Below are positions 1-60,411 of a stretch of 60,411 bases of DNA, piece after piece; positions within the stretch are counted from its first letter, which is position 1, and every line of letters begins with the position of its first letter. Origin of the DNA: an uncultured Thiotrichales bacterium (GTDB taxonomy: Bacteria; Pseudomonadota; Gammaproteobacteria; CAZUMV01); assembly GCA_938041655.1 (NCBI GenBank), contig CALISW010000141.1, positions 1-60,411 on the forward strand, written 5' to 3'. Under the pieces are notes generated by a model that was not told the origin of the DNA, made no database searches, and was given only the letters and a program-made list of their open reading frames with translations. Position numbers and translations under genes: made by a program.

Positions 1-1389
1 GAAGCGATACGCAACTGATAGGCCGTTACCACCACGGTGCAAACCTGCACCACCGGAATCAACAATGGTTTCATAGCGCTCTATACGTAACGGGAAATAG
101 GATTCGATAAATTCATTCGGCACGTTGGTAAAGTTAGGCCACAACGAGTGTCCGTCAGGACCATCACCAATTGGTCGCCCGGGGATTCCACCGAAACCAA
201 TCTGGAACAGCTGGAACCATTCGCCATTATCGTCATATCCCGAATAGAACAAGTGTGGAGAGTCCGAGAAGCCAGCCGCGTTCAACATCATTTCTGGCGC
301 ACCCATACCGAGTAACGCCCCCATAACATCAAAGATACGACCCAAGGCGTGGGTACGACCCGATAGTGCTGCCGGATACTTGGGCTTGAGTAAGGTCCCT
401 TCAGGAATCCTGACATCAACCAGATCATAGAAGCCGTCATTAAAGAACATGCCGGGATCAATCACGTTAATAGTAAAGGCACCGAAGAACATTTTGAACA
501 TATCTTCAGAGAGGAAGAAGTTGACCGAGCTTTGTGCTTGCGGATCGGTACCTTCAAAATCAAATATTGCCTTGGGGCCTTCGCGCCACAAGGTACATTT
601 AATCTTATAAGGGCCCATGCCCATACCGTCATCACATAGGTAATCCTCGAAAGTACGCTTCTCTTCCGGAATAAACATATTAATGATGGCGCCCATAGCT
701 GCTTTGTTACGATCAAGCATGATCTGCATGGTTGAGTGCAAGACGTCATCACCGAAGCGATCAGCCATTTCATTCAGACGCTTGGCTGCGGTGTTACATG
801 CAGCTACCAGAGCATTCAGATCAAAACGATTCCACTGCTGAGTCCGCACGTTGTGCAGAATCATCTCCAGCATGTCTTCCTGCAACTCGCCTTTCTTGTA
901 AAGCTTGATTGGCGGTATCTGAATACCTTCCTGGAAAATAGTAGTCGCTTCGATTGGAATCGAGCCAGGCACCATACCGCCGTTATCCGACATATGACCA
1001 AACATAGCTGACCAGGCAATGTGACGCTTCTTCCTGAATACTGGAACCAGCACCAACCAATCCGGTAAATGCGAAACCGCCGCATTACACATATAGGGAT
1101 CATTGGTTAAGAGGATATCGCCTTCTTCAATCTCACCATCATAAGCTTGCATGAAGCCATTGATGAAAGAACCGAACTGACCAACCACCATCTTGCCATC
1201 ACGGTTTGCGATCATGGGGAAACAATCACCCTGCTCACGGATACCAGGAGACATGGCTGTGCGGAACAGCACCGCATCCATTTCTTCACGAGCGTTTTTG
1301 AGGGCGTTTTCAATAATATCTACCGTAACCCCTTCTACTTTCACTTTCTTTAATGGAGTCTTATTTCTTTCAATAATTGTTGCAGTCAT
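1..1389 (-). CDS. Hydantoinase B / oxoprolinase family protein (HyuB-like); C-terminal part lies outside the window
   Basis: Not in the ORF track because it is open at the window edge. My translation from ATG (1389) reads MTATIIERNKTPLKKVKVEGVTVDIIENALKNAREEMDAVLFRTAMSPGIREQGDCF..., with LTNDPYMCNAAVSHLPDW and GGAGLHRGGNG, and has no stop down to base 1. It starts 11 nt after the HyuA-like stop. Confidence 0.85.
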   Translation of the reverse strand, partial: MTATIIERNKTPLKKVKVEGVTVDIIENALKNAREEMDAVLFRTAMSPGIREQGDCFPMIANRDGKMVVGQFGSFINGFMQAYDGEIEEGDILLTNDPYMCNAAVSHLPDWLVLVPVFRKKRHIAWSAMFGHMSDNGGMVPGSIPIEATTIFQEGIQIPPIKLYKKGELQEDMLEMILHNVRTQQWNRFDLNALVAACNTAAKRLNEMADRFGDDVLHSTMQIMLDRNKAAMGAIINMFIPEEKRTFEDYLCDDGMGMGPYKIKCTLWREGPKAIFDFEGTDPQAQSSVNFFLSEDMFKMFFGAFTINVIDPGMFFNDGFYDLVDVRIPEGTLLKPKYPAALSGRTHALGRIFDVMGALLGMGAPEMMLNAAGFSDSPHLFYSGYDDNGEWFQLFQIGFGGIPGRPIGDGPDGHSLWPNFTNVPNEFIESYFPLRIERYETIVDSGGAGLHRGGNGLSVAYRF

Positions 1390-1400
1390 TACAGATCTCC

Positions 1401-3461
1401 TTACTTGTTAGGGTTGATGATGAGGTTACCGATTTTATCGACCTTGGCGTGATGCTTGGGCAACACCACCGTGGTTGAATCCATTTCAATAACTATGGCC
1501 GGACCAGGCACTTTCATGCCGGCGGTTAACTTACCTCGATCATAAATCTTGGCTTTATGGTGTTTGCCACCATGATAGATTTTAGTATCTTGAATGACAC
1601 AATCTTTCAGCTTGGCGCCACGTCTGCCAACAGCCTTCATTTTCATCCTACTGACCTTGGCTTTAACCACCGCACGTATCATTAATATCTCGTGATCATT
1701 ACCCAGCTTGAAGGTAAACAGTTGCTCATGCTCATCATCAAACTGATCTGTGAGAAGCTTCATGCCCTTCTTCTTAAGCTCTGCCTCAGTGAAGCTCAAA
1801 GTAATATTGAATGCCTGTCCGGCATAACGAATATCAGCCTGATAGGTCACATCATGCTTGGTAGCAGGAATCTTGTCTGCTAGCAGTGATGAAGCCGCCT
1901 TCTTCTTGAGCGCCTGCAAATCCTTCAATAAGGTTTTCGCATCTGTCTCACCCGCCATTCTCAGATAGGTTCGGGTAGCCTCATCCTGTACAGCGGTAGT
2001 CGCATCACCGTAGGCACACAACACGCCCGGACCCGGTGGAATAATTACCGGCCACGAATCAGTCAGCACACCCAGGGCATTAGCGTGTAACGGGCCTGCG
2101 CCACCAAAACCAACCAGCGCAAAATCTCTGGGGTCATAGCCTTGCTCTACTGACACCAGTCGTAGAGCACCAAACATGGATTCATTAACAATTCGCACAA
2201 TACCTTCCGCAGCTGCCAGCATGGTAATGCCGGTTGCTTTGGCAATTTTACGCACGGCTTTTTCTGCGGCTTTTTTGTCAATCGCCATGGCACCACCTAA
2301 CTGCACATCAGATGGCAAATAGCCAAGGACTACGTTGGCATCACATACGGTGGGCTCTTCACCACCTTTCATGTAGGCCGCTGGACCGGGCTCAGCGCCA
2401 GCTGATTCCGGGCCAACTCGCAATGCTTTGGTTAGCTCGGGCACAAAGGCTATTGAGCCACCACCCGCACCGACAGTACGTACGTCAACCGATGGGGCAC
2501 GCACGCGCACATCACCAACCAATGTTTCACGACGTACTCGGGCTCGCAAATCCTGAATCAGGGCTACGTCAGTCGAGGTACCACCCATATCAAATGTTAG
2601 TACATCTTTGTAACCAGCCTTCTCACAGAAATACAATGCGCCAGATACGCCACCAGCAGGACCTGACATCAACAGGTTCACAGGAGACTTGGACGAAGTT
2701 CTAGCCGAAGCGAGACCACCATCAGAACGTAGTATGGACAACATCACATCTTTACCCATACGACGCTTTAAAGAGCGCTGTAAGTTCTTGACGTATTTTT
2801 CTACTTGCGGGCGAACATAAGAATTCAATACCGTGGTTTCTGTACGCTCGTATTCCTGCATCTCGGGAACTACCTCTGATGAAATAGAGATAGGAATATC
2901 TTTAAACACTTCTTTAGCAATCTTTCTCGCTTTACGTTCATTAGCCCCATTTACATAGGCGTTGATGAAACAAATAGTGAGCGCTTCAAGACCGCCCTGC
3001 TTTTTTAACTTGCGCAGGTTTGTACGCAGCTTGGATTCATTCAGAGGACGCACGACTTTACCTTTTGCATCCATACGCTCATCAGCACCAATGGTAAGTT
3101 CCAATGGGGCGAGTAACGGTGATTTTTGAAAATATGTCCAGCCACCAAGTCCGCCCGGACAGAAGGAACGCGCTACCTGCAAAGTCTGCTCATATCCTTC
3201 TGTGGTCACCAGACCAACTCGAGCACCATTGCCAGTAAGAACAGCGTTAGTCGCAACGGTGGTGCCATGCATAACACGATTTATTTGCTTGGGGTCTATC
3301 TGGCTTTCTTCACAAATTCGCGCTACACCATTCAGGACACCAATAGAAGAGTCCTCCGGCGTAGAAGGTACTTTGGCAGTGTGTGTGGCACCACTTTTTT
3401 CATTGATCAATAATAAATCCGTGAACGTACCACCTACATCCACACCTAATCGGTAACTCAT
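1401..3461 (-). CDS. Hydantoinase A / oxoprolinase family protein (HyuA-like, ATP-dependent ring-opening or carboxylase subunit)
   Basis: 686-aa ORF. N-terminal LGVDVGGTFTDL motif and internal DMGGTSTD motif are typical of the hydantoinase_A family. Adjacent to a HyuB-like partner. Confidence 0.9.
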   Translation of the reverse strand: MSYRLGVDVGGTFTDLLLINEKSGATHTAKVPSTPEDSSIGVLNGVARICEESQIDPKQINRVMHGTTVATNAVLTGNGARVGLVTTEGYEQTLQVARSFCPGGLGGWTYFQKSPLLAPLELTIGADERMDAKGKVVRPLNESKLRTNLRKLKKQGGLEALTICFINAYVNGANERKARKIAKEVFKDIPISISSEVVPEMQEYERTETTVLNSYVRPQVEKYVKNLQRSLKRRMGKDVMLSILRSDGGLASARTSSKSPVNLLMSGPAGGVSGALYFCEKAGYKDVLTFDMGGTSTDVALIQDLRARVRRETLVGDVRVRAPSVDVRTVGAGGGSIAFVPELTKALRVGPESAGAEPGPAAYMKGGEEPTVCDANVVLGYLPSDVQLGGAMAIDKKAAEKAVRKIAKATGITMLAAAEGIVRIVNESMFGALRLVSVEQGYDPRDFALVGFGGAGPLHANALGVLTDSWPVIIPPGPGVLCAYGDATTAVQDEATRTYLRMAGETDAKTLLKDLQALKKKAASSLLADKIPATKHDVTYQADIRYAGQAFNITLSFTEAELKKKGMKLLTDQFDDEHEQLFTFKLGNDHEILMIRAVVKAKVSRMKMKAVGRRGAKLKDCVIQDTKIYHGGKHHKAKIYDRGKLTAGMKVPGPAIVIEMDSTTVVLPKHHAKVDKIGNLIINPNK

Positions 3462-3489
3462 AATGACATCCTCTTTATTTCAAGATCGC

Positions 3490-4404
3490 TTAGTTAAGCG
3501 ACTTACCTTTTTCCAACTGCAGCGCCATCCATCGATACGAATGGCCACCGTCGCAGTTACCCGTTAATTCTTTGGTTAAATCTACCGCCTTGATCAACTC
3601 ATCCAGATCAATACCGGTTGAAACACCCATCTTAGCAAACATCAATGCAACATCTTCTGTAGCAACATTACCAGTAGCTCCCGGCGCGAAGGGACAACCT
3701 CCCAAACCACCTATTGATGCATCAAACATACGTACACCAACTTCATACGCAGCAAAAGTATTTGCCAGCCCCATGCCGCGCGTATCATGAAAATGCGCAC
3801 TGATTTTCTCCAAACCGAACTTGTCTTTGAGCCTGATAAAGAGACTAGACACATCACCAGGATTCGCAGCACCTATCGTATCGGCAATTACCACTCTGTC
3901 AGCACCAGCTGCAAACAAGTCAGCGGTTGTTTGTTCAACTACAACAGGATCAATCATGCCTTCGAATGGACATTCCCAACAGGTGGCTATATAGGCCATG
4001 ACACGAATACCATCCTTTGCGGCTTGCTGCATAACATCCTGACATACCGCCATAACCTCGGCGTTATTCATGCCGATGTTTTTTTCATTCATGGTATTCG
4101 AAGCCGCGGTAACCAAATTCATGGTCTTGATGCCAGTCTTGAGTGCCAGCTCATAACCTTTGCGGTTCGGTATTAACGCGTTATATGTAATCTCGTTAGC
4201 AGGCAGACCATCAATCACAACATCGGTACCAGCCATTGCCGGGACAGCCTTGGGATGCACAAAAGCACCCACTTCAATTTCTTGCAACCCGGTCTTACTG
4301 AGCGCTTCGATCAATTGCAGACGCTCCTCGGCAGTCAGAATTTTTGCCTGATTCTGCAAACCGTCTCTGGGACCCACATCATTGATCAGCACATCTACAT
4401 TCAT
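3490..4404 (-). CDS. HMG-CoA lyase-like (DRE-TIM) acyl-CoA lyase, copy 1
   Basis: Motifs VGPRDGLQN, HFHDTRGMGLAN and GGLGGCPFAPGATGNVATED. The start overlaps the upstream CoA-transferase stop in an ATGA (4401-4404). Confidence 0.85.
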   Translation of the reverse strand: MNVDVLINDVGPRDGLQNQAKILTAEERLQLIEALSKTGLQEIEVGAFVHPKAVPAMAGTDVVIDGLPANEITYNALIPNRKGYELALKTGIKTMNLVTAASNTMNEKNIGMNNAEVMAVCQDVMQQAAKDGIRVMAYIATCWECPFEGMIDPVVVEQTTADLFAAGADRVVIADTIGAANPGDVSSLFIRLKDKFGLEKISAHFHDTRGMGLANTFAAYEVGVRMFDASIGGLGGCPFAPGATGNVATEDVALMFAKMGVSTGIDLDELIKAVDLTKELTGNCDGGHSYRWMALQLEKGKSLN

Positions 4405-5603
4405 TTATTAATTACTTCTTTTGCTTTGAGTTCGGCAATTCGTTCTTCACTATACCCTAGTACATCGCTGAGCACGGCATCAGTATGCTGACCTAGTGTT
4501 GGTGGTGAGGTGAATGACTCTTCATTGTTTCTGGACAACTTAATCGGGTTACCGGGACCTTTGGAGCTCTTGCCATTGGGATGCACCAGATCAATAATCA
4601 TATTTCGTTCGGTCACTTGCTCGTCGGACAGAGCCTGACTTAATTTATTAACGGGCGCACAGGGTACACGCCGCTCATCCAGCATATCCAGCCAATGCTG
4701 ACTCGGCTTTGTCTTGAGAATTTTGCCCAGCTCTTCATCAATAATATCCTTGTCTCGCAAACGCGCAGGCTGAGTGTCGTATTCCTGATTATTAAATTTC
4801 TCACTAGGCGTTACTTCTTTTAGATTCGTCCAGAAGTTATCGGTAATAACGGCTATGACGATATGCCCATCAGCCGTTGCATAACTATTGTAAGGCACGT
4901 GGACGAAATGTGAGTTACCAATCGGGAATGGGTCATCACCAGAGAGGAAATGCATGGTTGCCATATAGTTGAGCATTGAGACCTGACAATCGAGCATAGA
5001 TATATCGACATCCTGCCCCTTGCCGCTGGTACTCCGTTCTATAACCGCCGCCATAATACCCATGGCTGCAAACATTCCACCGCCCAGGTCACCGATAGGA
5101 ATACCAGCACGAACCGGATGATCTTTATCAGGGCCCGTAATAGACATACCACCGCCAGTTGCTTGCGCGATCTGGTCAAACGAAGGTCGCTTGTAATTAG
5201 GCCCGTAACTACCAAAACCAGTAACAGAGCAAGTGATAATGCGCGGATTGATTTTAGCCAGCGTGTCGTAATCTATTTTTAAACGATCAGGAACACCGGC
5301 ACCAAAATTATTGATGACCACATCTGCTTCTTTGACCAATTCATAAAACAGCTCAAGGCCCGCTTCCGCTTTAAGATCAATACAAATGCTTTGCTTGTTT
5401 CTATTCAACGTCAAATAATAGGCGCCCATCCCTTCAAGTGAGTTATTGGGATCAGTGGCGAGTAATTTTCTCGTACCTTCTCCATGCAAGGGCTCTACTT
5501 TAATCGTTTCCGCGCCCAGATCGGCAAGTATCATTGCGCCATAGGGTCCGGACAACATATGCGTGAGATCGATGACCCTGATCCCGGCCAATGGTTTATT
5601 CAT
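4401..5603 (-). CDS. Family III (CaiB/BaiF) CoA-transferase, copy 1
   Basis: 400 aa. N-terminal PLAGIRVIDLTHMLSGPYGAMILADLGAETIKVEP is the hallmark of family III CoA-transferases. Confidence 0.9.
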   Translation of the reverse strand: MNKPLAGIRVIDLTHMLSGPYGAMILADLGAETIKVEPLHGEGTRKLLATDPNNSLEGMGAYYLTLNRNKQSICIDLKAEAGLELFYELVKEADVVINNFGAGVPDRLKIDYDTLAKINPRIITCSVTGFGSYGPNYKRPSFDQIAQATGGGMSITGPDKDHPVRAGIPIGDLGGGMFAAMGIMAAVIERSTSGKGQDVDISMLDCQVSMLNYMATMHFLSGDDPFPIGNSHFVHVPYNSYATADGHIVIAVITDNFWTNLKEVTPSEKFNNQEYDTQPARLRDKDIIDEELGKILKTKPSQHWLDMLDERRVPCAPVNKLSQALSDEQVTERNMIIDLVHPNGKSSKGPGNPIKLSRNNEESFTSPPTLGQHTDAVLSDVLGYSEERIAELKAKEVINK

Positions 5604-5662
5604 TTAATGAAGCTCCTGATCACCACGGGTTGGTTTTAATCAATTTCCCGAAGTAATAATAC

Positions 5663-5686
5663 TAATGTTATATCTTTATATCATTT
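5663..5686. promoter_or_regulatory. Palindromic operator copy at an operon-internal promoter (between the SDR and CoA-transferase 1 genes)
   Basis: TAATGTTATA-TCTT-TATATCATTT, in the only sizeable gap (120 nt) of the 1..9585 minus-strand gene string. Confidence 0.55.
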
Positions 5687-5723
5687 TAGCTGTGTCGTAC
5701 GGTTCGTGCAATGAAATCCTGAA

Positions 5724-6557
5724 CTAGTGCATTTCCTCACCACCACTGACATTCATTGCCTCACCGGTGATGTAATAGGAATCATCGGAACTTAAAAATA
5801 CTGCAGCATTGGCTATGTCCGTCACCAGACCGGGGCGCCCCATAGGTATTCTTGCCGCCATATCATCCAGATACTGCTGCACGGTCTTGCCCATGAACTT
5901 GGCAAAGTATTCATTCTGCTCAGCACCCAGGTCAGTCGTGATGTGATTCGGGCAGATCGCATTCACTGTAATTTTTTCTGGACCCAATTCAACCGCATTG
6001 GAGCGAGTCAAACCAATCATGCCGTGCTTGGAAGCAATGTAGGCTGGCAAATGTGGAAAGCCAGACTTGGCTCCCTGACTGGCGATATTAATGATACGCC
6101 CGCCATCTCCCTGGGACATCATCTGTCTGGCCGCATGTTTGGTACACAAAAATGCGCCCATCAAATTCACATCCAGTACGGTTTGCCACTCATCCTTTTC
6201 GACTTCAATCATTGGCTTCATCATGTAACCAATACCAGCATTGTTGACCATAATGTCTACACGACCAAACTCATTCACCGCACCAGCGATCAACTGTTGC
6301 ACCTGCTCCTCATCTCGCACATCACAGGGCAGCGCGACCGCTTTTCCTCCAGCCTCTGCAATATCAGCGAGGATTTGCTGAATCTCGTTTTGATTAGCAA
6401 TCTTTTCTTGTGGCATATGTTTATCGGCCACCGACACATCGGATAGCACAACATTGGCGCCGGCAGCTGCCAGCCCACGTGCAATACCGGCACCAATACC
6501 CTGTACTTTGCCAGCGCCCGTAACTACCGCAACTTTACCCGTTAAATCCTTAGTCAT
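5724..6557 (-). CDS. Short-chain dehydrogenase/reductase (SDR)
   Basis: TGAGKVQGIGAGIA cofactor motif, NNAG, and YIASKHG (YxxxK). Confidence 0.85.
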   Translation of the reverse strand: MTKDLTGKVAVVTGAGKVQGIGAGIARGLAAAGANVVLSDVSVADKHMPQEKIANQNEIQQILADIAEAGGKAVALPCDVRDEEQVQQLIAGAVNEFGRVDIMVNNAGIGYMMKPMIEVEKDEWQTVLDVNLMGAFLCTKHAARQMMSQGDGGRIINIASQGAKSGFPHLPAYIASKHGMIGLTRSNAVELGPEKITVNAICPNHITTDLGAEQNEYFAKFMGKTVQQYLDDMAARIPMGRPGLVTDIANAAVFLSSDDSYYITGEAMNVSGGEEMH

Positions 6558-6560
6558 GAC

Positions 6561-6872
6561 TTACTCAATATCTTCAAGAATTATAAATTGAGGGTTATCC
6601 GCGTAGGTACCAAATTCCGCTGCTACTTTCGCCATCTCACCCTCACCTGCTTCAGCTCCAAGCTTTTCGAAATCATTGACCTGTAGTAACTCAACATATT
6701 GATACGGTGCAGCAGCATCTGTACCGAACATGCCATAGCACTTCAATACATTGAAACCATCAACAGACGACAAGCCACGTGCGGTGGGCAAATCTCTGGT
6801 TCGCGCCCACTCTTCATACTCAGCCGCGTCTACTCCATCTTGCAAATTGAAAACCACCAATACATTCGTCAT
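6561..6872 (-). CDS. Small (103 aa) alpha+beta-barrel-type protein, possibly EthD/REDY-like; function unknown
   Basis: I place the start at MTNVLVVFNL (ATG 6872), which forms an ATGA overlap with the upstream flavoprotein stop (6869-6872). The longer track ORF (to 6938) would overlap that gene by 70 nt. Family assignment is by resemblance only. Confidence 0.5.
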   Translation of the reverse strand: MTNVLVVFNLQDGVDAAEYEEWARTRDLPTARGLSSVDGFNVLKCYGMFGTDAAAPYQYVELLQVNDFEKLGAEAGEGEMAKVAAEFGTYADNPQFIILEDIE

Positions 6873-8272
6873 ACATTTTCTCCTGTTAATTTTGCAGCAG
6901 CACTGCCGGCAAGCTTGCCTAGAGTTACCGCTGTACACAAACCGATCGCGGGCAAGTAGCCCCAGATACCCGGGCCCGACACACTACGTGCAGCACCACC
7001 ACCTGCAAATAAATTAGGCAAGGCGTTTCCTTCCTGATCAACTACTCTTGCCTGATTATCAATTACTAGCCCACCTTGGGTATGAAACAAAGCAGCACCC
7101 ACCTTGATCGCGTAATACGGCGGAGCCAGTTTCAACTCTGTCGAAAACACACGCCCGAATTCACACGACTGATTATCATGCTTTAACTGTTCCACTTGCT
7201 CGACAGTCGACTCTAATGTAGCGGCAGGAAGCTTAATCAGCTCAGCCAGGGCAGCTAATGAATCAGCAGACTTGCAGGCTTTCATTTCAATGGCGGTACG
7301 ATAATCGGCAAAGGTCGACTCCGCCTGTTGGTGCAATCGCTCGTCATAAACGATGTAACAAACACCTTCGGGCTGTTTCAGTATATCCAGCGCTTGCCCC
7401 GAGATGTTATCCAGCTCGTCTTCAAAGCGCTTGCCCTTTAAATTAACCTGCACCCCACCACCAATCATCAGGGTATGCGGTATCACCAGATTATGCGGCT
7501 TGGCCAGCGAACCAAGCGCCTGATAGGAACCCATATCCTCAACTACACCACCTAGCTCCAGCCCCCAATTGATACCATCGCCTTTATTACTTTCATGACC
7601 GTAGTATTCAGCTTCTGCAATCTCCGGAATGTGTTCAGCCACCATTTCATGATTAGCACCGAAGCCGCAGGTAGCCAGTACCAGTGAATCACAACCCACC
7701 TCTTCGATCTCACCATCCGGTCGTTGATACTGGACACCGTGTACACGATGTTCTTTGTCCGACATTAAAGTAATAACCCTGGCATCACACAACACATCAA
7801 CGCCACGATCTTCACAAGCATTAAGCAGCATACTCATGAGGTCTTCCCCACTACGACTTGCCGGCGCATGCATCCGCGGCTGCCTATGCCCGAGTCCTGA
7901 CCAACTTTTTTCAAGACTAAGCTCAATACCGCAATCACCGGTTAACCAATCCATTGCCGGGCCAGATTCGTGCGCGATTAATTCTGCTAATGCGGGGTCA
8001 GTCTGCTGTCTCGCGGCAGCGAGAATATCTTCATAGAGCCAACCAGGCTGATCTTCTACACCTGCCTCTTTTTGCAAAAGACTGCCGGCAGCACAAATAC
8101 CACCGTAGGACATACCGGTTGAACCAAAGGGTACTGCATCAGCCTCCAGCACCAATGGGGTGCACTCGGATGATGCGGCAAGCGCTGCACACAGCCCGGT
8201 AGCACCAGCGCCAATAATGAGCACCGGCACACTGATGTCGTAATCTTTAGGCTCACAAATTTTGACACTCAT
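6869..8272 (-). CDS. FAD-dependent oxidoreductase, fumarate reductase / KstD-like flavoprotein family
   Basis: VPVLIIGAGATGLCAALAA dinucleotide fold and C-terminal NLFAGGGAA motif. I prefer the start at MSVKICEP (8272, ATGA overlap with the PrpD-family stop). The alternative ATG at 8290 is in the track. Confidence 0.8.
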   Translation of the reverse strand: MSVKICEPKDYDISVPVLIIGAGATGLCAALAASSECTPLVLEADAVPFGSTGMSYGGICAAGSLLQKEAGVEDQPGWLYEDILAAARQQTDPALAELIAHESGPAMDWLTGDCGIELSLEKSWSGLGHRQPRMHAPASRSGEDLMSMLLNACEDRGVDVLCDARVITLMSDKEHRVHGVQYQRPDGEIEEVGCDSLVLATCGFGANHEMVAEHIPEIAEAEYYGHESNKGDGINWGLELGGVVEDMGSYQALGSLAKPHNLVIPHTLMIGGGVQVNLKGKRFEDELDNISGQALDILKQPEGVCYIVYDERLHQQAESTFADYRTAIEMKACKSADSLAALAELIKLPAATLESTVEQVEQLKHDNQSCEFGRVFSTELKLAPPYYAIKVGAALFHTQGGLVIDNQARVVDQEGNALPNLFAGGGAARSVSGPGIWGYLPAIGLCTAVTLGKLAGSAAAKLTGENV

Positions 8273-9585
8273 GAAGCTTGCGCCTGACATAAGAAAAGCA
8301 ACTTGGCTGCATCAGTTTCGTGCTCAAGGTTCTCAACCATTGCCAGCAGCTCCTTTTGCTGCTGCATCGTTATCTCTACCTGAGCCTCGGAACAGCAACT
8401 ATGGAATTTGTGCAAATATTGCTCACGCGTCAAGGGACGATCTGGCGAACCCAGTGTGTAGGGAATACGTTCATCAAAACGTCTTCCATCTTTCAGCTCA
8501 AGCACCAGCCGTTGTGGTGACATGGCATTCGGATCCGGGTTATCGTTTTGTTCGATGTTAACTCTGGCACCGTGAGACAACACTTTTTCCGAGGTCATTC
8601 GTTCAGCACGATAGCTGCTCGCAGTAAGGCTTCCATCCAGCAGTATATTTGGCACCAGATATTGCAAACACAAACGCGCATAACTTACCTTCATGCTAGC
8701 GCTAATCGGGCGCGCCACCAGCCTGAATATTAGCTCGGGTACGAACGCGGTAATGTTCGCGCAATCCTCGAGGGTGAATTTATGCTGCTGCTGCAACTCC
8801 TGCAACATCCCTAAAATACCGTGTGCCGCCCTGCCCGTAGGAAAAGGCTTGTGCGAGAGCTCGGTAATCAACCACTTTTCGCCTAATTTTTGGTCGAAAT
8901 AAGCCTTGTCCCATTCATTCTCAATCAAGTTAAAGTAACCAAAATCACCATCAAAAACATTCACTGGCGCTGATAAATTGGTCTCACTAAATTGCACCGC
9001 ATTAACAGCTGCTCGCGCGGCATAACCTACTTGCATTGGCAAGGCAATAGCACCTTCAACATGTGCCTGCATGGTACCCGGGATTTGTGAATAGACATGC
9101 CCCCAAGCTTGTAGCAACTGCTCACTACTGGCATTACGCATTATCGAGATTGCCAACACTGCGCCAAACGCGCCTGCTGTTGCGGGACGGAAAAAGCGCA
9201 AGCCGCTGGTGGTGGCGACACCCATTGAACAAGCCAGATCTACTCCGCAAATCAGTGCACGTAAAAAATGCTTACCAGAGACCAACTCATCATTGAGCTC
9301 TGACAGCATTGCTGCCGTGGTAACTGACATCGCATGCACCACCGCTTGTTCATGCACACTGTCAAATTCCTGACAATGAATCTGAAAACCATTGACGAAT
9401 GCCGCCGAAGCTTTTGGCAGACTGAAGTCTGCTCCAAGGATAGAAACCTCGTTGCCATTACCCCAACTCTGAGCCACTTGCTGCACATCCTCGGCACCCG
9501 GTGCAGCGCTACCTGAAATTCCTACCGAAAGCGTATCAAGCAAAAAAATCTTGGCGGCGCTGATCGCAGCGCTGTCAGGTTGCAC
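8269..9585 (-). CDS. MmgE/PrpD family protein (2-methylcitrate dehydratase-like fold)
   Basis: 438-aa ORF with a GTG start. AKIFLLDTLSVGISGS near the N-terminus and overall length fit MmgE/PrpD. First gene of a minus-strand operon. Confidence 0.7.
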   Translation of the reverse strand: MQPDSAAISAAKIFLLDTLSVGISGSAAPGAEDVQQVAQSWGNGNEVSILGADFSLPKASAAFVNGFQIHCQEFDSVHEQAVVHAMSVTTAAMLSELNDELVSGKHFLRALICGVDLACSMGVATTSGLRFFRPATAGAFGAVLAISIMRNASSEQLLQAWGHVYSQIPGTMQAHVEGAIALPMQVGYAARAAVNAVQFSETNLSAPVNVFDGDFGYFNLIENEWDKAYFDQKLGEKWLITELSHKPFPTGRAAHGILGMLQELQQQHKFTLEDCANITAFVPELIFRLVARPISASMKVSYARLCLQYLVPNILLDGSLTASSYRAERMTSEKVLSHGARVNIEQNDNPDPNAMSPQRLVLELKDGRRFDERIPYTLGSPDRPLTREQYLHKFHSCCSEAQVEITMQQQKELLAMVENLEHETDAAKLLFLCQAQAS

Positions 9586-9643
9586 ATTCTCATCAAGATA
9601 AAATTGCGCTAATCGTTCCTGTAAATGGGCTATACCATTTCCC

Positions 9644-9667
9644 CTGAGTTATTGTTGTATTACATCA
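9644..9667. promoter_or_regulatory. Degenerate copy of the TAATGTTATA-N4-TATAACATTA palindrome (weak)
   Basis: ctgaGTTATt-gttg-TATtACATcA. The right arm matches 8/10 and the left arm 5/10. It lies in the divergent region between the PrpD-family operon and the methyltransferase operon. Confidence 0.25.
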
Positions 9668-9728
9668 AAATAAGATACGATCAATACAATCTAACACTGA
9701 TTTAGAAACGATTCACTGGAGAAACTGT

Positions 9729-10919
9729 ATGCCTCTCGAACTTCAACACCAGCTCAATATCAAAAAAACTCTGGATGAGTCTTCAAAACTGGACTTTGTC
9801 GCCAGCCTGCGCGCCTTCGTACTGAATGATATGGCCAATAAAATGCGCAGCCGCTATGAAGATAAGGTAGAACCAACATTTGAACGTAAGCATAAGCGTA
9901 AGCCTGAAAGCGGCACCGAAGTACACAAAGCCCTAATGGACGAGCAGTATTTTCAGTTTTATTCCTCGATGCGCTGTACCGCTCAACGCATGGTCTGGAA
10001 TTCAGTGATTGACCCGATCGAGCGTAACTACGATTCACTTAGCGAAACAGCCACAAAGTTAATAGACGCCGACAACCTTGATGAAAATCAGTCGTTGGAG
10101 ATACCCAGAAATGTCTCTGCTCTGGATGTGCATTTGTCCCCGGGTGGTTACAGTAAAGAATACAACGATCATGACATCACAACCGGTGCCATTTACGATA
10201 ATGGCCTTGCTGTATTTTCATTCGGCATGATGGGCTTGAATCTTGATGATATAGGCATGTCTATGGCGAATTACATTCGCCATACCTTCCCGGATTTCAA
10301 ACCTGAAAAAATCGTTGATTTTGGTTGCACCGTCGGCCACAACACTTCGGCACTCGCCAAGACCTGGTCAGATGCTGAAGTCACCGGTATTGATGTTGCC
10401 GCACCTCTACTACGTTATGCCGCAGCGCGCTCTAAAAGCCAGAACCTCAACGTTAAGTATTCGCAGCAAGATGCTGAAAAGACAGACTTTCCTGACAACA
10501 GTGTAGACATGGTGTTCTCATCCATGTTTCTCCATGAACTGTCAGCAAAAGTTCGCAAGAAAGTATTTAAAGAAGCCTATCGAATACTCAAGCCCGGTGG
10601 CCTGATGCTGCATATGGAACTGCCCCCTGCAGACCAGCTTGGCGCGTATGACAACTTCTACCTGGATTGGGATAGTTACTACAATAACGAGCCCTATTAT
10701 AAAGGCTTCAGAGCCGAAAACTGCCAGGCTAATTGCGTGGAAGCCGGCTTTGCTGAAGAAGACTATCTGCAGTTCACAACTCCACAGTACACCTATATTT
10801 CGGATGATGAATATCAGCAGAAAATAAACCAGGATGATCAGGATATGGATGACAAAGTAGGACGTCTGTCGAATGAGCTGAGTTGGTATGGCTTCGGAGC
10901 GTGGAAAAACAATGGCTGA
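9729..10919 (+). CDS. Class I SAM-dependent methyltransferase with ~170-aa N-terminal extension
   Basis: IVDFGCTVGHNT (motif I), DMVFSSMFLHEL and LKPGGLMLHME are typical of the Methyltransf_11/25 type. Confidence 0.75.
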   Translation: MPLELQHQLNIKKTLDESSKLDFVASLRAFVLNDMANKMRSRYEDKVEPTFERKHKRKPESGTEVHKALMDEQYFQFYSSMRCTAQRMVWNSVIDPIERNYDSLSETATKLIDADNLDENQSLEIPRNVSALDVHLSPGGYSKEYNDHDITTGAIYDNGLAVFSFGMMGLNLDDIGMSMANYIRHTFPDFKPEKIVDFGCTVGHNTSALAKTWSDAEVTGIDVAAPLLRYAAARSKSQNLNVKYSQQDAEKTDFPDNSVDMVFSSMFLHELSAKVRKKVFKEAYRILKPGGLMLHMELPPADQLGAYDNFYLDWDSYYNNEPYYKGFRAENCQANCVEAGFAEEDYLQFTTPQYTYISDDEYQQKINQDDQDMDDKVGRLSNELSWYGFGAWKNNG

Positions 10920-11217
10920 TATCGAACGCAAGGCTAAAGGCCGCCAAAAGGCATTTTTCAAAGATGAGGCCACTGACAAAATACTCTCTTCTTTATTGGT
11001 CCTGCTCAGCGAGCACTGGACCTTGAAGCAAAGAGTATTAACTCTGGAAAAACTACTGCAAAGTAAAGGCTGTTTCACCCCAGATGAGCTTGAAGAACAC
11101 GAAGTGGACGAACAGGCAAAAATGGAATTCGAAGGCATGCGGCAGAAATTACTGGCCGATGTATTTGCGAGCCTGGAACAAGAATACGGTGAAAGTGAGA
11201 TAAAAGATGAGTCATGA
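10912..11217 (+). CDS. Hypothetical charged protein (101 aa)
   Basis: The start at MADIERK (ATG 10912) overlaps the methyltransferase stop by 8 nt. I recognise no domain. Confidence 0.5.
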   Translation: MADIERKAKGRQKAFFKDEATDKILSSLLVLLSEHWTLKQRVLTLEKLLQSKGCFTPDELEEHEVDEQAKMEFEGMRQKLLADVFASLEQEYGESEIKDES

Positions 11218-11875
11218 ATTTTGGTTGTTTGTTCATATATTACTGCTGGTTGCCTGGCTAGGTACTGATGTTGGCGTACTGGTTGGCGGTCTTGAGTCCA
11301 GAAATAGCGAGCTGTCAAACGAGACACGCGGGAAAATATTAAGCATCGGCATGCTGCTCGATATGTTCCCTCGCACCGCTATGACGCTGATGCTACCAAC
11401 AGGAATGCAGCTGGGTCTCAGCCTGGGCATGATTCAGTTTTCACCAACTTCTATAACGTTGGTGTGGCTTTTTTCACTGGTCTGGCTGGTAGTAACCTGG
11501 ATTAGATATTTAAAAGAAAACCAACCATTAGGCGAACTGTGCGTCAAACTTTGTATTTTCATTGACGTGATTGTATTGGTGGCCTGTCTATGGATTGCGT
11601 TAAGTTCTTTCGGCAACAACTTACCTATTGTCACACCCTGGCTCGCCAGCAAAGTGTTCATCTATGGCTTGATCGCGTTAACAACGATTGCGCTTGAGTT
11701 TCTATTTCTTCCCGGCGTAATTGCTTTCGTAGGCATCATGAGCGAAGGCTCCACACCTGAGCGTGAGGCGACCTACACAAAATCAATGAACATCACTATA
11801 GTCAGTGTGCTGGTGATTTATGCACTGGTCATGCTCTCTGCCTGGATAGGCATAACCAAAGCACCATTGTTTTAA
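11207..11875 (+). CDS. Integral membrane protein, 222 aa, unknown function (paralog of 18375..19043)
   Basis: Multiple hydrophobic spans. The N-terminal FVHILLLVAWLGTDVG aligns with FLHLLGFVYWLGGDLG of the other 222-aa protein. Overlaps the upstream gene by 11 nt. Confidence 0.7.
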   Translation: MSHEFWLFVHILLLVAWLGTDVGVLVGGLESRNSELSNETRGKILSIGMLLDMFPRTAMTLMLPTGMQLGLSLGMIQFSPTSITLVWLFSLVWLVVTWIRYLKENQPLGELCVKLCIFIDVIVLVACLWIALSSFGNNLPIVTPWLASKVFIYGLIALTTIALEFLFLPGVIAFVGIMSEGSTPEREATYTKSMNITIVSVLVIYALVMLSAWIGITKAPLF

Positions 11876-11876
11876 G

Positions 11877-12179
11877 ATGGCCTGGCTAGCCATTTCCGAA
11901 GATGTTGAGAACAGCGCAACAATTCGCGATGAACATCTTGCTGCCCATTTGCAATACATTGAAACTATTTTGCACAAAATAGAAGTCGGTGGGCCGCTGA
12001 ACACAGAGCAAAATCCCGAGTACACATCAAGTGCAATAATTTACCGGGTAGAGACTGAAGCTGAGGCAAAAGAACTTCTCGAGAGCGACCCCTATTTCAA
12101 AGCCGGACTTTACGCGAGCACGATCCTCAAGCAATTCAAGCCCGTCGTCGGCAACTGGGTAGGTGGCAAAAGCTGGTAA
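11877..12179 (+). CDS. YciI-like protein
   Basis: 100 aa. RDEHLAAHLQYIE and DPYFKAGLY segments are typical of YCII-related domains. Starts 1 nt after the previous stop. Confidence 0.65.
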   Translation: MAWLAISEDVENSATIRDEHLAAHLQYIETILHKIEVGGPLNTEQNPEYTSSAIIYRVETEAEAKELLESDPYFKAGLYASTILKQFKPVVGNWVGGKSW

Positions 12180-12288
12180 ACCGGCTTTACATCTGTCAAA
12201 ACCACCAGCCTTATAAGGGTTAAGTCATTGATTTAAAAATGATGTTCAATTCTTTTAACCTACATTTAAACTTTCACTACACTAGTGT

Positions 12289-12312
12289 AAATGATATATT
12301 TATATATCATTA
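12289..12312. promoter_or_regulatory. Palindromic operator copy upstream of the TonB-dependent receptor
   Basis: AAATGATATA-TTTA-TATATCATTA. The arms are complementary at 9/10 positions. The site ends 72 nt upstream of the receptor ATG. Confidence 0.55.
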
Positions 12313-12383
12313 AGATCACTGTTAAAAATCGCACCAGAATGGCATTTTTAACAATCAGAATCACTCAAATGAAGGGGTTATAC

Positions 12384-14603
12384 ATGTTACAAACCAGAAT
12401 TAAGCTAATCAGCTTGACCGTTGTGTTATTCAGCTCGTTATTCACTATCACGCCTGTCTTTGCAGAACTGGAAGAAATCGTGGTTACTGCTGAACGACGC
12501 GAAACCAGCGTACAAGACATTCCTATCGCAGTCACCGCATTCAACCAGGATCAACTGGATCGCATGCAAATCACTGAAACACTTGATCTAGTAAAAGTAA
12601 TACCAAACATGATCGGTGCAAACAACACAGGTCTGGGTACGGCTAACACGTACTCAATTCGTGGCCTGAACAATACCGAGTCAATCGCTACTTTTGATCC
12701 ACCAGTTGGTAGTTATATCGGCGACTCTTTCATACAGCGTCAAAATGCCAATAACTTCACCCTGTTCGACGTCGATCGTGTTGAGGTACTGCGTGGCCCA
12801 CAAGGAACACTCTTTGGTAGAAACACCACTGGTGGTGCGGTTCGTGTCATCCTGAAAGATCCAGCCGACGAGTTTGGAGGCTTTGTTGAAGCTGGCATCG
12901 GTCAGTACGACGAAGTTAACTTCAGAGGTAGTGTGGACATTCCTCTTAATGATAAAGCTCGCACAAAGTTCTCTGCCTATCATGTATCTGATGATGGTTA
13001 TGTAGACGTAACCGAGCCTGGCCAGGAAGACCTGAACTACGAAGACAGCTGGGGCGCTCGAGCTGCACTTCAACTTGATATTCACGAATGTGCTAGTTGG
13101 GATGTAACTGTTGCCTATAATGACAACGAACATGCCAACGTGTGGAATGGAGAAGTTAATGGACAGCGTGTGTCAGCTAGTGGCTTGCAAGATGGTGCAT
13201 TTGGCCCTTCTGGTGGAGCTCTAGGCCTGTTAACAGGACCCAAAGCAGAACTACCCGGTAACTTTAACCGCACCCAATCAACCCTTGCGACATCCGATTT
13301 CGAGTTTGAAACTACCATTGGTACTTTGAACGTTATAACCAGTTACATAACGCTTGACCAGGAGTTCAGTCTCGACTTTTTCAACACACCAGTACCGGTA
13401 GGTGGCTTCAGTATCGCCAATATTGGTGAGCATGATCAGTTAACACAGGAGTTCCGTTTAACGGGTTCTGCCTATGATGGCAAACTCGATTATGTTGCTG
13501 GTGCATACTACTTTGAAGAAGATAACGTAACCGATTTTGGCGACATGTTTTTCATTGGCTTCCCTTTAATTCTTGCTGACAGAATCATGAAAAATACCAC
13601 CGAGTCTACAGCTATCTATGCTCAAGGTGACTATCACTTCAATGATCAGGTCACACTGACACTGGGTGCTCGTTATACCGATGAAGAAAAGAACATCGAT
13701 TTCAATGACAACAGAGCTGGAGGACCGCTTACTACTGCGAATATTCAGGCAGCCGGAATCGCCACATCACAGAGCGTGACTAAAGTCACTCCGCGTCTTG
13801 CCTTGAACTATACCGTCAATGACGACCTGTCGATCTATGGATCTGCTACCCGCGGCTTCAAATCAGGTGGCTGGAATGCGCGTGGAACAGCACCTTCTAC
13901 TCTGGCACCGTTTGGCCCGGAAACTGCAACCAACTATGAACTTGGTATGAAATCCGAGTGGGCAAGCAACACAGTTCGTTTGAACCTTGCTATCTTCCAG
14001 ACAGATATTGAAGACTTTCAATTACCTTCAGCGTTCGTTGACCCTGTAACTGGCGCGATTGTTTTCGTTACCCAGAACTTTGCGGATCTGGAAGTATCAG
14101 GTGCGGAAGCTGAGATTCTGTGGCAGCCAAGTGAAGGACTAACTATTTTTGCCAACATTGGTACACAAGACAGTGAGTACGCCAGTCTTGATCCATCCAT
14201 AATAGCCCAACAAGCGAACTGTATTAACAATGCTATGCAATGTGGACAAGGTATCGTTCAAGGTGACGGAACCATTGCAACACCAGTACGAGCACCGGAA
14301 ACCAGCCTGGCACTCGGCGTAAGCTATGAGTTCCAGTTTGGTAATGGTATGAGCCTGACTCCAAGCATTATTTATTCAGACACTGGTGACCACGCTATTG
14401 GAACATCTAATGCTTTCGGTGATGATGTTACTTATGATCAGGTAAATGCCGGCATTACCCTGTCTGGTGCTGATAATAAGTGGAGTGTAAATCTTGGTTG
14501 CACTAACTGCACTGACGAAGCGCAGGAAGTATCCAACCTTGCAGGTTTCATATACTTGAATGAGCCTGAGCGATGGAATCTGAAAGCTAAACTGAACTTC
14601 TAG
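12384..14603 (+). CDS. TonB-dependent outer-membrane receptor
   Basis: Start at MLQTRIKLISL (ATG 12384) preceded by GAAGGGG. Has a signal peptide and the plug motif EEIVVTAERRETSVQDIPIAVTAF. The C-terminal beta-barrel ends in a terminal F (KAKLNF). Confidence 0.9.
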   Translation: MLQTRIKLISLTVVLFSSLFTITPVFAELEEIVVTAERRETSVQDIPIAVTAFNQDQLDRMQITETLDLVKVIPNMIGANNTGLGTANTYSIRGLNNTESIATFDPPVGSYIGDSFIQRQNANNFTLFDVDRVEVLRGPQGTLFGRNTTGGAVRVILKDPADEFGGFVEAGIGQYDEVNFRGSVDIPLNDKARTKFSAYHVSDDGYVDVTEPGQEDLNYEDSWGARAALQLDIHECASWDVTVAYNDNEHANVWNGEVNGQRVSASGLQDGAFGPSGGALGLLTGPKAELPGNFNRTQSTLATSDFEFETTIGTLNVITSYITLDQEFSLDFFNTPVPVGGFSIANIGEHDQLTQEFRLTGSAYDGKLDYVAGAYYFEEDNVTDFGDMFFIGFPLILADRIMKNTTESTAIYAQGDYHFNDQVTLTLGARYTDEEKNIDFNDNRAGGPLTTANIQAAGIATSQSVTKVTPRLALNYTVNDDLSIYGSATRGFKSGGWNARGTAPSTLAPFGPETATNYELGMKSEWASNTVRLNLAIFQTDIEDFQLPSAFVDPVTGAIVFVTQNFADLEVSGAEAEILWQPSEGLTIFANIGTQDSEYASLDPSIIAQQANCINNAMQCGQGIVQGDGTIATPVRAPETSLALGVSYEFQFGNGMSLTPSIIYSDTGDHAIGTSNAFGDDVTYDQVNAGITLSGADNKWSVNLGCTNCTDEAQEVSNLAGFIYLNEPERWNLKAKLNF

Positions 14604-14627
14604 TTTCTGCCTCAGTAAAGAATAAAA

Positions 14628-14655
14628 ATACCCGTCTCAGGACGGGTATTTTTTT
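14628..14655 (+). terminator. Rho-independent terminator after the TonB-dependent receptor
   Basis: ATACCCGTC-TCAG-GACGGGTAT stem-loop followed by a T6 run. Confidence 0.8.
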
Positions 14656-14694
14656 ATCTGCAGTACATACACTCGAATTTCATAGGAGCAAGCT

Positions 14695-15621
14695 ATGGTG
14701 AATAAACAGTTTTATAGTGTAATAGTCGGCGTTGAATCTTTATCAGCTGCATTAGCTTTCTGGCACGATACTCTTGGCTTTTCTATTATCAATCATTCAT
14801 CGGGAGAAGATCGGGACCTTGCCATTATGCTTGGTATTTCTAAAGATGGCGTTGCTGCTCAGGCAATGCTCGGGGTAGATAAACAACAAACATCTGCGCT
14901 GTTACATCTCGTTGAGTTTAAAAATCCAGCCAAGGCAGTGCGTCTAGATGCCAGCCCGATGGATCTATGCCCTAAGAATATCGACCTATACAGTCAAGAC
15001 CTCGACGCTCACTACCAAAGCATGGAAAAAGCCGGCTACCCGTTTAGAGCCCCATGGCAACTACTCGAGGTCGAAGATCCATCCGGATTAAAACAGGTTA
15101 AGGAAGGACAAATACCGGGTCACGATGAAACCAATCTAGGCTTTATGGAATTGGTCGATATGTCGCTCCCCTTTACTGCACCCGGTTTCAGCGGCATGGG
15201 TCCACTAGTAACGGTGGTTAGCGATGCTGATACAGAGCAAGAGTTCTATACTAAACGTCTCGGTTTGGAACTGTGTATGACCCATCAATTCTCAGGCCCT
15301 GAAATAGAAAAAATCGTCGGGCTGCCGCCTGGTAAAGCACTTGATATGCGCTTACTTGGCGATGCTGATGACTGGTTTGGTCGGATTGAGTTAATCGAGT
15401 ATCAAGGAATATCAGGAGAAAATCTCTACGCCAGAGCACATGCACCTGCTACTGGTGCCCTGCACTTGGTATATAAGACAGACGATTACTCACAGAGCCT
15501 GACAGCACTAGCTGAATACAATGGTATCGGACAACAGCGCTCACTTGACTCAGGGCCGTACCAAGGAATAATCCTGCCAGTGACCACACCGGCAGGATTT
15601 AAATTATTCATTAATGGCTAG
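14695..15621 (+). CDS. Two-domain VOC (glyoxalase/bleomycin-resistance/dioxygenase) family protein
   Basis: 308 aa with an AGGAG 6 nt upstream. VESLSAALAFWHDTLGF and a second repeat, EQEFYTKRLGLE, suggest tandem VOC modules. Confidence 0.6.
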   Translation: MVNKQFYSVIVGVESLSAALAFWHDTLGFSIINHSSGEDRDLAIMLGISKDGVAAQAMLGVDKQQTSALLHLVEFKNPAKAVRLDASPMDLCPKNIDLYSQDLDAHYQSMEKAGYPFRAPWQLLEVEDPSGLKQVKEGQIPGHDETNLGFMELVDMSLPFTAPGFSGMGPLVTVVSDADTEQEFYTKRLGLELCMTHQFSGPEIEKIVGLPPGKALDMRLLGDADDWFGRIELIEYQGISGENLYARAHAPATGALHLVYKTDDYSQSLTALAEYNGIGQQRSLDSGPYQGIILPVTTPAGFKLFING

Positions 15622-16513
15622 ATGATTTGCTTGAGGTTTCGCCTCTGGCATCAATGATCTTTTTCATCTTGGTCCAGCTGGTTTCATTCGGGCGTGGATC
15701 ATCACCTGGTGGTGGTGTAGTGTAATCCGGATAGTTTGCTGCGATCTCGTCGCGTAAGACTTTCGGCAATGAATCCCACTCTTTCACTTTGCTACCAACC
15801 GCATTGAAATATAACAGACCACTACGACTACCCATTTCCATCCAGGGTAGCCATTGTGCAATACGAACCCAGGATACACTCGGGTACGCAGAAGTTACTG
15901 TATCATCCATTAACTCACTGAGACTGCCGTTAAAGTCAAAAATCTCGGTGGCATGATAGGTTCCACCGACATACTTCTGATAGTCACCTGCTAGCGGATT
16001 GTTATAAAACAGTGGCACCTCAACTGACATGAACCACTTATTATCTATGGTCATCAGGTTTGCCTGACGCGGCTTACCATCTGCACCCATCGCGTAACTA
16101 GGACGGCTGTTGACCGGATCATTATGTACATGCATAACCTCCACACTTTCACCTGACCATGGGTTATCCCATTGGCGTAATACTTCATTAGTTTCCGGGT
16201 CGAGATAAAGCATAATCTCTTTAGAAACCAGCCGATAACCATTACCCATTTTCGGATCTTTAACGCTCACGCACTGACGAATATTCATACCTTCCAAATT
16301 AAATACGCGCTTGTCAGCTTCACCTGGCACCCTGGCATAAGCTCTACCTGACCAGCGATATAAGGCGGGTTCATTATCCACAGTTGAGCATTGTATTTTT
16401 CGATTGATCTTCAGGTAATTTTCACCACTCCATTCCGGCTTTGGCGCCATCTCGGCATTGGTTGCCGCACAGCCGAATAATGCAACCATTGCCATTAATA
16501 CTATTTTTTTCAT
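15611..16513 (-). CDS. Secreted/lipoprotein of unknown function (possibly DUF1838-like)
   Basis: MKKIVLMAMVALFGCAATNA signal with a lipobox-like LFGC. AAGGAG lies 8 nt upstream of ATG 16513 (the track start, GTG 16516, is one codon longer). The family guess is from memory only. Confidence 0.55.
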   Translation of the reverse strand: MKKIVLMAMVALFGCAATNAEMAPKPEWSGENYLKINRKIQCSTVDNEPALYRWSGRAYARVPGEADKRVFNLEGMNIRQCVSVKDPKMGNGYRLVSKEIMLYLDPETNEVLRQWDNPWSGESVEVMHVHNDPVNSRPSYAMGADGKPRQANLMTIDNKWFMSVEVPLFYNNPLAGDYQKYVGGTYHATEIFDFNGSLSELMDDTVTSAYPSVSWVRIAQWLPWMEMGSRSGLLYFNAVGSKVKEWDSLPKVLRDEIAANYPDYTTPPPGDDPRPNETSWTKMKKIIDARGETSSKSSSH

Positions 16514-16559
16514 CACTTGAACTCCTTAATGAGATAAATATAAATCTGAATAATTGTTA

Positions 16560-16583
16560 TAATGTTATATTAATATAACTTAT
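16560..16583. promoter_or_regulatory. Palindromic operator copy in a divergent promoter region
   Basis: TAATGTTATA-TTAA-TATAACTTAT. A TATAAT hexamer overlaps the left arm. The 16-mer TGTTATAATGTTATAT (16555-16570) is identical to 23194-23209. Confidence 0.6.
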
Positions 16584-16619
16584 GCAGTACAGCCTCGCAA
16601 TCAACCAGAGATCAGTCTT

Positions 16620-17648
16620 ATGAAAATCAACTTACTTTCTTCAGCACTGACCTGCATTGCACTAGCGGCTTGCGCTAGCACCCCACCAAGCCCCGATACT
16701 AATAACTCTCTAGCCAGAGATGCCGAATTATTCCATCAGTGGTTTGCTGGTGAATATGACAATAACGAACAGGTGTGGCAGCAAGACGTCGACGAAATAC
16801 CGAAAGAAGATCAACACGAACATATCCATCATATTTTCCTGCCGGTAAACGCTCCTGAGATTGGGAAGAAAACATATTTTGTAAAACAATTCATGGATAA
16901 CGATCCGAGTAAAATCTATCGAATGAGGCTATATAAATTCACCGAAGATGAGCCTAGTAACTCGATAAAGCTGACGATCTACACCTTTCTCGAGGAAGAA
17001 AAGTATACGAATAGTGACACCAATCCTGCACTCCTTGCAGACCTGACGAGCGCAGAATTAAAAACCAGTGATGGTTGTGAAGTTTACTGGCGGCTACAAG
17101 ATGACTATTTTGAAGGCACCATGTTAGACAAGGCCTGCTTCTTTTATTCAGAGCGCAGCAAGAAAAATATATATATTACCGACACATTGAAATTAACAGA
17201 TACCGAGATCTGGATTGGTGACAAAGCATTTGATGAAGAAGGTAACAAAATATTCGGCCGTGATGAACAACACAAGAATCGTAAAGTAACCTATTACAAA
17301 GGCTGGGCGAGTTACGTACCGAGCAAAGTCATTGAAGGCTCTTCAGATGAAGAATGGGCCTTTATTCCAATTAGAAATCTGCATAACGAAGGCGACATAG
17401 TCAAACTCATCGACAAAAATGGAGTTAATACCGGTTACAGTATTGAGCTATCAAAACTGACATATCAAAACACTAAAACATCTATTTTAAAGCTTGGATT
17501 GATTGATAACGCAACAGATAAGACTATTACCTATATCTGGGCAGATATTGAAGCACCACGGATAGGCATGAATTTACGCTGGATGCAGGTGGGACTTACT
17601 CGAACGGACAGTAACTATGGACAGGATGTAGTTCTTAACAACGACTAG
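16620..17648 (+). CDS. Lipoprotein with CpcT/CpeT-like (bilin-lyase-fold beta-barrel) N-terminal region; function unknown
   Basis: LTCIALAACAS lipobox. LFHQWFAGEYDNNEQVW resembles the conserved N-terminal motif of the CpcT/CpeT family. Confidence 0.45.
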   Translation: MKINLLSSALTCIALAACASTPPSPDTNNSLARDAELFHQWFAGEYDNNEQVWQQDVDEIPKEDQHEHIHHIFLPVNAPEIGKKTYFVKQFMDNDPSKIYRMRLYKFTEDEPSNSIKLTIYTFLEEEKYTNSDTNPALLADLTSAELKTSDGCEVYWRLQDDYFEGTMLDKACFFYSERSKKNIYITDTLKLTDTEIWIGDKAFDEEGNKIFGRDEQHKNRKVTYYKGWASYVPSKVIEGSSDEEWAFIPIRNLHNEGDIVKLIDKNGVNTGYSIELSKLTYQNTKTSILKLGLIDNATDKTITYIWADIEAPRIGMNLRWMQVGLTRTDSNYGQDVVLNND

Positions 17649-17649
17649 C

Positions 17650-18366
17650 TTAACGCTCTAGTTCAACAAGCTCATAGTGCGTCATCATATAACCACCTAC
17701 AGAGCCGCGTAAGAACAGGTTGTCATCATCAGCAGTCGTCCAAATATCGTATGGCGGATGCTCTTCCGGCAACTCACCTGCGGTATCCACCACCTGAAAG
17801 TGGCGGGCATCAAACGTACCCGCTGGCACAGTAATACTATCATCACCAACGTACACCAGAGCAAAACCCATTTTGTACAACATGGGGCCAGTTGCCCCTC
17901 TATGGTCAGGTGAAGTTAATGCAAGATTCTCAACACGCTGCTTACCGGGTCCTTTGGATAAATCATAGGCATTCATTAATAACCCATCACCGATTATCGG
18001 ATGAGCCGTAATCGCGTTTGCTCCTCCCGGAAAATCCATGCGTTGACTCACCCTGCCATCACGAGCGTTAATGTTCTCACACTCGGCATGATCAGCTCCA
18101 AAGTTCATCCAGCCAGAACCTTCGAACTTATCGCCTACCGTTAAACGTACCGAACAATCCAGTGGCTTCATATTGGTCGGGTCATAAGCAAGCATGACAT
18201 CCCTCACCACATTCGGAGCGTCATCGATTTCAGCGTGAGCCAACAAAACATTGATTCCATCAGCCTGTCTGGTAATAGTAAAGTACTCCCTGCCCCGCTC
18301 CTCATCCATACGCTCAGGCTTTTTACTGGTGTAAAGAATTTTTCCACGAATAGTTGAGTGAGCCAT
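17650..18366 (-). CDS. Hypothetical protein (238 aa)
   Basis: I place the start at MAHSTIRGK (ATG 18366), 8 nt after the upstream stop. The longer track ORF would overlap the upstream gene. No domain recognised. Confidence 0.55.
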   Translation of the reverse strand: MAHSTIRGKILYTSKKPERMDEERGREYFTITRQADGINVLLAHAEIDDAPNVVRDVMLAYDPTNMKPLDCSVRLTVGDKFEGSGWMNFGADHAECENINARDGRVSQRMDFPGGANAITAHPIIGDGLLMNAYDLSKGPGKQRVENLALTSPDHRGATGPMLYKMGFALVYVGDDSITVPAGTFDARHFQVVDTAGELPEEHPPYDIWTTADDDNLFLRGSVGGYMMTHYELVELER

Positions 18367-18374
18367 AGTGATTC

Positions 18375-19043
18375 CTAAAATATAAAGAGATGTAAACCCA
18401 ATGCTGCGTTGATCAACAAACCTGCCCAGATAAGATAAACATAGGGGTGGCACGCTCTGATACTGTTCGCAATGGTCGCATTGACCTCGTCAGTTGCACC
18501 TTCTGTTGTTAACTTGACCCACGCCGGCACAAAGTTAGCGATTTTGCGACGTATCATCAAACCGCAAATCATCATACCCACAAAAATCAGCATTTTTACT
18601 GCCAGCCAATTTCCCTGGTAGATCTTGTCAGTGACTAAACCGTAAACAGCACTCGCGGCCAATACAATGATGATGATATACCGGAAGTTGAGATCAAACT
18701 TTTGCAGGCCAGGCAACCATTGCTTGCCGTGTCCAAAGTGAATAGCAAGCACCATTCCTGCCCACACCAAACAAACCACCCAGGCCAGAACGACCCAGAG
18801 TGATGACATTTGCATATACCCCATGATAAAAGCAAGGTGTATGCCAAACGCTAGAATCAGTGGCATACATAACCGTGGCGCCTGGTCACACCCCATCATG
18901 ATATCCAAAGCTGTTACCCGTGCGGATTTATCAAGATCACTCTTGATAACAAAGTGACTGGCATAAAAAGTACCAAGATCCCCACCCAGCCAGTAAACAA
19001 AACCCAGCAGGTGGAGAAACTTGATGACAAGTATTTCACTCAT
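18375..19043 (-). CDS. Integral membrane protein, 222 aa, unknown function (paralog of 11207..11875)
   Basis: Same length and collinear similarity to the 11207 protein, with multiple hydrophobic spans. Confidence 0.7.
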   Translation of the reverse strand: MSEILVIKFLHLLGFVYWLGGDLGTFYASHFVIKSDLDKSARVTALDIMMGCDQAPRLCMPLILAFGIHLAFIMGYMQMSSLWVVLAWVVCLVWAGMVLAIHFGHGKQWLPGLQKFDLNFRYIIIIVLAASAVYGLVTDKIYQGNWLAVKMLIFVGMMICGLMIRRKIANFVPAWVKLTTEGATDEVNATIANSIRACHPYVYLIWAGLLINAALGLHLFIF

Positions 19044-19051
19044 GTTTGCAC

Positions 19052-20134
19052 CTAGTCGTGCGTATGCCCATGATCATGCCCATCACTATGATCATGATCG
19101 TGGTGATGACCATGGCTGTGACCATGACTATCATCGTCGTGAATATGCTCAGGCGCATGCTCTTCGTATTTCATTTCACGATCAAAACTATGACCAGGAT
19201 TATCACTATTACTAAAGTCATCTGGTGTTTTGATCTTGCGCTTACCCATCAAAGGCATGGTTCTTTCAAAATCTTCAGGCCCATGTGGGTGATTGTGCGA
19301 AGTAGACACCATCCAGTTATAGAGTATCGGATCACGACGCTGTAAACGAGCGGCAGAGCGCAGTTGATTTTCTTTTGGCGTGGTCCACGGATTGTAATGA
19401 AAATGATTAAAGAGTTTTGAGTCGGTTCGACCCAGGGCAATACAACCAAGATTCGAGGCAAACGCGCCGTGGTTGATATATGCCGGACGCCAAAAGTAAC
19501 CGCCCGTTGGTATCTCACCAAACTGCATCATCCATGAGGTACCCCACAGGTGGTAGGACTCCTCGGCACAGTCGTGGTAGGAAATATTATCCTGCCAAAA
19601 GTCCGGGGTCATACAGTACAAAAATGTCAGTGCCATACTATTCGGATTGTAATTAAGCAGCTTGACCATACAACCACTGGCAACAGTCGGTGATGTCACA
19701 CCACCACCGGCCCATGGAATATCATCAAATGAGCTGACATCGTGATACAAAGCAGGGTTACATTGTTGATGATGCGAACGTGACGAGACGTGTGAAGGTC
19801 CGCCAGTATTGAACATCATCAATAATAGTGCGCCGTCTTTAGACTTGAGGCTGGACATTGAATAACCAGCCGGAACATAAAAATAATGTCCTCGTCGATA
19901 AGTCTTATTACCGAACTGAATCTCACCCTCTTGCACCATCAGCTCGTACTCTGACCAACTGAAACCAGGCGGACGCTTATAACCACCGTCCAACTGCACA
20001 GTCATACTGCATGCACCAGTCTCATTATCAAGACTCAGCATTTTGTAGCGGAAACCTTTGCCCATACCGGGCAAGGTCATATTTTTAAAATGAACATCGC
20101 GATCGCAAAACGGTTCTATATGTGGTCTTCCCAT
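19052..20134 (-). CDS. Cupin-like protein with C-terminal His/Asp-rich metal-binding tail
   Basis: 360 aa. Cupin-like strands (YELMVQEGEIQFG...HYFYVPAG; YHLWGTSWMMQFGEIPTGGYFWRPAYINHGAF). The last 31 residues, HIHDDDSHGHSHGHHHDHDHSDGHDHGHTHD, contain 14 His and 8 Asp by my count. Confidence 0.5.
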   Translation of the reverse strand: MGRPHIEPFCDRDVHFKNMTLPGMGKGFRYKMLSLDNETGACSMTVQLDGGYKRPPGFSWSEYELMVQEGEIQFGNKTYRRGHYFYVPAGYSMSSLKSKDGALLLMMFNTGGPSHVSSRSHHQQCNPALYHDVSSFDDIPWAGGGVTSPTVASGCMVKLLNYNPNSMALTFLYCMTPDFWQDNISYHDCAEESYHLWGTSWMMQFGEIPTGGYFWRPAYINHGAFASNLGCIALGRTDSKLFNHFHYNPWTTPKENQLRSAARLQRRDPILYNWMVSTSHNHPHGPEDFERTMPLMGKRKIKTPDDFSNSDNPGHSFDREMKYEEHAPEHIHDDDSHGHSHGHHHDHDHSDGHDHGHTHD

Positions 20135-20143
20135 GATCCTCTC

Positions 20144-20437
20144 CTATTTCTTTTCTACGCCATATTTCCATATGACAGTGTTAGCATTCTTGCGTTTCGG
20201 CTCTACCGGTATATCTTCGGGTTTGATCTTCATACGTTGATCACCATCGAAGTTAAATCCACGTGACTGAATACGCGTCAGAAACTGGGCGTACCACTTT
20301 TTACGTTGTGGCTCCAGATCCTTCATCTGACGGCGAATCTTGTTATAACGCTTTTCCTGTTCGTCCACTTCCTCGGCATGCCACTCTTTTTCTGCCTTGG
20401 TTGGCTTGTGCTTTATCTTTGTAAATAAAAATGTCAT
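20144..20437 (-). CDS. Hypothetical highly charged protein (97 aa)
   Basis: The ORF fits tightly in the operon (21 nt and 9 nt gaps). No domain recognised. Confidence 0.45.
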   Translation of the reverse strand: MTFLFTKIKHKPTKAEKEWHAEEVDEQEKRYNKIRRQMKDLEPQRKKWYAQFLTRIQSRGFNFDGDQRMKIKPEDIPVEPKRKNANTVIWKYGVEKK

Positions 20438-20458
20438 TGATGTCTCCTTTACTAATGT

Positions 20459-21667
20459 CTAAATATTTGTGCATTGGAAGATATCGCCGTGCTCGATCAA
20501 CTGATCGATATCTCCGTCTGCGTAGCCAATTTCGGCTAATACTTCTCTCGTGTGTTCGCCCAACCTTGGAGGCAGACGATCGATTGATGCCGGTGTTTTT
20601 GATAAATTCGCCGGCGGGCTTGAAAATCGTAATTTACCTTCTGTCGGATGCTCGTGCTCCTGCCAAAAACCTGTGCTGACAAGATGCTCATCAGTCAGCA
20701 AAGTATCCAGTGAGTTAACCACCATCATAGGAACATTAGTATCACCTAACAAATCCAACCACTCTTGACGGGTCTTTTCCTTAATCACATCACCGGTCGC
20801 TTTGTACGACGCATTAATGTTTTGCAGACGACTTTTCATATCCTTGAAATCCGGGTTCTCTGCCAGTTCCGGATGACCCGATAATTTAGCAAAGGTCAGC
20901 CAATGGTTATCCCAGTATGGCAATACCGCCAAATACAAACCGTCTTTGGTCTCATAGGGTCGTCGATGACTTGCCATTAAGCGTACATAACCAGCTTCAC
21001 CAATCGGCGGTTCAAAAGTTTTCCCCCACATGTGTTCGGTCATCACAAATGCAGCCATAGTTTCGAACATCGGAACCTCTATCTGCTGTCCTTCTCCTGT
21101 TCGTTCTCGATGAAACAAAGCCGCTAAAATCGACTGAGCCGCCATCATGCCTGTGGTCTTATCAGCAACGATGGTAGGCAAGTAACGTACCTCGCCATAC
21201 ATTTCCTTGACCAACATGGCGATACCGGACGCCGCCTGAATCGAATCATCCAGCGCACCCTTCTCACCATATACACCCTTGGTTGAATAACCATAAGCAC
21301 CACAGTAAACAATGTTCGGATTGTATTTAACTATATCGTCGTATCCAAAACCGAGTCTGGCGATCGATTGTGGCCGGTAATTATGTAGCACCACATCCGC
21401 TTCTTTAATCAATGAATGACAGGCTGCTTTGCCACCTTCCGACTTCAGATCCAGCACAATACTGCGCTTGTTGCGGTTACAGCCCATGAACAATGAAGAC
21501 ATGTCTGCATTTTCGCGCGAAGGCCCCAGGTTACGATTAGTATCACCGCCAGGTGGCTCTACTTTGACTACATCAGCGCCATGATCAGCCAGCATTTGAC
21601 CGGCGTATGGGCCCAACACGACACTCGCCATTTCTACTATTTTTACGCCTTGTAGTGCACCACTCAT
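20459..21667 (-). CDS. Family III (CaiB/BaiF) CoA-transferase, copy 2
   Basis: GVKIVEMASVVLGPYAGQMLADHGADVVKVEPP N-terminus. ATGA overlap with the upstream amidohydrolase stop. Confidence 0.9.
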   Translation of the reverse strand: MSGALQGVKIVEMASVVLGPYAGQMLADHGADVVKVEPPGGDTNRNLGPSRENADMSSLFMGCNRNKRSIVLDLKSEGGKAACHSLIKEADVVLHNYRPQSIARLGFGYDDIVKYNPNIVYCGAYGYSTKGVYGEKGALDDSIQAASGIAMLVKEMYGEVRYLPTIVADKTTGMMAAQSILAALFHRERTGEGQQIEVPMFETMAAFVMTEHMWGKTFEPPIGEAGYVRLMASHRRPYETKDGLYLAVLPYWDNHWLTFAKLSGHPELAENPDFKDMKSRLQNINASYKATGDVIKEKTRQEWLDLLGDTNVPMMVVNSLDTLLTDEHLVSTGFWQEHEHPTEGKLRFSSPPANLSKTPASIDRLPPRLGEHTREVLAEIGYADGDIDQLIEHGDIFQCTNI

Positions 21668-22518
21668 AATTTATATAACTGCCTGGCGTTATCACGCATA
21701 AATTTTTGTCGCGCTTCGGGCTTAAGTTCCATGTCATTTATTTCTGCTACAGTACGCTCAAAACGAAGTACCGGGAAATCAGTACCAAACAACACTTTAT
21801 CCTGCCCATAGCTATTGATGTATTGCTTGACTGACGCGGGCCAGTATTTAGGGCTGTGCGCGTCAGTAGCGATATATACATTTTCGTGCTTCCATGCCAT
21901 GGCGATCATTTCGTCCTGCCAGGGTATACCGACATGTGTGCCAATGAGTTTCAACTCAGGTAAATCACAAGCAACATCATCGAGATAAATAGGTCTACCG
22001 ACACTCTTGCCGCGCTGGTCTTTGCTATAAATCAGTGACTGTCCGACCTGCATCTGGATTGGGATATCCAGCTCTATGCACTTGGCATAAAACGGATAGT
22101 AACGTGCGTGATTGGGCGGCAGATCAAACCAGTGTGGATACAGATGAGCACCAATAAAACCCATATTAGTCACGGCATCTTCCATCGCCCTGACTCCATC
22201 CATTCCTTGGAATGGATCAACCCCGATCAAACCACGAAAGCGATCCGGGTATTGATCAACTGCCTTGGCAACGACCTCGGGAGGCATATGGTAGCTGCCA
22301 GGCAATCCCAGCCTGCCTGATTTAGCCGCAACCAGAAAACCAATTTCTATATTGGCAGCATCCATACCTTCGAGCATGCTTTCCAGTGAAATACCCTGAC
22401 TATCGTGCTTACCTTTTACCTTGCCAACAAAAAATTCGTCAGTCCACCCCGGCCTGTGAGACAAAGCCTCTTCGTTCCAGAGATTAACAACAGCATCTAT
22501 GGCGCCGTAATTTTCCAT
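21664..22518 (-). CDS. Amidohydrolase_2 family protein (ACMSD/LigI-like metal-dependent hydrolase or decarboxylase)
   Basis: 284 aa with typical length and C-terminal DKVLFGTDFP motif. The start shares one base with the upstream stop (TAATG). Confidence 0.7.
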   Translation of the reverse strand: MENYGAIDAVVNLWNEEALSHRPGWTDEFFVGKVKGKHDSQGISLESMLEGMDAANIEIGFLVAAKSGRLGLPGSYHMPPEVVAKAVDQYPDRFRGLIGVDPFQGMDGVRAMEDAVTNMGFIGAHLYPHWFDLPPNHARYYPFYAKCIELDIPIQMQVGQSLIYSKDQRGKSVGRPIYLDDVACDLPELKLIGTHVGIPWQDEMIAMAWKHENVYIATDAHSPKYWPASVKQYINSYGQDKVLFGTDFPVLRFERTVAEINDMELKPEARQKFMRDNARQLYKL

Positions 22519-23177
22519 TATGCTCCCAGCACAATGATAGCCAGACCACAGGCACTAATCGTGGCACCACAGGCTGTATGACCAAATCTAAACATGGAAA
22601 AGTGTCTCAGCCTTGCCAGCCCGTAACTGGTAATCAAGACTGCACCAAGCATCGTCAACATGGTTACTCCGGCAAAGACAGCAGTTACCAACAACATGCC
22701 TGCGACACTAAAAGTCATTGCGGGATACATCAGTATTGGAATCAGTGGTTCACAAGGGCCAATGATAAAAATGACTAAAATGGCGAACGGAGAAAATCTG
22801 GCCAGTTTAAAGCCTGAGCCATCAACGTCATGATGCGTATGTGTGGCCTTTTTCTTGTAAGCATGCCGCAAACCCCAGACTGCATATACCAAACCAAAGG
22901 CAACCAGCAACCAGGCTGCTATTTCTCCACGCATGCTCTCAATTAAACCCAGCTGGTCCAGCTTGGCTCTTATGGCGATACCGACGAAGCCCAGCAGTAC
23001 CGACCCGAGAATATGCCCAAATCCGATCAAAGTGGTAACCGCCGCCAGTTTTTTCATACTCCAGTTTCTGGCTGCAGAAACTGCCGTTAATGGTAGATAG
23101 TGATCAACACCAATAATAGTGTGGACAAAGGCAATAGTTGCCGCCGTACTGGCGAGCACTAAAAGTTCTGGATGCAT
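22518..23177 (-). CDS. Integral membrane protein with His-rich loop; candidate metal (Ni/Co-type) transporter
   Basis: 219 aa, about 6 hydrophobic spans. Has VHTIIGVDH in the first span and a central KKKATHTHHDVDG loop. The family call is tentative. Confidence 0.35.
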   Translation of the reverse strand: MHPELLVLASTAATIAFVHTIIGVDHYLPLTAVSAARNWSMKKLAAVTTLIGFGHILGSVLLGFVGIAIRAKLDQLGLIESMRGEIAAWLLVAFGLVYAVWGLRHAYKKKATHTHHDVDGSGFKLARFSPFAILVIFIIGPCEPLIPILMYPAMTFSVAGMLLVTAVFAGVTMLTMLGAVLITSYGLARLRHFSMFRFGHTACGATISACGLAIIVLGA

Positions 23178-23198
23178 TGCGACTCTCTAGCTATGTTA

Positions 23199-23222
23199 TA
23201 ATGTTATATGATTAGTACATTA
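23199..23222. promoter_or_regulatory. Palindromic operator copy in a divergent promoter region
   Basis: TAATGTTATA-TGAT-TAGTACATTA. A TATAAT hexamer overlaps the left arm. The site is 22 nt from the minus-strand gene start and 75 nt from the LeuC-like start. Confidence 0.6.
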
Positions 23223-23296
23223 TGCTTGGAAATTACGTTTCAGGCAAGAAACACAGACTTTTGAACCGACTATGCCTCGCTGTATGAAACCACACT

Positions 23297-24712
23297 ATGA
23301 CTAGCACATTATTCGACAAAATCTGGCAGGACCATCTGGTCAGCGAGCTTGAAGGCGGCGAGTCATTACTTTATATAGATCGCATCTTTTTGCATGAAAG
23401 AACTGGCAGTATTGCCATGCAAAGCCTGGTCGACCAAGGGCGAGGCATCAAAAATCCTGAACACGTATTTTGCACTATCGATCATATCGTAGACACCACA
23501 CCGGGTCGTACAGATATGACACTACTCCCGTCCGGTCATGAGTTTATTCGCAGCACCAGAAAACTCGCACTGGACTTCGGTATACAGTTCTTTGACATCA
23601 ATGATCCGCGGCAAGGTATCGTTCATGTAGTCTCACCAGAACAAGGTATTGCCCTACCCGGTTGCATCATAGTATGCCCGGACAGTCACACCTGTACACT
23701 CGGCGGCCTCGGTGCGCTGGGATGGGGCATCGGCTCTACTGATGCTGAACACGCTATAGCAACCTCAACACTCAAGTCTAGAAAACCAAAAAACATGCGC
23801 ATCACCTTCTCCGGTGTTACAGCCCCAGGAGTTACCGCCAAAGACATGATTCTGCATCTGATTGGTGAATATCAAGCCAGCGGTGGCCAGGGATACGCGC
23901 TAGAGTTCGCAGGCGAAGCTGTCACCAACCTATCGATCGAAAGTCGACTGACTCTGTGCAACATGGCAGTAGAGTTCTCCGCATTCAGCGCGGTTATTGC
24001 ACCCGATGAAAAGACTATTGAATACGTTAAGGGCCGACCCTACGCTCCTGCTGGCAAACAATGGGAGCAAGCTGTAGAGCATTGGCAAACTCTCAAGTCC
24101 GAGCTTGATGCAAGCTTTGATGCCGAGATAGTGATAGATGCCAGCAAAATCGAACCTTGTGTTACCTGGGGCACCAGTCCGGAACATGTCATCGGGATAA
24201 ATGATACCGTGCCTGACCCATTGCGAGAAGACAATCTCGAAAAGAGAGCAGCAATGCAACGCGCACTCGAATATATGGATCTTAAACCAGGTGAACAAGC
24301 CAACAAGATCCATATAGATGCCGCGTTCATTGGCTCATGCACCAATAGTCGACTAAGTAATCTACAAGCGGCGGCTGAGCAGCTAAAAGGCAAGCGCGTA
24401 GCGGAACATGTAAAAGCTATTTGTGTACCCGGTTCTACGCAAGTAAAAGCTGCCGCCGAAAAAGAAGGGTTGGATAAAATCTTCATCGACGCTGGTTTTG
24501 AATGGCGTGAAGCTGGTTGCTCAATGTGTTTTTACGCTGGCGGTGAAACCTTTGGCGAGAAACAGCGCATTATTACCAGCACCAACCGTAATTTTGAAGG
24601 CCGCCAAGGGCCGGGGAACCGCTCACATCTTGCCAGCGCGGTGATGGTAGCGGCGAGCGCTGTAGAAGGTCACATAACTGCTCCGAAACAATCAGGTGAA
24701 AACAATGGATAA
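23297..24712 (+). CDS. Aconitase-superfamily hydro-lyase large subunit (LeuC-like)
   Basis: 471 aa. LLYIDRIFLHE, GSCTNSR and CSMC cluster-ligand motifs. There is no leuB next to it, and it is divergent from a catabolic operon. Confidence 0.8.
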   Translation: MTSTLFDKIWQDHLVSELEGGESLLYIDRIFLHERTGSIAMQSLVDQGRGIKNPEHVFCTIDHIVDTTPGRTDMTLLPSGHEFIRSTRKLALDFGIQFFDINDPRQGIVHVVSPEQGIALPGCIIVCPDSHTCTLGGLGALGWGIGSTDAEHAIATSTLKSRKPKNMRITFSGVTAPGVTAKDMILHLIGEYQASGGQGYALEFAGEAVTNLSIESRLTLCNMAVEFSAFSAVIAPDEKTIEYVKGRPYAPAGKQWEQAVEHWQTLKSELDASFDAEIVIDASKIEPCVTWGTSPEHVIGINDTVPDPLREDNLEKRAAMQRALEYMDLKPGEQANKIHIDAAFIGSCTNSRLSNLQAAAEQLKGKRVAEHVKAICVPGSTQVKAAAEKEGLDKIFIDAGFEWREAGCSMCFYAGGETFGEKQRIITSTNRNFEGRQGPGNRSHLASAVMVAASAVEGHITAPKQSGENNG

Positions 24713-25316
24713 ATTCACCGACCACTTTGGCTTAACCGCACCGCTGATGCGAATCAATATTGATACTGATGCAATTATCCCTTCCAAAAGAATGCGCAGT
24801 GTTTCCAAACACGGTCTTGGCCCATCTGCTTTTTACAACTGGCGCTTTCATGAAGAAAACGTAGAAAATCCTGAATTCGTACTCAACCAGGCTCCATATC
24901 GGGATGCCAGCATTTTACTCAGCGGGAAAAATTTTGGTTGCGGCTCATCGAGAGAGCACGCCGTCTGGGCCCTGAAAGAATTTGGTATTAAAACCATCAT
25001 TGCCCCCAGCTTTGGTACGATTTTTTATAAAAACTGTATACGAAACGGGATCTTACCGGCGACTCTGGGAGAGAAAGAACTTGAGCAGTTAGCCGAGTCT
25101 GTGGCCAATAGTGGTGACAAGCACTCTATGATTGACCTGGAAAAGAAAATTATTTCACATGGGTCTCTGGAGTTTTCATTTGAGATAGTTGAAACCGATC
25201 AAAAGACCTTGCTTGCTGGCCTTGATCCGATCACGCAAACATTATTACATGCAAAATCTATTGATGAATTTATCAGTCAGGACCGATCCAGTCGCAAGTG
25301 GGCACATCTAGACTAG
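24705..25316 (+). CDS. Aconitase-superfamily hydro-lyase small subunit (LeuD-like)
   Basis: GKNFGCGSSREHAVWAL motif. ATG 24705 is preceded by AGGTGA and overlaps the large-subunit stop by 8 nt (the track start is GTG 24696). Confidence 0.8.
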   Translation: MDKFTDHFGLTAPLMRINIDTDAIIPSKRMRSVSKHGLGPSAFYNWRFHEENVENPEFVLNQAPYRDASILLSGKNFGCGSSREHAVWALKEFGIKTIIAPSFGTIFYKNCIRNGILPATLGEKELEQLAESVANSGDKHSMIDLEKKIISHGSLEFSFEIVETDQKTLLAGLDPITQTLLHAKSIDEFISQDRSSRKWAHLD

Positions 25317-25336
25317 AGCTGTATGCAGGTTAAGAC

Positions 25337-26515
25337 TTACTTAACCAGACCCTGATCTCGCAATGTAGCAATCTCTTGATCAGACAAACCCAGATCTTTG
25401 GCAATCTCTGAAAAATGCTCTCCAGCCTGCGGCGGGTTGTGTCGGGCTGGCATACGCTTACCGGAAAACTCAACTGGAATACCAGGCAGTAAAGCCTTGG
25501 TGCCGTCTGTAAGTTCAAGCTCCAGCAAGCCACCATCGAGTAAATGTTCATCCGTAAACAAATCAGATGGCGTGTTGATTGGCGCATAGGGCAAACCAAT
25601 TTTATCCAGCTTGTGCAGCAATTTCTTTTTGCTTAACTTACCAAAGGCCTTGGCCACCACCGGCAAGATTGTCTCACGGGCCTCTACCCTGCCATTGTTA
25701 CTGGCGAGACTCTCATCCTCTGACCACTCTTTAAAACCAAAGACCTCACAAAAACCTCGCCACAATGTATCACTCACTACAGCAACAAAAATCTTCTCGT
25801 CATCTTTAGTCGTGAAAATGTCATATATTGCCCAGGCAGAATTACGCTGACTCATCGGCGGCGGAGCTATCCCGGTAACCGCTTCTTGCGCCATGTGCTG
25901 TCCCATCAAAAAGACGGTCGACTCAAACAATGAACTGGTCAGATATTGCCCTTTGCCGGTAGTGTGTCGCTGCTCAATTGCCGAAAGAATTCCAATCACA
26001 CCAAACATACCTCCAGAAACATCAACCACTGATGCTCCTGCACGCATTGGCTTGTCTGGCAAACCTGTCATATACGCCAGTCCACCCATCATTTGGGTGA
26101 CTTCATCGAGCGCAGTTCGATGTTGATAAGGACCGGAAAGAAAACCTTTCAAAGAGCAATATACCAGTCGGTCATTCAGGGCTGCACAATCGTCATAGCC
26201 CAGGCCCAGCTTATCCATCGCACCGGGTCGAAAATTTTCTATCATGATGTCAGCGGTGCGTAGCAACTTATAGACGAAGGTCAAACCGTCATCGGATTTC
26301 AAATCTACGCAGATACTTTTCTTATTGCGGTTATACATCGGAAAATAACCGGCTCCAGAACCTTTCAGCCGCCGGGTGTTATCACCCGCCAGAGGTTCAA
26401 CCTTGATCACCTCAGCACCCAGATCTGCGAGTATCAATCCTGCTGAAGGCCCCATGACCATGTGTGTAAATTCTATGACTCGCAAGCCAGCTAACGGGAG
26501 TGTTGCCTGTTCCAA
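25337..26515 (-). CDS. Family III (CaiB/BaiF) CoA-transferase, copy 3
   Basis: LAGLRVIEFTHMVMGPSAGLILADLGAEVIKVEP N-terminus; TTG start. Confidence 0.88.
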   Translation of the reverse strand: MEQATLPLAGLRVIEFTHMVMGPSAGLILADLGAEVIKVEPLAGDNTRRLKGSGAGYFPMYNRNKKSICVDLKSDDGLTFVYKLLRTADIMIENFRPGAMDKLGLGYDDCAALNDRLVYCSLKGFLSGPYQHRTALDEVTQMMGGLAYMTGLPDKPMRAGASVVDVSGGMFGVIGILSAIEQRHTTGKGQYLTSSLFESTVFLMGQHMAQEAVTGIAPPPMSQRNSAWAIYDIFTTKDDEKIFVAVVSDTLWRGFCEVFGFKEWSEDESLASNNGRVEARETILPVVAKAFGKLSKKKLLHKLDKIGLPYAPINTPSDLFTDEHLLDGGLLELELTDGTKALLPGIPVEFSGKRMPARHNPPQAGEHFSEIAKDLGLSDQEIATLRDQGLVK

Positions 26516-26565
26516 AATATTACCTGTTGTGAACTATCTCGACCTAATACATTGAGTATTAGGTA

Positions 26566-26589
26566 TAATGTAATAACAATATAACATTA
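26566..26589. promoter_or_regulatory. Palindromic operator copy in a divergent promoter region
   Basis: TAATGTAATA-ACAA-TATAACATTA. The arms are complementary at 9/10 positions. TATAAT (26564-26569) overlaps the left arm. Confidence 0.6.
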
Positions 26590-26621
26590 GACCTCACTTG
26601 CACAGGTTGAGCTTCAATATT

Positions 26622-27557
26622 ATGAGCACCAGAGATATAGAAATCAGTGAAGTTGGCCCACGAGACGGACTGCAAAGCATCGACTCGATCATGTCTACCG
26701 CCGACAAAAAAGCCTGGATTAAAGCTCAGGCAGAAGCAGGCACACCCGAAATAGAAGTCGGATCATTCGTGCCAGCCAAGCTGTTACCTCAATTAGCAGA
26801 TACAGCAGAACTGGTTGAATATGCAACCGGCATTCCTGACCTCAATGTGGCCGTGTTAGTACCCAACCTGTTCGGCGCCAAACGCGCCATAGAAACTGGC
26901 GCCCATAAAATTACCCTGCCTTTCTCGTTAAGTGAAACGCACAGCATGAAAAATGTACGGCGAACGCACGCACAAGTTATCGACGAGATCAGCAATATAG
27001 TAGCCGCTATTAGTGAAAGCGAGAATCGCGACAACACCGTGTTCGAAGTTGGTCTCTCAACCGCGTTTGGATGCACACTCGAAGGCGCCATTGACGAAGA
27101 CTTTGTCGTTGCAATGGCAGCCAAAGCCATTGAACTCGGAGCAGATGAAGTTGGTCTGTCAGACACCACCGGCTACGCCAACCCGACACAAGTCACTCGC
27201 TTGACCAAAGCAATACATCATGAAATCGGCGCTGACAAAATGACTGGCATACATTTGCACAATACGCGTGGCCAAGGGTTGGCTAATGTTATGGCCGCAT
27301 TGGAAGTCGGCTTAACTACGCTGGACTCTTCTCTTGGTGGTATTGGTGGCTGTCCATTTGCACCCGGCGCCAGCGGCAATATCGTTACCGAAGATCTGGT
27401 GTTTTTACTCGAAGCCATGGGCTTAAAAACCGGCATCGATATGGACAAGCTGCTAGCGGTTAGAGAGCAAGTTCAAAAAACACTACCCGAAGAAGAGCTC
27501 TACGGCTTTGTCGCTGCGGCCGGCTTACCTAAAGATTTTGAGGCTGCCAGCGCCTAG
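26622..27557 (+). CDS. HMG-CoA lyase-like (DRE-TIM) acyl-CoA lyase, copy 2
   Basis: VGPRDGLQS, HLHNTRGQGLAN and GGIGGCPFAPGASGNIVTED motifs. I prefer ATG 26622 (MSTRDIEI) over the track's TTG 26598. Confidence 0.85.
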   Translation: MSTRDIEISEVGPRDGLQSIDSIMSTADKKAWIKAQAEAGTPEIEVGSFVPAKLLPQLADTAELVEYATGIPDLNVAVLVPNLFGAKRAIETGAHKITLPFSLSETHSMKNVRRTHAQVIDEISNIVAAISESENRDNTVFEVGLSTAFGCTLEGAIDEDFVVAMAAKAIELGADEVGLSDTTGYANPTQVTRLTKAIHHEIGADKMTGIHLHNTRGQGLANVMAALEVGLTTLDSSLGGIGGCPFAPGASGNIVTEDLVFLLEAMGLKTGIDMDKLLAVREQVQKTLPEEELYGFVAAAGLPKDFEAASA

Positions 27558-27566
27558 CTATAACGG

Positions 27567-29057
27567 TTAGGAAGATGGCCGACTGAGATATTCTCCACGT
27601 GCACCACCAATGACCAGACCGTCTTTATAGACTTTTTCACCACGAAGATAGGTAGTGGTGACCTTGCCAGTAAGCTCTTTACCTTCAAACGGCGTATAAC
27701 CTTGCGAAGACTCAGATTCCTCATGGCGAACCGTAAATGTCACCTCAGGGTCGAGCATAACCAAATCAGCGTCATAGCCTTCAGCAATATCACCTTTACT
27801 ATTTAAACCATAACGTTGCGCCGGGTTTCTCGAAACCAATTCAGCCATTTTATTGAGCGATAGTCCTCTCTTACTACCCTCGCTATACAGACCCGAGAGC
27901 AAGTACTCTGTTCCGCCAAAACCGGATTTGGAAACCCAAATATTGTCCGGGTTTGAAGCATCGTGATTTTCTGTTTTCAGCTCTTCCTGACAGCAGGCAT
28001 GATCACTGGTTACCCAGTCAACATTCCCGTCCAGCAACTGTTCCCACAAATACTCGACGTCTTCGCGCGAGCGAATCGGTGGGTTCACTTTGGCGTGACA
28101 GCAAGCCGGATCATCATAATCGAGCAACATGTGCCCGATGGTCACTTCGCGTCTAAAGTTAATATGCGGGAAGACGGTTTGCATCATCATCGCTGCTTCC
28201 ATTGCCTTGCGTGAGGTCAAATGCAGCAAGTTAATGTTTAAACATTCAGTTTCATATGCCAGATAGGAAGCAATCCAGACCGCCAGACCTTCTGAATGAG
28301 GTGGTCTGGCTGCACTGTAGGCGCGCAAGCCCGTTAACTTACCCTCAGATTGCACCAGCTTGGTATAAGCATTGAGTATGTCAGCCAACTCACAATGCAA
28401 ACTCACACTGATCTGGTCTGACATATCCGGATACTTCTTAATCAGCTTGGCTGCACCACGCATAATGAACTCAAAGTGTGCAATATCGTAAGAATCGTCT
28501 TCATCAATCATGAGGAATTCACGTTGTGCATTTTTATCCGTTTTACCGTGCAGACCATAGCCACCATAAAACATAAATATCTTGAATGATGAAACGCCAT
28601 GGTTGATCAGCAAACTCTCCATCTCATCAATGTGAGAACTCGATATAGGTGCCAAATGATAGGCATAATCAACCCAGTAGTTTCCTTTCGAGATATCCAG
28701 TACTTCCGGGTAAAAGTCTTCGTAAGAACCACCCTTGTTAAGATAATACTGCCCTGTACGGAAGTAGGTTATTGCCGAAGTGACACCACCCATAGCGGCT
28801 GCTTTACTCTCGGTCACTGCATCTTCATGCAAGGGTGAATAGATACCGACGTGCATATGAGCATCAACCAAACCGGGGAATACCAACTTACCGCCAGCAT
28901 CATCAACCGCTCGCGCCTTGTCTGCAGCTATATCTGGCGCTACTAATGATATTTTCCCTGATGTAATGGCAATATCTTGCTGAATTACCTCATCTTTTCC
29001 TGGCTGTACAACGCGAGCGTTTTTAATGATGAGATCGTATTGATGAGTATCTGACAT
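27567..29057 (-). CDS. Cyclic amidohydrolase (dihydropyrimidinase / D-hydantoinase-like)
   Basis: 496 aa. PGLVDAHMHVG (HxH) and SFKIFM (carboxylated-Lys context) are typical of the DHPase/hydantoinase/allantoinase clan. Confidence 0.8.
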   Translation of the reverse strand: MSDTHQYDLIIKNARVVQPGKDEVIQQDIAITSGKISLVAPDIAADKARAVDDAGGKLVFPGLVDAHMHVGIYSPLHEDAVTESKAAAMGGVTSAITYFRTGQYYLNKGGSYEDFYPEVLDISKGNYWVDYAYHLAPISSSHIDEMESLLINHGVSSFKIFMFYGGYGLHGKTDKNAQREFLMIDEDDSYDIAHFEFIMRGAAKLIKKYPDMSDQISVSLHCELADILNAYTKLVQSEGKLTGLRAYSAARPPHSEGLAVWIASYLAYETECLNINLLHLTSRKAMEAAMMMQTVFPHINFRREVTIGHMLLDYDDPACCHAKVNPPIRSREDVEYLWEQLLDGNVDWVTSDHACCQEELKTENHDASNPDNIWVSKSGFGGTEYLLSGLYSEGSKRGLSLNKMAELVSRNPAQRYGLNSKGDIAEGYDADLVMLDPEVTFTVRHEESESSQGYTPFEGKELTGKVTTTYLRGEKVYKDGLVIGGARGEYLSRPSS

Positions 29058-29085
29058 AGTTAATTCAAGCCCCTATTATTTGCGA

Positions 29086-29109
29086 TAATGATATAACAAT
29101 ATAGCTTTA
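29086..29109. promoter_or_regulatory. Palindromic operator copy upstream of the dihydropyrimidinase-like gene
   Basis: TAATGATATA-ACAA-TATAGCTTTA, 29 nt upstream of the minus-strand ATG at 29057. Confidence 0.5.
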
Positions 29110-29137
29110 TTCTAAAGCCTTCCCGGAAGTAACGGGC

Positions 29138-29169
29138 AAAAAAAAACGCCACTCCATGAGTGGCGTTTT
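29138..29169 (-). terminator. Rho-independent terminator for kbp
   Basis: CGCCACT-CCATG-AGTGGCG stem. It is flanked by an A9 run on the plus strand (T9 after the hairpin on the minus strand) and by T4 on the other side. Confidence 0.8.
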
Positions 29170-29186
29170 GCACAACAAAAAGACCT

Positions 29187-29696
29187 CTACCCCTGCGGGA
29201 TTATCAAAGTCTGACCGACGTAGATTTTGTTAGGATCTTTTAACAAAGGCTGGTTGGCCTCAAAGATCTTCATGTACTGACCTGCACTACCCAAAAACTC
29301 TTTAGATATCTTTCCCAGAGTATCTCCGGACTGTACTTCATAGTAGATCGTAGGAGGCGCTTCTGGTGCTGGCGGGTTCTGTACTTCAATCTGACAATCC
29401 ACATTGCTAATGCCAATCTGGTTACCGGCAGCCATAGTAATTCTATCGCAAGCCGCCTGATCTGCCACTTTTCCAGATACCGTTGCTGTATCGCCATTTA
29501 CGCTGGCTTTAAAATCCTGCACGATGATATCTTCCATACTACCCACACGGTGCTGGATTTGCGCCTCACGAATCTGATTCAAGCGTTCTGGACTTAACGA
29601 TTGTGGCTGCTCGATATCTTCATCCTCATGCAGCATATCGAATACTTTTGAACCCAGCTTCTCGCCCGCACCGGTTACAAATTTAAATATACTCAA
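29187..29696 (-). CDS. kbp: BON + LysM domain protein (potassium-binding protein Kbp/YgaU homolog)
   Basis: The N-terminus MSIFKFVTGAGEKL and the C-terminal LysM segment YYEVQSGDTLGKISKEF...KIFEANQPLLKDPNKIYVGQTLIIP closely parallel E. coli YgaU/Kbp. Confidence 0.85.
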   Translation of the reverse strand: MSIFKFVTGAGEKLGSKVFDMLHEDEDIEQPQSLSPERLNQIREAQIQHRVGSMEDIIVQDFKASVNGDTATVSGKVADQAACDRITMAAGNQIGISNVDCQIEVQNPPAPEAPPTIYYEVQSGDTLGKISKEFLGSAGQYMKIFEANQPLLKDPNKIYVGQTLIIPQG

Positions 29697-29842
29697 GTGA
29701 CACTCCTGCCTATAGTTATTCTTAAGCCTTCACTCTAAAAGCAGCTATCTACCATGTCAATCTGACTATCGCCATTAGCGCCTGATTGTTACAATTGAAT
29801 CAGTAAAATAACCCATTTATTGTTAATTCCGGGAATAACACT

Positions 29843-31066
29843 ATGAGCAATGGCACATGCATCATTATTGGTGCGAGTCACGCCGCATCACAACTTGGCC
29901 CAGACTTGCGTAAGCGAGGCTGGCAGGGGCGCATTCTAGTCATTACCGATGAAAACGTTATTCCTTATCACCGCCCACCTTTATCCAAGGAATATTTGTC
30001 CGGCAAAAAAACGTTTGAACAGATATTGATTAAAAAACCAGCGTTGTATGAAAAAAATGATATTGAGTTTTTATTAAATACACGCGTCACCTCGATCAAT
30101 CGTGATGACAAGAGCATCACTCTGGCTAATGGCGAAACTCTTGCCTACGACAAGCTGGCGTTAACCACCGGCGCCAGAGTCAGGCATATCCCTGTCCCGG
30201 GTGCCGAGCTTGATGGTGTGCATTATTTACGCGACTCCAACGATGTAGAAAAAATCATGCCATTAGCCAAGGCTGGCAATAAAGCTGTGATCATTGGCGG
30301 CGGTTATATAGGTCTTGAAACAGCCGCAGTACTGCAAACTATCGGCATGCAAGTGACGGTAATCGAAATGATGGAACGTGTGCTTGAGCGTGTCACCACC
30401 GCTGAGGTCTCTGCCTTTTACCACCGTATACACACTGAACAAGGTGTAGAAATAGTTACTGGCGCCAGTGTTACCAAAATTAATGGTGACAAGTCTGTAG
30501 AAAGCGTCACCATTGACAACGGCGATCATTATTCTGCTGACCTGGTTATTGTCGGTATCGGTGTTATCCCCAATACCGAGCTTGCAGAGGAAGCGGGTCT
30601 TGAGGTTTCTAATGGTATCGTTGTTGACGAATACTGCCGCACCAGTGATCACGACATAGTCGCTGCCGGAGACTGCACCTGGCACTACAATCCTTTTTAT
30701 GACAAACACATTCGCCTTGAGTCGGTACAAAATGCATTGGATCAGGCGCGTGTTGCAGCAGCCACACTGAATGGTGACTTAAAACCGTACGATACCCTGC
30801 CCTGGTTCTGGTCAGATCAATATGATCTAAAGCTACAAATACAGGGTCTGTCTGCTGGTTATGACGAAGTGATTATCCGCGGCGATATAGACAGCAGTCG
30901 CAAGATCGCTATTTTCTATTTAAAAGAAGGTCGTATTTTGTCAGTCGACGCGGTCAATAGCGCGCCAGAATTCATGGTTGGCAAAAAACTGATTCTGGCT
31001 AAAACAATCGTCGATAAAGAAAAACTGGCTGATGCCAGCGTATCCATAAAAGAACTAATGACGTAG
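29843..31066 (+). CDS. FAD/NAD(P)H-dependent ferredoxin (rubredoxin/putidaredoxin)-type reductase
   Basis: CIIIGASHAA, VIIGGGYIGLETAA and AAGDC motifs; 407 aa. Confidence 0.8.
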   Translation: MSNGTCIIIGASHAASQLGPDLRKRGWQGRILVITDENVIPYHRPPLSKEYLSGKKTFEQILIKKPALYEKNDIEFLLNTRVTSINRDDKSITLANGETLAYDKLALTTGARVRHIPVPGAELDGVHYLRDSNDVEKIMPLAKAGNKAVIIGGGYIGLETAAVLQTIGMQVTVIEMMERVLERVTTAEVSAFYHRIHTEQGVEIVTGASVTKINGDKSVESVTIDNGDHYSADLVIVGIGVIPNTELAEEAGLEVSNGIVVDEYCRTSDHDIVAAGDCTWHYNPFYDKHIRLESVQNALDQARVAAATLNGDLKPYDTLPWFWSDQYDLKLQIQGLSAGYDEVIIRGDIDSSRKIAIFYLKEGRILSVDAVNSAPEFMVGKKLILAKTIVDKEKLADASVSIKELMT

Positions 31067-31069
31067 CGC

Positions 31070-31621
31070 CTAATCCGTCTGAGTTAGTATCTGCGAGAGC
31101 TCTTTTCTGGCACGAGGCTCTGGCACTTTCTTTGGATACCCGTAAGGAATCAAACCCACGATCTCTTGTTGACTGCGATCTATGCCCAACACATCATAAA
31201 AACGATTATCACGTGTGATAATCCCGGTTGACCATTTAGTGCCAACCCCCGAATCCCACAACACCAGCATCAAATTCTGTATCGCACAACAAACTGCTGC
31301 GTAGTCTTCAACCAACATTAAATTAGTTTCGGCATTGGTTGTACAAGTAACAACTAACCAGCCTGGTACTGTCCCGGCCTTGTGCTTTTTTGATTGCGCC
31401 AGTGCTGGACCTTTGTATTCATTAATAACCTCATACAATAATTCAGTATAAGCAGCCGTCTTTTTGTCCCCTAACTGATAAAAATGCCAAGGCTCAGTGA
31501 GGTGGTGATTAGGCGCCCAACTCGCCGCAATAATCGCGTCTTCTATGATGGATTGATCGACTGACCGCTCAGCGTCAAATAGAGGTATTGTCCTGCGATT
31601 CTGAATGGTTTCTTTTATCAT
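31070..31621 (-). CDS. Nitroreductase family protein
   Basis: 183 aa. NRRTIPLF N-terminal motif, with length and pattern typical of the nitroreductase fold. Confidence 0.7.
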   Translation of the reverse strand: MIKETIQNRRTIPLFDAERSVDQSIIEDAIIAASWAPNHHLTEPWHFYQLGDKKTAAYTELLYEVINEYKGPALAQSKKHKAGTVPGWLVVTCTTNAETNLMLVEDYAAVCCAIQNLMLVLWDSGVGTKWSTGIITRDNRFYDVLGIDRSQQEIVGLIPYGYPKKVPEPRARKELSQILTQTD

Positions 31622-31728
31622 TATTTACCTGATCTATGGGCACCAAACCCAGTTGTTAATAAGCTTAAGATTGTGACTAAAATAGTTATTGTGCGAGCAC
31701 TCGTAGCGCGACTTAGAGTAAAAGTGCC

Positions 31729-31768
31729 ATGAAATACAACAGTAAGCACTATTCCTGTTGTATTTCAT
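31729..31768. promoter_or_regulatory. Perfect 14-bp inverted repeat upstream of the RND operon (candidate operator or RNA hairpin)
   Basis: ATGAAATACAACAG-N12-CTGTTGTATTTCAT, ending 60 nt upstream of the adaptor ATG (31829). Confidence 0.45.
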
Positions 31769-31828
31769 ACATTCTGCACAATTCACCGCTATACTTCTAT
31801 ATGTAGCAAAGAATCCTGAATACAATAC

Positions 31829-33028
31829 ATGTCTCAAAAATTACTCATACTGATCGTCATTATCGTCACGGCTCTGGCCGCATTCTTGATGACGAAAAAC
31901 AAAGCACCAGCGCGACAACGCGGGCAAGCGCCCAGTGTTGCGGTGCCCGTGCAGGCCATCACTTCAAACAGTGGAGACTATCAGGTAATTCTTTCCAGTC
32001 AGGGAATTGCGAACGCCAGAACAGAAACTGTTATTTCTGCTCAAGTGTCTGGCAATGTAATTAACGTCTCGGACAAGTACCGCGCCGGCGCCTTCTTTGA
32101 AAAGGGTGAATGGATCATGAGCATTGATAACCGGGATTATCTGGCATCGCTGCAATTATCTGAAGCTTCAGTTGACCGCGCCCGACTTGCCATCACTCAA
32201 GAAAAAGCAAATGCCGAACTGGCAAAGAAAAACTGGGACAGGCTCAACCCAGGCGAAAAAGCCAACGACCTGGTATTAAGAAAACCACAGCTCGCTTCGG
32301 CCCGGAGTGAACTCAAATCAGCGCAGGCACAATATGAAACGGCCCAGCTGAATGTTGAACGCACCCAAATCACAGCTCCCTTCAGCGGTAAACTGACAGA
32401 GAAGACGGTCGACGTTGGTCAGTATCTAACCCCCGGGCGCGCGGTTGCCAGTCTGGTGGCTACCGACAAACTCGAAATTGAACTGCCCGTCAGCGCCAAG
32501 TGGCGACAATTTATTGATCTGAAGGATGATAAGAATCCTAAGGTAGAAATATTCGTCGGCGACGACACAAGCGCCGGATGGCAAGGTGAGATTGTTAATG
32601 TCAGTGCCACCATTGATCAACAGAGCCGACAACTCGTGATGTTTGCCGAAGTACCTTCCAAAAATGATTCAGGCGGAATTGACCTGCTGGTCGGTGACTA
32701 TGTAACCGCAAAAATCTGGGGCAAGACGATTGAAAATGTTATCGCCCTACCGCGTGAAACTCTGGTGGATGGCAACGCCATCTGGATCATCAAAGATAAC
32801 AAGCTCTATAAAGAACCGGTCAACGTTATCTGGATGGATATTAACGATGTCGTTATTGAAAATACTTTACCTGCAAACACTCTGGTCAATATAACGGCAC
32901 TTGGTTATGTAGTCAGTGGCGTACCCATACGTATGATTGAGCTGGACGGCACTGAGATTAGATCAGCACCGCCAGGCAAACGGAGCAATAAACCCGACGC
33001 CAGAACACCAGCCGCCGCTACGAAATAA
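31829..33028 (+). CDS. RND efflux periplasmic adaptor (membrane fusion protein, HlyD family)
   Basis: N-terminal membrane anchor, a coiled-coil hairpin segment (SARSELKSAQAQYETAQLNVERTQITAPFSG) and C-terminal beta domains. Confidence 0.88.
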   Translation: MSQKLLILIVIIVTALAAFLMTKNKAPARQRGQAPSVAVPVQAITSNSGDYQVILSSQGIANARTETVISAQVSGNVINVSDKYRAGAFFEKGEWIMSIDNRDYLASLQLSEASVDRARLAITQEKANAELAKKNWDRLNPGEKANDLVLRKPQLASARSELKSAQAQYETAQLNVERTQITAPFSGKLTEKTVDVGQYLTPGRAVASLVATDKLEIELPVSAKWRQFIDLKDDKNPKVEIFVGDDTSAGWQGEIVNVSATIDQQSRQLVMFAEVPSKNDSGGIDLLVGDYVTAKIWGKTIENVIALPRETLVDGNAIWIIKDNKLYKEPVNVIWMDINDVVIENTLPANTLVNITALGYVVSGVPIRMIELDGTEIRSAPPGKRSNKPDARTPAAATK

Positions 33029-33034
33029 TTCCAG

Positions 33035-36000
33035 ATGATCAAATGGTTTGCAGAAAACGATGTCGCCGCAAATCTCTTGTTGGTATTTCTGGTTGCCTTT
33101 GGCCTCTTTAGTTTAACCAACATCCTGCCCACCGAGGTATTCCCTACTACTGAAAGAGAAGCCATCAATATTTCAGTTACGCAGCGTGGTGCAACGCCCT
33201 CGGATATAGAATCTGGAATCACCGAGCGCATCGAGGCAGCAATTGCTGACTATGCCGAGATCGATGAAATCACATCAACCTCCACCGAAAACCGGTCTTC
33301 GGTTCGAGCGAGTCTCTACACCGGCACAGACAAACAAAAAGCACTCAACGAAATCAAGTCTCGAGTTGATGCGCTTTCAACGCTTCCAACCAGCGCAGAA
33401 CGTCCGACCATCTCCGTCTCGGAATTTTCCCGGGATGTCATCAACCTGGTCATCTATGGCGACATAGACGAGAAAGAACTCAACTTATTGAGCCGGCAAA
33501 TTGAAGATGAAATTCTCCGTGTTCCCGGTATTTCACAGACCAGTATAGAAGGCATTAGACCCTTTGAAATCAGCATCAACATTTCCGAACAAAAACTGCG
33601 TGAATACAATATTAGCGTTAACGATATCTCTGTCGCTATTCGTAGACAGTCGCTAGATCTATCAGCGGGTCAGGTCCGTACCAAGAGCGGCGACATATTA
33701 CTGAGCACCAAATCTCAGGCATACACCTATGACGATTACGCCGAGCTACCTATTTTTAATTACCCCGATGGCTCTAGCCTCAAGTTGGGTGATATCGCGA
33801 CCATCGATGATGGTTTTGATGAGAATACGATACTGACCAGATACAACGGTAAACGCGCTGCACGCCTGAGCATCAGCAGGATCGGCAAAGAAAATGCGAT
33901 CGAAGTGGCGGAGAAAGTACGCAAATTCCGGGCAGACTACGAACCACGCTTACCCGAAACGGTCAAGCTGGCGATCTGGGATGATGACTCGGAAATAATT
34001 AGAGACCGAATTAACACCTTACTCAAAAGTGCCTGGCAAGGACTGATCCTTGTCTTTATTTTATTGGCATTAATGTTACGCACATCGGTAGCAATCTGGG
34101 TCACCGTCGGTATACCTGTATGTTTTGCAGGTGCACTCGCCGTAATGCCCTGGGTAGGCGCAACCATCAATATTTTTAGTGTATTTGGCTTCATTATTGT
34201 ACTTGGTGTGGTGGTAGATGATGCCATCGTCACAGGTGAAAACATCTATACACATTTCACAAGGCATGGTGATGGTTTACGTGCGGCAATAGAAGGCACT
34301 GAGGAAGTGTCAAAACCGGTTGTCTTCGGCGTACTAACTACCATAGCTGCATTCACACCCTTCCTGCTAATCACCGAAGGCTTTGCAGCATTTGCGCGCT
34401 CTATGGCAGTTGTTGTTGTTTGCTGCCTAGTATTCTCGCTGATTGAAAGTAAATTGATTTTACCTTCTCATTTAAAGCACATGAAAAATAGTGATGAGCG
34501 AGAAGGTGCAAGCAATCCAATACTTCTAAAGTTTCGTCATATTCAAGATGCTGTCGGCCATGGCATGATGTCTTTTGCCTACAACACCTACCGACCATTC
34601 CTGATCAAGGTGGTTAGAAATCGTTATCTAACATTGACTGTTTTTATCGCCATGACCGTGCTGACCGTATTCATGTTTCGAACTGGAATGATTAGCTACA
34701 CCTTTTTTCCACGAGTAGCCGGCACTACAGCAAATGCCACTCTCACCATGGCTGAAGGCACTCCCTATGAAGTTACAGAAAAAGCAGTTAGTACGCTTGA
34801 TCAAGCAGCGATCAAGACGGTCGCCAAATATACGAATGAAGATACCGGAGAAACTTCGGTTAAAGGTATTTTATCGACTGTAGGCTCCCAGGGTGGTGGT
34901 GGCAGACGCAGTAGTGGCAGCGGCAATCGAGCCAGAGTACAGGTTGAACTCGACACTACAAATTCAGCACCAGTTCCGATGAGCGCCGCCGACTTCGTCA
35001 AAGACTGGCGCACTGCGGCTGGCTCCATCATGGGCGTAGAATCACTAACCTATCGCAGCGAAAGGTTTCGCATTGCTGATCCAGTAAGCGTTCAATTGAC
35101 CGGCACTGATGGAGAGGAACTTGATAAGGTGGTTGCAGCCATTGAAAACAAATTAAAGACATTTGATGGTGTGTTCGACATTGGTAATTCTCTCAGCAAT
35201 GGCAAGCGTGAATTGAACATTGCGCTTAAGCCTCAGGGTGAATTACTCGGGCTGAATCTACAAAACATCACTACCCAGGTACGCTCGGCCTTCTTTGGCT
35301 CTGAAGCCCAGCGCATCCAACGTCAACGCGATGATATAAGAGTAATGGTGAAGTACCCCGTCAATGAACGCTCTGACCTCTCAAAACTTGACGACCTGAT
35401 GATCAAGACCGGTAGCAATATCGAAGCACGTTTCAGCGATATAGCCACTGTTTCCTGGACCCGTTCACCCAGCAGCATACGACGTATTGATCAACGCCGC
35501 GCGGTTAATGTGACTGCTGATCTGGATAAAACAGCGGTTGACGAAAAACAACTCAATCAGGAATTGAATACTTACATCGCGAACCTGCTGGCTTCGTATC
35601 CGCAAATCTCCTATAGCATGGAAGGTGAGCAACGTGCACAAAGAGACAGCAATACCGAGATGCTCTACAGCACACTATTCATAATTTTGGTTATCTATAC
35701 TCTGCTCGCCATTCCGTTCAAATCTTACAGCCAACCTTTAGTCGTTATCATGGTCATGCCTTTTTCCCTGATTGGGTGCATTTTGGGTCATGTGATCATG
35801 GGTATCGGCATGTCTATCTTCAGCTTTTGGGGAGTACTCGCTTTATTCGGAATTCTGGTTAACGACAGTCTCGTAATGGTCGACTGGGTAAATCGACGCG
35901 TCAACAGTGGCATGGATAAGTTTCAAGCCATAATCGAGGCTGGAGCTTCTAGGTTTCGCCCCATCATTCTAACTTCTGTTACTACTTTCGTTGGTGTATT

Positions 36001-36217
36001 CCCTATTTTGTTTGACGATAGCGATCAGGGAAGATTCCTGGCACCCATGGCTATTTCGCTCGGCTTTGGTATTTTGTTTGCAACCTTCATCACCTTGTTG
36101 ATGGTTCCCTGCAATTACCTGATACTCGAAGACATCAAGCGGCTGTTTAAACGAGATAGCGAGGATATCAATGAAAGCTATGAGCCCCTTACCAACGATC
36201 TCAAACACGAGATCTAG
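33035..36217 (+). CDS. RND efflux permease (AcrB/AcrD/AcrF superfamily), paralog 1
   Basis: 1060 aa with 12-TM architecture. TM4 reads VLGVVVDDAIV. Starts 6 nt after the adaptor stop. Confidence 0.92.
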   Translation: MIKWFAENDVAANLLLVFLVAFGLFSLTNILPTEVFPTTEREAINISVTQRGATPSDIESGITERIEAAIADYAEIDEITSTSTENRSSVRASLYTGTDKQKALNEIKSRVDALSTLPTSAERPTISVSEFSRDVINLVIYGDIDEKELNLLSRQIEDEILRVPGISQTSIEGIRPFEISINISEQKLREYNISVNDISVAIRRQSLDLSAGQVRTKSGDILLSTKSQAYTYDDYAELPIFNYPDGSSLKLGDIATIDDGFDENTILTRYNGKRAARLSISRIGKENAIEVAEKVRKFRADYEPRLPETVKLAIWDDDSEIIRDRINTLLKSAWQGLILVFILLALMLRTSVAIWVTVGIPVCFAGALAVMPWVGATINIFSVFGFIIVLGVVVDDAIVTGENIYTHFTRHGDGLRAAIEGTEEVSKPVVFGVLTTIAAFTPFLLITEGFAAFARSMAVVVVCCLVFSLIESKLILPSHLKHMKNSDEREGASNPILLKFRHIQDAVGHGMMSFAYNTYRPFLIKVVRNRYLTLTVFIAMTVLTVFMFRTGMISYTFFPRVAGTTANATLTMAEGTPYEVTEKAVSTLDQAAIKTVAKYTNEDTGETSVKGILSTVGSQGGGGRRSSGSGNRARVQVELDTTNSAPVPMSAADFVKDWRTAAGSIMGVESLTYRSERFRIADPVSVQLTGTDGEELDKVVAAIENKLKTFDGVFDIGNSLSNGKRELNIALKPQGELLGLNLQNITTQVRSAFFGSEAQRIQRQRDDIRVMVKYPVNERSDLSKLDDLMIKTGSNIEARFSDIATVSWTRSPSSIRRIDQRRAVNVTADLDKTAVDEKQLNQELNTYIANLLASYPQISYSMEGEQRAQRDSNTEMLYSTLFIILVIYTLLAIPFKSYSQPLVVIMVMPFSLIGCILGHVIMGIGMSIFSFWGVLALFGILVNDSLVMVDWVNRRVNSGMDKFQAIIEAGASRFRPIILTSVTTFVGVFPILFDDSDQGRFLAPMAISLGFGILFATFITLLMVPCNYLILEDIKRLFKRDSEDINESYEPLTNDLKHEI

Positions 36218-36229
36218 AGACCTGAAAAC

Positions 36230-39200
36230 ATGATTAACTGGTTTGCCCGTAACGACGTCGCCGCCAACTTATTGTTGATATTTATTGTTGCGACCGGCCT
36301 CTACACTATTGCCAGAGTATTGCCGCTCGAGGTAACCCCTACAATTGACCCTGAGATGATCAACATCAACGTCATCCAGCGAGGTGGCGCACCTGCAGAC
36401 ATCGAATCTGCAATCACCATACGTATCGAAGAGGCGATCGCTGACTATCAGGACATTGAGCATATCAATTCAACTTCGAGCGAAGGCAATGCCTCAATCA
36501 GGGCAATGCTCTACCCCGGTGCAGACAAACTAAAAGCACTGAATGAACTCAAATCACGGGTTGATGCTCTTTCCACCCTACCGACCACAGCTGAACGTCC
36601 CACTCTTTCTGCCTCCGAGAGTAGTTTTGATGTGATCAGCCTGGTCGTATACGGCGATCTCGATGAAAAAGAACTCACCAGAATAACGCGCGACCTTGAA
36701 GACGATTTGCTTCGCACCCCTGAGATCTCGCAAACCAGCATAGAAGGTCTTCGCAACTTCGAAATCAGCATCAACGTCAATGAAGATACTTTGCGCGAAT
36801 ATGGCCTGAATATTCGTGATATCAGCAATGCGATCAAATCACAGTCACTCGACTTGAGTGCTGGCCAGGTACGCACCAAAAGTGGTGACATTTTACTCTC
36901 GAGTAAATCACAGGCTTACGATTATGAGGACTATGCCGGACTGACCATCCGCAACTTTGCCGATGGCTCAAAACTAAAGCTCGGTGACCTTGCCACAATC
37001 GAAGACGGCTTCGAAGAGAATAAGATCATCACCCGTTTTAACGGCCGCCGTGCCGCTTTAATTAACGTCACTCGCAGCGGCAAAGAAAATGCTATCGACA
37101 TCGCCGATAGCGTTAAAAGATTTATTGCCGAGAAGGAACAAGAGTTACCAGCTACCGTAAGCCTTGGTTTCTGGGATGACACCTCAACCGAGATCAAAGG
37201 TCGCCTCAGTATTTTACTTGGTAGTGCAATACAAGGGGCGATCTTGGTCATGATCATGCTTACGTTGTTTTTACGGTTAACAGTAGCACTATGGGTCGTG
37301 ATCGGCATTCCAGTATGTTTCGCTGGCGCCATGATATTGATGCCTTATCTTGGTGTGACGATTAACACCATGAGTTTGTTCGGCTTCATTATTGTGCTGG
37401 GTGTCGTGGTCGACGATGCGATTGTGACCGGCGAAAATATCTACACCCATTTCACCCGTCACGGAGATGGCTTGCGAGCCGCGATTGAAGGCACAGAAGA
37501 AGTAGCCAAACCAGTTATCTTTGGCGTGCTTACCACCATTGCGGCGTTCGTACCGCTGACCCAAATGGGAGCCGGACATGGCGCCTTCGTTAAAGCCATT
37601 GCCCTGGTTGTCATCTGCTGTTTAATTTTTTCCATCATCGAAACCAAATTGATCCTGCCGGCACACCTCAAACACCTGAAAAAACAACGCGAACAATCAG
37701 AAACTCGGAACCCTGTGATGCGTGCCTTACTCAGCTTGCAAAATAGCGTTTCAAACGGCATGCAAAATTTCATTAATAATTTCTACCGCCCGTTTTTAAT
37801 CAAGGCAGTAAAAAATCGCTACCTGACTCTGGTCACGTTTATCTGCATCATGTACATGAGTGTTACCATAATCAGTGCAGGTCTGGTCAGGGTATCCTTC
37901 TTTCCGGTACTTGATTCGGATACAGCACGAGCAACCATTACCATGGCTGAAGGTACGCCGTCTGAAGTAACGCAAAATGCTATTACCGCACTGGATCAGT
38001 CAGCCGCGGTACTGGCAGAAAAATACACTAACCCGGAAAGTGGCGCATCGAATGTCAAAGGCATTCTATCTACCCTTGGCACTATTGGCTCCACCAATAT
38101 TAGTAGCAGCGGGTCAACCAACCTCGGCAGGATTAATGTTGCATTGTTTACTGGTAAAGACGCCGCCTTCCCCCTTACAACTTCCGAGTTCGTGCAGGAA
38201 TGGCGTGAAAGCTCCCCACAAATTACCGGCGTTGAGTCGCTCAGCTTTCGTTCCGAGTTATTCCGCATTGGTGACCCGGTCAATATCCAGCTCACCAGTA
38301 GTGATAACGAAGCCCTGCAACGGGTTATCCCGAAAATAGAGCAGAAACTCGCAACCTACGACGGCGTTTTCGATATTGGTAACTCTATCAACGACGGCAA
38401 GCGTGAACTTAATATCACCCTGAAACCTGAAGGCAGACTACTCGGCTTTGACCTGCAAAGTGTGACTAATCAGGTACGTTACGCCTATTTCGGCGATGAA
38501 GCACAGCGCATCCAACGCAGCCGTGATGATGTGCGTGTGATGGTCAAGTACCCTCTTGCGGAACGTTCTGAAATTTCCGACCTCGAAGATTTATTGATCA
38601 CTTCCAGCGGAGATAATTCAGCTCGTTTTGCGGACATTGCCAATGTCAGCTGGTCCCGGGCACCCACCAGCATTAAACGGGTTGATCAGCAACGAGCCAT
38701 CAATATTACCGCCGACATTGATAAAAAATCGGTTAACCAGTCGCTACTCTCGGATGAACTTGATGCTTTCATGTCGACCTTGCTTGCAGACACGCCACAA
38801 ATCACTTACTCGCTGGAAGGTGAAAATGCCGAGACTCGAGAAAGCGGTCAAGGACTGATGTTTGGCCTGATTTTTACTCTGCTCGCAATCTATACATTGC
38901 TGGCTATCCCATTCAAATCCTATAGCCAACCATTGATTGTGATGTCAGTTATACCTTTCTCGATTACCGGAGCAATTCTTGGTCATTTTATTATGGGCGC
39001 AGCCATGTCTTTCTTCAGTTTGTTCGGGATGCTGGCGCTGCTTGGCATACTGGTTAATGATAGCCTCGTAATGGTGGACTGGGTGAATAAACGGGTTGCT
39101 GAAGGAACTGATAAATATGAAGCGATCATCAATGCTGGTGGAGCACGTTTCCGTCCTATTTTCCTCACCTCAATCACTACCTTCGTCGGCTTGCTGCCAA

Positions 39201-39412
39201 TCCTGTTCGACACTAGCGCACCAGCCCAGTTTTTGATCCCTATGGCAATATCTCTTGGCTTCGGTATTTTGTATGCCACCTTCATTACCTTGATCATGGT
39301 GCCGTGCAATTACGTCATTCTTGAAGACATCAAGAATATATTTAATAGTAAAGATGAAAAAACAAATACAACTTATGATCCATTAAGTGAGACACTAAGC
39401 AATAACCTTTAA
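36230..39412 (+). CDS. RND efflux permease, paralog 2
   Basis: 1060 aa, collinear with paralog 1 with no indels over the first ~430 codons. Starts 12 nt after the paralog 1 stop. Confidence 0.92.
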   Translation: MINWFARNDVAANLLLIFIVATGLYTIARVLPLEVTPTIDPEMININVIQRGGAPADIESAITIRIEEAIADYQDIEHINSTSSEGNASIRAMLYPGADKLKALNELKSRVDALSTLPTTAERPTLSASESSFDVISLVVYGDLDEKELTRITRDLEDDLLRTPEISQTSIEGLRNFEISINVNEDTLREYGLNIRDISNAIKSQSLDLSAGQVRTKSGDILLSSKSQAYDYEDYAGLTIRNFADGSKLKLGDLATIEDGFEENKIITRFNGRRAALINVTRSGKENAIDIADSVKRFIAEKEQELPATVSLGFWDDTSTEIKGRLSILLGSAIQGAILVMIMLTLFLRLTVALWVVIGIPVCFAGAMILMPYLGVTINTMSLFGFIIVLGVVVDDAIVTGENIYTHFTRHGDGLRAAIEGTEEVAKPVIFGVLTTIAAFVPLTQMGAGHGAFVKAIALVVICCLIFSIIETKLILPAHLKHLKKQREQSETRNPVMRALLSLQNSVSNGMQNFINNFYRPFLIKAVKNRYLTLVTFICIMYMSVTIISAGLVRVSFFPVLDSDTARATITMAEGTPSEVTQNAITALDQSAAVLAEKYTNPESGASNVKGILSTLGTIGSTNISSSGSTNLGRINVALFTGKDAAFPLTTSEFVQEWRESSPQITGVESLSFRSELFRIGDPVNIQLTSSDNEALQRVIPKIEQKLATYDGVFDIGNSINDGKRELNITLKPEGRLLGFDLQSVTNQVRYAYFGDEAQRIQRSRDDVRVMVKYPLAERSEISDLEDLLITSSGDNSARFADIANVSWSRAPTSIKRVDQQRAINITADIDKKSVNQSLLSDELDAFMSTLLADTPQITYSLEGENAETRESGQGLMFGLIFTLLAIYTLLAIPFKSYSQPLIVMSVIPFSITGAILGHFIMGAAMSFFSLFGMLALLGILVNDSLVMVDWVNKRVAEGTDKYEAIINAGGARFRPIFLTSITTFVGLLPILFDTSAPAQFLIPMAISLGFGILYATFITLIMVPCNYVILEDIKNIFNSKDEKTNTTYDPLSETLSNNL

Positions 39413-39427
39413 AGCCAGTACCCTACA

Positions 39428-42400
39428 GTGATTAGTTGGTTCGCAAAAAACGACGTTGCCGCAAACCTGATGTTGATATTTATTGTCTTCATCGGTCTGT
39501 ATACAACCTTAAGGGTTCTACCTCTCGAATCTTTTCCAATCGTAGACCCTCGAATTGTCAGCATCAATGTTGTGCAAAGAGGTGCAACACCGGCTGATAT
39601 TGAATCCGGCATTACGCTGAAAATTGAAGAAGCTATCTCTGATTATGAGGTGATTGAAGAAATCATCTCTAAATCAAATGAAGGTAATGCTTTGGTGATG
39701 GCAAAACTTAAAAGCAGAACTGACAAACAAGTTGCGCTGAACGATATCAAGTCACGCATCGATGCTCTTTCTACTTTACCTGCAGCAGCCGAAAAACCCA
39801 TCATAACCGCCAGCGACCCTGTAATTGGCGTGATACAGCTCGTTATTTATGGCGACATCAGTGAAAAAGAACTCACTCTGTTGGCTCGTAAACTCGAGAC
39901 CGAAATTATTGCAATACCAGGGATTTCACAAACTTCGATTCAGGGCGTCAGACCCTATGAAATCAGTATTAATGTTTCGCAAGCAACCTTGCGTGAATAC
40001 GGCTTATCAATAGACGACATCACACAATCCATCCGACTTCAGTCAATAGATATTTCAGCAGGACAACTACGAACCGATAGCGGCGATATATTACTGGTAA
40101 GTAATTCTCAAGCGTACCGCTATGCAGACTACGCCAGTATTAATGTCGCCACCTTCCCTGACGGTTCAGAACTTCGTCTTGACCAAATCGCCGAGATTGA
40201 CGATGGCTTTGATGAAAACCCGGTCTTCTCACGCTTTAATAATCAGCGAGCAGCGATTATTAGCATCAGCCGAACTGGTAGTGAAAGCGCTATTGAGATC
40301 GCAGAAAAAGTTAACGACTATATCGTAGTAAATCGCAGCTTACTGCCAGATGGCGTAGAAATGATCAGCTGGGATGACCAGGCTGTCTATATCAAAGACC
40401 GCATCAACACCTTGCTTACGAGTGGATTACAAGGCGGGATTCTCGTCTTTATTTTGCTGGCGTTGTTGTTGCGTATCAAGGTCGCGCTGTGGGTGGTAGT
40501 AGGTATACCGGTCTGTTACGCAGGCTCACTCGCATTATTGCCTTATTTCGGCGTAACTATTAATGGCATGAGCGTATTCGGATTTATTCTCGTTCTTGGT
40601 GTCGTGGTTGATGACGCCATAGTCACCGGCGAAAATATTTACACGCACTTCAAACGCCATGGTGATGGTTTGCGAGCCGCCATTGAAGGCACACAAGAAG
40701 TCGCCAAACCGGTAACCTTTGGCATCCTTACTACCATGGCAGCCTTCGCGCCGTTGTGTCTTATCGACGCGGGTATTGGCGCATTAATGCAGGCACTGGC
40801 GTTCGTCGTGATTGGTTGTCTGATCTTCTCATTAGTCGAAAGTAAATTGATCCTGCCCGCCCATCTAAAGAACATGAAAACGCCTCAGGACCGTGAGAGC
40901 AGCAACAACAAATTCACCGACTGGTTAAGAAGAACTCAGGACAAAATATCCAACAGCATGGTGTTCTTCGCCAAATACCGGTATCAACCGGTATTAACCA
41001 AAGCCGTGAACAATCGCTATTTTACGCTGACCTGCTTTATTTGTTTGTTAGTTTTAATGATTTTTGGTTTCAAAACCGGCGTGGTTAAGTTCTCCCCCTT
41101 CCCCAGAGTCGGCGATACTATCGCAACGGCAAAACTGAGTATGCCTCAAGGTACACCAGCCAACCTGACGGAACAATCGCTACGCATCATTCAGGACGCT
41201 GCCGTACAAGCCGGCGAGAAATACACTATCAATACTACCGGCGAAAGCTCGGTCAAAGGGGTTTTGGTTACGCTTGGTATCTCAGAAGTAACCATGTTTG
41301 GCGAGATCACACCAGGTGCCGCCAACCTGGGTAATGTCAGTGTTGCCTTCCATGTAGATGGTGAACAGCCTGTGCCACTTAATCCGTTTGAGTTTGTCAG
41401 AGAGTGGCGTGACTTGACGGGTGAGATACCCTCTTCTGAGTCACTACAATTTGCAGCTGAAGCTGGAGATTTTGGTGACCCGGTAGATATCAAGATCATC
41501 AGTAACAACGAACAATCCACCAACAGCATAGTTGCTTTTATCGAACGCGAGCTGCGACAATTTGATGGCGTGTATGACGTCAACAACTCATTCAGTAACG
41601 GCAAACGAGAACTACAAATAGAGCTGAAACCGGAAGGACACTTACTCGGCCTGGATCTGCAAGATGTCGCCGTACAAGTGCGTAATGCATTTTTTGGCTC
41701 CGAAGCGCAGCGCATACAACGAAATCGTGACGACATCAGAGTCATGGTCAAATACCCACTGTCTGAACGTTCAACCCTCAATCAACTTGAAGATCTGATG
41801 CTGATTACCAGCGATAATCGCCAAACACGCTTTGCAGATGTCGCCACGGTTAGCTGGGGACGCGCACCCTCGGCCATTGATCGCATAGATTTAGAACGCT
41901 CCGTCAACGTCACTGCTGACATTGATAAAACCACAGTAGATCAAGCACAGTTATCCAGCGATATCGAAGACATACTCGTCAAGCAAAGTATTAACTACCC
42001 GGACGTTAAACTATCTCAAGAAGGAGAACAGGCAGACGCACAGGAATTATTGTTCCAACTCCTAGTCGGCCTCGGCTTCACCTTACTAATCATCTACACC
42101 TTGCTCGCCATCCCCTTCAAATCCTACAGCCAGCCCGTGATCGTAATGTCAGCAATACCGTTTTCAATAATCGGCGCTGTATTGGGCCACCTTATCATTG
42201 GCTTTACCATGTCGATGGTCAGCATCTTCGGCGTGCTGGCATTGATTGGTATTATTGTTAATGACAGTCTGGTCATGGTGCACTGGATCAATCAACGCGT
42301 AGACGAAGGCATGGCACTGATTGACGCAGTATGCCAGGCCGGTGCTGCAAGATTTCGTGCCATTATTCTTACCTCAATAACTACATTCGTTGGGATCCTG

Positions 42401-42616
42401 CCGATTCTGTTTGACACCAGTACTCAGGGACAGTTTTTGATCCCCATGGTCACCTCGATTGGCTTTGGCGTCTTATTTGGCAGCTTACTAACACTATTTC
42501 TTGTACCGTGTAATTATATGATTCTCGAAGACATCAAGTCGATTTTTCGTTCCGACAAGTCCGAGACTAAAAAACCGGCACCACAACTACAGAACAGCCT
42601 GGATGCTGAAATCTAG
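39428..42616 (+). CDS. RND efflux permease, paralog 3
   Basis: 1062 aa with a GTG start, collinear with paralogs 1 and 2. Starts 15 nt after the paralog 2 stop. Confidence 0.9.
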   Translation: MISWFAKNDVAANLMLIFIVFIGLYTTLRVLPLESFPIVDPRIVSINVVQRGATPADIESGITLKIEEAISDYEVIEEIISKSNEGNALVMAKLKSRTDKQVALNDIKSRIDALSTLPAAAEKPIITASDPVIGVIQLVIYGDISEKELTLLARKLETEIIAIPGISQTSIQGVRPYEISINVSQATLREYGLSIDDITQSIRLQSIDISAGQLRTDSGDILLVSNSQAYRYADYASINVATFPDGSELRLDQIAEIDDGFDENPVFSRFNNQRAAIISISRTGSESAIEIAEKVNDYIVVNRSLLPDGVEMISWDDQAVYIKDRINTLLTSGLQGGILVFILLALLLRIKVALWVVVGIPVCYAGSLALLPYFGVTINGMSVFGFILVLGVVVDDAIVTGENIYTHFKRHGDGLRAAIEGTQEVAKPVTFGILTTMAAFAPLCLIDAGIGALMQALAFVVIGCLIFSLVESKLILPAHLKNMKTPQDRESSNNKFTDWLRRTQDKISNSMVFFAKYRYQPVLTKAVNNRYFTLTCFICLLVLMIFGFKTGVVKFSPFPRVGDTIATAKLSMPQGTPANLTEQSLRIIQDAAVQAGEKYTINTTGESSVKGVLVTLGISEVTMFGEITPGAANLGNVSVAFHVDGEQPVPLNPFEFVREWRDLTGEIPSSESLQFAAEAGDFGDPVDIKIISNNEQSTNSIVAFIERELRQFDGVYDVNNSFSNGKRELQIELKPEGHLLGLDLQDVAVQVRNAFFGSEAQRIQRNRDDIRVMVKYPLSERSTLNQLEDLMLITSDNRQTRFADVATVSWGRAPSAIDRIDLERSVNVTADIDKTTVDQAQLSSDIEDILVKQSINYPDVKLSQEGEQADAQELLFQLLVGLGFTLLIIYTLLAIPFKSYSQPVIVMSAIPFSIIGAVLGHLIIGFTMSMVSIFGVLALIGIIVNDSLVMVHWINQRVDEGMALIDAVCQAGAARFRAIILTSITTFVGILPILFDTSTQGQFLIPMVTSIGFGVLFGSLLTLFLVPCNYMILEDIKSIFRSDKSETKKPAPQLQNSLDAEI

Positions 42617-42624
42617 AGACCTCA

Positions 42625-43866
42625 TTGAGAAGCACCATTAACTCATCAATACTAATCCGCAACAGTCGGGTAACCCTCTTCTTGACCTTTACTTTGATGG
42701 TCCTGGTTAGTGTAGCCGTGTTCACAACCGATACAATGATTGCGGCCTTGAATACAATTTCAGTCAGCCTGAACGCTGAAATGAATAAGACACAATTAAT
42801 CATTGTGACATTTCTCTTGTTATATGGCGCATTGCAAATACCGAGTGGCTTGCTTGCAGACCGATATGGTCGCAAGCCGGTGCTGATCGCCGGGTTATTC
42901 ATTTTTTCACTGGGCTCTCTAATTACCATCGTCACCGATAACATGGATTTACTTTTGCTTGGCCGAGCCATTCAAGGTGTTGGCAGTGCCACCTCTGCCG
43001 TGCTGGCGCGAGCTATGGCCAGGGATCTCTGCTCAGGCCCAGAATTCAATCGCTTAATGTCGACCCTGATTGCAGCTACGGCATTTACTGCCGTCATTGG
43101 TCCAGTCTTAGGCGGCGTAGTTGTCTCTGCGTTTAGCTGGAAAGCAATCGTACTACTGATCGGTTTATACGGGCTGGTTGCGCTGATTTTAAGTTTTTCA
43201 TTACCTGAAACACTGCCCGAAAAAGCGACACAGAATGTGATGAATCAGGTAAAGCGCAGCCTCGCTCTTTACATCCGAACGCCACTGACACTATGGTCAA
43301 CAGCCTTGTTGTCGGTACACTTTTTCGGTTTCATGACATTACTTGCAAATTTTTCGCTAGTGACCGAAAGCTTTTATTCCTATAGCCCGTTGACTACCGG
43401 TGCCGTTTTTAGCACCGGGATATTTATTTACTTCCTGACCACCTTGTTATCCCGCCATTTAACAACTCGTATTGGCGCTATTAAAAACCTTGGCTTGAGC
43501 ATCTATTGCTATATCGTCTCGGCAACAGCAATGGCCTGGCTCTACTTCAGTGGCAATCAGAATTTCATTTTTCTCTGCATGGCAACGCTGCCATTTATGA
43601 TCGCCTTCGGATTTGTTTTTACCAATGCAAGCACTCTCGCCCTGCAAAACATTCATCACAGCCGGGGCTTTATCTCCGGCGTGGTTGGAACATTTCAAAT
43701 TTGTGTTAGTAGTTTTGGAGCGTACTATAGCTCTCTTATTTACGACGGCACTGCTAATGCGCTTATACTCATTATCGGTAGTTGTTCCGCGCTAATGATC
43801 ATTATTTACTTTGTTGGTTACTTTTTGATTCCAGACTGCCGCCCTACCGACGAACACAGCGCATGA
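42625..43866 (+). CDS. MFS transporter (Bcr/CflA-type drug-resistance subfamily-like)
   Basis: 413 aa, about 12 TM. GLLADRYGRKPVL (MFS motif A). TTG start 8 nt after the RND-3 stop. Confidence 0.8.
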   Translation: MRSTINSSILIRNSRVTLFLTFTLMVLVSVAVFTTDTMIAALNTISVSLNAEMNKTQLIIVTFLLLYGALQIPSGLLADRYGRKPVLIAGLFIFSLGSLITIVTDNMDLLLLGRAIQGVGSATSAVLARAMARDLCSGPEFNRLMSTLIAATAFTAVIGPVLGGVVVSAFSWKAIVLLIGLYGLVALILSFSLPETLPEKATQNVMNQVKRSLALYIRTPLTLWSTALLSVHFFGFMTLLANFSLVTESFYSYSPLTTGAVFSTGIFIYFLTTLLSRHLTTRIGAIKNLGLSIYCYIVSATAMAWLYFSGNQNFIFLCMATLPFMIAFGFVFTNASTLALQNIHHSRGFISGVVGTFQICVSSFGAYYSSLIYDGTANALILIIGSCSALMIIIYFVGYFLIPDCRPTDEHSA

Positions 43867-44441
43867 GTGTAAGCTGCGTCATACTCGCCGCCGGTCAATC
43901 CTCAAGGTTTGGCAACATTAAAGCACTGGCAAAGTTTGAAGATCAAACACTGCTTGAGCATGCACTCTCGGCAGCAAAGAATTGCGACTGTAATGACATT
44001 CATCTGGTATTGGGCGCACATAAAACTGAAATCGAAACGAATATAGCTTTAGAGAATTGCAATATTATCTACAACCCGGATCACGCCACTGGCATGGCCA
44101 GCTCAATAAAGCTTGCAGTGAACACATTGAAAGACAGCGATGCATTACTATTTATGGCAATTGATCAACCTCTGATACAAGCCGAAGATCTCAACGCTCT
44201 GATCAGCATGCATCAGAAATTTAGCAACAGAATGGTGGCAGCAAAATACGCCAGCTCGGTTGGTATACCCGCTCTATTCCCCCGCAATTATTACAATGCT
44301 TTGTTAAGGCTTGAAGGTGACAAAGGTGCTAAAAAGTTGCTGACCACAACGACAATACAGAAAGTTGAAATGCCTGAAGCCCAGTTAGATTTAGATCATC
44401 CTGAAGATCTTGACGCTTTATTGGAAACTAGGAAAGATTAA
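43863..44441 (+). CDS. MobA-like NTP transferase (molybdenum cofactor cytidylyltransferase MocA-like)
   Basis: Start at MSVSCVILAAGQSSRFG (ATG 43863) forms an ATGA overlap with the MFS stop. AIDQP motif is present. The track ORF from 43782 is an in-frame upstream extension inside the MFS gene. Confidence 0.7.
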   Translation: MSVSCVILAAGQSSRFGNIKALAKFEDQTLLEHALSAAKNCDCNDIHLVLGAHKTEIETNIALENCNIIYNPDHATGMASSIKLAVNTLKDSDALLFMAIDQPLIQAEDLNALISMHQKFSNRMVAAKYASSVGIPALFPRNYYNALLRLEGDKGAKKLLTTTTIQKVEMPEAQLDLDHPEDLDALLETRKD

Positions 44442-45516
44442 CTTGAGTTAGTATGTTTTCGTTCAATGATGATAGCTGCTGCCCTGAGCCATTATTCAAG
44501 ACTGCGTGCATATCCGCCAGTATCGCCAGCGCAATAGACTCGGGCAACTCTCCCCCTAAATCCATGCCTACCGGACCTCTTATATGGCGCTCAAGACACG
44601 CTCTTTCCAACTCGGGCAATAGGTCAAGAATACGCTGTTTGCGTTCATAGGGACCTAACAGACCAATATATTGAGGCAGTTCTTCTGATGCGAACAACCA
44701 TTTGATCCAGCCAGCATCCAGATGCATATTGTGAGTCAGCACCACTGCCGCATCAATTACCAGGCCTTCTCGCGCCAGAGAGTCCGGATCCTTTTTGATC
44801 ACAACATCTGCTGCTGGAAAAAATCGACGACTGGCATAGGCCGGCCGATGATCAATTAAATTAATTTTCCAACCAAGAATCGACGCCATTGCAACCAGCG
44901 GTCGAGCGTCTACGCCACCACCGAATACAGCCAAATTTATTGCCGGCGTAAAGCGTGTTAATGACCAGCACAAATTATCTTGCCGTACAAACTCATGCTG
45001 CTGATTCTTATTAAACTCCGGCGCTTCAAAATCATCACCGAGTTTCGCTAACAATTGCTGCTGTTGATCTAGCAGTTTTAAAGAGGAGGATTGCGCTTCA
45101 AGTGCCGCGTCATAATGCTGTAACAGATAACACTCGCGCCCCAGTTTTAATTCATGCTGCATCAAACCAAGCAACTGATGACACTCTATCGTCAGGGGCT
45201 GCACGAACACTCCGATTTTTCCGCGGCAACCAATCCCCAGTTCTGCGGCAAATGATTCATCATCTATCATGTCGTATTCGATATAGCGCGGCGTATTATT
45301 ACTCATCACTTGCCGACTACGTCTAACCACATCCGCCTCCAGACAACCACCACTCACCATACCGATAGCTTCTCCATCAGGGTTAATCAACATCACAGCG
45401 CCGGGGGTACGATAACTGGAACCCTCTTTAGAAATGACCATCGCCATACACCAACCTGTTACGTACTTATCATCTAGATAAGTCTGCAACAAGCTGGTAA
45501 TGGAAATGCTATTCAT
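44428..45516 (-). CDS. XdhC/CoxI family molybdoenzyme maturation protein
   Basis: N-terminal XdhC_CoxI-like region plus the Rossmann segment LAVFGGGVDARPLVAMASILGWKINLIDHRPAY. Its 3' end overlaps the MocA-like gene by 14 nt (convergent). Confidence 0.75.
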   Translation of the reverse strand: MNSISITSLLQTYLDDKYVTGWCMAMVISKEGSSYRTPGAVMLINPDGEAIGMVSGGCLEADVVRRSRQVMSNNTPRYIEYDMIDDESFAAELGIGCRGKIGVFVQPLTIECHQLLGLMQHELKLGRECYLLQHYDAALEAQSSSLKLLDQQQQLLAKLGDDFEAPEFNKNQQHEFVRQDNLCWSLTRFTPAINLAVFGGGVDARPLVAMASILGWKINLIDHRPAYASRRFFPAADVVIKKDPDSLAREGLVIDAAVVLTHNMHLDAGWIKWLFASEELPQYIGLLGPYERKQRILDLLPELERACLERHIRGPVGMDLGGELPESIALAILADMHAVLNNGSGQQLSSLNENILTQVNLS

Positions 45517-45525
45517 AGTTATAAC

Positions 45526-47334
45526 TTACGAATTGGACTGAATATAGCCGTCCACCAAATTTTCCAGCACATCCAAAGGTACCGGACCATTCTTCAAAAC
45601 CACGTCATGAAACTCTCTGATATCAAAGTTATCACCTAGTTCGGCTGTCGCTTTATTTTTGAGTTCCATGATTTTCAACATCCCGATCTTGTAGGCGGTG
45701 GCTTGTGATGGCATTACGATGTAACGCTCAATTGCTTTGGCCGCATCTGCCTGTTCAGTTGGTGAATTATCCAGGATATATTGGATCGCCTGCTCACGAG
45801 TCCAGCGCTTTGCGTGTAAGCCGGTATCAACTACCAATCGAATTGCGCGCCACAATTCCATACTCAAACGGCCAAAGTTACTGTAGGGATCAGAGTAAAA
45901 GCCATATTCGATTGGCAGATATTCGGAATACAAACCCCAACCTTCAGTATACGCCGTGTACCGACCCAGTTTGCGGAACATAGGCAGACCTTCCAACTCC
46001 TGCGCTATTGCGAGCTGCATGTGATGGCCAGGCACACCTTCATGATAAGCCAACGCCTCTATTTCATAGACCGGTGTAGAGGTTGGGTTATACAAATTAA
46101 CGTAATAAATACCGGGGCGACTACCGTCCAGCGCCGGGCTTTGATAGAAAGCTGTGCCCGCTGATTTTTCACGAAAGGGCTCGACCGCTTTGACGATTAA
46201 ATCTGCTTTCGGCTTTACATTAAACAACTCGTCCAGCCTGGCACTCATTCCATCTATTGCATCATTCGAACGCTTTAAAAATTCAGCTCGATCTTCTTCA
46301 CTACTCGATAAATAAAATTTAGGGTCATCAACGTGCTTGAAAAAAGCCTGCAGGTCGCCATCAAATTCAACCTGCTTCATAATCTCTCGCATTTCATTAT
46401 GAATGCGCGCAACTTCTGACAAACCCAATTCATGAATCTCTTCCGAGTTCATGTCGGTGGTGGTAGTTTTAGCCAGAGCGTTATTATAAAAGTCTTCGCC
46501 GTTCGGGAATTTCCAGGCACCAGCATCTGTTGTCGCGCGCATCTTTTGCGCCGTCATAAAGGCAATCAACTTCTCATAGCCTGGCTGAACACTGGTGAGC
46601 ATCGCTGTCCTGGCATCTTCCAGTAATTTTGCAGCCACCTCATCGTCCAGCTCTAATGCTTCTACCTTGGCCGTAAAGTCAGCCAGAATTGGGCTAACTG
46701 CATCGCCACTAGCAAAGGGCTGCCCACTAATCACATTCTGGCTGTCATTGATAACTTTATCGTGCACAAAATTGGGAGCGACAATACCAAGACTTTCACG
46801 CTTCTGCAGTTGCACTATCAATTGATCGAACATCGCATTCACACCGTTCAATCGGGAAATATAATCCTCGGCATGAGACACCTCACCCACCTGATGCATA
46901 TTAATCAGGAAGGACGGGATTTGTGATTGCAAACCAAACATCTGATTGACCGGATAATTATGGTAGCGCCATTTTTGGTCAGCTACTTCCTCTTCAATCG
47001 ACTTTACAAAAAGGTCGTAACTTAACTTGTTTTGAGCCGACAACTCATCATAGTTAATGGTGTTCTTGGCCTCTTCCAGATGTTTCTTGCTTAAAGCCAA
47101 TTGTCGGTCTGCTGCGGCATCAGTCAGGTCATCCCACTTGTCATAATCGTCTTTCATACCCAAATAGGTTTTGGTCATGGGGCTAAGAGCAACTTGTTCC
47201 TGAAATGCCTTATCGAATAAAGCATTGGCTTTAGCGTCTTCGGTCATTACTGGCGGAACAGTAACCGAACTACAGGCCACATAGGTCAGCAGCACTAGTA
47301 CAAGCAGCGCTGTTCGTATAAAGATATTTTTCAC
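45526..47334 (-). CDS. DUF885 family secreted metallopeptidase-like protein
   Basis: HEGVPGHHMQ motif. I prefer the GTG at 47334, preceded by AGGAG with a 7-nt spacer, which gives a KNIFIRTALLVLVLLTYVACSS signal. The track start is 47400. Confidence 0.75.
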   Translation of the reverse strand: MKNIFIRTALLVLVLLTYVACSSVTVPPVMTEDAKANALFDKAFQEQVALSPMTKTYLGMKDDYDKWDDLTDAAADRQLALSKKHLEEAKNTINYDELSAQNKLSYDLFVKSIEEEVADQKWRYHNYPVNQMFGLQSQIPSFLINMHQVGEVSHAEDYISRLNGVNAMFDQLIVQLQKRESLGIVAPNFVHDKVINDSQNVISGQPFASGDAVSPILADFTAKVEALELDDEVAAKLLEDARTAMLTSVQPGYEKLIAFMTAQKMRATTDAGAWKFPNGEDFYNNALAKTTTTDMNSEEIHELGLSEVARIHNEMREIMKQVEFDGDLQAFFKHVDDPKFYLSSSEEDRAEFLKRSNDAIDGMSARLDELFNVKPKADLIVKAVEPFREKSAGTAFYQSPALDGSRPGIYYVNLYNPTSTPVYEIEALAYHEGVPGHHMQLAIAQELEGLPMFRKLGRYTAYTEGWGLYSEYLPIEYGFYSDPYSNFGRLSMELWRAIRLVVDTGLHAKRWTREQAIQYILDNSPTEQADAAKAIERYIVMPSQATAYKIGMLKIMELKNKATAELGDNFDIREFHDVVLKNGPVPLDVLENLVDGYIQSNS

Positions 47335-47457
47335 GTTTTTACTCCTGAGAATTGTTATTTTTTTTAGCGTTAAAGCTATTGAGGCAAACACTAGCGTCAC
47401 CCTCAGGTTGGGTCAACATTTTCTGAAAAATAAAGACTCAGGTATGGCTTGTAACGA

Positions 47458-47493
47458 AGGAAATTCGTTATTCAAAGGAAATTACGCATTCAA
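47458..47493. repeat. Tandem 18-bp direct repeat in a divergent promoter region
   Basis: AGGAAATTCGTTATTCAA followed by AGGAAATTACGCATTCAA (14/18 identical), between the DUF885 and M2 peptidase genes. Confidence 0.6.
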
Positions 47494-47560
47494 TTATTGT
47501 CGAAATTCTCTGCAACCACGTATTATATTATGCTATTAAAAAACACAGGATTTGAGTCAT

Positions 47561-49372
47561 ATGCGTAATTTATTCCTCGGCCTCATTTGCGGCCTGCTCA
47601 TCATCAGTTGTGCCACCACCACGACAACTGATCAATCTGACCCCAATATCAATGAAACCGCGGATGAATTCGTCGCACGGATCAATGCTGAAATCATTGA
47701 GAACTCGAAAGAGAACGAGGCCGCCTATTGGGTCTACTCAACCTATATCACTCCTGACACTGAAGTTTTGGTCACCAAGGCTGGTGAACGTGGACTGGCT
47801 TTCGCGAGTGAAATATTAAAAGGTGCTAACAAATTTGATGAAAACCTTCTGACTGGTGATACCGCTAGAGCCATCAAATCCATAAAACTGGGCAGTAGCA
47901 TGCCTGCACCGGATGATGCTGATAAACAGGCAGAGATTGCAGGCTTGAGCGCCAAACTGGAAGGCATTTACGGCAAAGGAAAATACTGTAAAACCGAAGG
48001 CGATTGTAAAGATCTCGGTGAGCTGTCAAAAATTATTGCTTCCTCCAGAGACTACGCCGAACTGCAAGAAGCATGGACCGGCTGGCGCACCATCTCTACC
48101 GAGATGCGCCCATTGTATGAGCGCTTTGTGGAACTGATGAACGAAGGTGCCTCTGAAATGGGTTTTGATGACACCAGTGTTGTCTGGCGCGCCGGTTATG
48201 ACATGAGCGTCGATGAGTTTGATACCGAAACGGTTAGACTCTGGAATCAGGTTAAGCCACTCTATGATGACCTGCACTGTTATGTACGTGACAAACTCGC
48301 TGATAACTACGGCGCTGATAAAGTTCCAACCGACCAGCCTATTCCCGCGCATCTGCTGGGTAATATGTGGGCCCAATCATGGGCTGATATTTATGACCTG
48401 CTTGAACCCTATGCCGGTGTTTCAAATCTTGACGTAACATCCACTCTGGAAAGTGGTGGCTATACACCAGTACAAATGACCGAAATGGCGGAAGGCTTTT
48501 TCACCTCATTAGGACTCCCTGATTTACCGGATTCTTTTTATGAGAATTCCTTACTGGAAAAGCCTGCCGACCGCGATGTGGTTTGTCATGCCAGCGCCTG
48601 GCCGATGGGTAACGGTGAGGATGTACGCATCAAACAATGCATTGAGCCTACAGAGGAATCACTCACTACGATTCATCACGAGCTGGGACATATTTATTAC
48701 TACCTGATGCAAAAAGATCTTCCACCCATGTTCAAGAGCGGTGCACACGATGGCTTCCATGAAGCTATTGGTGACACGGTAGTCTTATCCATGACCCCTC
48801 AGTACCTTAAAGATCGAGGCCTTGTGAATGATGTCGCTGTCAGTGAAGAAGCATTGATCAACCAGCAAATGAAAACCGCTCTGGAGCGTGTTGCCTTTCT
48901 TCCTTTCGGCAAAATGATTGACGAATGGCGCTGGCGTGTGTTCTCTGGTGAGATTTCACCTGAGGAATACAATCAAGGCTGGTGGGATTTGCGCGAGAAG
49001 TATCAAGGCATACGCCCACCGGTAACACGCACCGAAGCTGATTTTGACCCGGGTGCGAAGTATCACATACCAGGCAATACTCCCTATACGCGTTACTTCC
49101 TGGCCCACATACTGCAATTTCAGTTCCACAAATCATTATGTGAAACCGCAGGACATACAGGTCCTCTGCACGAATGCTCTATCTACGGCAGTAAAGAAGC
49201 CGGTAAGCGTTTGGGCGACATGCTGGCAATGGGTTCAAGCAGACCATGGCAGGAAGCGATGACGGCAGTAACTGGTCAACCGAATATGGATGGCAGCGCC
49301 ATACTTGACTATTTTGCGCCATTACAAGGCTGGCTCAAGGAACAAAACGCCGGCAAGAGTTGCGGCTGGTAG
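47561..49372 (+). CDS. Peptidase family M2 (angiotensin-converting-enzyme-like peptidyl-dipeptidase), lipoprotein
   Basis: HHELGHIYY zinc motif with downstream HEAIGD. LLIISCATT lipobox. ATG 47561 is preferred over TTG 47552. Confidence 0.85.
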   Translation: MRNLFLGLICGLLIISCATTTTTDQSDPNINETADEFVARINAEIIENSKENEAAYWVYSTYITPDTEVLVTKAGERGLAFASEILKGANKFDENLLTGDTARAIKSIKLGSSMPAPDDADKQAEIAGLSAKLEGIYGKGKYCKTEGDCKDLGELSKIIASSRDYAELQEAWTGWRTISTEMRPLYERFVELMNEGASEMGFDDTSVVWRAGYDMSVDEFDTETVRLWNQVKPLYDDLHCYVRDKLADNYGADKVPTDQPIPAHLLGNMWAQSWADIYDLLEPYAGVSNLDVTSTLESGGYTPVQMTEMAEGFFTSLGLPDLPDSFYENSLLEKPADRDVVCHASAWPMGNGEDVRIKQCIEPTEESLTTIHHELGHIYYYLMQKDLPPMFKSGAHDGFHEAIGDTVVLSMTPQYLKDRGLVNDVAVSEEALINQQMKTALERVAFLPFGKMIDEWRWRVFSGEISPEEYNQGWWDLREKYQGIRPPVTRTEADFDPGAKYHIPGNTPYTRYFLAHILQFQFHKSLCETAGHTGPLHECSIYGSKEAGKRLGDMLAMGSSRPWQEAMTAVTGQPNMDGSAILDYFAPLQGWLKEQNAGKSCGW

Positions 49373-49381
49373 TGAAGCTAT

Positions 49382-49414
49382 AAATCCCGGGACATTCAGT
49401 CCCGGGATTTTATT
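49382..49414. terminator. Bidirectional rho-independent terminator between convergent genes
   Basis: AAATCCCGGGAC-ATTCA-GTCCCGGGATTT, a 12-bp stem with A/T runs on both sides. Confidence 0.8.
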
Positions 49415-49417
49415 CAA

Positions 49418-50968
49418 TCAGGACACCTTCTCATACTGCGGGTGAAGCTTGACGGCGACACTTTCCAGCATGTTCAATGCATTCAAATAGGCTTTGGCTG
49501 AAGCGACCAGAATATCGGTATCGGCACCAACACCATTCACGATTCTACCGGCGTGCTCAAGCCGTACCGTAACTTCACCCAGTGAATCAGTACCTTCGGT
49601 TACCGCATTAACTGAATACAGTAATACGGTTGCCCCGCTCTGCGCGTTGGTTTCAATTGCTTTGAATGTTGCATCCACCGCGCCATCACCGTCCGCATCG
49701 ACTGTCACAACCTCACCATCGACCTTTAAGTCGAGTTTAGCGTGGGGTGAAGTACCGGTTTTAGACCCTACTTCCAGTGACACCAATTTATAGCGTTGCT
49801 TGTCAGTATCAACCACGATGTCGCCTATTAAGGCCTGTAAGTCTTCATCAAAGATCTCATGTTTCTTGTCAGCAAGATCTTTAAATTTCACAAAAGCTTC
49901 ATTTAACTCTTCCGCTGAGTTAAAGATGATACCCAGCTCTTCAAAGCGGGAACGAACCGCTGCCCGCCCGGAATGTTTTCCCAAGACCAGCTTGTTGGTA
50001 TTCCAGCCCACATCCTGGGCTCGCATAATCTCATAGGTCTCACGATGTTTGAGTACACCATCCTGATGAATACCGGCTTCGTGAGCAAAAGCATTAGCGC
50101 CAACGATGGCTTTATTGGGCTGCACTGGAAAACCGGTAATACTCGAGACCAGCTTGGAGGCTGAAACAATATGCTCCGCTTCTATTCGGGTTACGACCGG
50201 GGATTCATCCGCCCGGGTTTTTACCGCCATCACAATTTCCTCGAGTGATGCATTACCTGCTCTTTCACCCAAACCATTGATGGTACATTCAACTTGCCGA
50301 GCACCATTGTTAACGGCTGCCAGTGAGTTCGCGACTGCCAAACCAAGATCGTTATGACAGTGGGTAGAGAAAACAGCTTTATCCGAGTTGGGAATGTTCT
50401 CGATCAAGCGACCTATCATGGCACCGTATTCATCGGGTACTCCGTAACCAACAGTATCCGGAATATTAATGGTCGAGGCACCCGCATCAATCGCAGCTTC
50501 AATAATCCGGCATAAAAATTCAAATTCGGAACGCGTGCCATCCTCTGTTGAAAATTCAACATCATCTACGAGATTTCTGGCGAGCTTTACCGCCGCGACA
50601 GCATTCTCAATCACCTCATCCGGCTTCATCATTAACTTGTACTGCATGTGAATCGGTGAGGTCGCGATAAAGGTATGGATGCGCCCGGCATTCGCATCTT
50701 TAATAGAATTAGCAGCCCGATTGATATCCACTTCAGTCGCTCGAGCGAGACTGCAAATACGACTGTCTTTAACGACACTGGCAACCGCCTTGATCGCATC
50801 CAGATCACCCTCACTGGCAATAGCAAAACCTGCCTCAATAACATCGACTCGCATCTTTTCCAGAACTTTGGCGATACGGACTTTGTCCTCTTTGGTCATA
50901 GAAGCGCCAGGACTCTGCTCCCCGTCTCTCAAGGTGGTATCGAATATGACTAATTGATCGGATGACAT
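49418..50968 (-). CDS. leuA: 2-isopropylmalate synthase
   Basis: 516 aa. [36 protein letters not shown], and a C-terminal LeuA dimerisation/regulatory domain. Confidence 0.93.
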
Positions 50969-51135
50969 GAAACTTTACTCTAGTTGTTTAGATTTGATGT
51001 GCAGTTTACTGATGTTTTATGAGTGATTGTCGGCAAAATTCGCGTCTAATTAGGCTTAAACATCATTTATTCGCTATTATTCAATGATTATCAGTATAAT
51101 TCACTCATTAAATTACTTTGGTTAGTTGTATATCA

Positions 51136-51612
51136 ATGAAACTAGACAAAATTGATCGTAAAATCCTGCATGAGCTGCAAAAAAATGCTCGCATCAATAT
51201 CAATGATCTTGCAGAAACCATCGGCCTCTCTGCTACACCCTGTAGCCGCAGAATCAAGCGACTTGAAGAAGACGGTTTTATCTCGCATTACACCACTATT
51301 TTAGATGCGGCCACTCTGCAGCTTGATTTGACAGTTATTATCGGCATAACCATGGATAGACACACCCCCGACCGATTCGATAATTTTGAATCCCTAATCA
51401 AGTCCTTCCCTGAAGTGATTGAATGCAGCATCGTCACCGGACAATCGGCAGACTACCTCGTGAAGGTAGTAGTACCTGATATGAAATACTACGAAGAATT
51501 CCTGCTTGGAAAGTTGACTCGAATTGACGGCGTGACTGGTGTGCATTCGAGTTTCATCTTGCGCGAAGTCGTTAAAAGAACAGAATTACCTCTGGATCAT
51601 TACCCGCAGTAA
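51136..51612 (+). CDS. Lrp/AsnC family transcriptional regulator
   Basis: MKLDKIDRKILHELQKNARININDLAETIGLSATPCSRRIKRLEEDGFI (AsnC-type HTH) plus a RAM domain. Divergent from leuA. Confidence 0.88.
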   Translation: MKLDKIDRKILHELQKNARININDLAETIGLSATPCSRRIKRLEEDGFISHYTTILDAATLQLDLTVIIGITMDRHTPDRFDNFESLIKSFPEVIECSIVTGQSADYLVKVVVPDMKYYEEFLLGKLTRIDGVTGVHSSFILREVVKRTELPLDHYPQ

Positions 51613-51726
51613 ACAGCTAATTATCTTTAGCATCCCTTTTCGATGATCAGTGATCACACCAAAAATCAACTATCCTGTTTAAGAAGATAGCGGTAAGATT
51701 TTACTATCTGCAGTGGAGGATTCGTC

Positions 51727-52497
51727 ATGAAAAGATTTGAAGGGATTAATCAGGCCATGCTGGAGCAATTTGCACCAAACCCCGGCCGCAAACCACTGTT
51801 ACCAGAAATCAGCAACAAAGCCCAAGTCGCACTCATGTGTCGCATGCTGGTGCGTGAAGGCTGGAACGAACACATTGCCGGACACATAACAGTGCGCCTG
51901 GAAAACGGCAATATCCTGACCAACCCATGGGAACTGGCATGGGAAGAACTGACCGCCAGTGACATTGTCACCCTCGACCCCAGCGGCAAGATCATCGATG
52001 GTGAATGGAATGTCACACCCGCGATAGGGCTACACCTGCAACTGCACGAACTGCGACCCGACGTCCATGTAGTGATTCATAATCACGCCAAGTGGAGTGG
52101 CATCTGGGCCTGTATGCAACGCGTTCCGGCTGTGTTTGATCAGGCAAGCTCTTACTGTGGTGTCGAACTCCCCCTCTACAATGAATACGACGGCACCTTT
52201 GAAGACGAAGCTACCAGCCTGTCTGCAGCCGAAGCATTGGGAGACGCCAAATGGGCGCTGCTGGCAAATCATGGTTCTTTAGTGGTTGGTAAAGATCTGC
52301 GCCAGGCTCATCTACGCGTTATCACGTTGGAATGGCGCAGCAAACGCGCTTATGAAATTGAGCTCGCCGGTGGTGGCAAACCATTGAGCGACGATGAAGT
52401 GAATAAACTAACACTGGCTGATGACAATGGCTTCCCCTTTTGCTGGGAAGCGATGGCGCGTAGAGAGTTGCGTCTCGATCCAACTGTGCTTGACTAA
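51727..52497 (+). CDS. Class II aldolase/adducin family protein
   Basis: 256 aa. VVIHNHAKW zinc-ligand motif and LLANHGSLVVG motif. Confidence 0.75.
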   Translation: MKRFEGINQAMLEQFAPNPGRKPLLPEISNKAQVALMCRMLVREGWNEHIAGHITVRLENGNILTNPWELAWEELTASDIVTLDPSGKIIDGEWNVTPAIGLHLQLHELRPDVHVVIHNHAKWSGIWACMQRVPAVFDQASSYCGVELPLYNEYDGTFEDEATSLSAAEALGDAKWALLANHGSLVVGKDLRQAHLRVITLEWRSKRAYEIELAGGGKPLSDDEVNKLTLADDNGFPFCWEAMARRELRLDPTVLD

Positions 52498-52533
52498 CAA
52501 CCAGTTCACCAAGAGAAGAACGAAGGATAAACA

Positions 52534-53460
52534 ATGGCACTGACAGTCACACCACTTGATAATGCAGGCGCGGAAGTCTCCGGCTTTGATATTAATGAAC
52601 CAATCTCCGACGAAATGAAAGCCGAGTTAAAATCACTCTGGTATGAACATGCGATTTTGTTATTTCGCAATCAGGACATCGATCCCGACAAACAAATCGA
52701 GTTCAGTCGGATCTTTGGCCCGTTGGAAATGCATCCGCTAAAAGTTAACACTGATGAAAAAAATCCGGAACTTTTCGTATTGGAAAATGGCGGCGAGATG
52801 GATAAATTTAATACCGCCTTCTATAAAGGTGAAGAAATAGTCGGACGTCTGGATTGGCACATGGATCTGCACTACACCGCCCGCCCTAATCATGGCGCTC
52901 TATTACGTGCTGTAGTCGTAGCCAAAGAAGATGGCATGACCGGCTTTGGAGATCTCGCTAAAGCCTATGACGCGCTCGATGAAGAAACCAAGGAATTAAT
53001 TGCGAAGCTTGAAGTGGCTTACAGCTTTAGCATGCAACGTCGTCACATGCGTTATGTTGATCTGGACGGTTATGAACCCGGCCCGGGCAGTCCGAAAAAA
53101 CCAACCGACATCGGCTTTCCTGATTTTGCAGATGCAGTCTACCCAATGGTAGTCACCCACCCGGTTAGCGGCCGCAAGGTGCTTGAGATCGTTGAACAGT
53201 TTCTGGATCGAGTTATTACCCCGCAACAACACGGCCTTTCGAATGACGAATCGATAGAGCTACTCGAACGTCTGGTAGCGCACACCAGAAAACCGGAATT
53301 CACCTATTTTCATGAGTGGCGTGACGGTGACATGGTGCTGTGGGATAACTGGCGTGCAATGCACTGCACTACCGGCACCAAACCCGGTATTAAACGCCTG
53401 ATTAATCGAACCACCATCGAAGGTGACATCACCCTGGGACGTGTATTGACCGCCGAGTGA
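52534..53460 (+). CDS. TauD/TfdA family Fe(II)/2-oxoglutarate-dependent dioxygenase
   Basis: LDWHMDLHY (HxD) and C-terminal WDNWRAMHCTTG motifs. Confidence 0.8.
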   Translation: MALTVTPLDNAGAEVSGFDINEPISDEMKAELKSLWYEHAILLFRNQDIDPDKQIEFSRIFGPLEMHPLKVNTDEKNPELFVLENGGEMDKFNTAFYKGEEIVGRLDWHMDLHYTARPNHGALLRAVVVAKEDGMTGFGDLAKAYDALDEETKELIAKLEVAYSFSMQRRHMRYVDLDGYEPGPGSPKKPTDIGFPDFADAVYPMVVTHPVSGRKVLEIVEQFLDRVITPQQHGLSNDESIELLERLVAHTRKPEFTYFHEWRDGDMVLWDNWRAMHCTTGTKPGIKRLINRTTIEGDITLGRVLTAE

Positions 53461-53568
53461 GCAAGCAAAGTAGTCATCAGGATCCATCCGCCGTACTGAG
53501 AAACAAATCGGCTTCTTCATCTCAGCTGAGGTACAATCCACCTCATTATTAAGCAGTAAGTACAGCGC

Positions 53569-54915
53569 ATGAGTGATCTGGATAAAGCAGTGACAATAGC
53601 CACACCTGAAGACACGAAAAATGTGGGCTTTGTAAGCCTTGGCTGCCCAAAAGCTCTGGTAGATTCTGAACGAATCCTCACCCAAATGCGCTCTGAAGGC
53701 TACAATATATCCAATAGCTACGATAATGCTGATCTGGTAGTGGTTAACACCTGTGGCTTTATTGACAGCGCCATCGAAGAATCCATGGATGCCATTAATG
53801 AAGCCATGAACGAAAATGGCAAAGTCATTGTTACAGGCTGCCTGGGCAAAGAGTCCGACATGATTACTGATGCCTTCCCGGAAGTACTGGCAGTCACCGG
53901 ACCGCATGCGTATGAAGAAGTTATGACCGCCTTACACGATCATTGCCCTCCCCCGCATGACCCGCACCTGGACTTGCTGCCGCCACAAGGCATCAAGTTA
54001 ACGCCCAAGCATTATGCTTACCTGAAGATATCTGAAGGCTGCAACCATCGCTGCAGCTTTTGCATCATTCCTCATTTGCGTGGTGATCTGGTTAGCCGTC
54101 CGATTGGCGAAGTCCTCAGCGAAGCACAAAACCTGGCTAATGCTGGAGTACGCGAGTTACTGGTTGTTTCTCAAGACACCAGCGCATACGGCGTAGATAC
54201 CAAATACCAAACTGGCTTTTGGGACGGCAAACCACTGAAATCAAACCTGCAAACCCTCGCTGAGGCACTTGGCGAGATGGGCATGTGGATACGCATGCAC
54301 TATGTTTATCCGTATCCCCACGTAGACAAGCTAATTCCGTTGATGGCAAAGAATAAAATACTGCCCTATCTTGATATTCCTATGCAGCACGCTAGTCCAC
54401 GAATTTTAAAGCTGATGAAAAGACCGGCCAAGTCTGCCCGCATGCTGGAGCGCATCAATGCATGGCGTGAAATCTGTCCGCAGATTACGATTCGCAGTAC
54501 TTTCATTGTCGGCTTCCCCGGTGAAACAGAAGCAGAATTTCAAGAGCTGCTCGATTTTCTAAAACAGGCGCGTATTAATCGCCTGGGTTGCTTTATGTAC
54601 TCGCCCGTTGATGGTGCCACAGCTAATGATTTACCAAACAGCGTGCACGAAGAAATCAAACAAGAAAGATACGACAGACTCATGACCCTTCAAGCTGAGA
54701 TCAGCGCTGAGCTGTTACAAGAGAAAATCGGCCAAACCATGACTGTCTTGGTTGATGGACACCAGGATGGAAATAGCATTGCCAGAAGCGCTGCTGATGC
54801 TCCTGAAATTGATGGTGCCGTTATTATCACTGACCAACAATTACCAGTTGGCGAGTTTGCACAAGTCTTAATCACTGATGCAGACCAGTACGATTTAATC
54901 GCGTCCGTGGCATAA
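53569..54915 (+). CDS. rimO: Ribosomal protein S12 methylthiotransferase
   Basis: [28 protein letters not shown]-terminus, radical-SAM CNHRCSFC motif and a C-terminal TRAM domain. Confidence 0.92.
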
Positions 54916-54917
54916 AC

Positions 54918-56285
54918 ATGTTTTTCGGCAGTGAAGCAAAATCCCTGATGCGCCTGGCGCTTCCTATCGCCATGAGCCAATTAATAATTATCGGCATGGG
55001 TATTACCGATGTGATTGTTGCCGGACGTGCAGGGACCGTTGAACTTGCCGGCATGACCCTCGGCAGCAATGTATGTGGCATCATTATCTACTCGTTCTTT
55101 GCTATCGGCTTTGCCGCAGCTCCATTAGTGAGTCGTCACTTTGGCGCTGGTCGACTGAACAAGATGGCGTCCCAAATACAACAGGTTTTATGGACCTGCT
55201 TGCTGGTTGGCATTGTCTGCATGGTATTCATCTACTGTGCATCACAGATACTGAGTCACGCCAACTTTGACCCTGAGATACAGCGCATAGCCTCTAGCTA
55301 TACCGCCGTTATGTCGTTAAGTGGCTTCGTACTGTGCATAGTTGCGGGTCTGCGCTCATCACTCGAATCAATGACATGGACAGTGCCAGTATTAATAGTC
55401 AATGTGCTGGCCTTTTTGATCAACATTCCATTAGATATTATTCTGGTGCATGGTTATCTGGGATTCCCTCGTCTTGGCAGCGTTGGTTGTGCCGTAGCCA
55501 CGGTCACCATTCAAACCTTCATAATGATCAGCTTTTTTGTTTGTCTTTGGCTAGCGATGAAAAAACAGAACGTGCACTTGAAGAGTAATTTTGAGCGCGC
55601 CAACAAATCGGAAATCCTGAAAATTATTAAGCTCGGCTTTCCAATGGGGCTATCTGTGCTCATAGAAATGGGGTTTTTCGGAGGCGCAGCAGTCATGATC
55701 GTATATTTTGGCGCTGTCAATGCTGGCGCTCATGCAGTGGCTATAGCCGCGGCTTCAGCCACCTATATGATTTACCACGGACTTAGCCAGGCTATCACCA
55801 TCAGAGCCTCACACCACCTGGGTCGCGATCATTACCAGCAAGCCAGAGACACCTGCCACACTGGCATAAAAATTGGCTTGCTTGCCTCCTGTTTTTGCTC
55901 CGCTATTTTTATTCTTTTCCGCCATGAAATTGTAGCCTTATTTAGTAATGACCCTGAAGTGATTGCTTTGGCAGCAACACTATTGATCTTCTCTGCTATT
56001 TTTCAATTTGCAGATGCAATGCAAGTAACCGCGCTATATGGCTTACGCGCCTATCTGGACACCAGATCTCCTGTGGTAATACAATTTATAGGCTTCTGGA
56101 TAATTGCTGCACCACTGGGATATTTGCTATCCAAAAACGCCTCATATCCAATATTGAACGGTGCCTTTGGTTACTGGACAGCTATGTGTTTTGGCTTAAG
56201 TGTTGTAGCGTTCATACTAATGAAAAAATTGCTTACCACTGCTCGCGATTATCCTCATAGCTCAACAGCTCAAGTAAAGCTATAA
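54918..56285 (+). CDS. MATE family efflux transporter
   Basis: 455 aa, 12 predicted [28 protein letters not shown]-terminal motif. Confidence 0.85.
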
Positions 56286-56292
56286 TTTCAGC

Positions 56293-57504
56293 ATGAGACT
56301 TGAAAGAGCAAACACTACCTCTGTAGATATTGGCGGCGTCATTGTCGGCGGCTGCAAACCTATCGTCGTACAATCAATGACAAATACGGATACAGCAGAT
56401 GCCGTGCGCACCGCCATTCAGGTTACCGAGTTAGCCCAAGCCGGCTCAGAGTTAGTTAGACTCACGGTCAATAATCAGGACTCAGCAGCAGCGATACCCG
56501 AAATAATCAGCCGCATGCAAGACATGAACTGCAATGTCCCTTTGGTTGGTGATTTTCATTACAACGGTCATAAGCTACTCAAAGACAACCCTGATTGTGC
56601 CCGCCTGCTGTCCAAGTATCGTATCAACCCGGGCAACGTTGGCCGCGGTAAAAAACGAGATGAGCAATTTGATCAAATGATCGAGATTGCCCGTGAACAT
56701 GACAAGCCGGTTCGCATCGGCGTTAACTGGGGCTCGTTAGATCAACAACTCCTGGCTCGCATGCTAGACAAGAATGCAACCCTGGATCAACCCGAAGCAC
56801 TATCGACCATTACAAAAAAAGCAGTAATCGCTTCGGCACTGGAAAGTGCAGCACAGGCTGAATCCCTGGGCATGGCAAAAAATAAAATTGTTCTGTCTTG
56901 CAAAATGAGTGGCGTGCAAGACTTGATTGAAGTCTATCAATCACTGGCAACACAGTCTGACTATGCTCTGCATCTAGGCTTAACCGAAGCAGGTATGGGC
57001 AGCAAAGGCATTGTCGCTTCGACCGCCGCATTGGCGGTACTGTTACAGCAAGGCATCGGCGACACCATTCGAATATCTCTGACACCCGAACCCGGTGGCA
57101 AACGCACCCAGGAAGTCATCGTGGCTCAGGAAATTCTACAAACCATGGGCTTACGAGCGTTTACCCCTGCCGTGGTAGCCTGCCCGGGATGTGGGCGTAC
57201 CACAAGTGAATACTTTCAAGAACTGGCGCAGGATATTCAACATTATCTACGCGATAAAATGCCTGACTGGAAACAACAGTATTCCGGCGTTGAGAACCTT
57301 TCGGTTGCGGTTATGGGTTGTGTCGTCAATGGTCCAGGCGAAAGTAAACATGCCAACATCGGCATTAGCCTGCCTGGCACCGGAGAAAAACCGGTAGCGC
57401 CTGTTTATATTGACGGGGAAAAAGATGTGACCTTGAAAGGTGAGAATATAGCGTCTGAATTTCAAGTCATCATTGATCAGTACATCGCTAAAACTTACGT
57501 CTGA
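56293..57504 (+). CDS. ispG: 4-hydroxy-3-methylbut-2-en-1-yl diphosphate synthase
   Basis: [20 protein letters not shown] and VACPGCGRT motifs. At 403 aa it is longer than the E. coli-type enzyme. Confidence 0.9.
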
Positions 57505-57505
57505 G

Positions 57506-59338
57506 CTACTCTGCCGCCTCGCTTTCCAATTCTGGTTCAGACCCATCCACAAATAGATCAGCTTGGCCATGATGTTTACTATCAGCCTCGTGCACCACAT
57601 GAAGAGTACGCTGAGGATATGGTATTTCCCAAGCATACTTGCTACTCGCATCAACACACCATCTTTGCATGGCACGCTTGATGCGGTTATAAAATGGCGC
57701 TTGAGAACCGTCGACATCCATGATCACGGTTATATCCAGTGAGGAGTCTCCCATACCTTCAAATTCAACCATCAAATTACTGATGTGTGGCTCATAACCT
57801 TCATCAATTAACTTTTGCTTGATGAAGCGTTTCAAAGAACCCAACACTTTGTTCGTACTATCATGTTGATGATTGTAGCTAATGCCTAGCGTCTCTTTCA
57901 AACGGAAGGATGTTGAAATATTGAGTGGACTCAAGTCTAGAAATTTCTGCATCGGATAGGTACGAGTGGAAGAACCGCGGTCATTTATATCAACAAACTC
58001 AACAGAAATAGCACTTATTTCACCACGATATCCATCAGAGAGAATAACCCAGTCACCTTTTTTACAGGGAAACCACGACTCTGATGTCTGTATCGGTTTT
58101 GAGGTCAGTCCAAGCAGATCTTCGACCGGTACTCGTAAACGAAGTTTGTTCTCAGGATTTTCAAGTTCCGAGAATATATTCAGACTTTTAACCCGCCAAG
58201 GCAAGCCCGAATAGTTTATTCTCTCACCTTCTCTTACCGCACCTATGTTTAACAGCAAACGGCCTTGTCTCCACATATTGGGGATGACATTACGTAATGA
58301 CCAAAGCACGCCGAATGCGATCAACAAACCAATACTGAACATAACCCAGTCTTCGAACATATAGAAGATCACCAGAGGCGCCAATGAAGCCATCATTACC
58401 GACGTAGCCTTGTATGCCAGATCAAATAAGCGGGCATTGAAACTTCTAGTACCATCCGCAAAAAATGGTAATTTGATAATACCGCGATAGAGAAAATTAC
58501 AAATTAACAGGACGATGAAAAATGAGAATAAGCCAAGCAAACAATACAAGCCGCGTGTTTGGAAAAAGTGCTTGAGATTCAATCCAAATTTATCACCAAC
58601 CGATAACTTCTCAGCCTCATGCTGCTGTAATTGCAGTTGTGATGCCTTCAGGTTCGACGACATTTCTAACTGCTGATTTTCCCAACGTGTCAGTAACTCG
58701 GTAAGCCGCGCACGACTTTCTTCATTAATATCACGCTCCAACCAGATGCCGAGGTTTTCAACTGCGCGGTCTGCTTGGGCTAGCGTTAACTCATAGTTAT
58801 TTATGTCTTCTACAATATCGGCTTTGACACGTATGCCTTCTGTCGATTGCAACAAAGCCTTGAATAAAGGATCAATTAATAGCTGAAGGTTCTGGGTGAA
58901 ATTCAGGTTTTCTGTTGTTTCGCTGTTTAAGGATAAATTAACGCCGGTAGCAATCTCTTCAAAGCGTGATTCATTGGCAGTGATCTGTTGCTCCAGTATC
59001 GTAATCTGTGCTCGCAGACGATCTTGCTCTGGCTCCGAAACCGAACGACGCAAATCATACTCTGCCTGGTTGCGACTTTCCTCAAGACGCATATGCAACT
59101 CAATAAAATCTTCCAGAGTCTCAACGCCCAGGACTTTCAACTTTTCCTGAATGAGCGAATCAACCTTTCTGGCAGGACTGACGATTTCCTCGAGCACACC
59201 AAAAACTGATGAATCGGGCTCATCCACTTCATCTACAACAGGTGTTGCCTGCGGCGTAAGCTCGTCTTCAGCCAGCACATAAGCGCTAGCTGCCAGGAGC
59301 AAAATGAAGATAGATAAATTTAAACGATGACGCAGCAT
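57506..59338 (-). CDS. Mechanosensitive (MscS-family-like) channel with N-terminal periplasmic coiled-coil domain
   Basis: Signal peptide, long coiled-coil, three or more TM spans, then GDWVILSDGYRGEISAISVEFVDINDRGSSTRTYPMQKF, which resembles the MscS beta-domain signature. Confidence 0.55.
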   Translation of the reverse strand: MLRHRLNLSIFILLLAASAYVLAEDELTPQATPVVDEVDEPDSSVFGVLEEIVSPARKVDSLIQEKLKVLGVETLEDFIELHMRLEESRNQAEYDLRRSVSEPEQDRLRAQITILEQQITANESRFEEIATGVNLSLNSETTENLNFTQNLQLLIDPLFKALLQSTEGIRVKADIVEDINNYELTLAQADRAVENLGIWLERDINEESRARLTELLTRWENQQLEMSSNLKASQLQLQQHEAEKLSVGDKFGLNLKHFFQTRGLYCLLGLFSFFIVLLICNFLYRGIIKLPFFADGTRSFNARLFDLAYKATSVMMASLAPLVIFYMFEDWVMFSIGLLIAFGVLWSLRNVIPNMWRQGRLLLNIGAVREGERINYSGLPWRVKSLNIFSELENPENKLRLRVPVEDLLGLTSKPIQTSESWFPCKKGDWVILSDGYRGEISAISVEFVDINDRGSSTRTYPMQKFLDLSPLNISTSFRLKETLGISYNHQHDSTNKVLGSLKRFIKQKLIDEGYEPHISNLMVEFEGMGDSSLDITVIMDVDGSQAPFYNRIKRAMQRWCVDASSKYAWEIPYPQRTLHVVHEADSKHHGQADLFVDGSEPELESEAAE

Positions 59339-59471
59339 TCACTTTTTCCTTGTGTTACCCGAAATATAATAAGACTTTACACAGGGTAAAGCACTTATAT
59401 TATTGATATACGTAGGAATTAGTGATCAAGATCAAGTTGTCTGGGAGGTAAGGTAATCGACAGAACGACAC

Positions 59472-60305
59472 TCAGAAATATCTTCTGACCAAGACAGCCA
59501 GACCCAGTATGCCAAACCAGGAAAGACCAACTCCTGAAGCGCGGTTTTCGCGAAGTATGCGATTACGTTCTTCCTGCTCAGCTCGAATCCTCTCCTGCTC
59601 CTCAAGAAACTCTACAATCAGTGTATTTTCAGTTAAATCGAGAGCTGCTGCAGTATCAACAGCAGCATCCGTTACAGCCACTGCATTCACAATGACCAGA
59701 TTGGTGTCATTCAAGAGAGTGAGATCATTGGTCGGATCATCGGCAGAATACTCTCTCAAAGGAATTTCTGCGAAGGGCGATTCAAATGCGAATATCGATA
59801 ACGCCGCAATAGCATCTACCACATCCATGCCATCTCCTACCACTTCGCCAAATACGGTAAAGCCTCCATTAGATGCATCAAGGCTGGCACTATTATCGAC
59901 CAGATTGATGAACCATTGGCTGGTGGCGCTATCTGCATCACCATCAATTTTTGCCATAGCGATAGTGCCACGCAAATTAGAAAACTCAGGCTCATTGACT
60001 ACGGGATCATTAGTTTCAATATCAATAATCGGGGTGATGCTGTCATAGACAAAGCCGCCACCCTGAATAACAAAATTGTTAACCGAGCGATGGAAAATAG
60101 AATTGGTGTAATCAGAATTGTTCACATAGGCTAAAAAATTTGCAACAGTTTCAGGGGTCGCCTCGTCGGTCAGGTTAACTTCGAAACTACCCAGCACCGT
60201 CTGGAACTCAACTGTGGTAGCAGAGGCCACTCCCGGTAAAACAGTCCCTATAGCCAGAAATGTTGTAACAATCGCTGTTTGAGAAATTTTTCTGATTTTT
60301 TGCAC
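59472..60305 (-). CDS. Secreted cyclophilin-type peptidyl-prolyl isomerase with C-terminal membrane-anchor/sorting tail
   Basis: Signal peptide. FHRSVNNFVIQGGGF, TIAMAK and SQWFINL cyclophilin motifs. C-terminus reads SGVGLSWFGILGLAVLVRRYF. Confidence 0.85.
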   Translation of the reverse strand: MQKIRKISQTAIVTTFLAIGTVLPGVASATTVEFQTVLGSFEVNLTDEATPETVANFLAYVNNSDYTNSIFHRSVNNFVIQGGGFVYDSITPIIDIETNDPVVNEPEFSNLRGTIAMAKIDGDADSATSQWFINLVDNSASLDASNGGFTVFGEVVGDGMDVVDAIAALSIFAFESPFAEIPLREYSADDPTNDLTLLNDTNLVIVNAVAVTDAAVDTAAALDLTENTLIVEFLEEQERIRAEQEERNRILRENRASGVGLSWFGILGLAVLVRRYF

Positions 60306-60411
60306 TGAAGACCCTTAACGTATTGTTTTCTAAATATACGACCAATTCTATCGCATTCCGTTCAAGATGAACTAATTTATTCGCCTCAATTGTGGACGAT
60401 CTGATTTCAAA

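Follow-up and report, generated by a model that had tools for sequence, protein, structure and literature searches.

HutC, the histidine-utilisation repressor, has a short, AT-rich palindrome of the TG-N6-CA type, TGTATATACA, which resembles the sequence TGATATATCA from the loci described here. HutC-family proteins are repressors that are released by an effector (PMC4333415, PMC4918961). NagR (YvoA) and DasR are GntR/HutC-subfamily repressors of N-acetylglucosamine genes, and in the crystal structure of NagR with DNA the 4-nt half-sites are separated by 6 nt (PMC4333415). We compare these systems with a 60,411-nt stretch of DNA (the window), in which a repeated palindrome had been interpreted as the repressor operator of one undescribed catabolic regulon with its regulator outside of view. 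Our analysis supports this interpretation, and we add GntR/HutC as the likely regulator family, likely autoregulated in relatives. A literature search found no paper describing the motif or the cluster, in line with a regulon that is undescribed.

Six strong copies of the 24-bp palindrome are present in the window, with the sequences and at the coordinates given in the original prediction; they mark six promoters of degradation genes clustered within 25 kb. The pattern TAATGTTATA-N4-TATAACATTA, at up to three mismatches, occurs exactly six times in the window and not once in 100 dinucleotide shuffles. Under a matrix built from 129 sites outside the window the six score 21.8-31.7 bits, and the best window match beyond the six promoter regions stays below 7 bits. 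The 16-mer TGTTATAATGTTATAT, said to be shared by two sites, is indeed identical at 16555-16570 and 23194-23209. With sensible start codons assumed, the sites lie 21-74 nt from start codons (20-75 nt had been predicted). The prediction of six to seven promoters stands for six of them; the weak copy at 9644..9667 is not a site, because its score is -3.7 bits and no position in its whole intergenic region (9586-9728) exceeds 0.9 bits. A seventh site lies just beyond the window edge. The PrpD-SDR and methyltransferase operons of this genome have no site.

Site 1 (5663..5686; 30.2 bits) is found 59 nt upstream of the start of a CoA-transferase gene, CoAT1. The operon, on the minus strand (1..5603), encodes a family III CoA-transferase, an HMG-CoA-lyase-like protein and hydantoinase/oxoprolinase A and B, the last of which runs off the window. 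A -10-like TAAAAT, read by eye, lies over the right arm of the site (5688-5683, minus strand), and relatives have the same operon with the same operator. Site 2 (12289..12312; 31.7 bits) is 71 nt upstream of the likely start (ATG 12384) of a TonB-dependent receptor gene (12384..14603, plus strand) and is overlapped by a promoter-like TTCACT-16-TATATT. Site 3 (16560-16583; 16552..16583 with a third half-site 8 bp leftward, from 16552; 28.7 and 24.5 bits) lies in a 103-bp divergent region between the genes of a DUF1838 lipoprotein (15611..16516, minus strand) and a CpeT/CpcT-like lipoprotein (16620..17648, plus strand). An extended -10, TGTTATAAT, on the plus strand and a TATATT on the minus strand are located within the site or at its edge.

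Site 4 (23199-23222; 23191..23222 with a third half-site, from 23191; 21.8 and 21.2 bits) separates the divergent His-rich membrane protein operon and LeuC-like gene, with TTGCCT-17-CATAAT on the minus strand. The minus-strand genes (17650..23177), which we infer to form a single operon, encode the His-rich membrane protein, an Amidohydro_2 protein, CoA-transferase 2, a DUF4437 cupin with a His-rich tail, a membrane protein and a 267-aa protein of unknown function. Their order is shared with the relatives L092-L094, L109 and L170. The LeuC/LeuD-like dehydratase genes (23297..25316) are on the plus strand. This pair passes the NCBIfam leuC/leuD thresholds despite belonging to a catabolic module, which is a warning for annotation. 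Site 5 (26566..26589; 27.3 bits), with TATAAT at 26564-26569, lies between the divergent genes of CoA-transferase 3 (25337..26515, minus strand) and HMG-CoA-lyase-like 2 (26622..27557, plus strand; likely ATG at 26622). Site 6 (29086..29109; 29.4 bits) is 28 nt upstream of the start of a cyclic amidohydrolase gene (allantoinase/D-hydantoinase-like; 27567..29057, minus strand), directly beyond the terminator (29143-29169) of the upstream LysM/BON gene. Its promoter-like sequence is TTTAGA-17-TATCAT on the minus strand.

As predicted, three sites are in divergent regions; the other three serve a single gene direction. The TATAAT reported over the left arm in three cases was confirmed at 16558, 23197 and 26564. 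The sites overlap -10-like hexamers of predicted promoters which, at these short distances from the starts, is the geometry of a repressor operator, as had been proposed. For memHis, DHPase, HMGL2 and CpeT, 33-48 nt separate the site centre from the start codon, which is too close for a class II activator. A TATAAT or extended -10 at the outer edge of an arm, and three divergent sites, could also mean that there is no dedicated factor and that the palindrome is two back-to-back AT-rich -10 boxes where divergent regions are compact, or a chance likeness of AT-rich DNA. We find this hardly credible. Half of the sites face one gene direction only, and G5/C20, the inner TATA pairs and the fixed N4 lie outside the -10 hexamers yet stay conserved in genomes whose GC content is 55-70%. 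When the intergenic DNA of the window (37% GC) is shuffled, 0.04 matches of at least 15 bits are obtained per shuffle. Promoter-like matches in the region are at chance level, so generic promoters do not produce the motif.

A matrix built from the six window sites found 204 further sites of at least 17 bits in 161 related loci (2.16 Mb), and none in shuffles. The related loci range from 43 to 70% GC. The original prediction had called for tests of enrichment in intergenic over coding DNA and of conservation upstream of orthologous operons. The motif is about 40-fold enriched outside ORFs in the related loci, where DNA outside long ORFs, 13% of the total, holds 176 of the 204 sites, and conservation holds in distant, GC-rich genomes. 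The sites stand in front of orthologues of the CoA-transferase/HMG-lyase-like, LeuCD-like, TonB receptor, DUF1838 and other genes. An upstream site was found for 5/7 orthologues of the TonB receptor, 16/22 of CoAT3 (CoAT3/HMGL2 region), 16/28 of the isochorismatase-like operon, 16/32 of unk267, 13/28 of LeuC and 16/68 of DUF1838. The locus of Oceanicoccus sagamiensis (CP019343.1) has sites of 16-24 bits. The spacer is strict, with 89 matches at N4 and 0-2 at other spacers; the exception is N12, where 15 matches are due to the 8-bp register. In brief, this multi-operon catabolic island has a wide distribution among marine Gammaproteobacteria (Halieaceae/OM60-NOR5, Luminiphilus, Oceanicoccus-like and others) and is also found in some Alphaproteobacteria.

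The gammaproteobacterial Zur box GAAATGTTATANTATAACATTTC, likewise an AT-rich palindrome, has exactly the same 9-nt half-site, AATGTTATA, and Zur boxes also overlap -10 regions (PMC2706843). If the sites were boxes of Zur or another Fur-family protein, the block would be a zinc- or metal-starvation regulon. Metal starvation would explain the TonB-dependent receptor, the His-rich membrane protein and the cupin with its HGHSHGHHHDHDH tail, and Fur-family genes are usually located apart from their targets, in keeping with the absence of a regulator in view. We nevertheless regard this reading as very unlikely, given how the half-sites are spaced, which genes are controlled and that no Fur-family gene was found near the sites. 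The spacer is 4 bp, whereas the Zur spacer of 1 gave 2 matches, and no canonical Zur box was found in the window or in 168 loci. The targets are CoA-transferases, lyases, dehydratases, amidases, transporters and a GntR regulator; no Pfam matches of the znuABC, COG0523 or ribosomal-protein-paralogue kind were seen among the site-adjacent genes examined. A tblastn search of 2.17 Mb around the sites, using hand-entered E. coli Fur and Zur queries, gave no homologue. It should be noted that half-site-based matrix scans could mis-assign the motif to Zur.

An Lrp/AsnC protein (51118-51612) is, as originally noted, the only transcription factor that a Pfam scan detected among 47 window ORFs, a set that takes in ORFs from 100 aa upward apart from the four of the RND pump (31829-42616). 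The regulator gene of this genome sits outside the window, in agreement with the original prediction, and no gene for the candidate GntR was found in the window or in the 10 kb leftward of it in a 99%-identical strain. The candidate, which the cluster itself encodes in most relatives, is a protein of about 258 aa with a GntR HTH and a UTRA domain (Pfam). Of 80 loci fetched independently of GntR, 11 contain its gene within the cluster, as do 80 baited loci. Sites are present in each of these 11, compared with 21 of the 69 others (hypergeometric p about 1e-5). GntR was the bait of the second locus set, so the co-occurrence figures of that set are biased. The original prediction had also suggested looking for a regulator gene that carries the motif itself, and for 25 of the 32 lineages (85% clusters) of the GntR gene the 300 bp preceding it contain a site of at least 14 bits.

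The perfect palindrome TGATATATCA is directly upstream of the GntR gene in 38 of its 52 copies. Written as TTTG/AATG-ATATAT-CATT, it has a NagR-like 4-6-4 geometry, which the GntR-proximal sites fit; the 24-bp regulon sites do so only if each is split into two units that overlap and whose inner half-sites are weak. The recognition helix, SRITAKR, is invariant across GntR orthologues, and YvoA and DasR are among the nearest solved relatives. The family comprises 1294 clusters at E<=1e-60, each named merely "GntR family". Membership in a named orthologous group (HutC, PhnF, NagR, DasR, TreR and others) was rejected, since the candidate scores below every NCBIfam equivalog cut-off (for HutC 100 bits vs 220, for PhnF 78 vs 157). 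No solved HutC-family operator is as wide as the 24-bp sites, whose reading as overlapping units leaves a steric problem.

The assignment to GntR is no more than probable, because the gene is absent from the window and the 10 kb to its left and because a Crp/Fnr-family gene occupies the regulator slot in one narrow clade (Congregibacter/NOR5-3/Halioglobus maricola, CP036422.1), where the same motif is present. The motif might thus be bound by a factor unlinked to the cluster or by a Crp/Fnr-family protein, the GntR and Crp-like genes being regulated members or secondary local regulators. We think this unlikely, although it is to be taken seriously. The source genome has seven sites and no regulator within about 70 kb, and neither regulator was found within 10 kb of the alphaproteobacterial motif loci. 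In five loci the motif lies between a Crp/Fnr gene and a divergent DUF1838 gene. Like CRP/FNR sites, the motif is a palindrome of about 22-24 bp, and its outer part, AAATGT...ACATTT, resembles by eye CRP-type sites with a longer spacer. However, no third regulator family recurs beside the sites, and the Crp-like family (56 clusters at E<=1e-40) is phyletically too narrow for the range of the motif. Its gene is absent from 78 of the 80 site-bearing GntR-baited loci, while L155 and L157 have a distant, 37%-identical one; L155 carries both genes, and there it is the GntR gene, not the Crp-like one, that has the site in front of it. No Crp-like database match was traced to O. sagamiensis, despite the sites in its locus. 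The recognition helix LETTSR is of the FNR type by eye and would predict TTGAT-N4-ATCAA boxes, but none were found at the promoters of Crp-containing loci. The distance from G5 to C20 is 15 bp, which misfits FNR (9) and CRP (13), so that the half-sites are 2-6 bp wider apart, and several sites are too near start codons for activation. A CRP/FNR activator site (5-6-5 or 5-4-5, near -41.5/-61.5) was also rejected, given this 15-bp distance and sites lying over -10 boxes.

We suggest that the palindrome is probably the operator of one factor, most likely an uncharacterised GntR repressor of the HutC subfamily, controlling the catabolic island. The consensus TAATGWTATA-WNNW-TATAWCATTA would be the binding site of this single co-regulating factor. 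In the absence of inducer, the repressor would occupy operators overlapping the -10 hexamers. Where the region is divergent, as in three cases, a single operator would span two face-to-face promoters, and we propose that RNA polymerase is thereby blocked at both. A pathway substrate or intermediate, bound by the UTRA domain, would then release the repressor. Each site may consist of a pair of 14-bp HutC-type units (AATG-WTATAW-nnWT) that overlap with an offset of 8 bp, with strong outer and weak inner half-sites and often a third unit, which implies that more than one dimer probably binds.

As to the pathway, we offer a speculation that we consider a long shot. In brief, the operator might mark a marine pathway of wide distribution that has so far gone unrecognised, by which these bacteria take up a scarce nitrogen-containing compound via the TonB receptor and two lipoproteins, one with the bilin-binding CpcT/CpeT fold. 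The compound might then be dismantled by cyclic-imide/lactam hydrolases (hydantoinase A/B, allantoinase-like, PuuE-like) and half-amidases (isochorismatase-like, CN-hydrolase), a LeuCD-type (dimethyl)maleate-like hydratase and three CoA-transferase/HMG-lyase-like steps. Maleimide or pyrrole fragments of bilins and chlorophyll would be one class of candidate substrates. The HutC-type repressor would act on arrays in which 14-bp units overlap at a register of 8 bp, a mode of binding undescribed for the HutC family.

If the proposed regulation is correct, about 20-35 genes belong to a regulon that one short motif defines, and many of them are without known function, among them DUF1838, the DUF4437 cupin, the CpeT-like lipoprotein, DUF1330 and several unannotated families. 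The genes of the regulon are carried by abundant lineages of coastal bacterioplankton. The operator and the candidate regulator make the regulon traceable and offer an experimental handle on the substrate.

The candidate shares with NagR and DasR, the latter with its dre sites, the architecture of a GntR winged helix-turn-helix and a UTRA domain, the 4-nt half-sites 6 nt apart in its own promoter, operators over promoters and autoregulation. In contrast to these systems, the half-site is AT-rich, with AATG instead of GTGG, and the target genes are unrelated. The operators of the regulon also extend over 24 bp; 16 nt separate their strong half-sites, and additional units recur in a register of 8 bp. 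HutC is the best NCBIfam match of the candidate, but the score is far under the equivalog cut-off, there are no hut genes and the core sequence differs. The system is probably a widespread addition to the known repressor-operator systems of the GntR/HutC type.

The original prediction placed six strong copies of a 24-bp palindrome in the window, and all of them are found exactly at 5663-5686, 12289-12312, 16560-16583, 23199-23222, 26566-26589 and 29086-29109 (sites 1 to 6). The 16-mer said to be common to two of them is also confirmed, and the motif observation is genuine. A search of the window for TAATGTTATA-N4-TATAACATTA, allowing up to three mismatches, gave the six sites and no other match, while the same search in 100 dinucleotide-preserving shuffles gave 0 matches. 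A weight matrix built from the six sites scores them at 27.8-31.7 bits and the rest of the window at no more than 6 bits, barring 8-bp-shifted echoes at these promoters and one weak match beside site 3. Since the GC content of intergenic DNA is only 37%, versus 46.6% for the window overall, we repeated the test against shuffled intergenic DNA with a matrix from non-window sites only. In this test the scores of the six sites are 21.8-31.7 bits, and the shuffled DNA yields 0.04 matches of at least 15 bits per shuffle. A seventh, weak copy proposed at 9644 scores -3.7 bits and is no site.

When start codons are placed realistically, each site is 21-74 nt upstream of a gene, close to the start as predicted, and three are indeed in divergent promoter regions. 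Site 1 precedes an operon encoding a CoA-transferase, an HMG-CoA-lyase-like enzyme and hydantoinases A and B, and site 2 a TonB-dependent receptor gene. Site 3 is located between the genes of a DUF1838 lipoprotein and a CpeT/CpcT-like lipoprotein. On the minus-strand side of site 4 are genes for a His-rich membrane protein, an Amidohydro_2 protein, a CoA-transferase, a DUF4437 cupin with a His-rich tail and two unknown proteins, and on its other side a LeuC/LeuD-like pair. Site 5 separates a third CoA-transferase gene from a second HMG-lyase-like gene, and site 6 is upstream of an allantoinase/hydantoinase-like amidohydrolase gene. The matrix scan found no site in this genome for the PrpD-like/FAD/HapK/SDR operon or the methyltransferase-to-YCII operon.

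Some features of these genes should be noted. The DUF4437/ChrR-type cupin (19052-20134, minus strand) ends in a 29-residue His/Asp-rich tail, HIHDDDSHGHSHGHHHDHDHSDGHDHGHTHD, and the membrane protein encoded by the first gene of the same operon (22518-23177, minus strand) has an HTHHD loop; together these hint at metal handling within a catabolic regulon. The LeuC/LeuD-like pair (23297-25316) is above the NCBIfam leuC/leuD cut-offs (TIGR00170: 562 bits vs 560) and would be annotated as the isopropylmalate dehydratase of leucine biosynthesis, though leuA stands alone 24 kb away. A strong terminator hairpin with symmetric A5...T5 (14624-14653) lies 3' of the TonB receptor gene and could terminate in both directions. 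Another strong hairpin (29143-29169) is located between a LysM/BON gene and site 6.

The motif is conserved in relatives. We fetched 80 genome loci via the DUF1838 protein (best identity 64%, Halieaceae), mostly from Halieaceae and other Cellvibrionales MAGs, but also from Lysobacterales, Chromatiales and Alphaproteobacteria. With the window-derived matrix the 10-4-10 palindrome was recovered from loci with a GC content of 55-70%, in which an AT-only 24-mer would hardly be expected by chance; this set gave 75 sites versus 0 in shuffles. A second set of 80 metagenome loci was collected with an alignment of the candidate regulator described below as bait. Both sets together hold 204 non-window sites in 2.16 Mb, 176 of them outside long ORFs, in 13% of the sequence. 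The motif is thus not of similar density in coding or random DNA. The consensus of 129 unique non-window sites is identical to the one originally predicted, and the spacer is rigid, with 89 matches at N4, 15 at N12 and 0-2 at other spacers.

Conservation upstream of orthologous genes was likewise found: sites precede the orthologues of the third CoA-transferase (16/22), the TonB receptor (5/7), LeuC (13/28), an unknown 267-aa protein (16/32) and DUF1838 (16/68). In the clusters of relatives, sites also precede genes absent from the window, encoding an isochorismatase-like protein, two PuuE-like deacetylases, a CN-hydrolase, a periplasmic amine oxidase, an aldehyde dehydrogenase and MFS/SSF transporters. 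Most genes of the cluster are also present, similarly ordered, in Cellvibrionales bacterium GM7GCV1, but at this locus no operator site reaches 12 bits and a regulator gene is missing within 20 kb. The HydB (hydantoinase B) of the source organism shares 87% identity with its Oceanicoccus sagamiensis counterpart. In three loci with a 94% identical HydB (L163:5699-5722, L165 and L168), the CoA-transferase/HMG-lyase-like/hydantoinase A/B operon carries a 31-bit operator, and its neighbourhood is wholly different, adjoining ppsA and a LysR gene. Operon and operator behave as a movable module.

Among the genes flanking the sites in relatives, one family stands out as candidate regulator, a GntR protein of about 258 aa with HTH and UTRA domains (HutC subfamily). 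Of the 80 DUF1838-seeded loci, 11 encode an orthologue, 53-82% identical to the query copy from locus L009; sites are found in every one of these 11 loci, versus 21 of the remaining 69. The orthologues all share the DNA-reading helix SRITAKR unchanged. In the 80 metagenome loci the gene is embedded in the same cluster. In 25 of 32 lineages a site is found within 300 bp upstream of the gene, the proximal site typically being yTTTGATATATCATTA. The perfect palindrome TGATATATCA has 52 copies in 2.17 Mb, of which 38 are directly upstream of the GntR gene. The protein scores under every NCBIfam equivalog cut-off, and the closest relatives with a solved structure are 2ra5, YvoA/NagR and DasR. At E<=1e-60 the family has 1294 clusters (90% identity), and no cluster bears a specific name.

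No gene matching this GntR was found in the window. The claim that an Lrp/AsnC protein is the sole transcription factor here agrees with our scan, which found none besides the gene at 51118-51612 among the 47 window ORFs (at least 100 aa) compared with Pfam. Outside this set, at 31829-42616, a gene for a membrane-fusion protein precedes a tandem array of three ORFs, each of about 1060 aa (33035-36217, 36230-39412 and 39428-42616), that look like RND-type pump paralogues. At 45526-49372 the gene of a bacterial homologue of angiotensin-converting enzyme (Peptidase_M2, E 1e-221) is divergent from a DUF885 protein gene. A contig of a 99%-identical strain (L162, ENA ERZ6864376), reached via full-length HydB, adds 10 kb to the left of the window and has no regulator gene there; a GntR gene following HydB, guessed from synteny in loci L137 and L140, is not present in it. 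It does contain a seventh site, ATATGTTATAATGATATATCAATG (L162:7644-7667, 23.9 bits), some 2 kb outside the window on its left side. This site stands in front of an ADH/FAD_binding_4 (FAD-oxidase)/DctQ/DctM/NmrA/CMD operon, with a SnoaL-like gene on the other side. The regulon thus reaches past the window and includes a TRAP transporter.

Other regulators were considered. The half-site AATGTTATA is the same as in the gammaproteobacterial Zur box (PMC2706843), and a TonB receptor and His-rich proteins are among the regulon genes, so the sites might be read as boxes of this Fur-family regulator. However, the spacer is 4 in the motif and 1 in the Zur box, no Fur-family genes were found in 2.17 Mb around sites, and the targets are catabolic enzymes. 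We rejected this reading on spacing, missing Fur-family genes and gene content, and consider it very improbable. Loci of the Congregibacter/NOR5-3/Halioglobus maricola clade (L031:9189-9968, L033, L034, L037 and L169:10001-10690) have a Crp/Fnr-family gene next to DUF1838 in the place of GntR, in what looks like an in-place exchange of regulator genes. This clade keeps the motif in the DUF1838-side intergenic region and at other promoters, which would fit a Crp/Fnr-family protein that binds it there. Against this, the Crp-like family is narrow (56 clusters), none was recognised in O. sagamiensis among the family matches, yet its locus has sites, the FNR-type recognition helix predicts another box, and a search for FNR boxes in the loci with Crp-like genes found none. 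It is possible that an unlinked third regulator binds the motif; as to a recurrent local one, inspection of N-terminal sequences by eye gave only LacI-like and MarR-like genes near sites, each in single loci.

The GntR-proximal site, read as TTTG/AATG-ATATAT-CATT, has the 4-6-4 layout that specific half-sites show in the crystal structure of NagR with DNA (PMC4333415), and the 24-bp sites can then be read as two overlapping 14-bp units. These would be offset by 8 bp, the outer half-sites being strong and the inner ones weak. Another 8 bp away, a third unit is enriched, being found at 25 of 112 sites versus 5.6 expected. In the window it is present at sites 3 and 4 and weaker at sites 5 and 6, the extra half-site (xTTG/xATG...TATA) lying 8 bp from the palindrome and always to its left (16552-16583, 23191-23222, 26558-26589 and 29078-29109 with the site included).

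The -10 hexamers of promoter-like matches fall within or border on sites 2, 3, 4 and 6, and the predicted TATAAT abuts the left arm of three sites. By eye, we found a minus-strand TTGCAC-17-TAAAAT that overlaps the right arm of site 1, an extended -10, TGTTATAAT, at sites 3 and 4, and TATAAT at site 5. For four genes the distance between site centre and start codon is just 33-48 nt, and a class II activator is excluded at these promoters. Members of the HutC family are repressors released by an effector (PMC4333415, PMC4918961). Taken together, the -10 overlap, the closeness to start codons and the behaviour of the family make promoter occlusion, with a metabolite of the pathway lifting the repression, the best-supported mode of action, for which we infer both binding and induction. 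The putative repressor on its operators would block the promoters, and the metabolite would free them. Conservation, intergenic enrichment and -10 overlap support the repressor operators and catabolic regulon originally proposed.

NCBIfam and PDB sequence searches with 20 cluster proteins, aimed at a pathway name, gave family-level matches only, none of them at equivalog level. In brief, the set includes cyclic amidohydrolases, ATP-dependent hydantoinase/lactamase-type enzymes, amidases, a periplasmic amine oxidase, a maleate-isomerase/arylmalonate-decarboxylase-like protein, LeuCD-like and PrpD/IDS-epimerase-like proteins, a TcuA-like flavoprotein, two HMG-CoA-lyase-like enzymes and three family III CoA-transferases, whose best NCBIfam models (mesaconate-, glutarate- or formyl-CoA-transferase) are all far below cut-offs. 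This set suggests a pathway that degrades a nitrogen-containing ring compound to branched di- or tricarboxylates and cleaves these as CoA esters. Based on the TonB receptor and the lipoprotein with a bilin-lyase fold, we speculate, purely as a hypothesis, that the substrate is tetrapyrrole-derived imides. No relevant paper came up in literature searches on DUF1838, the motif strings or the combination of genes. The regulon and its operator are new and broadly conserved, and they are of a kind already known, that of the HutC-type local repressor.
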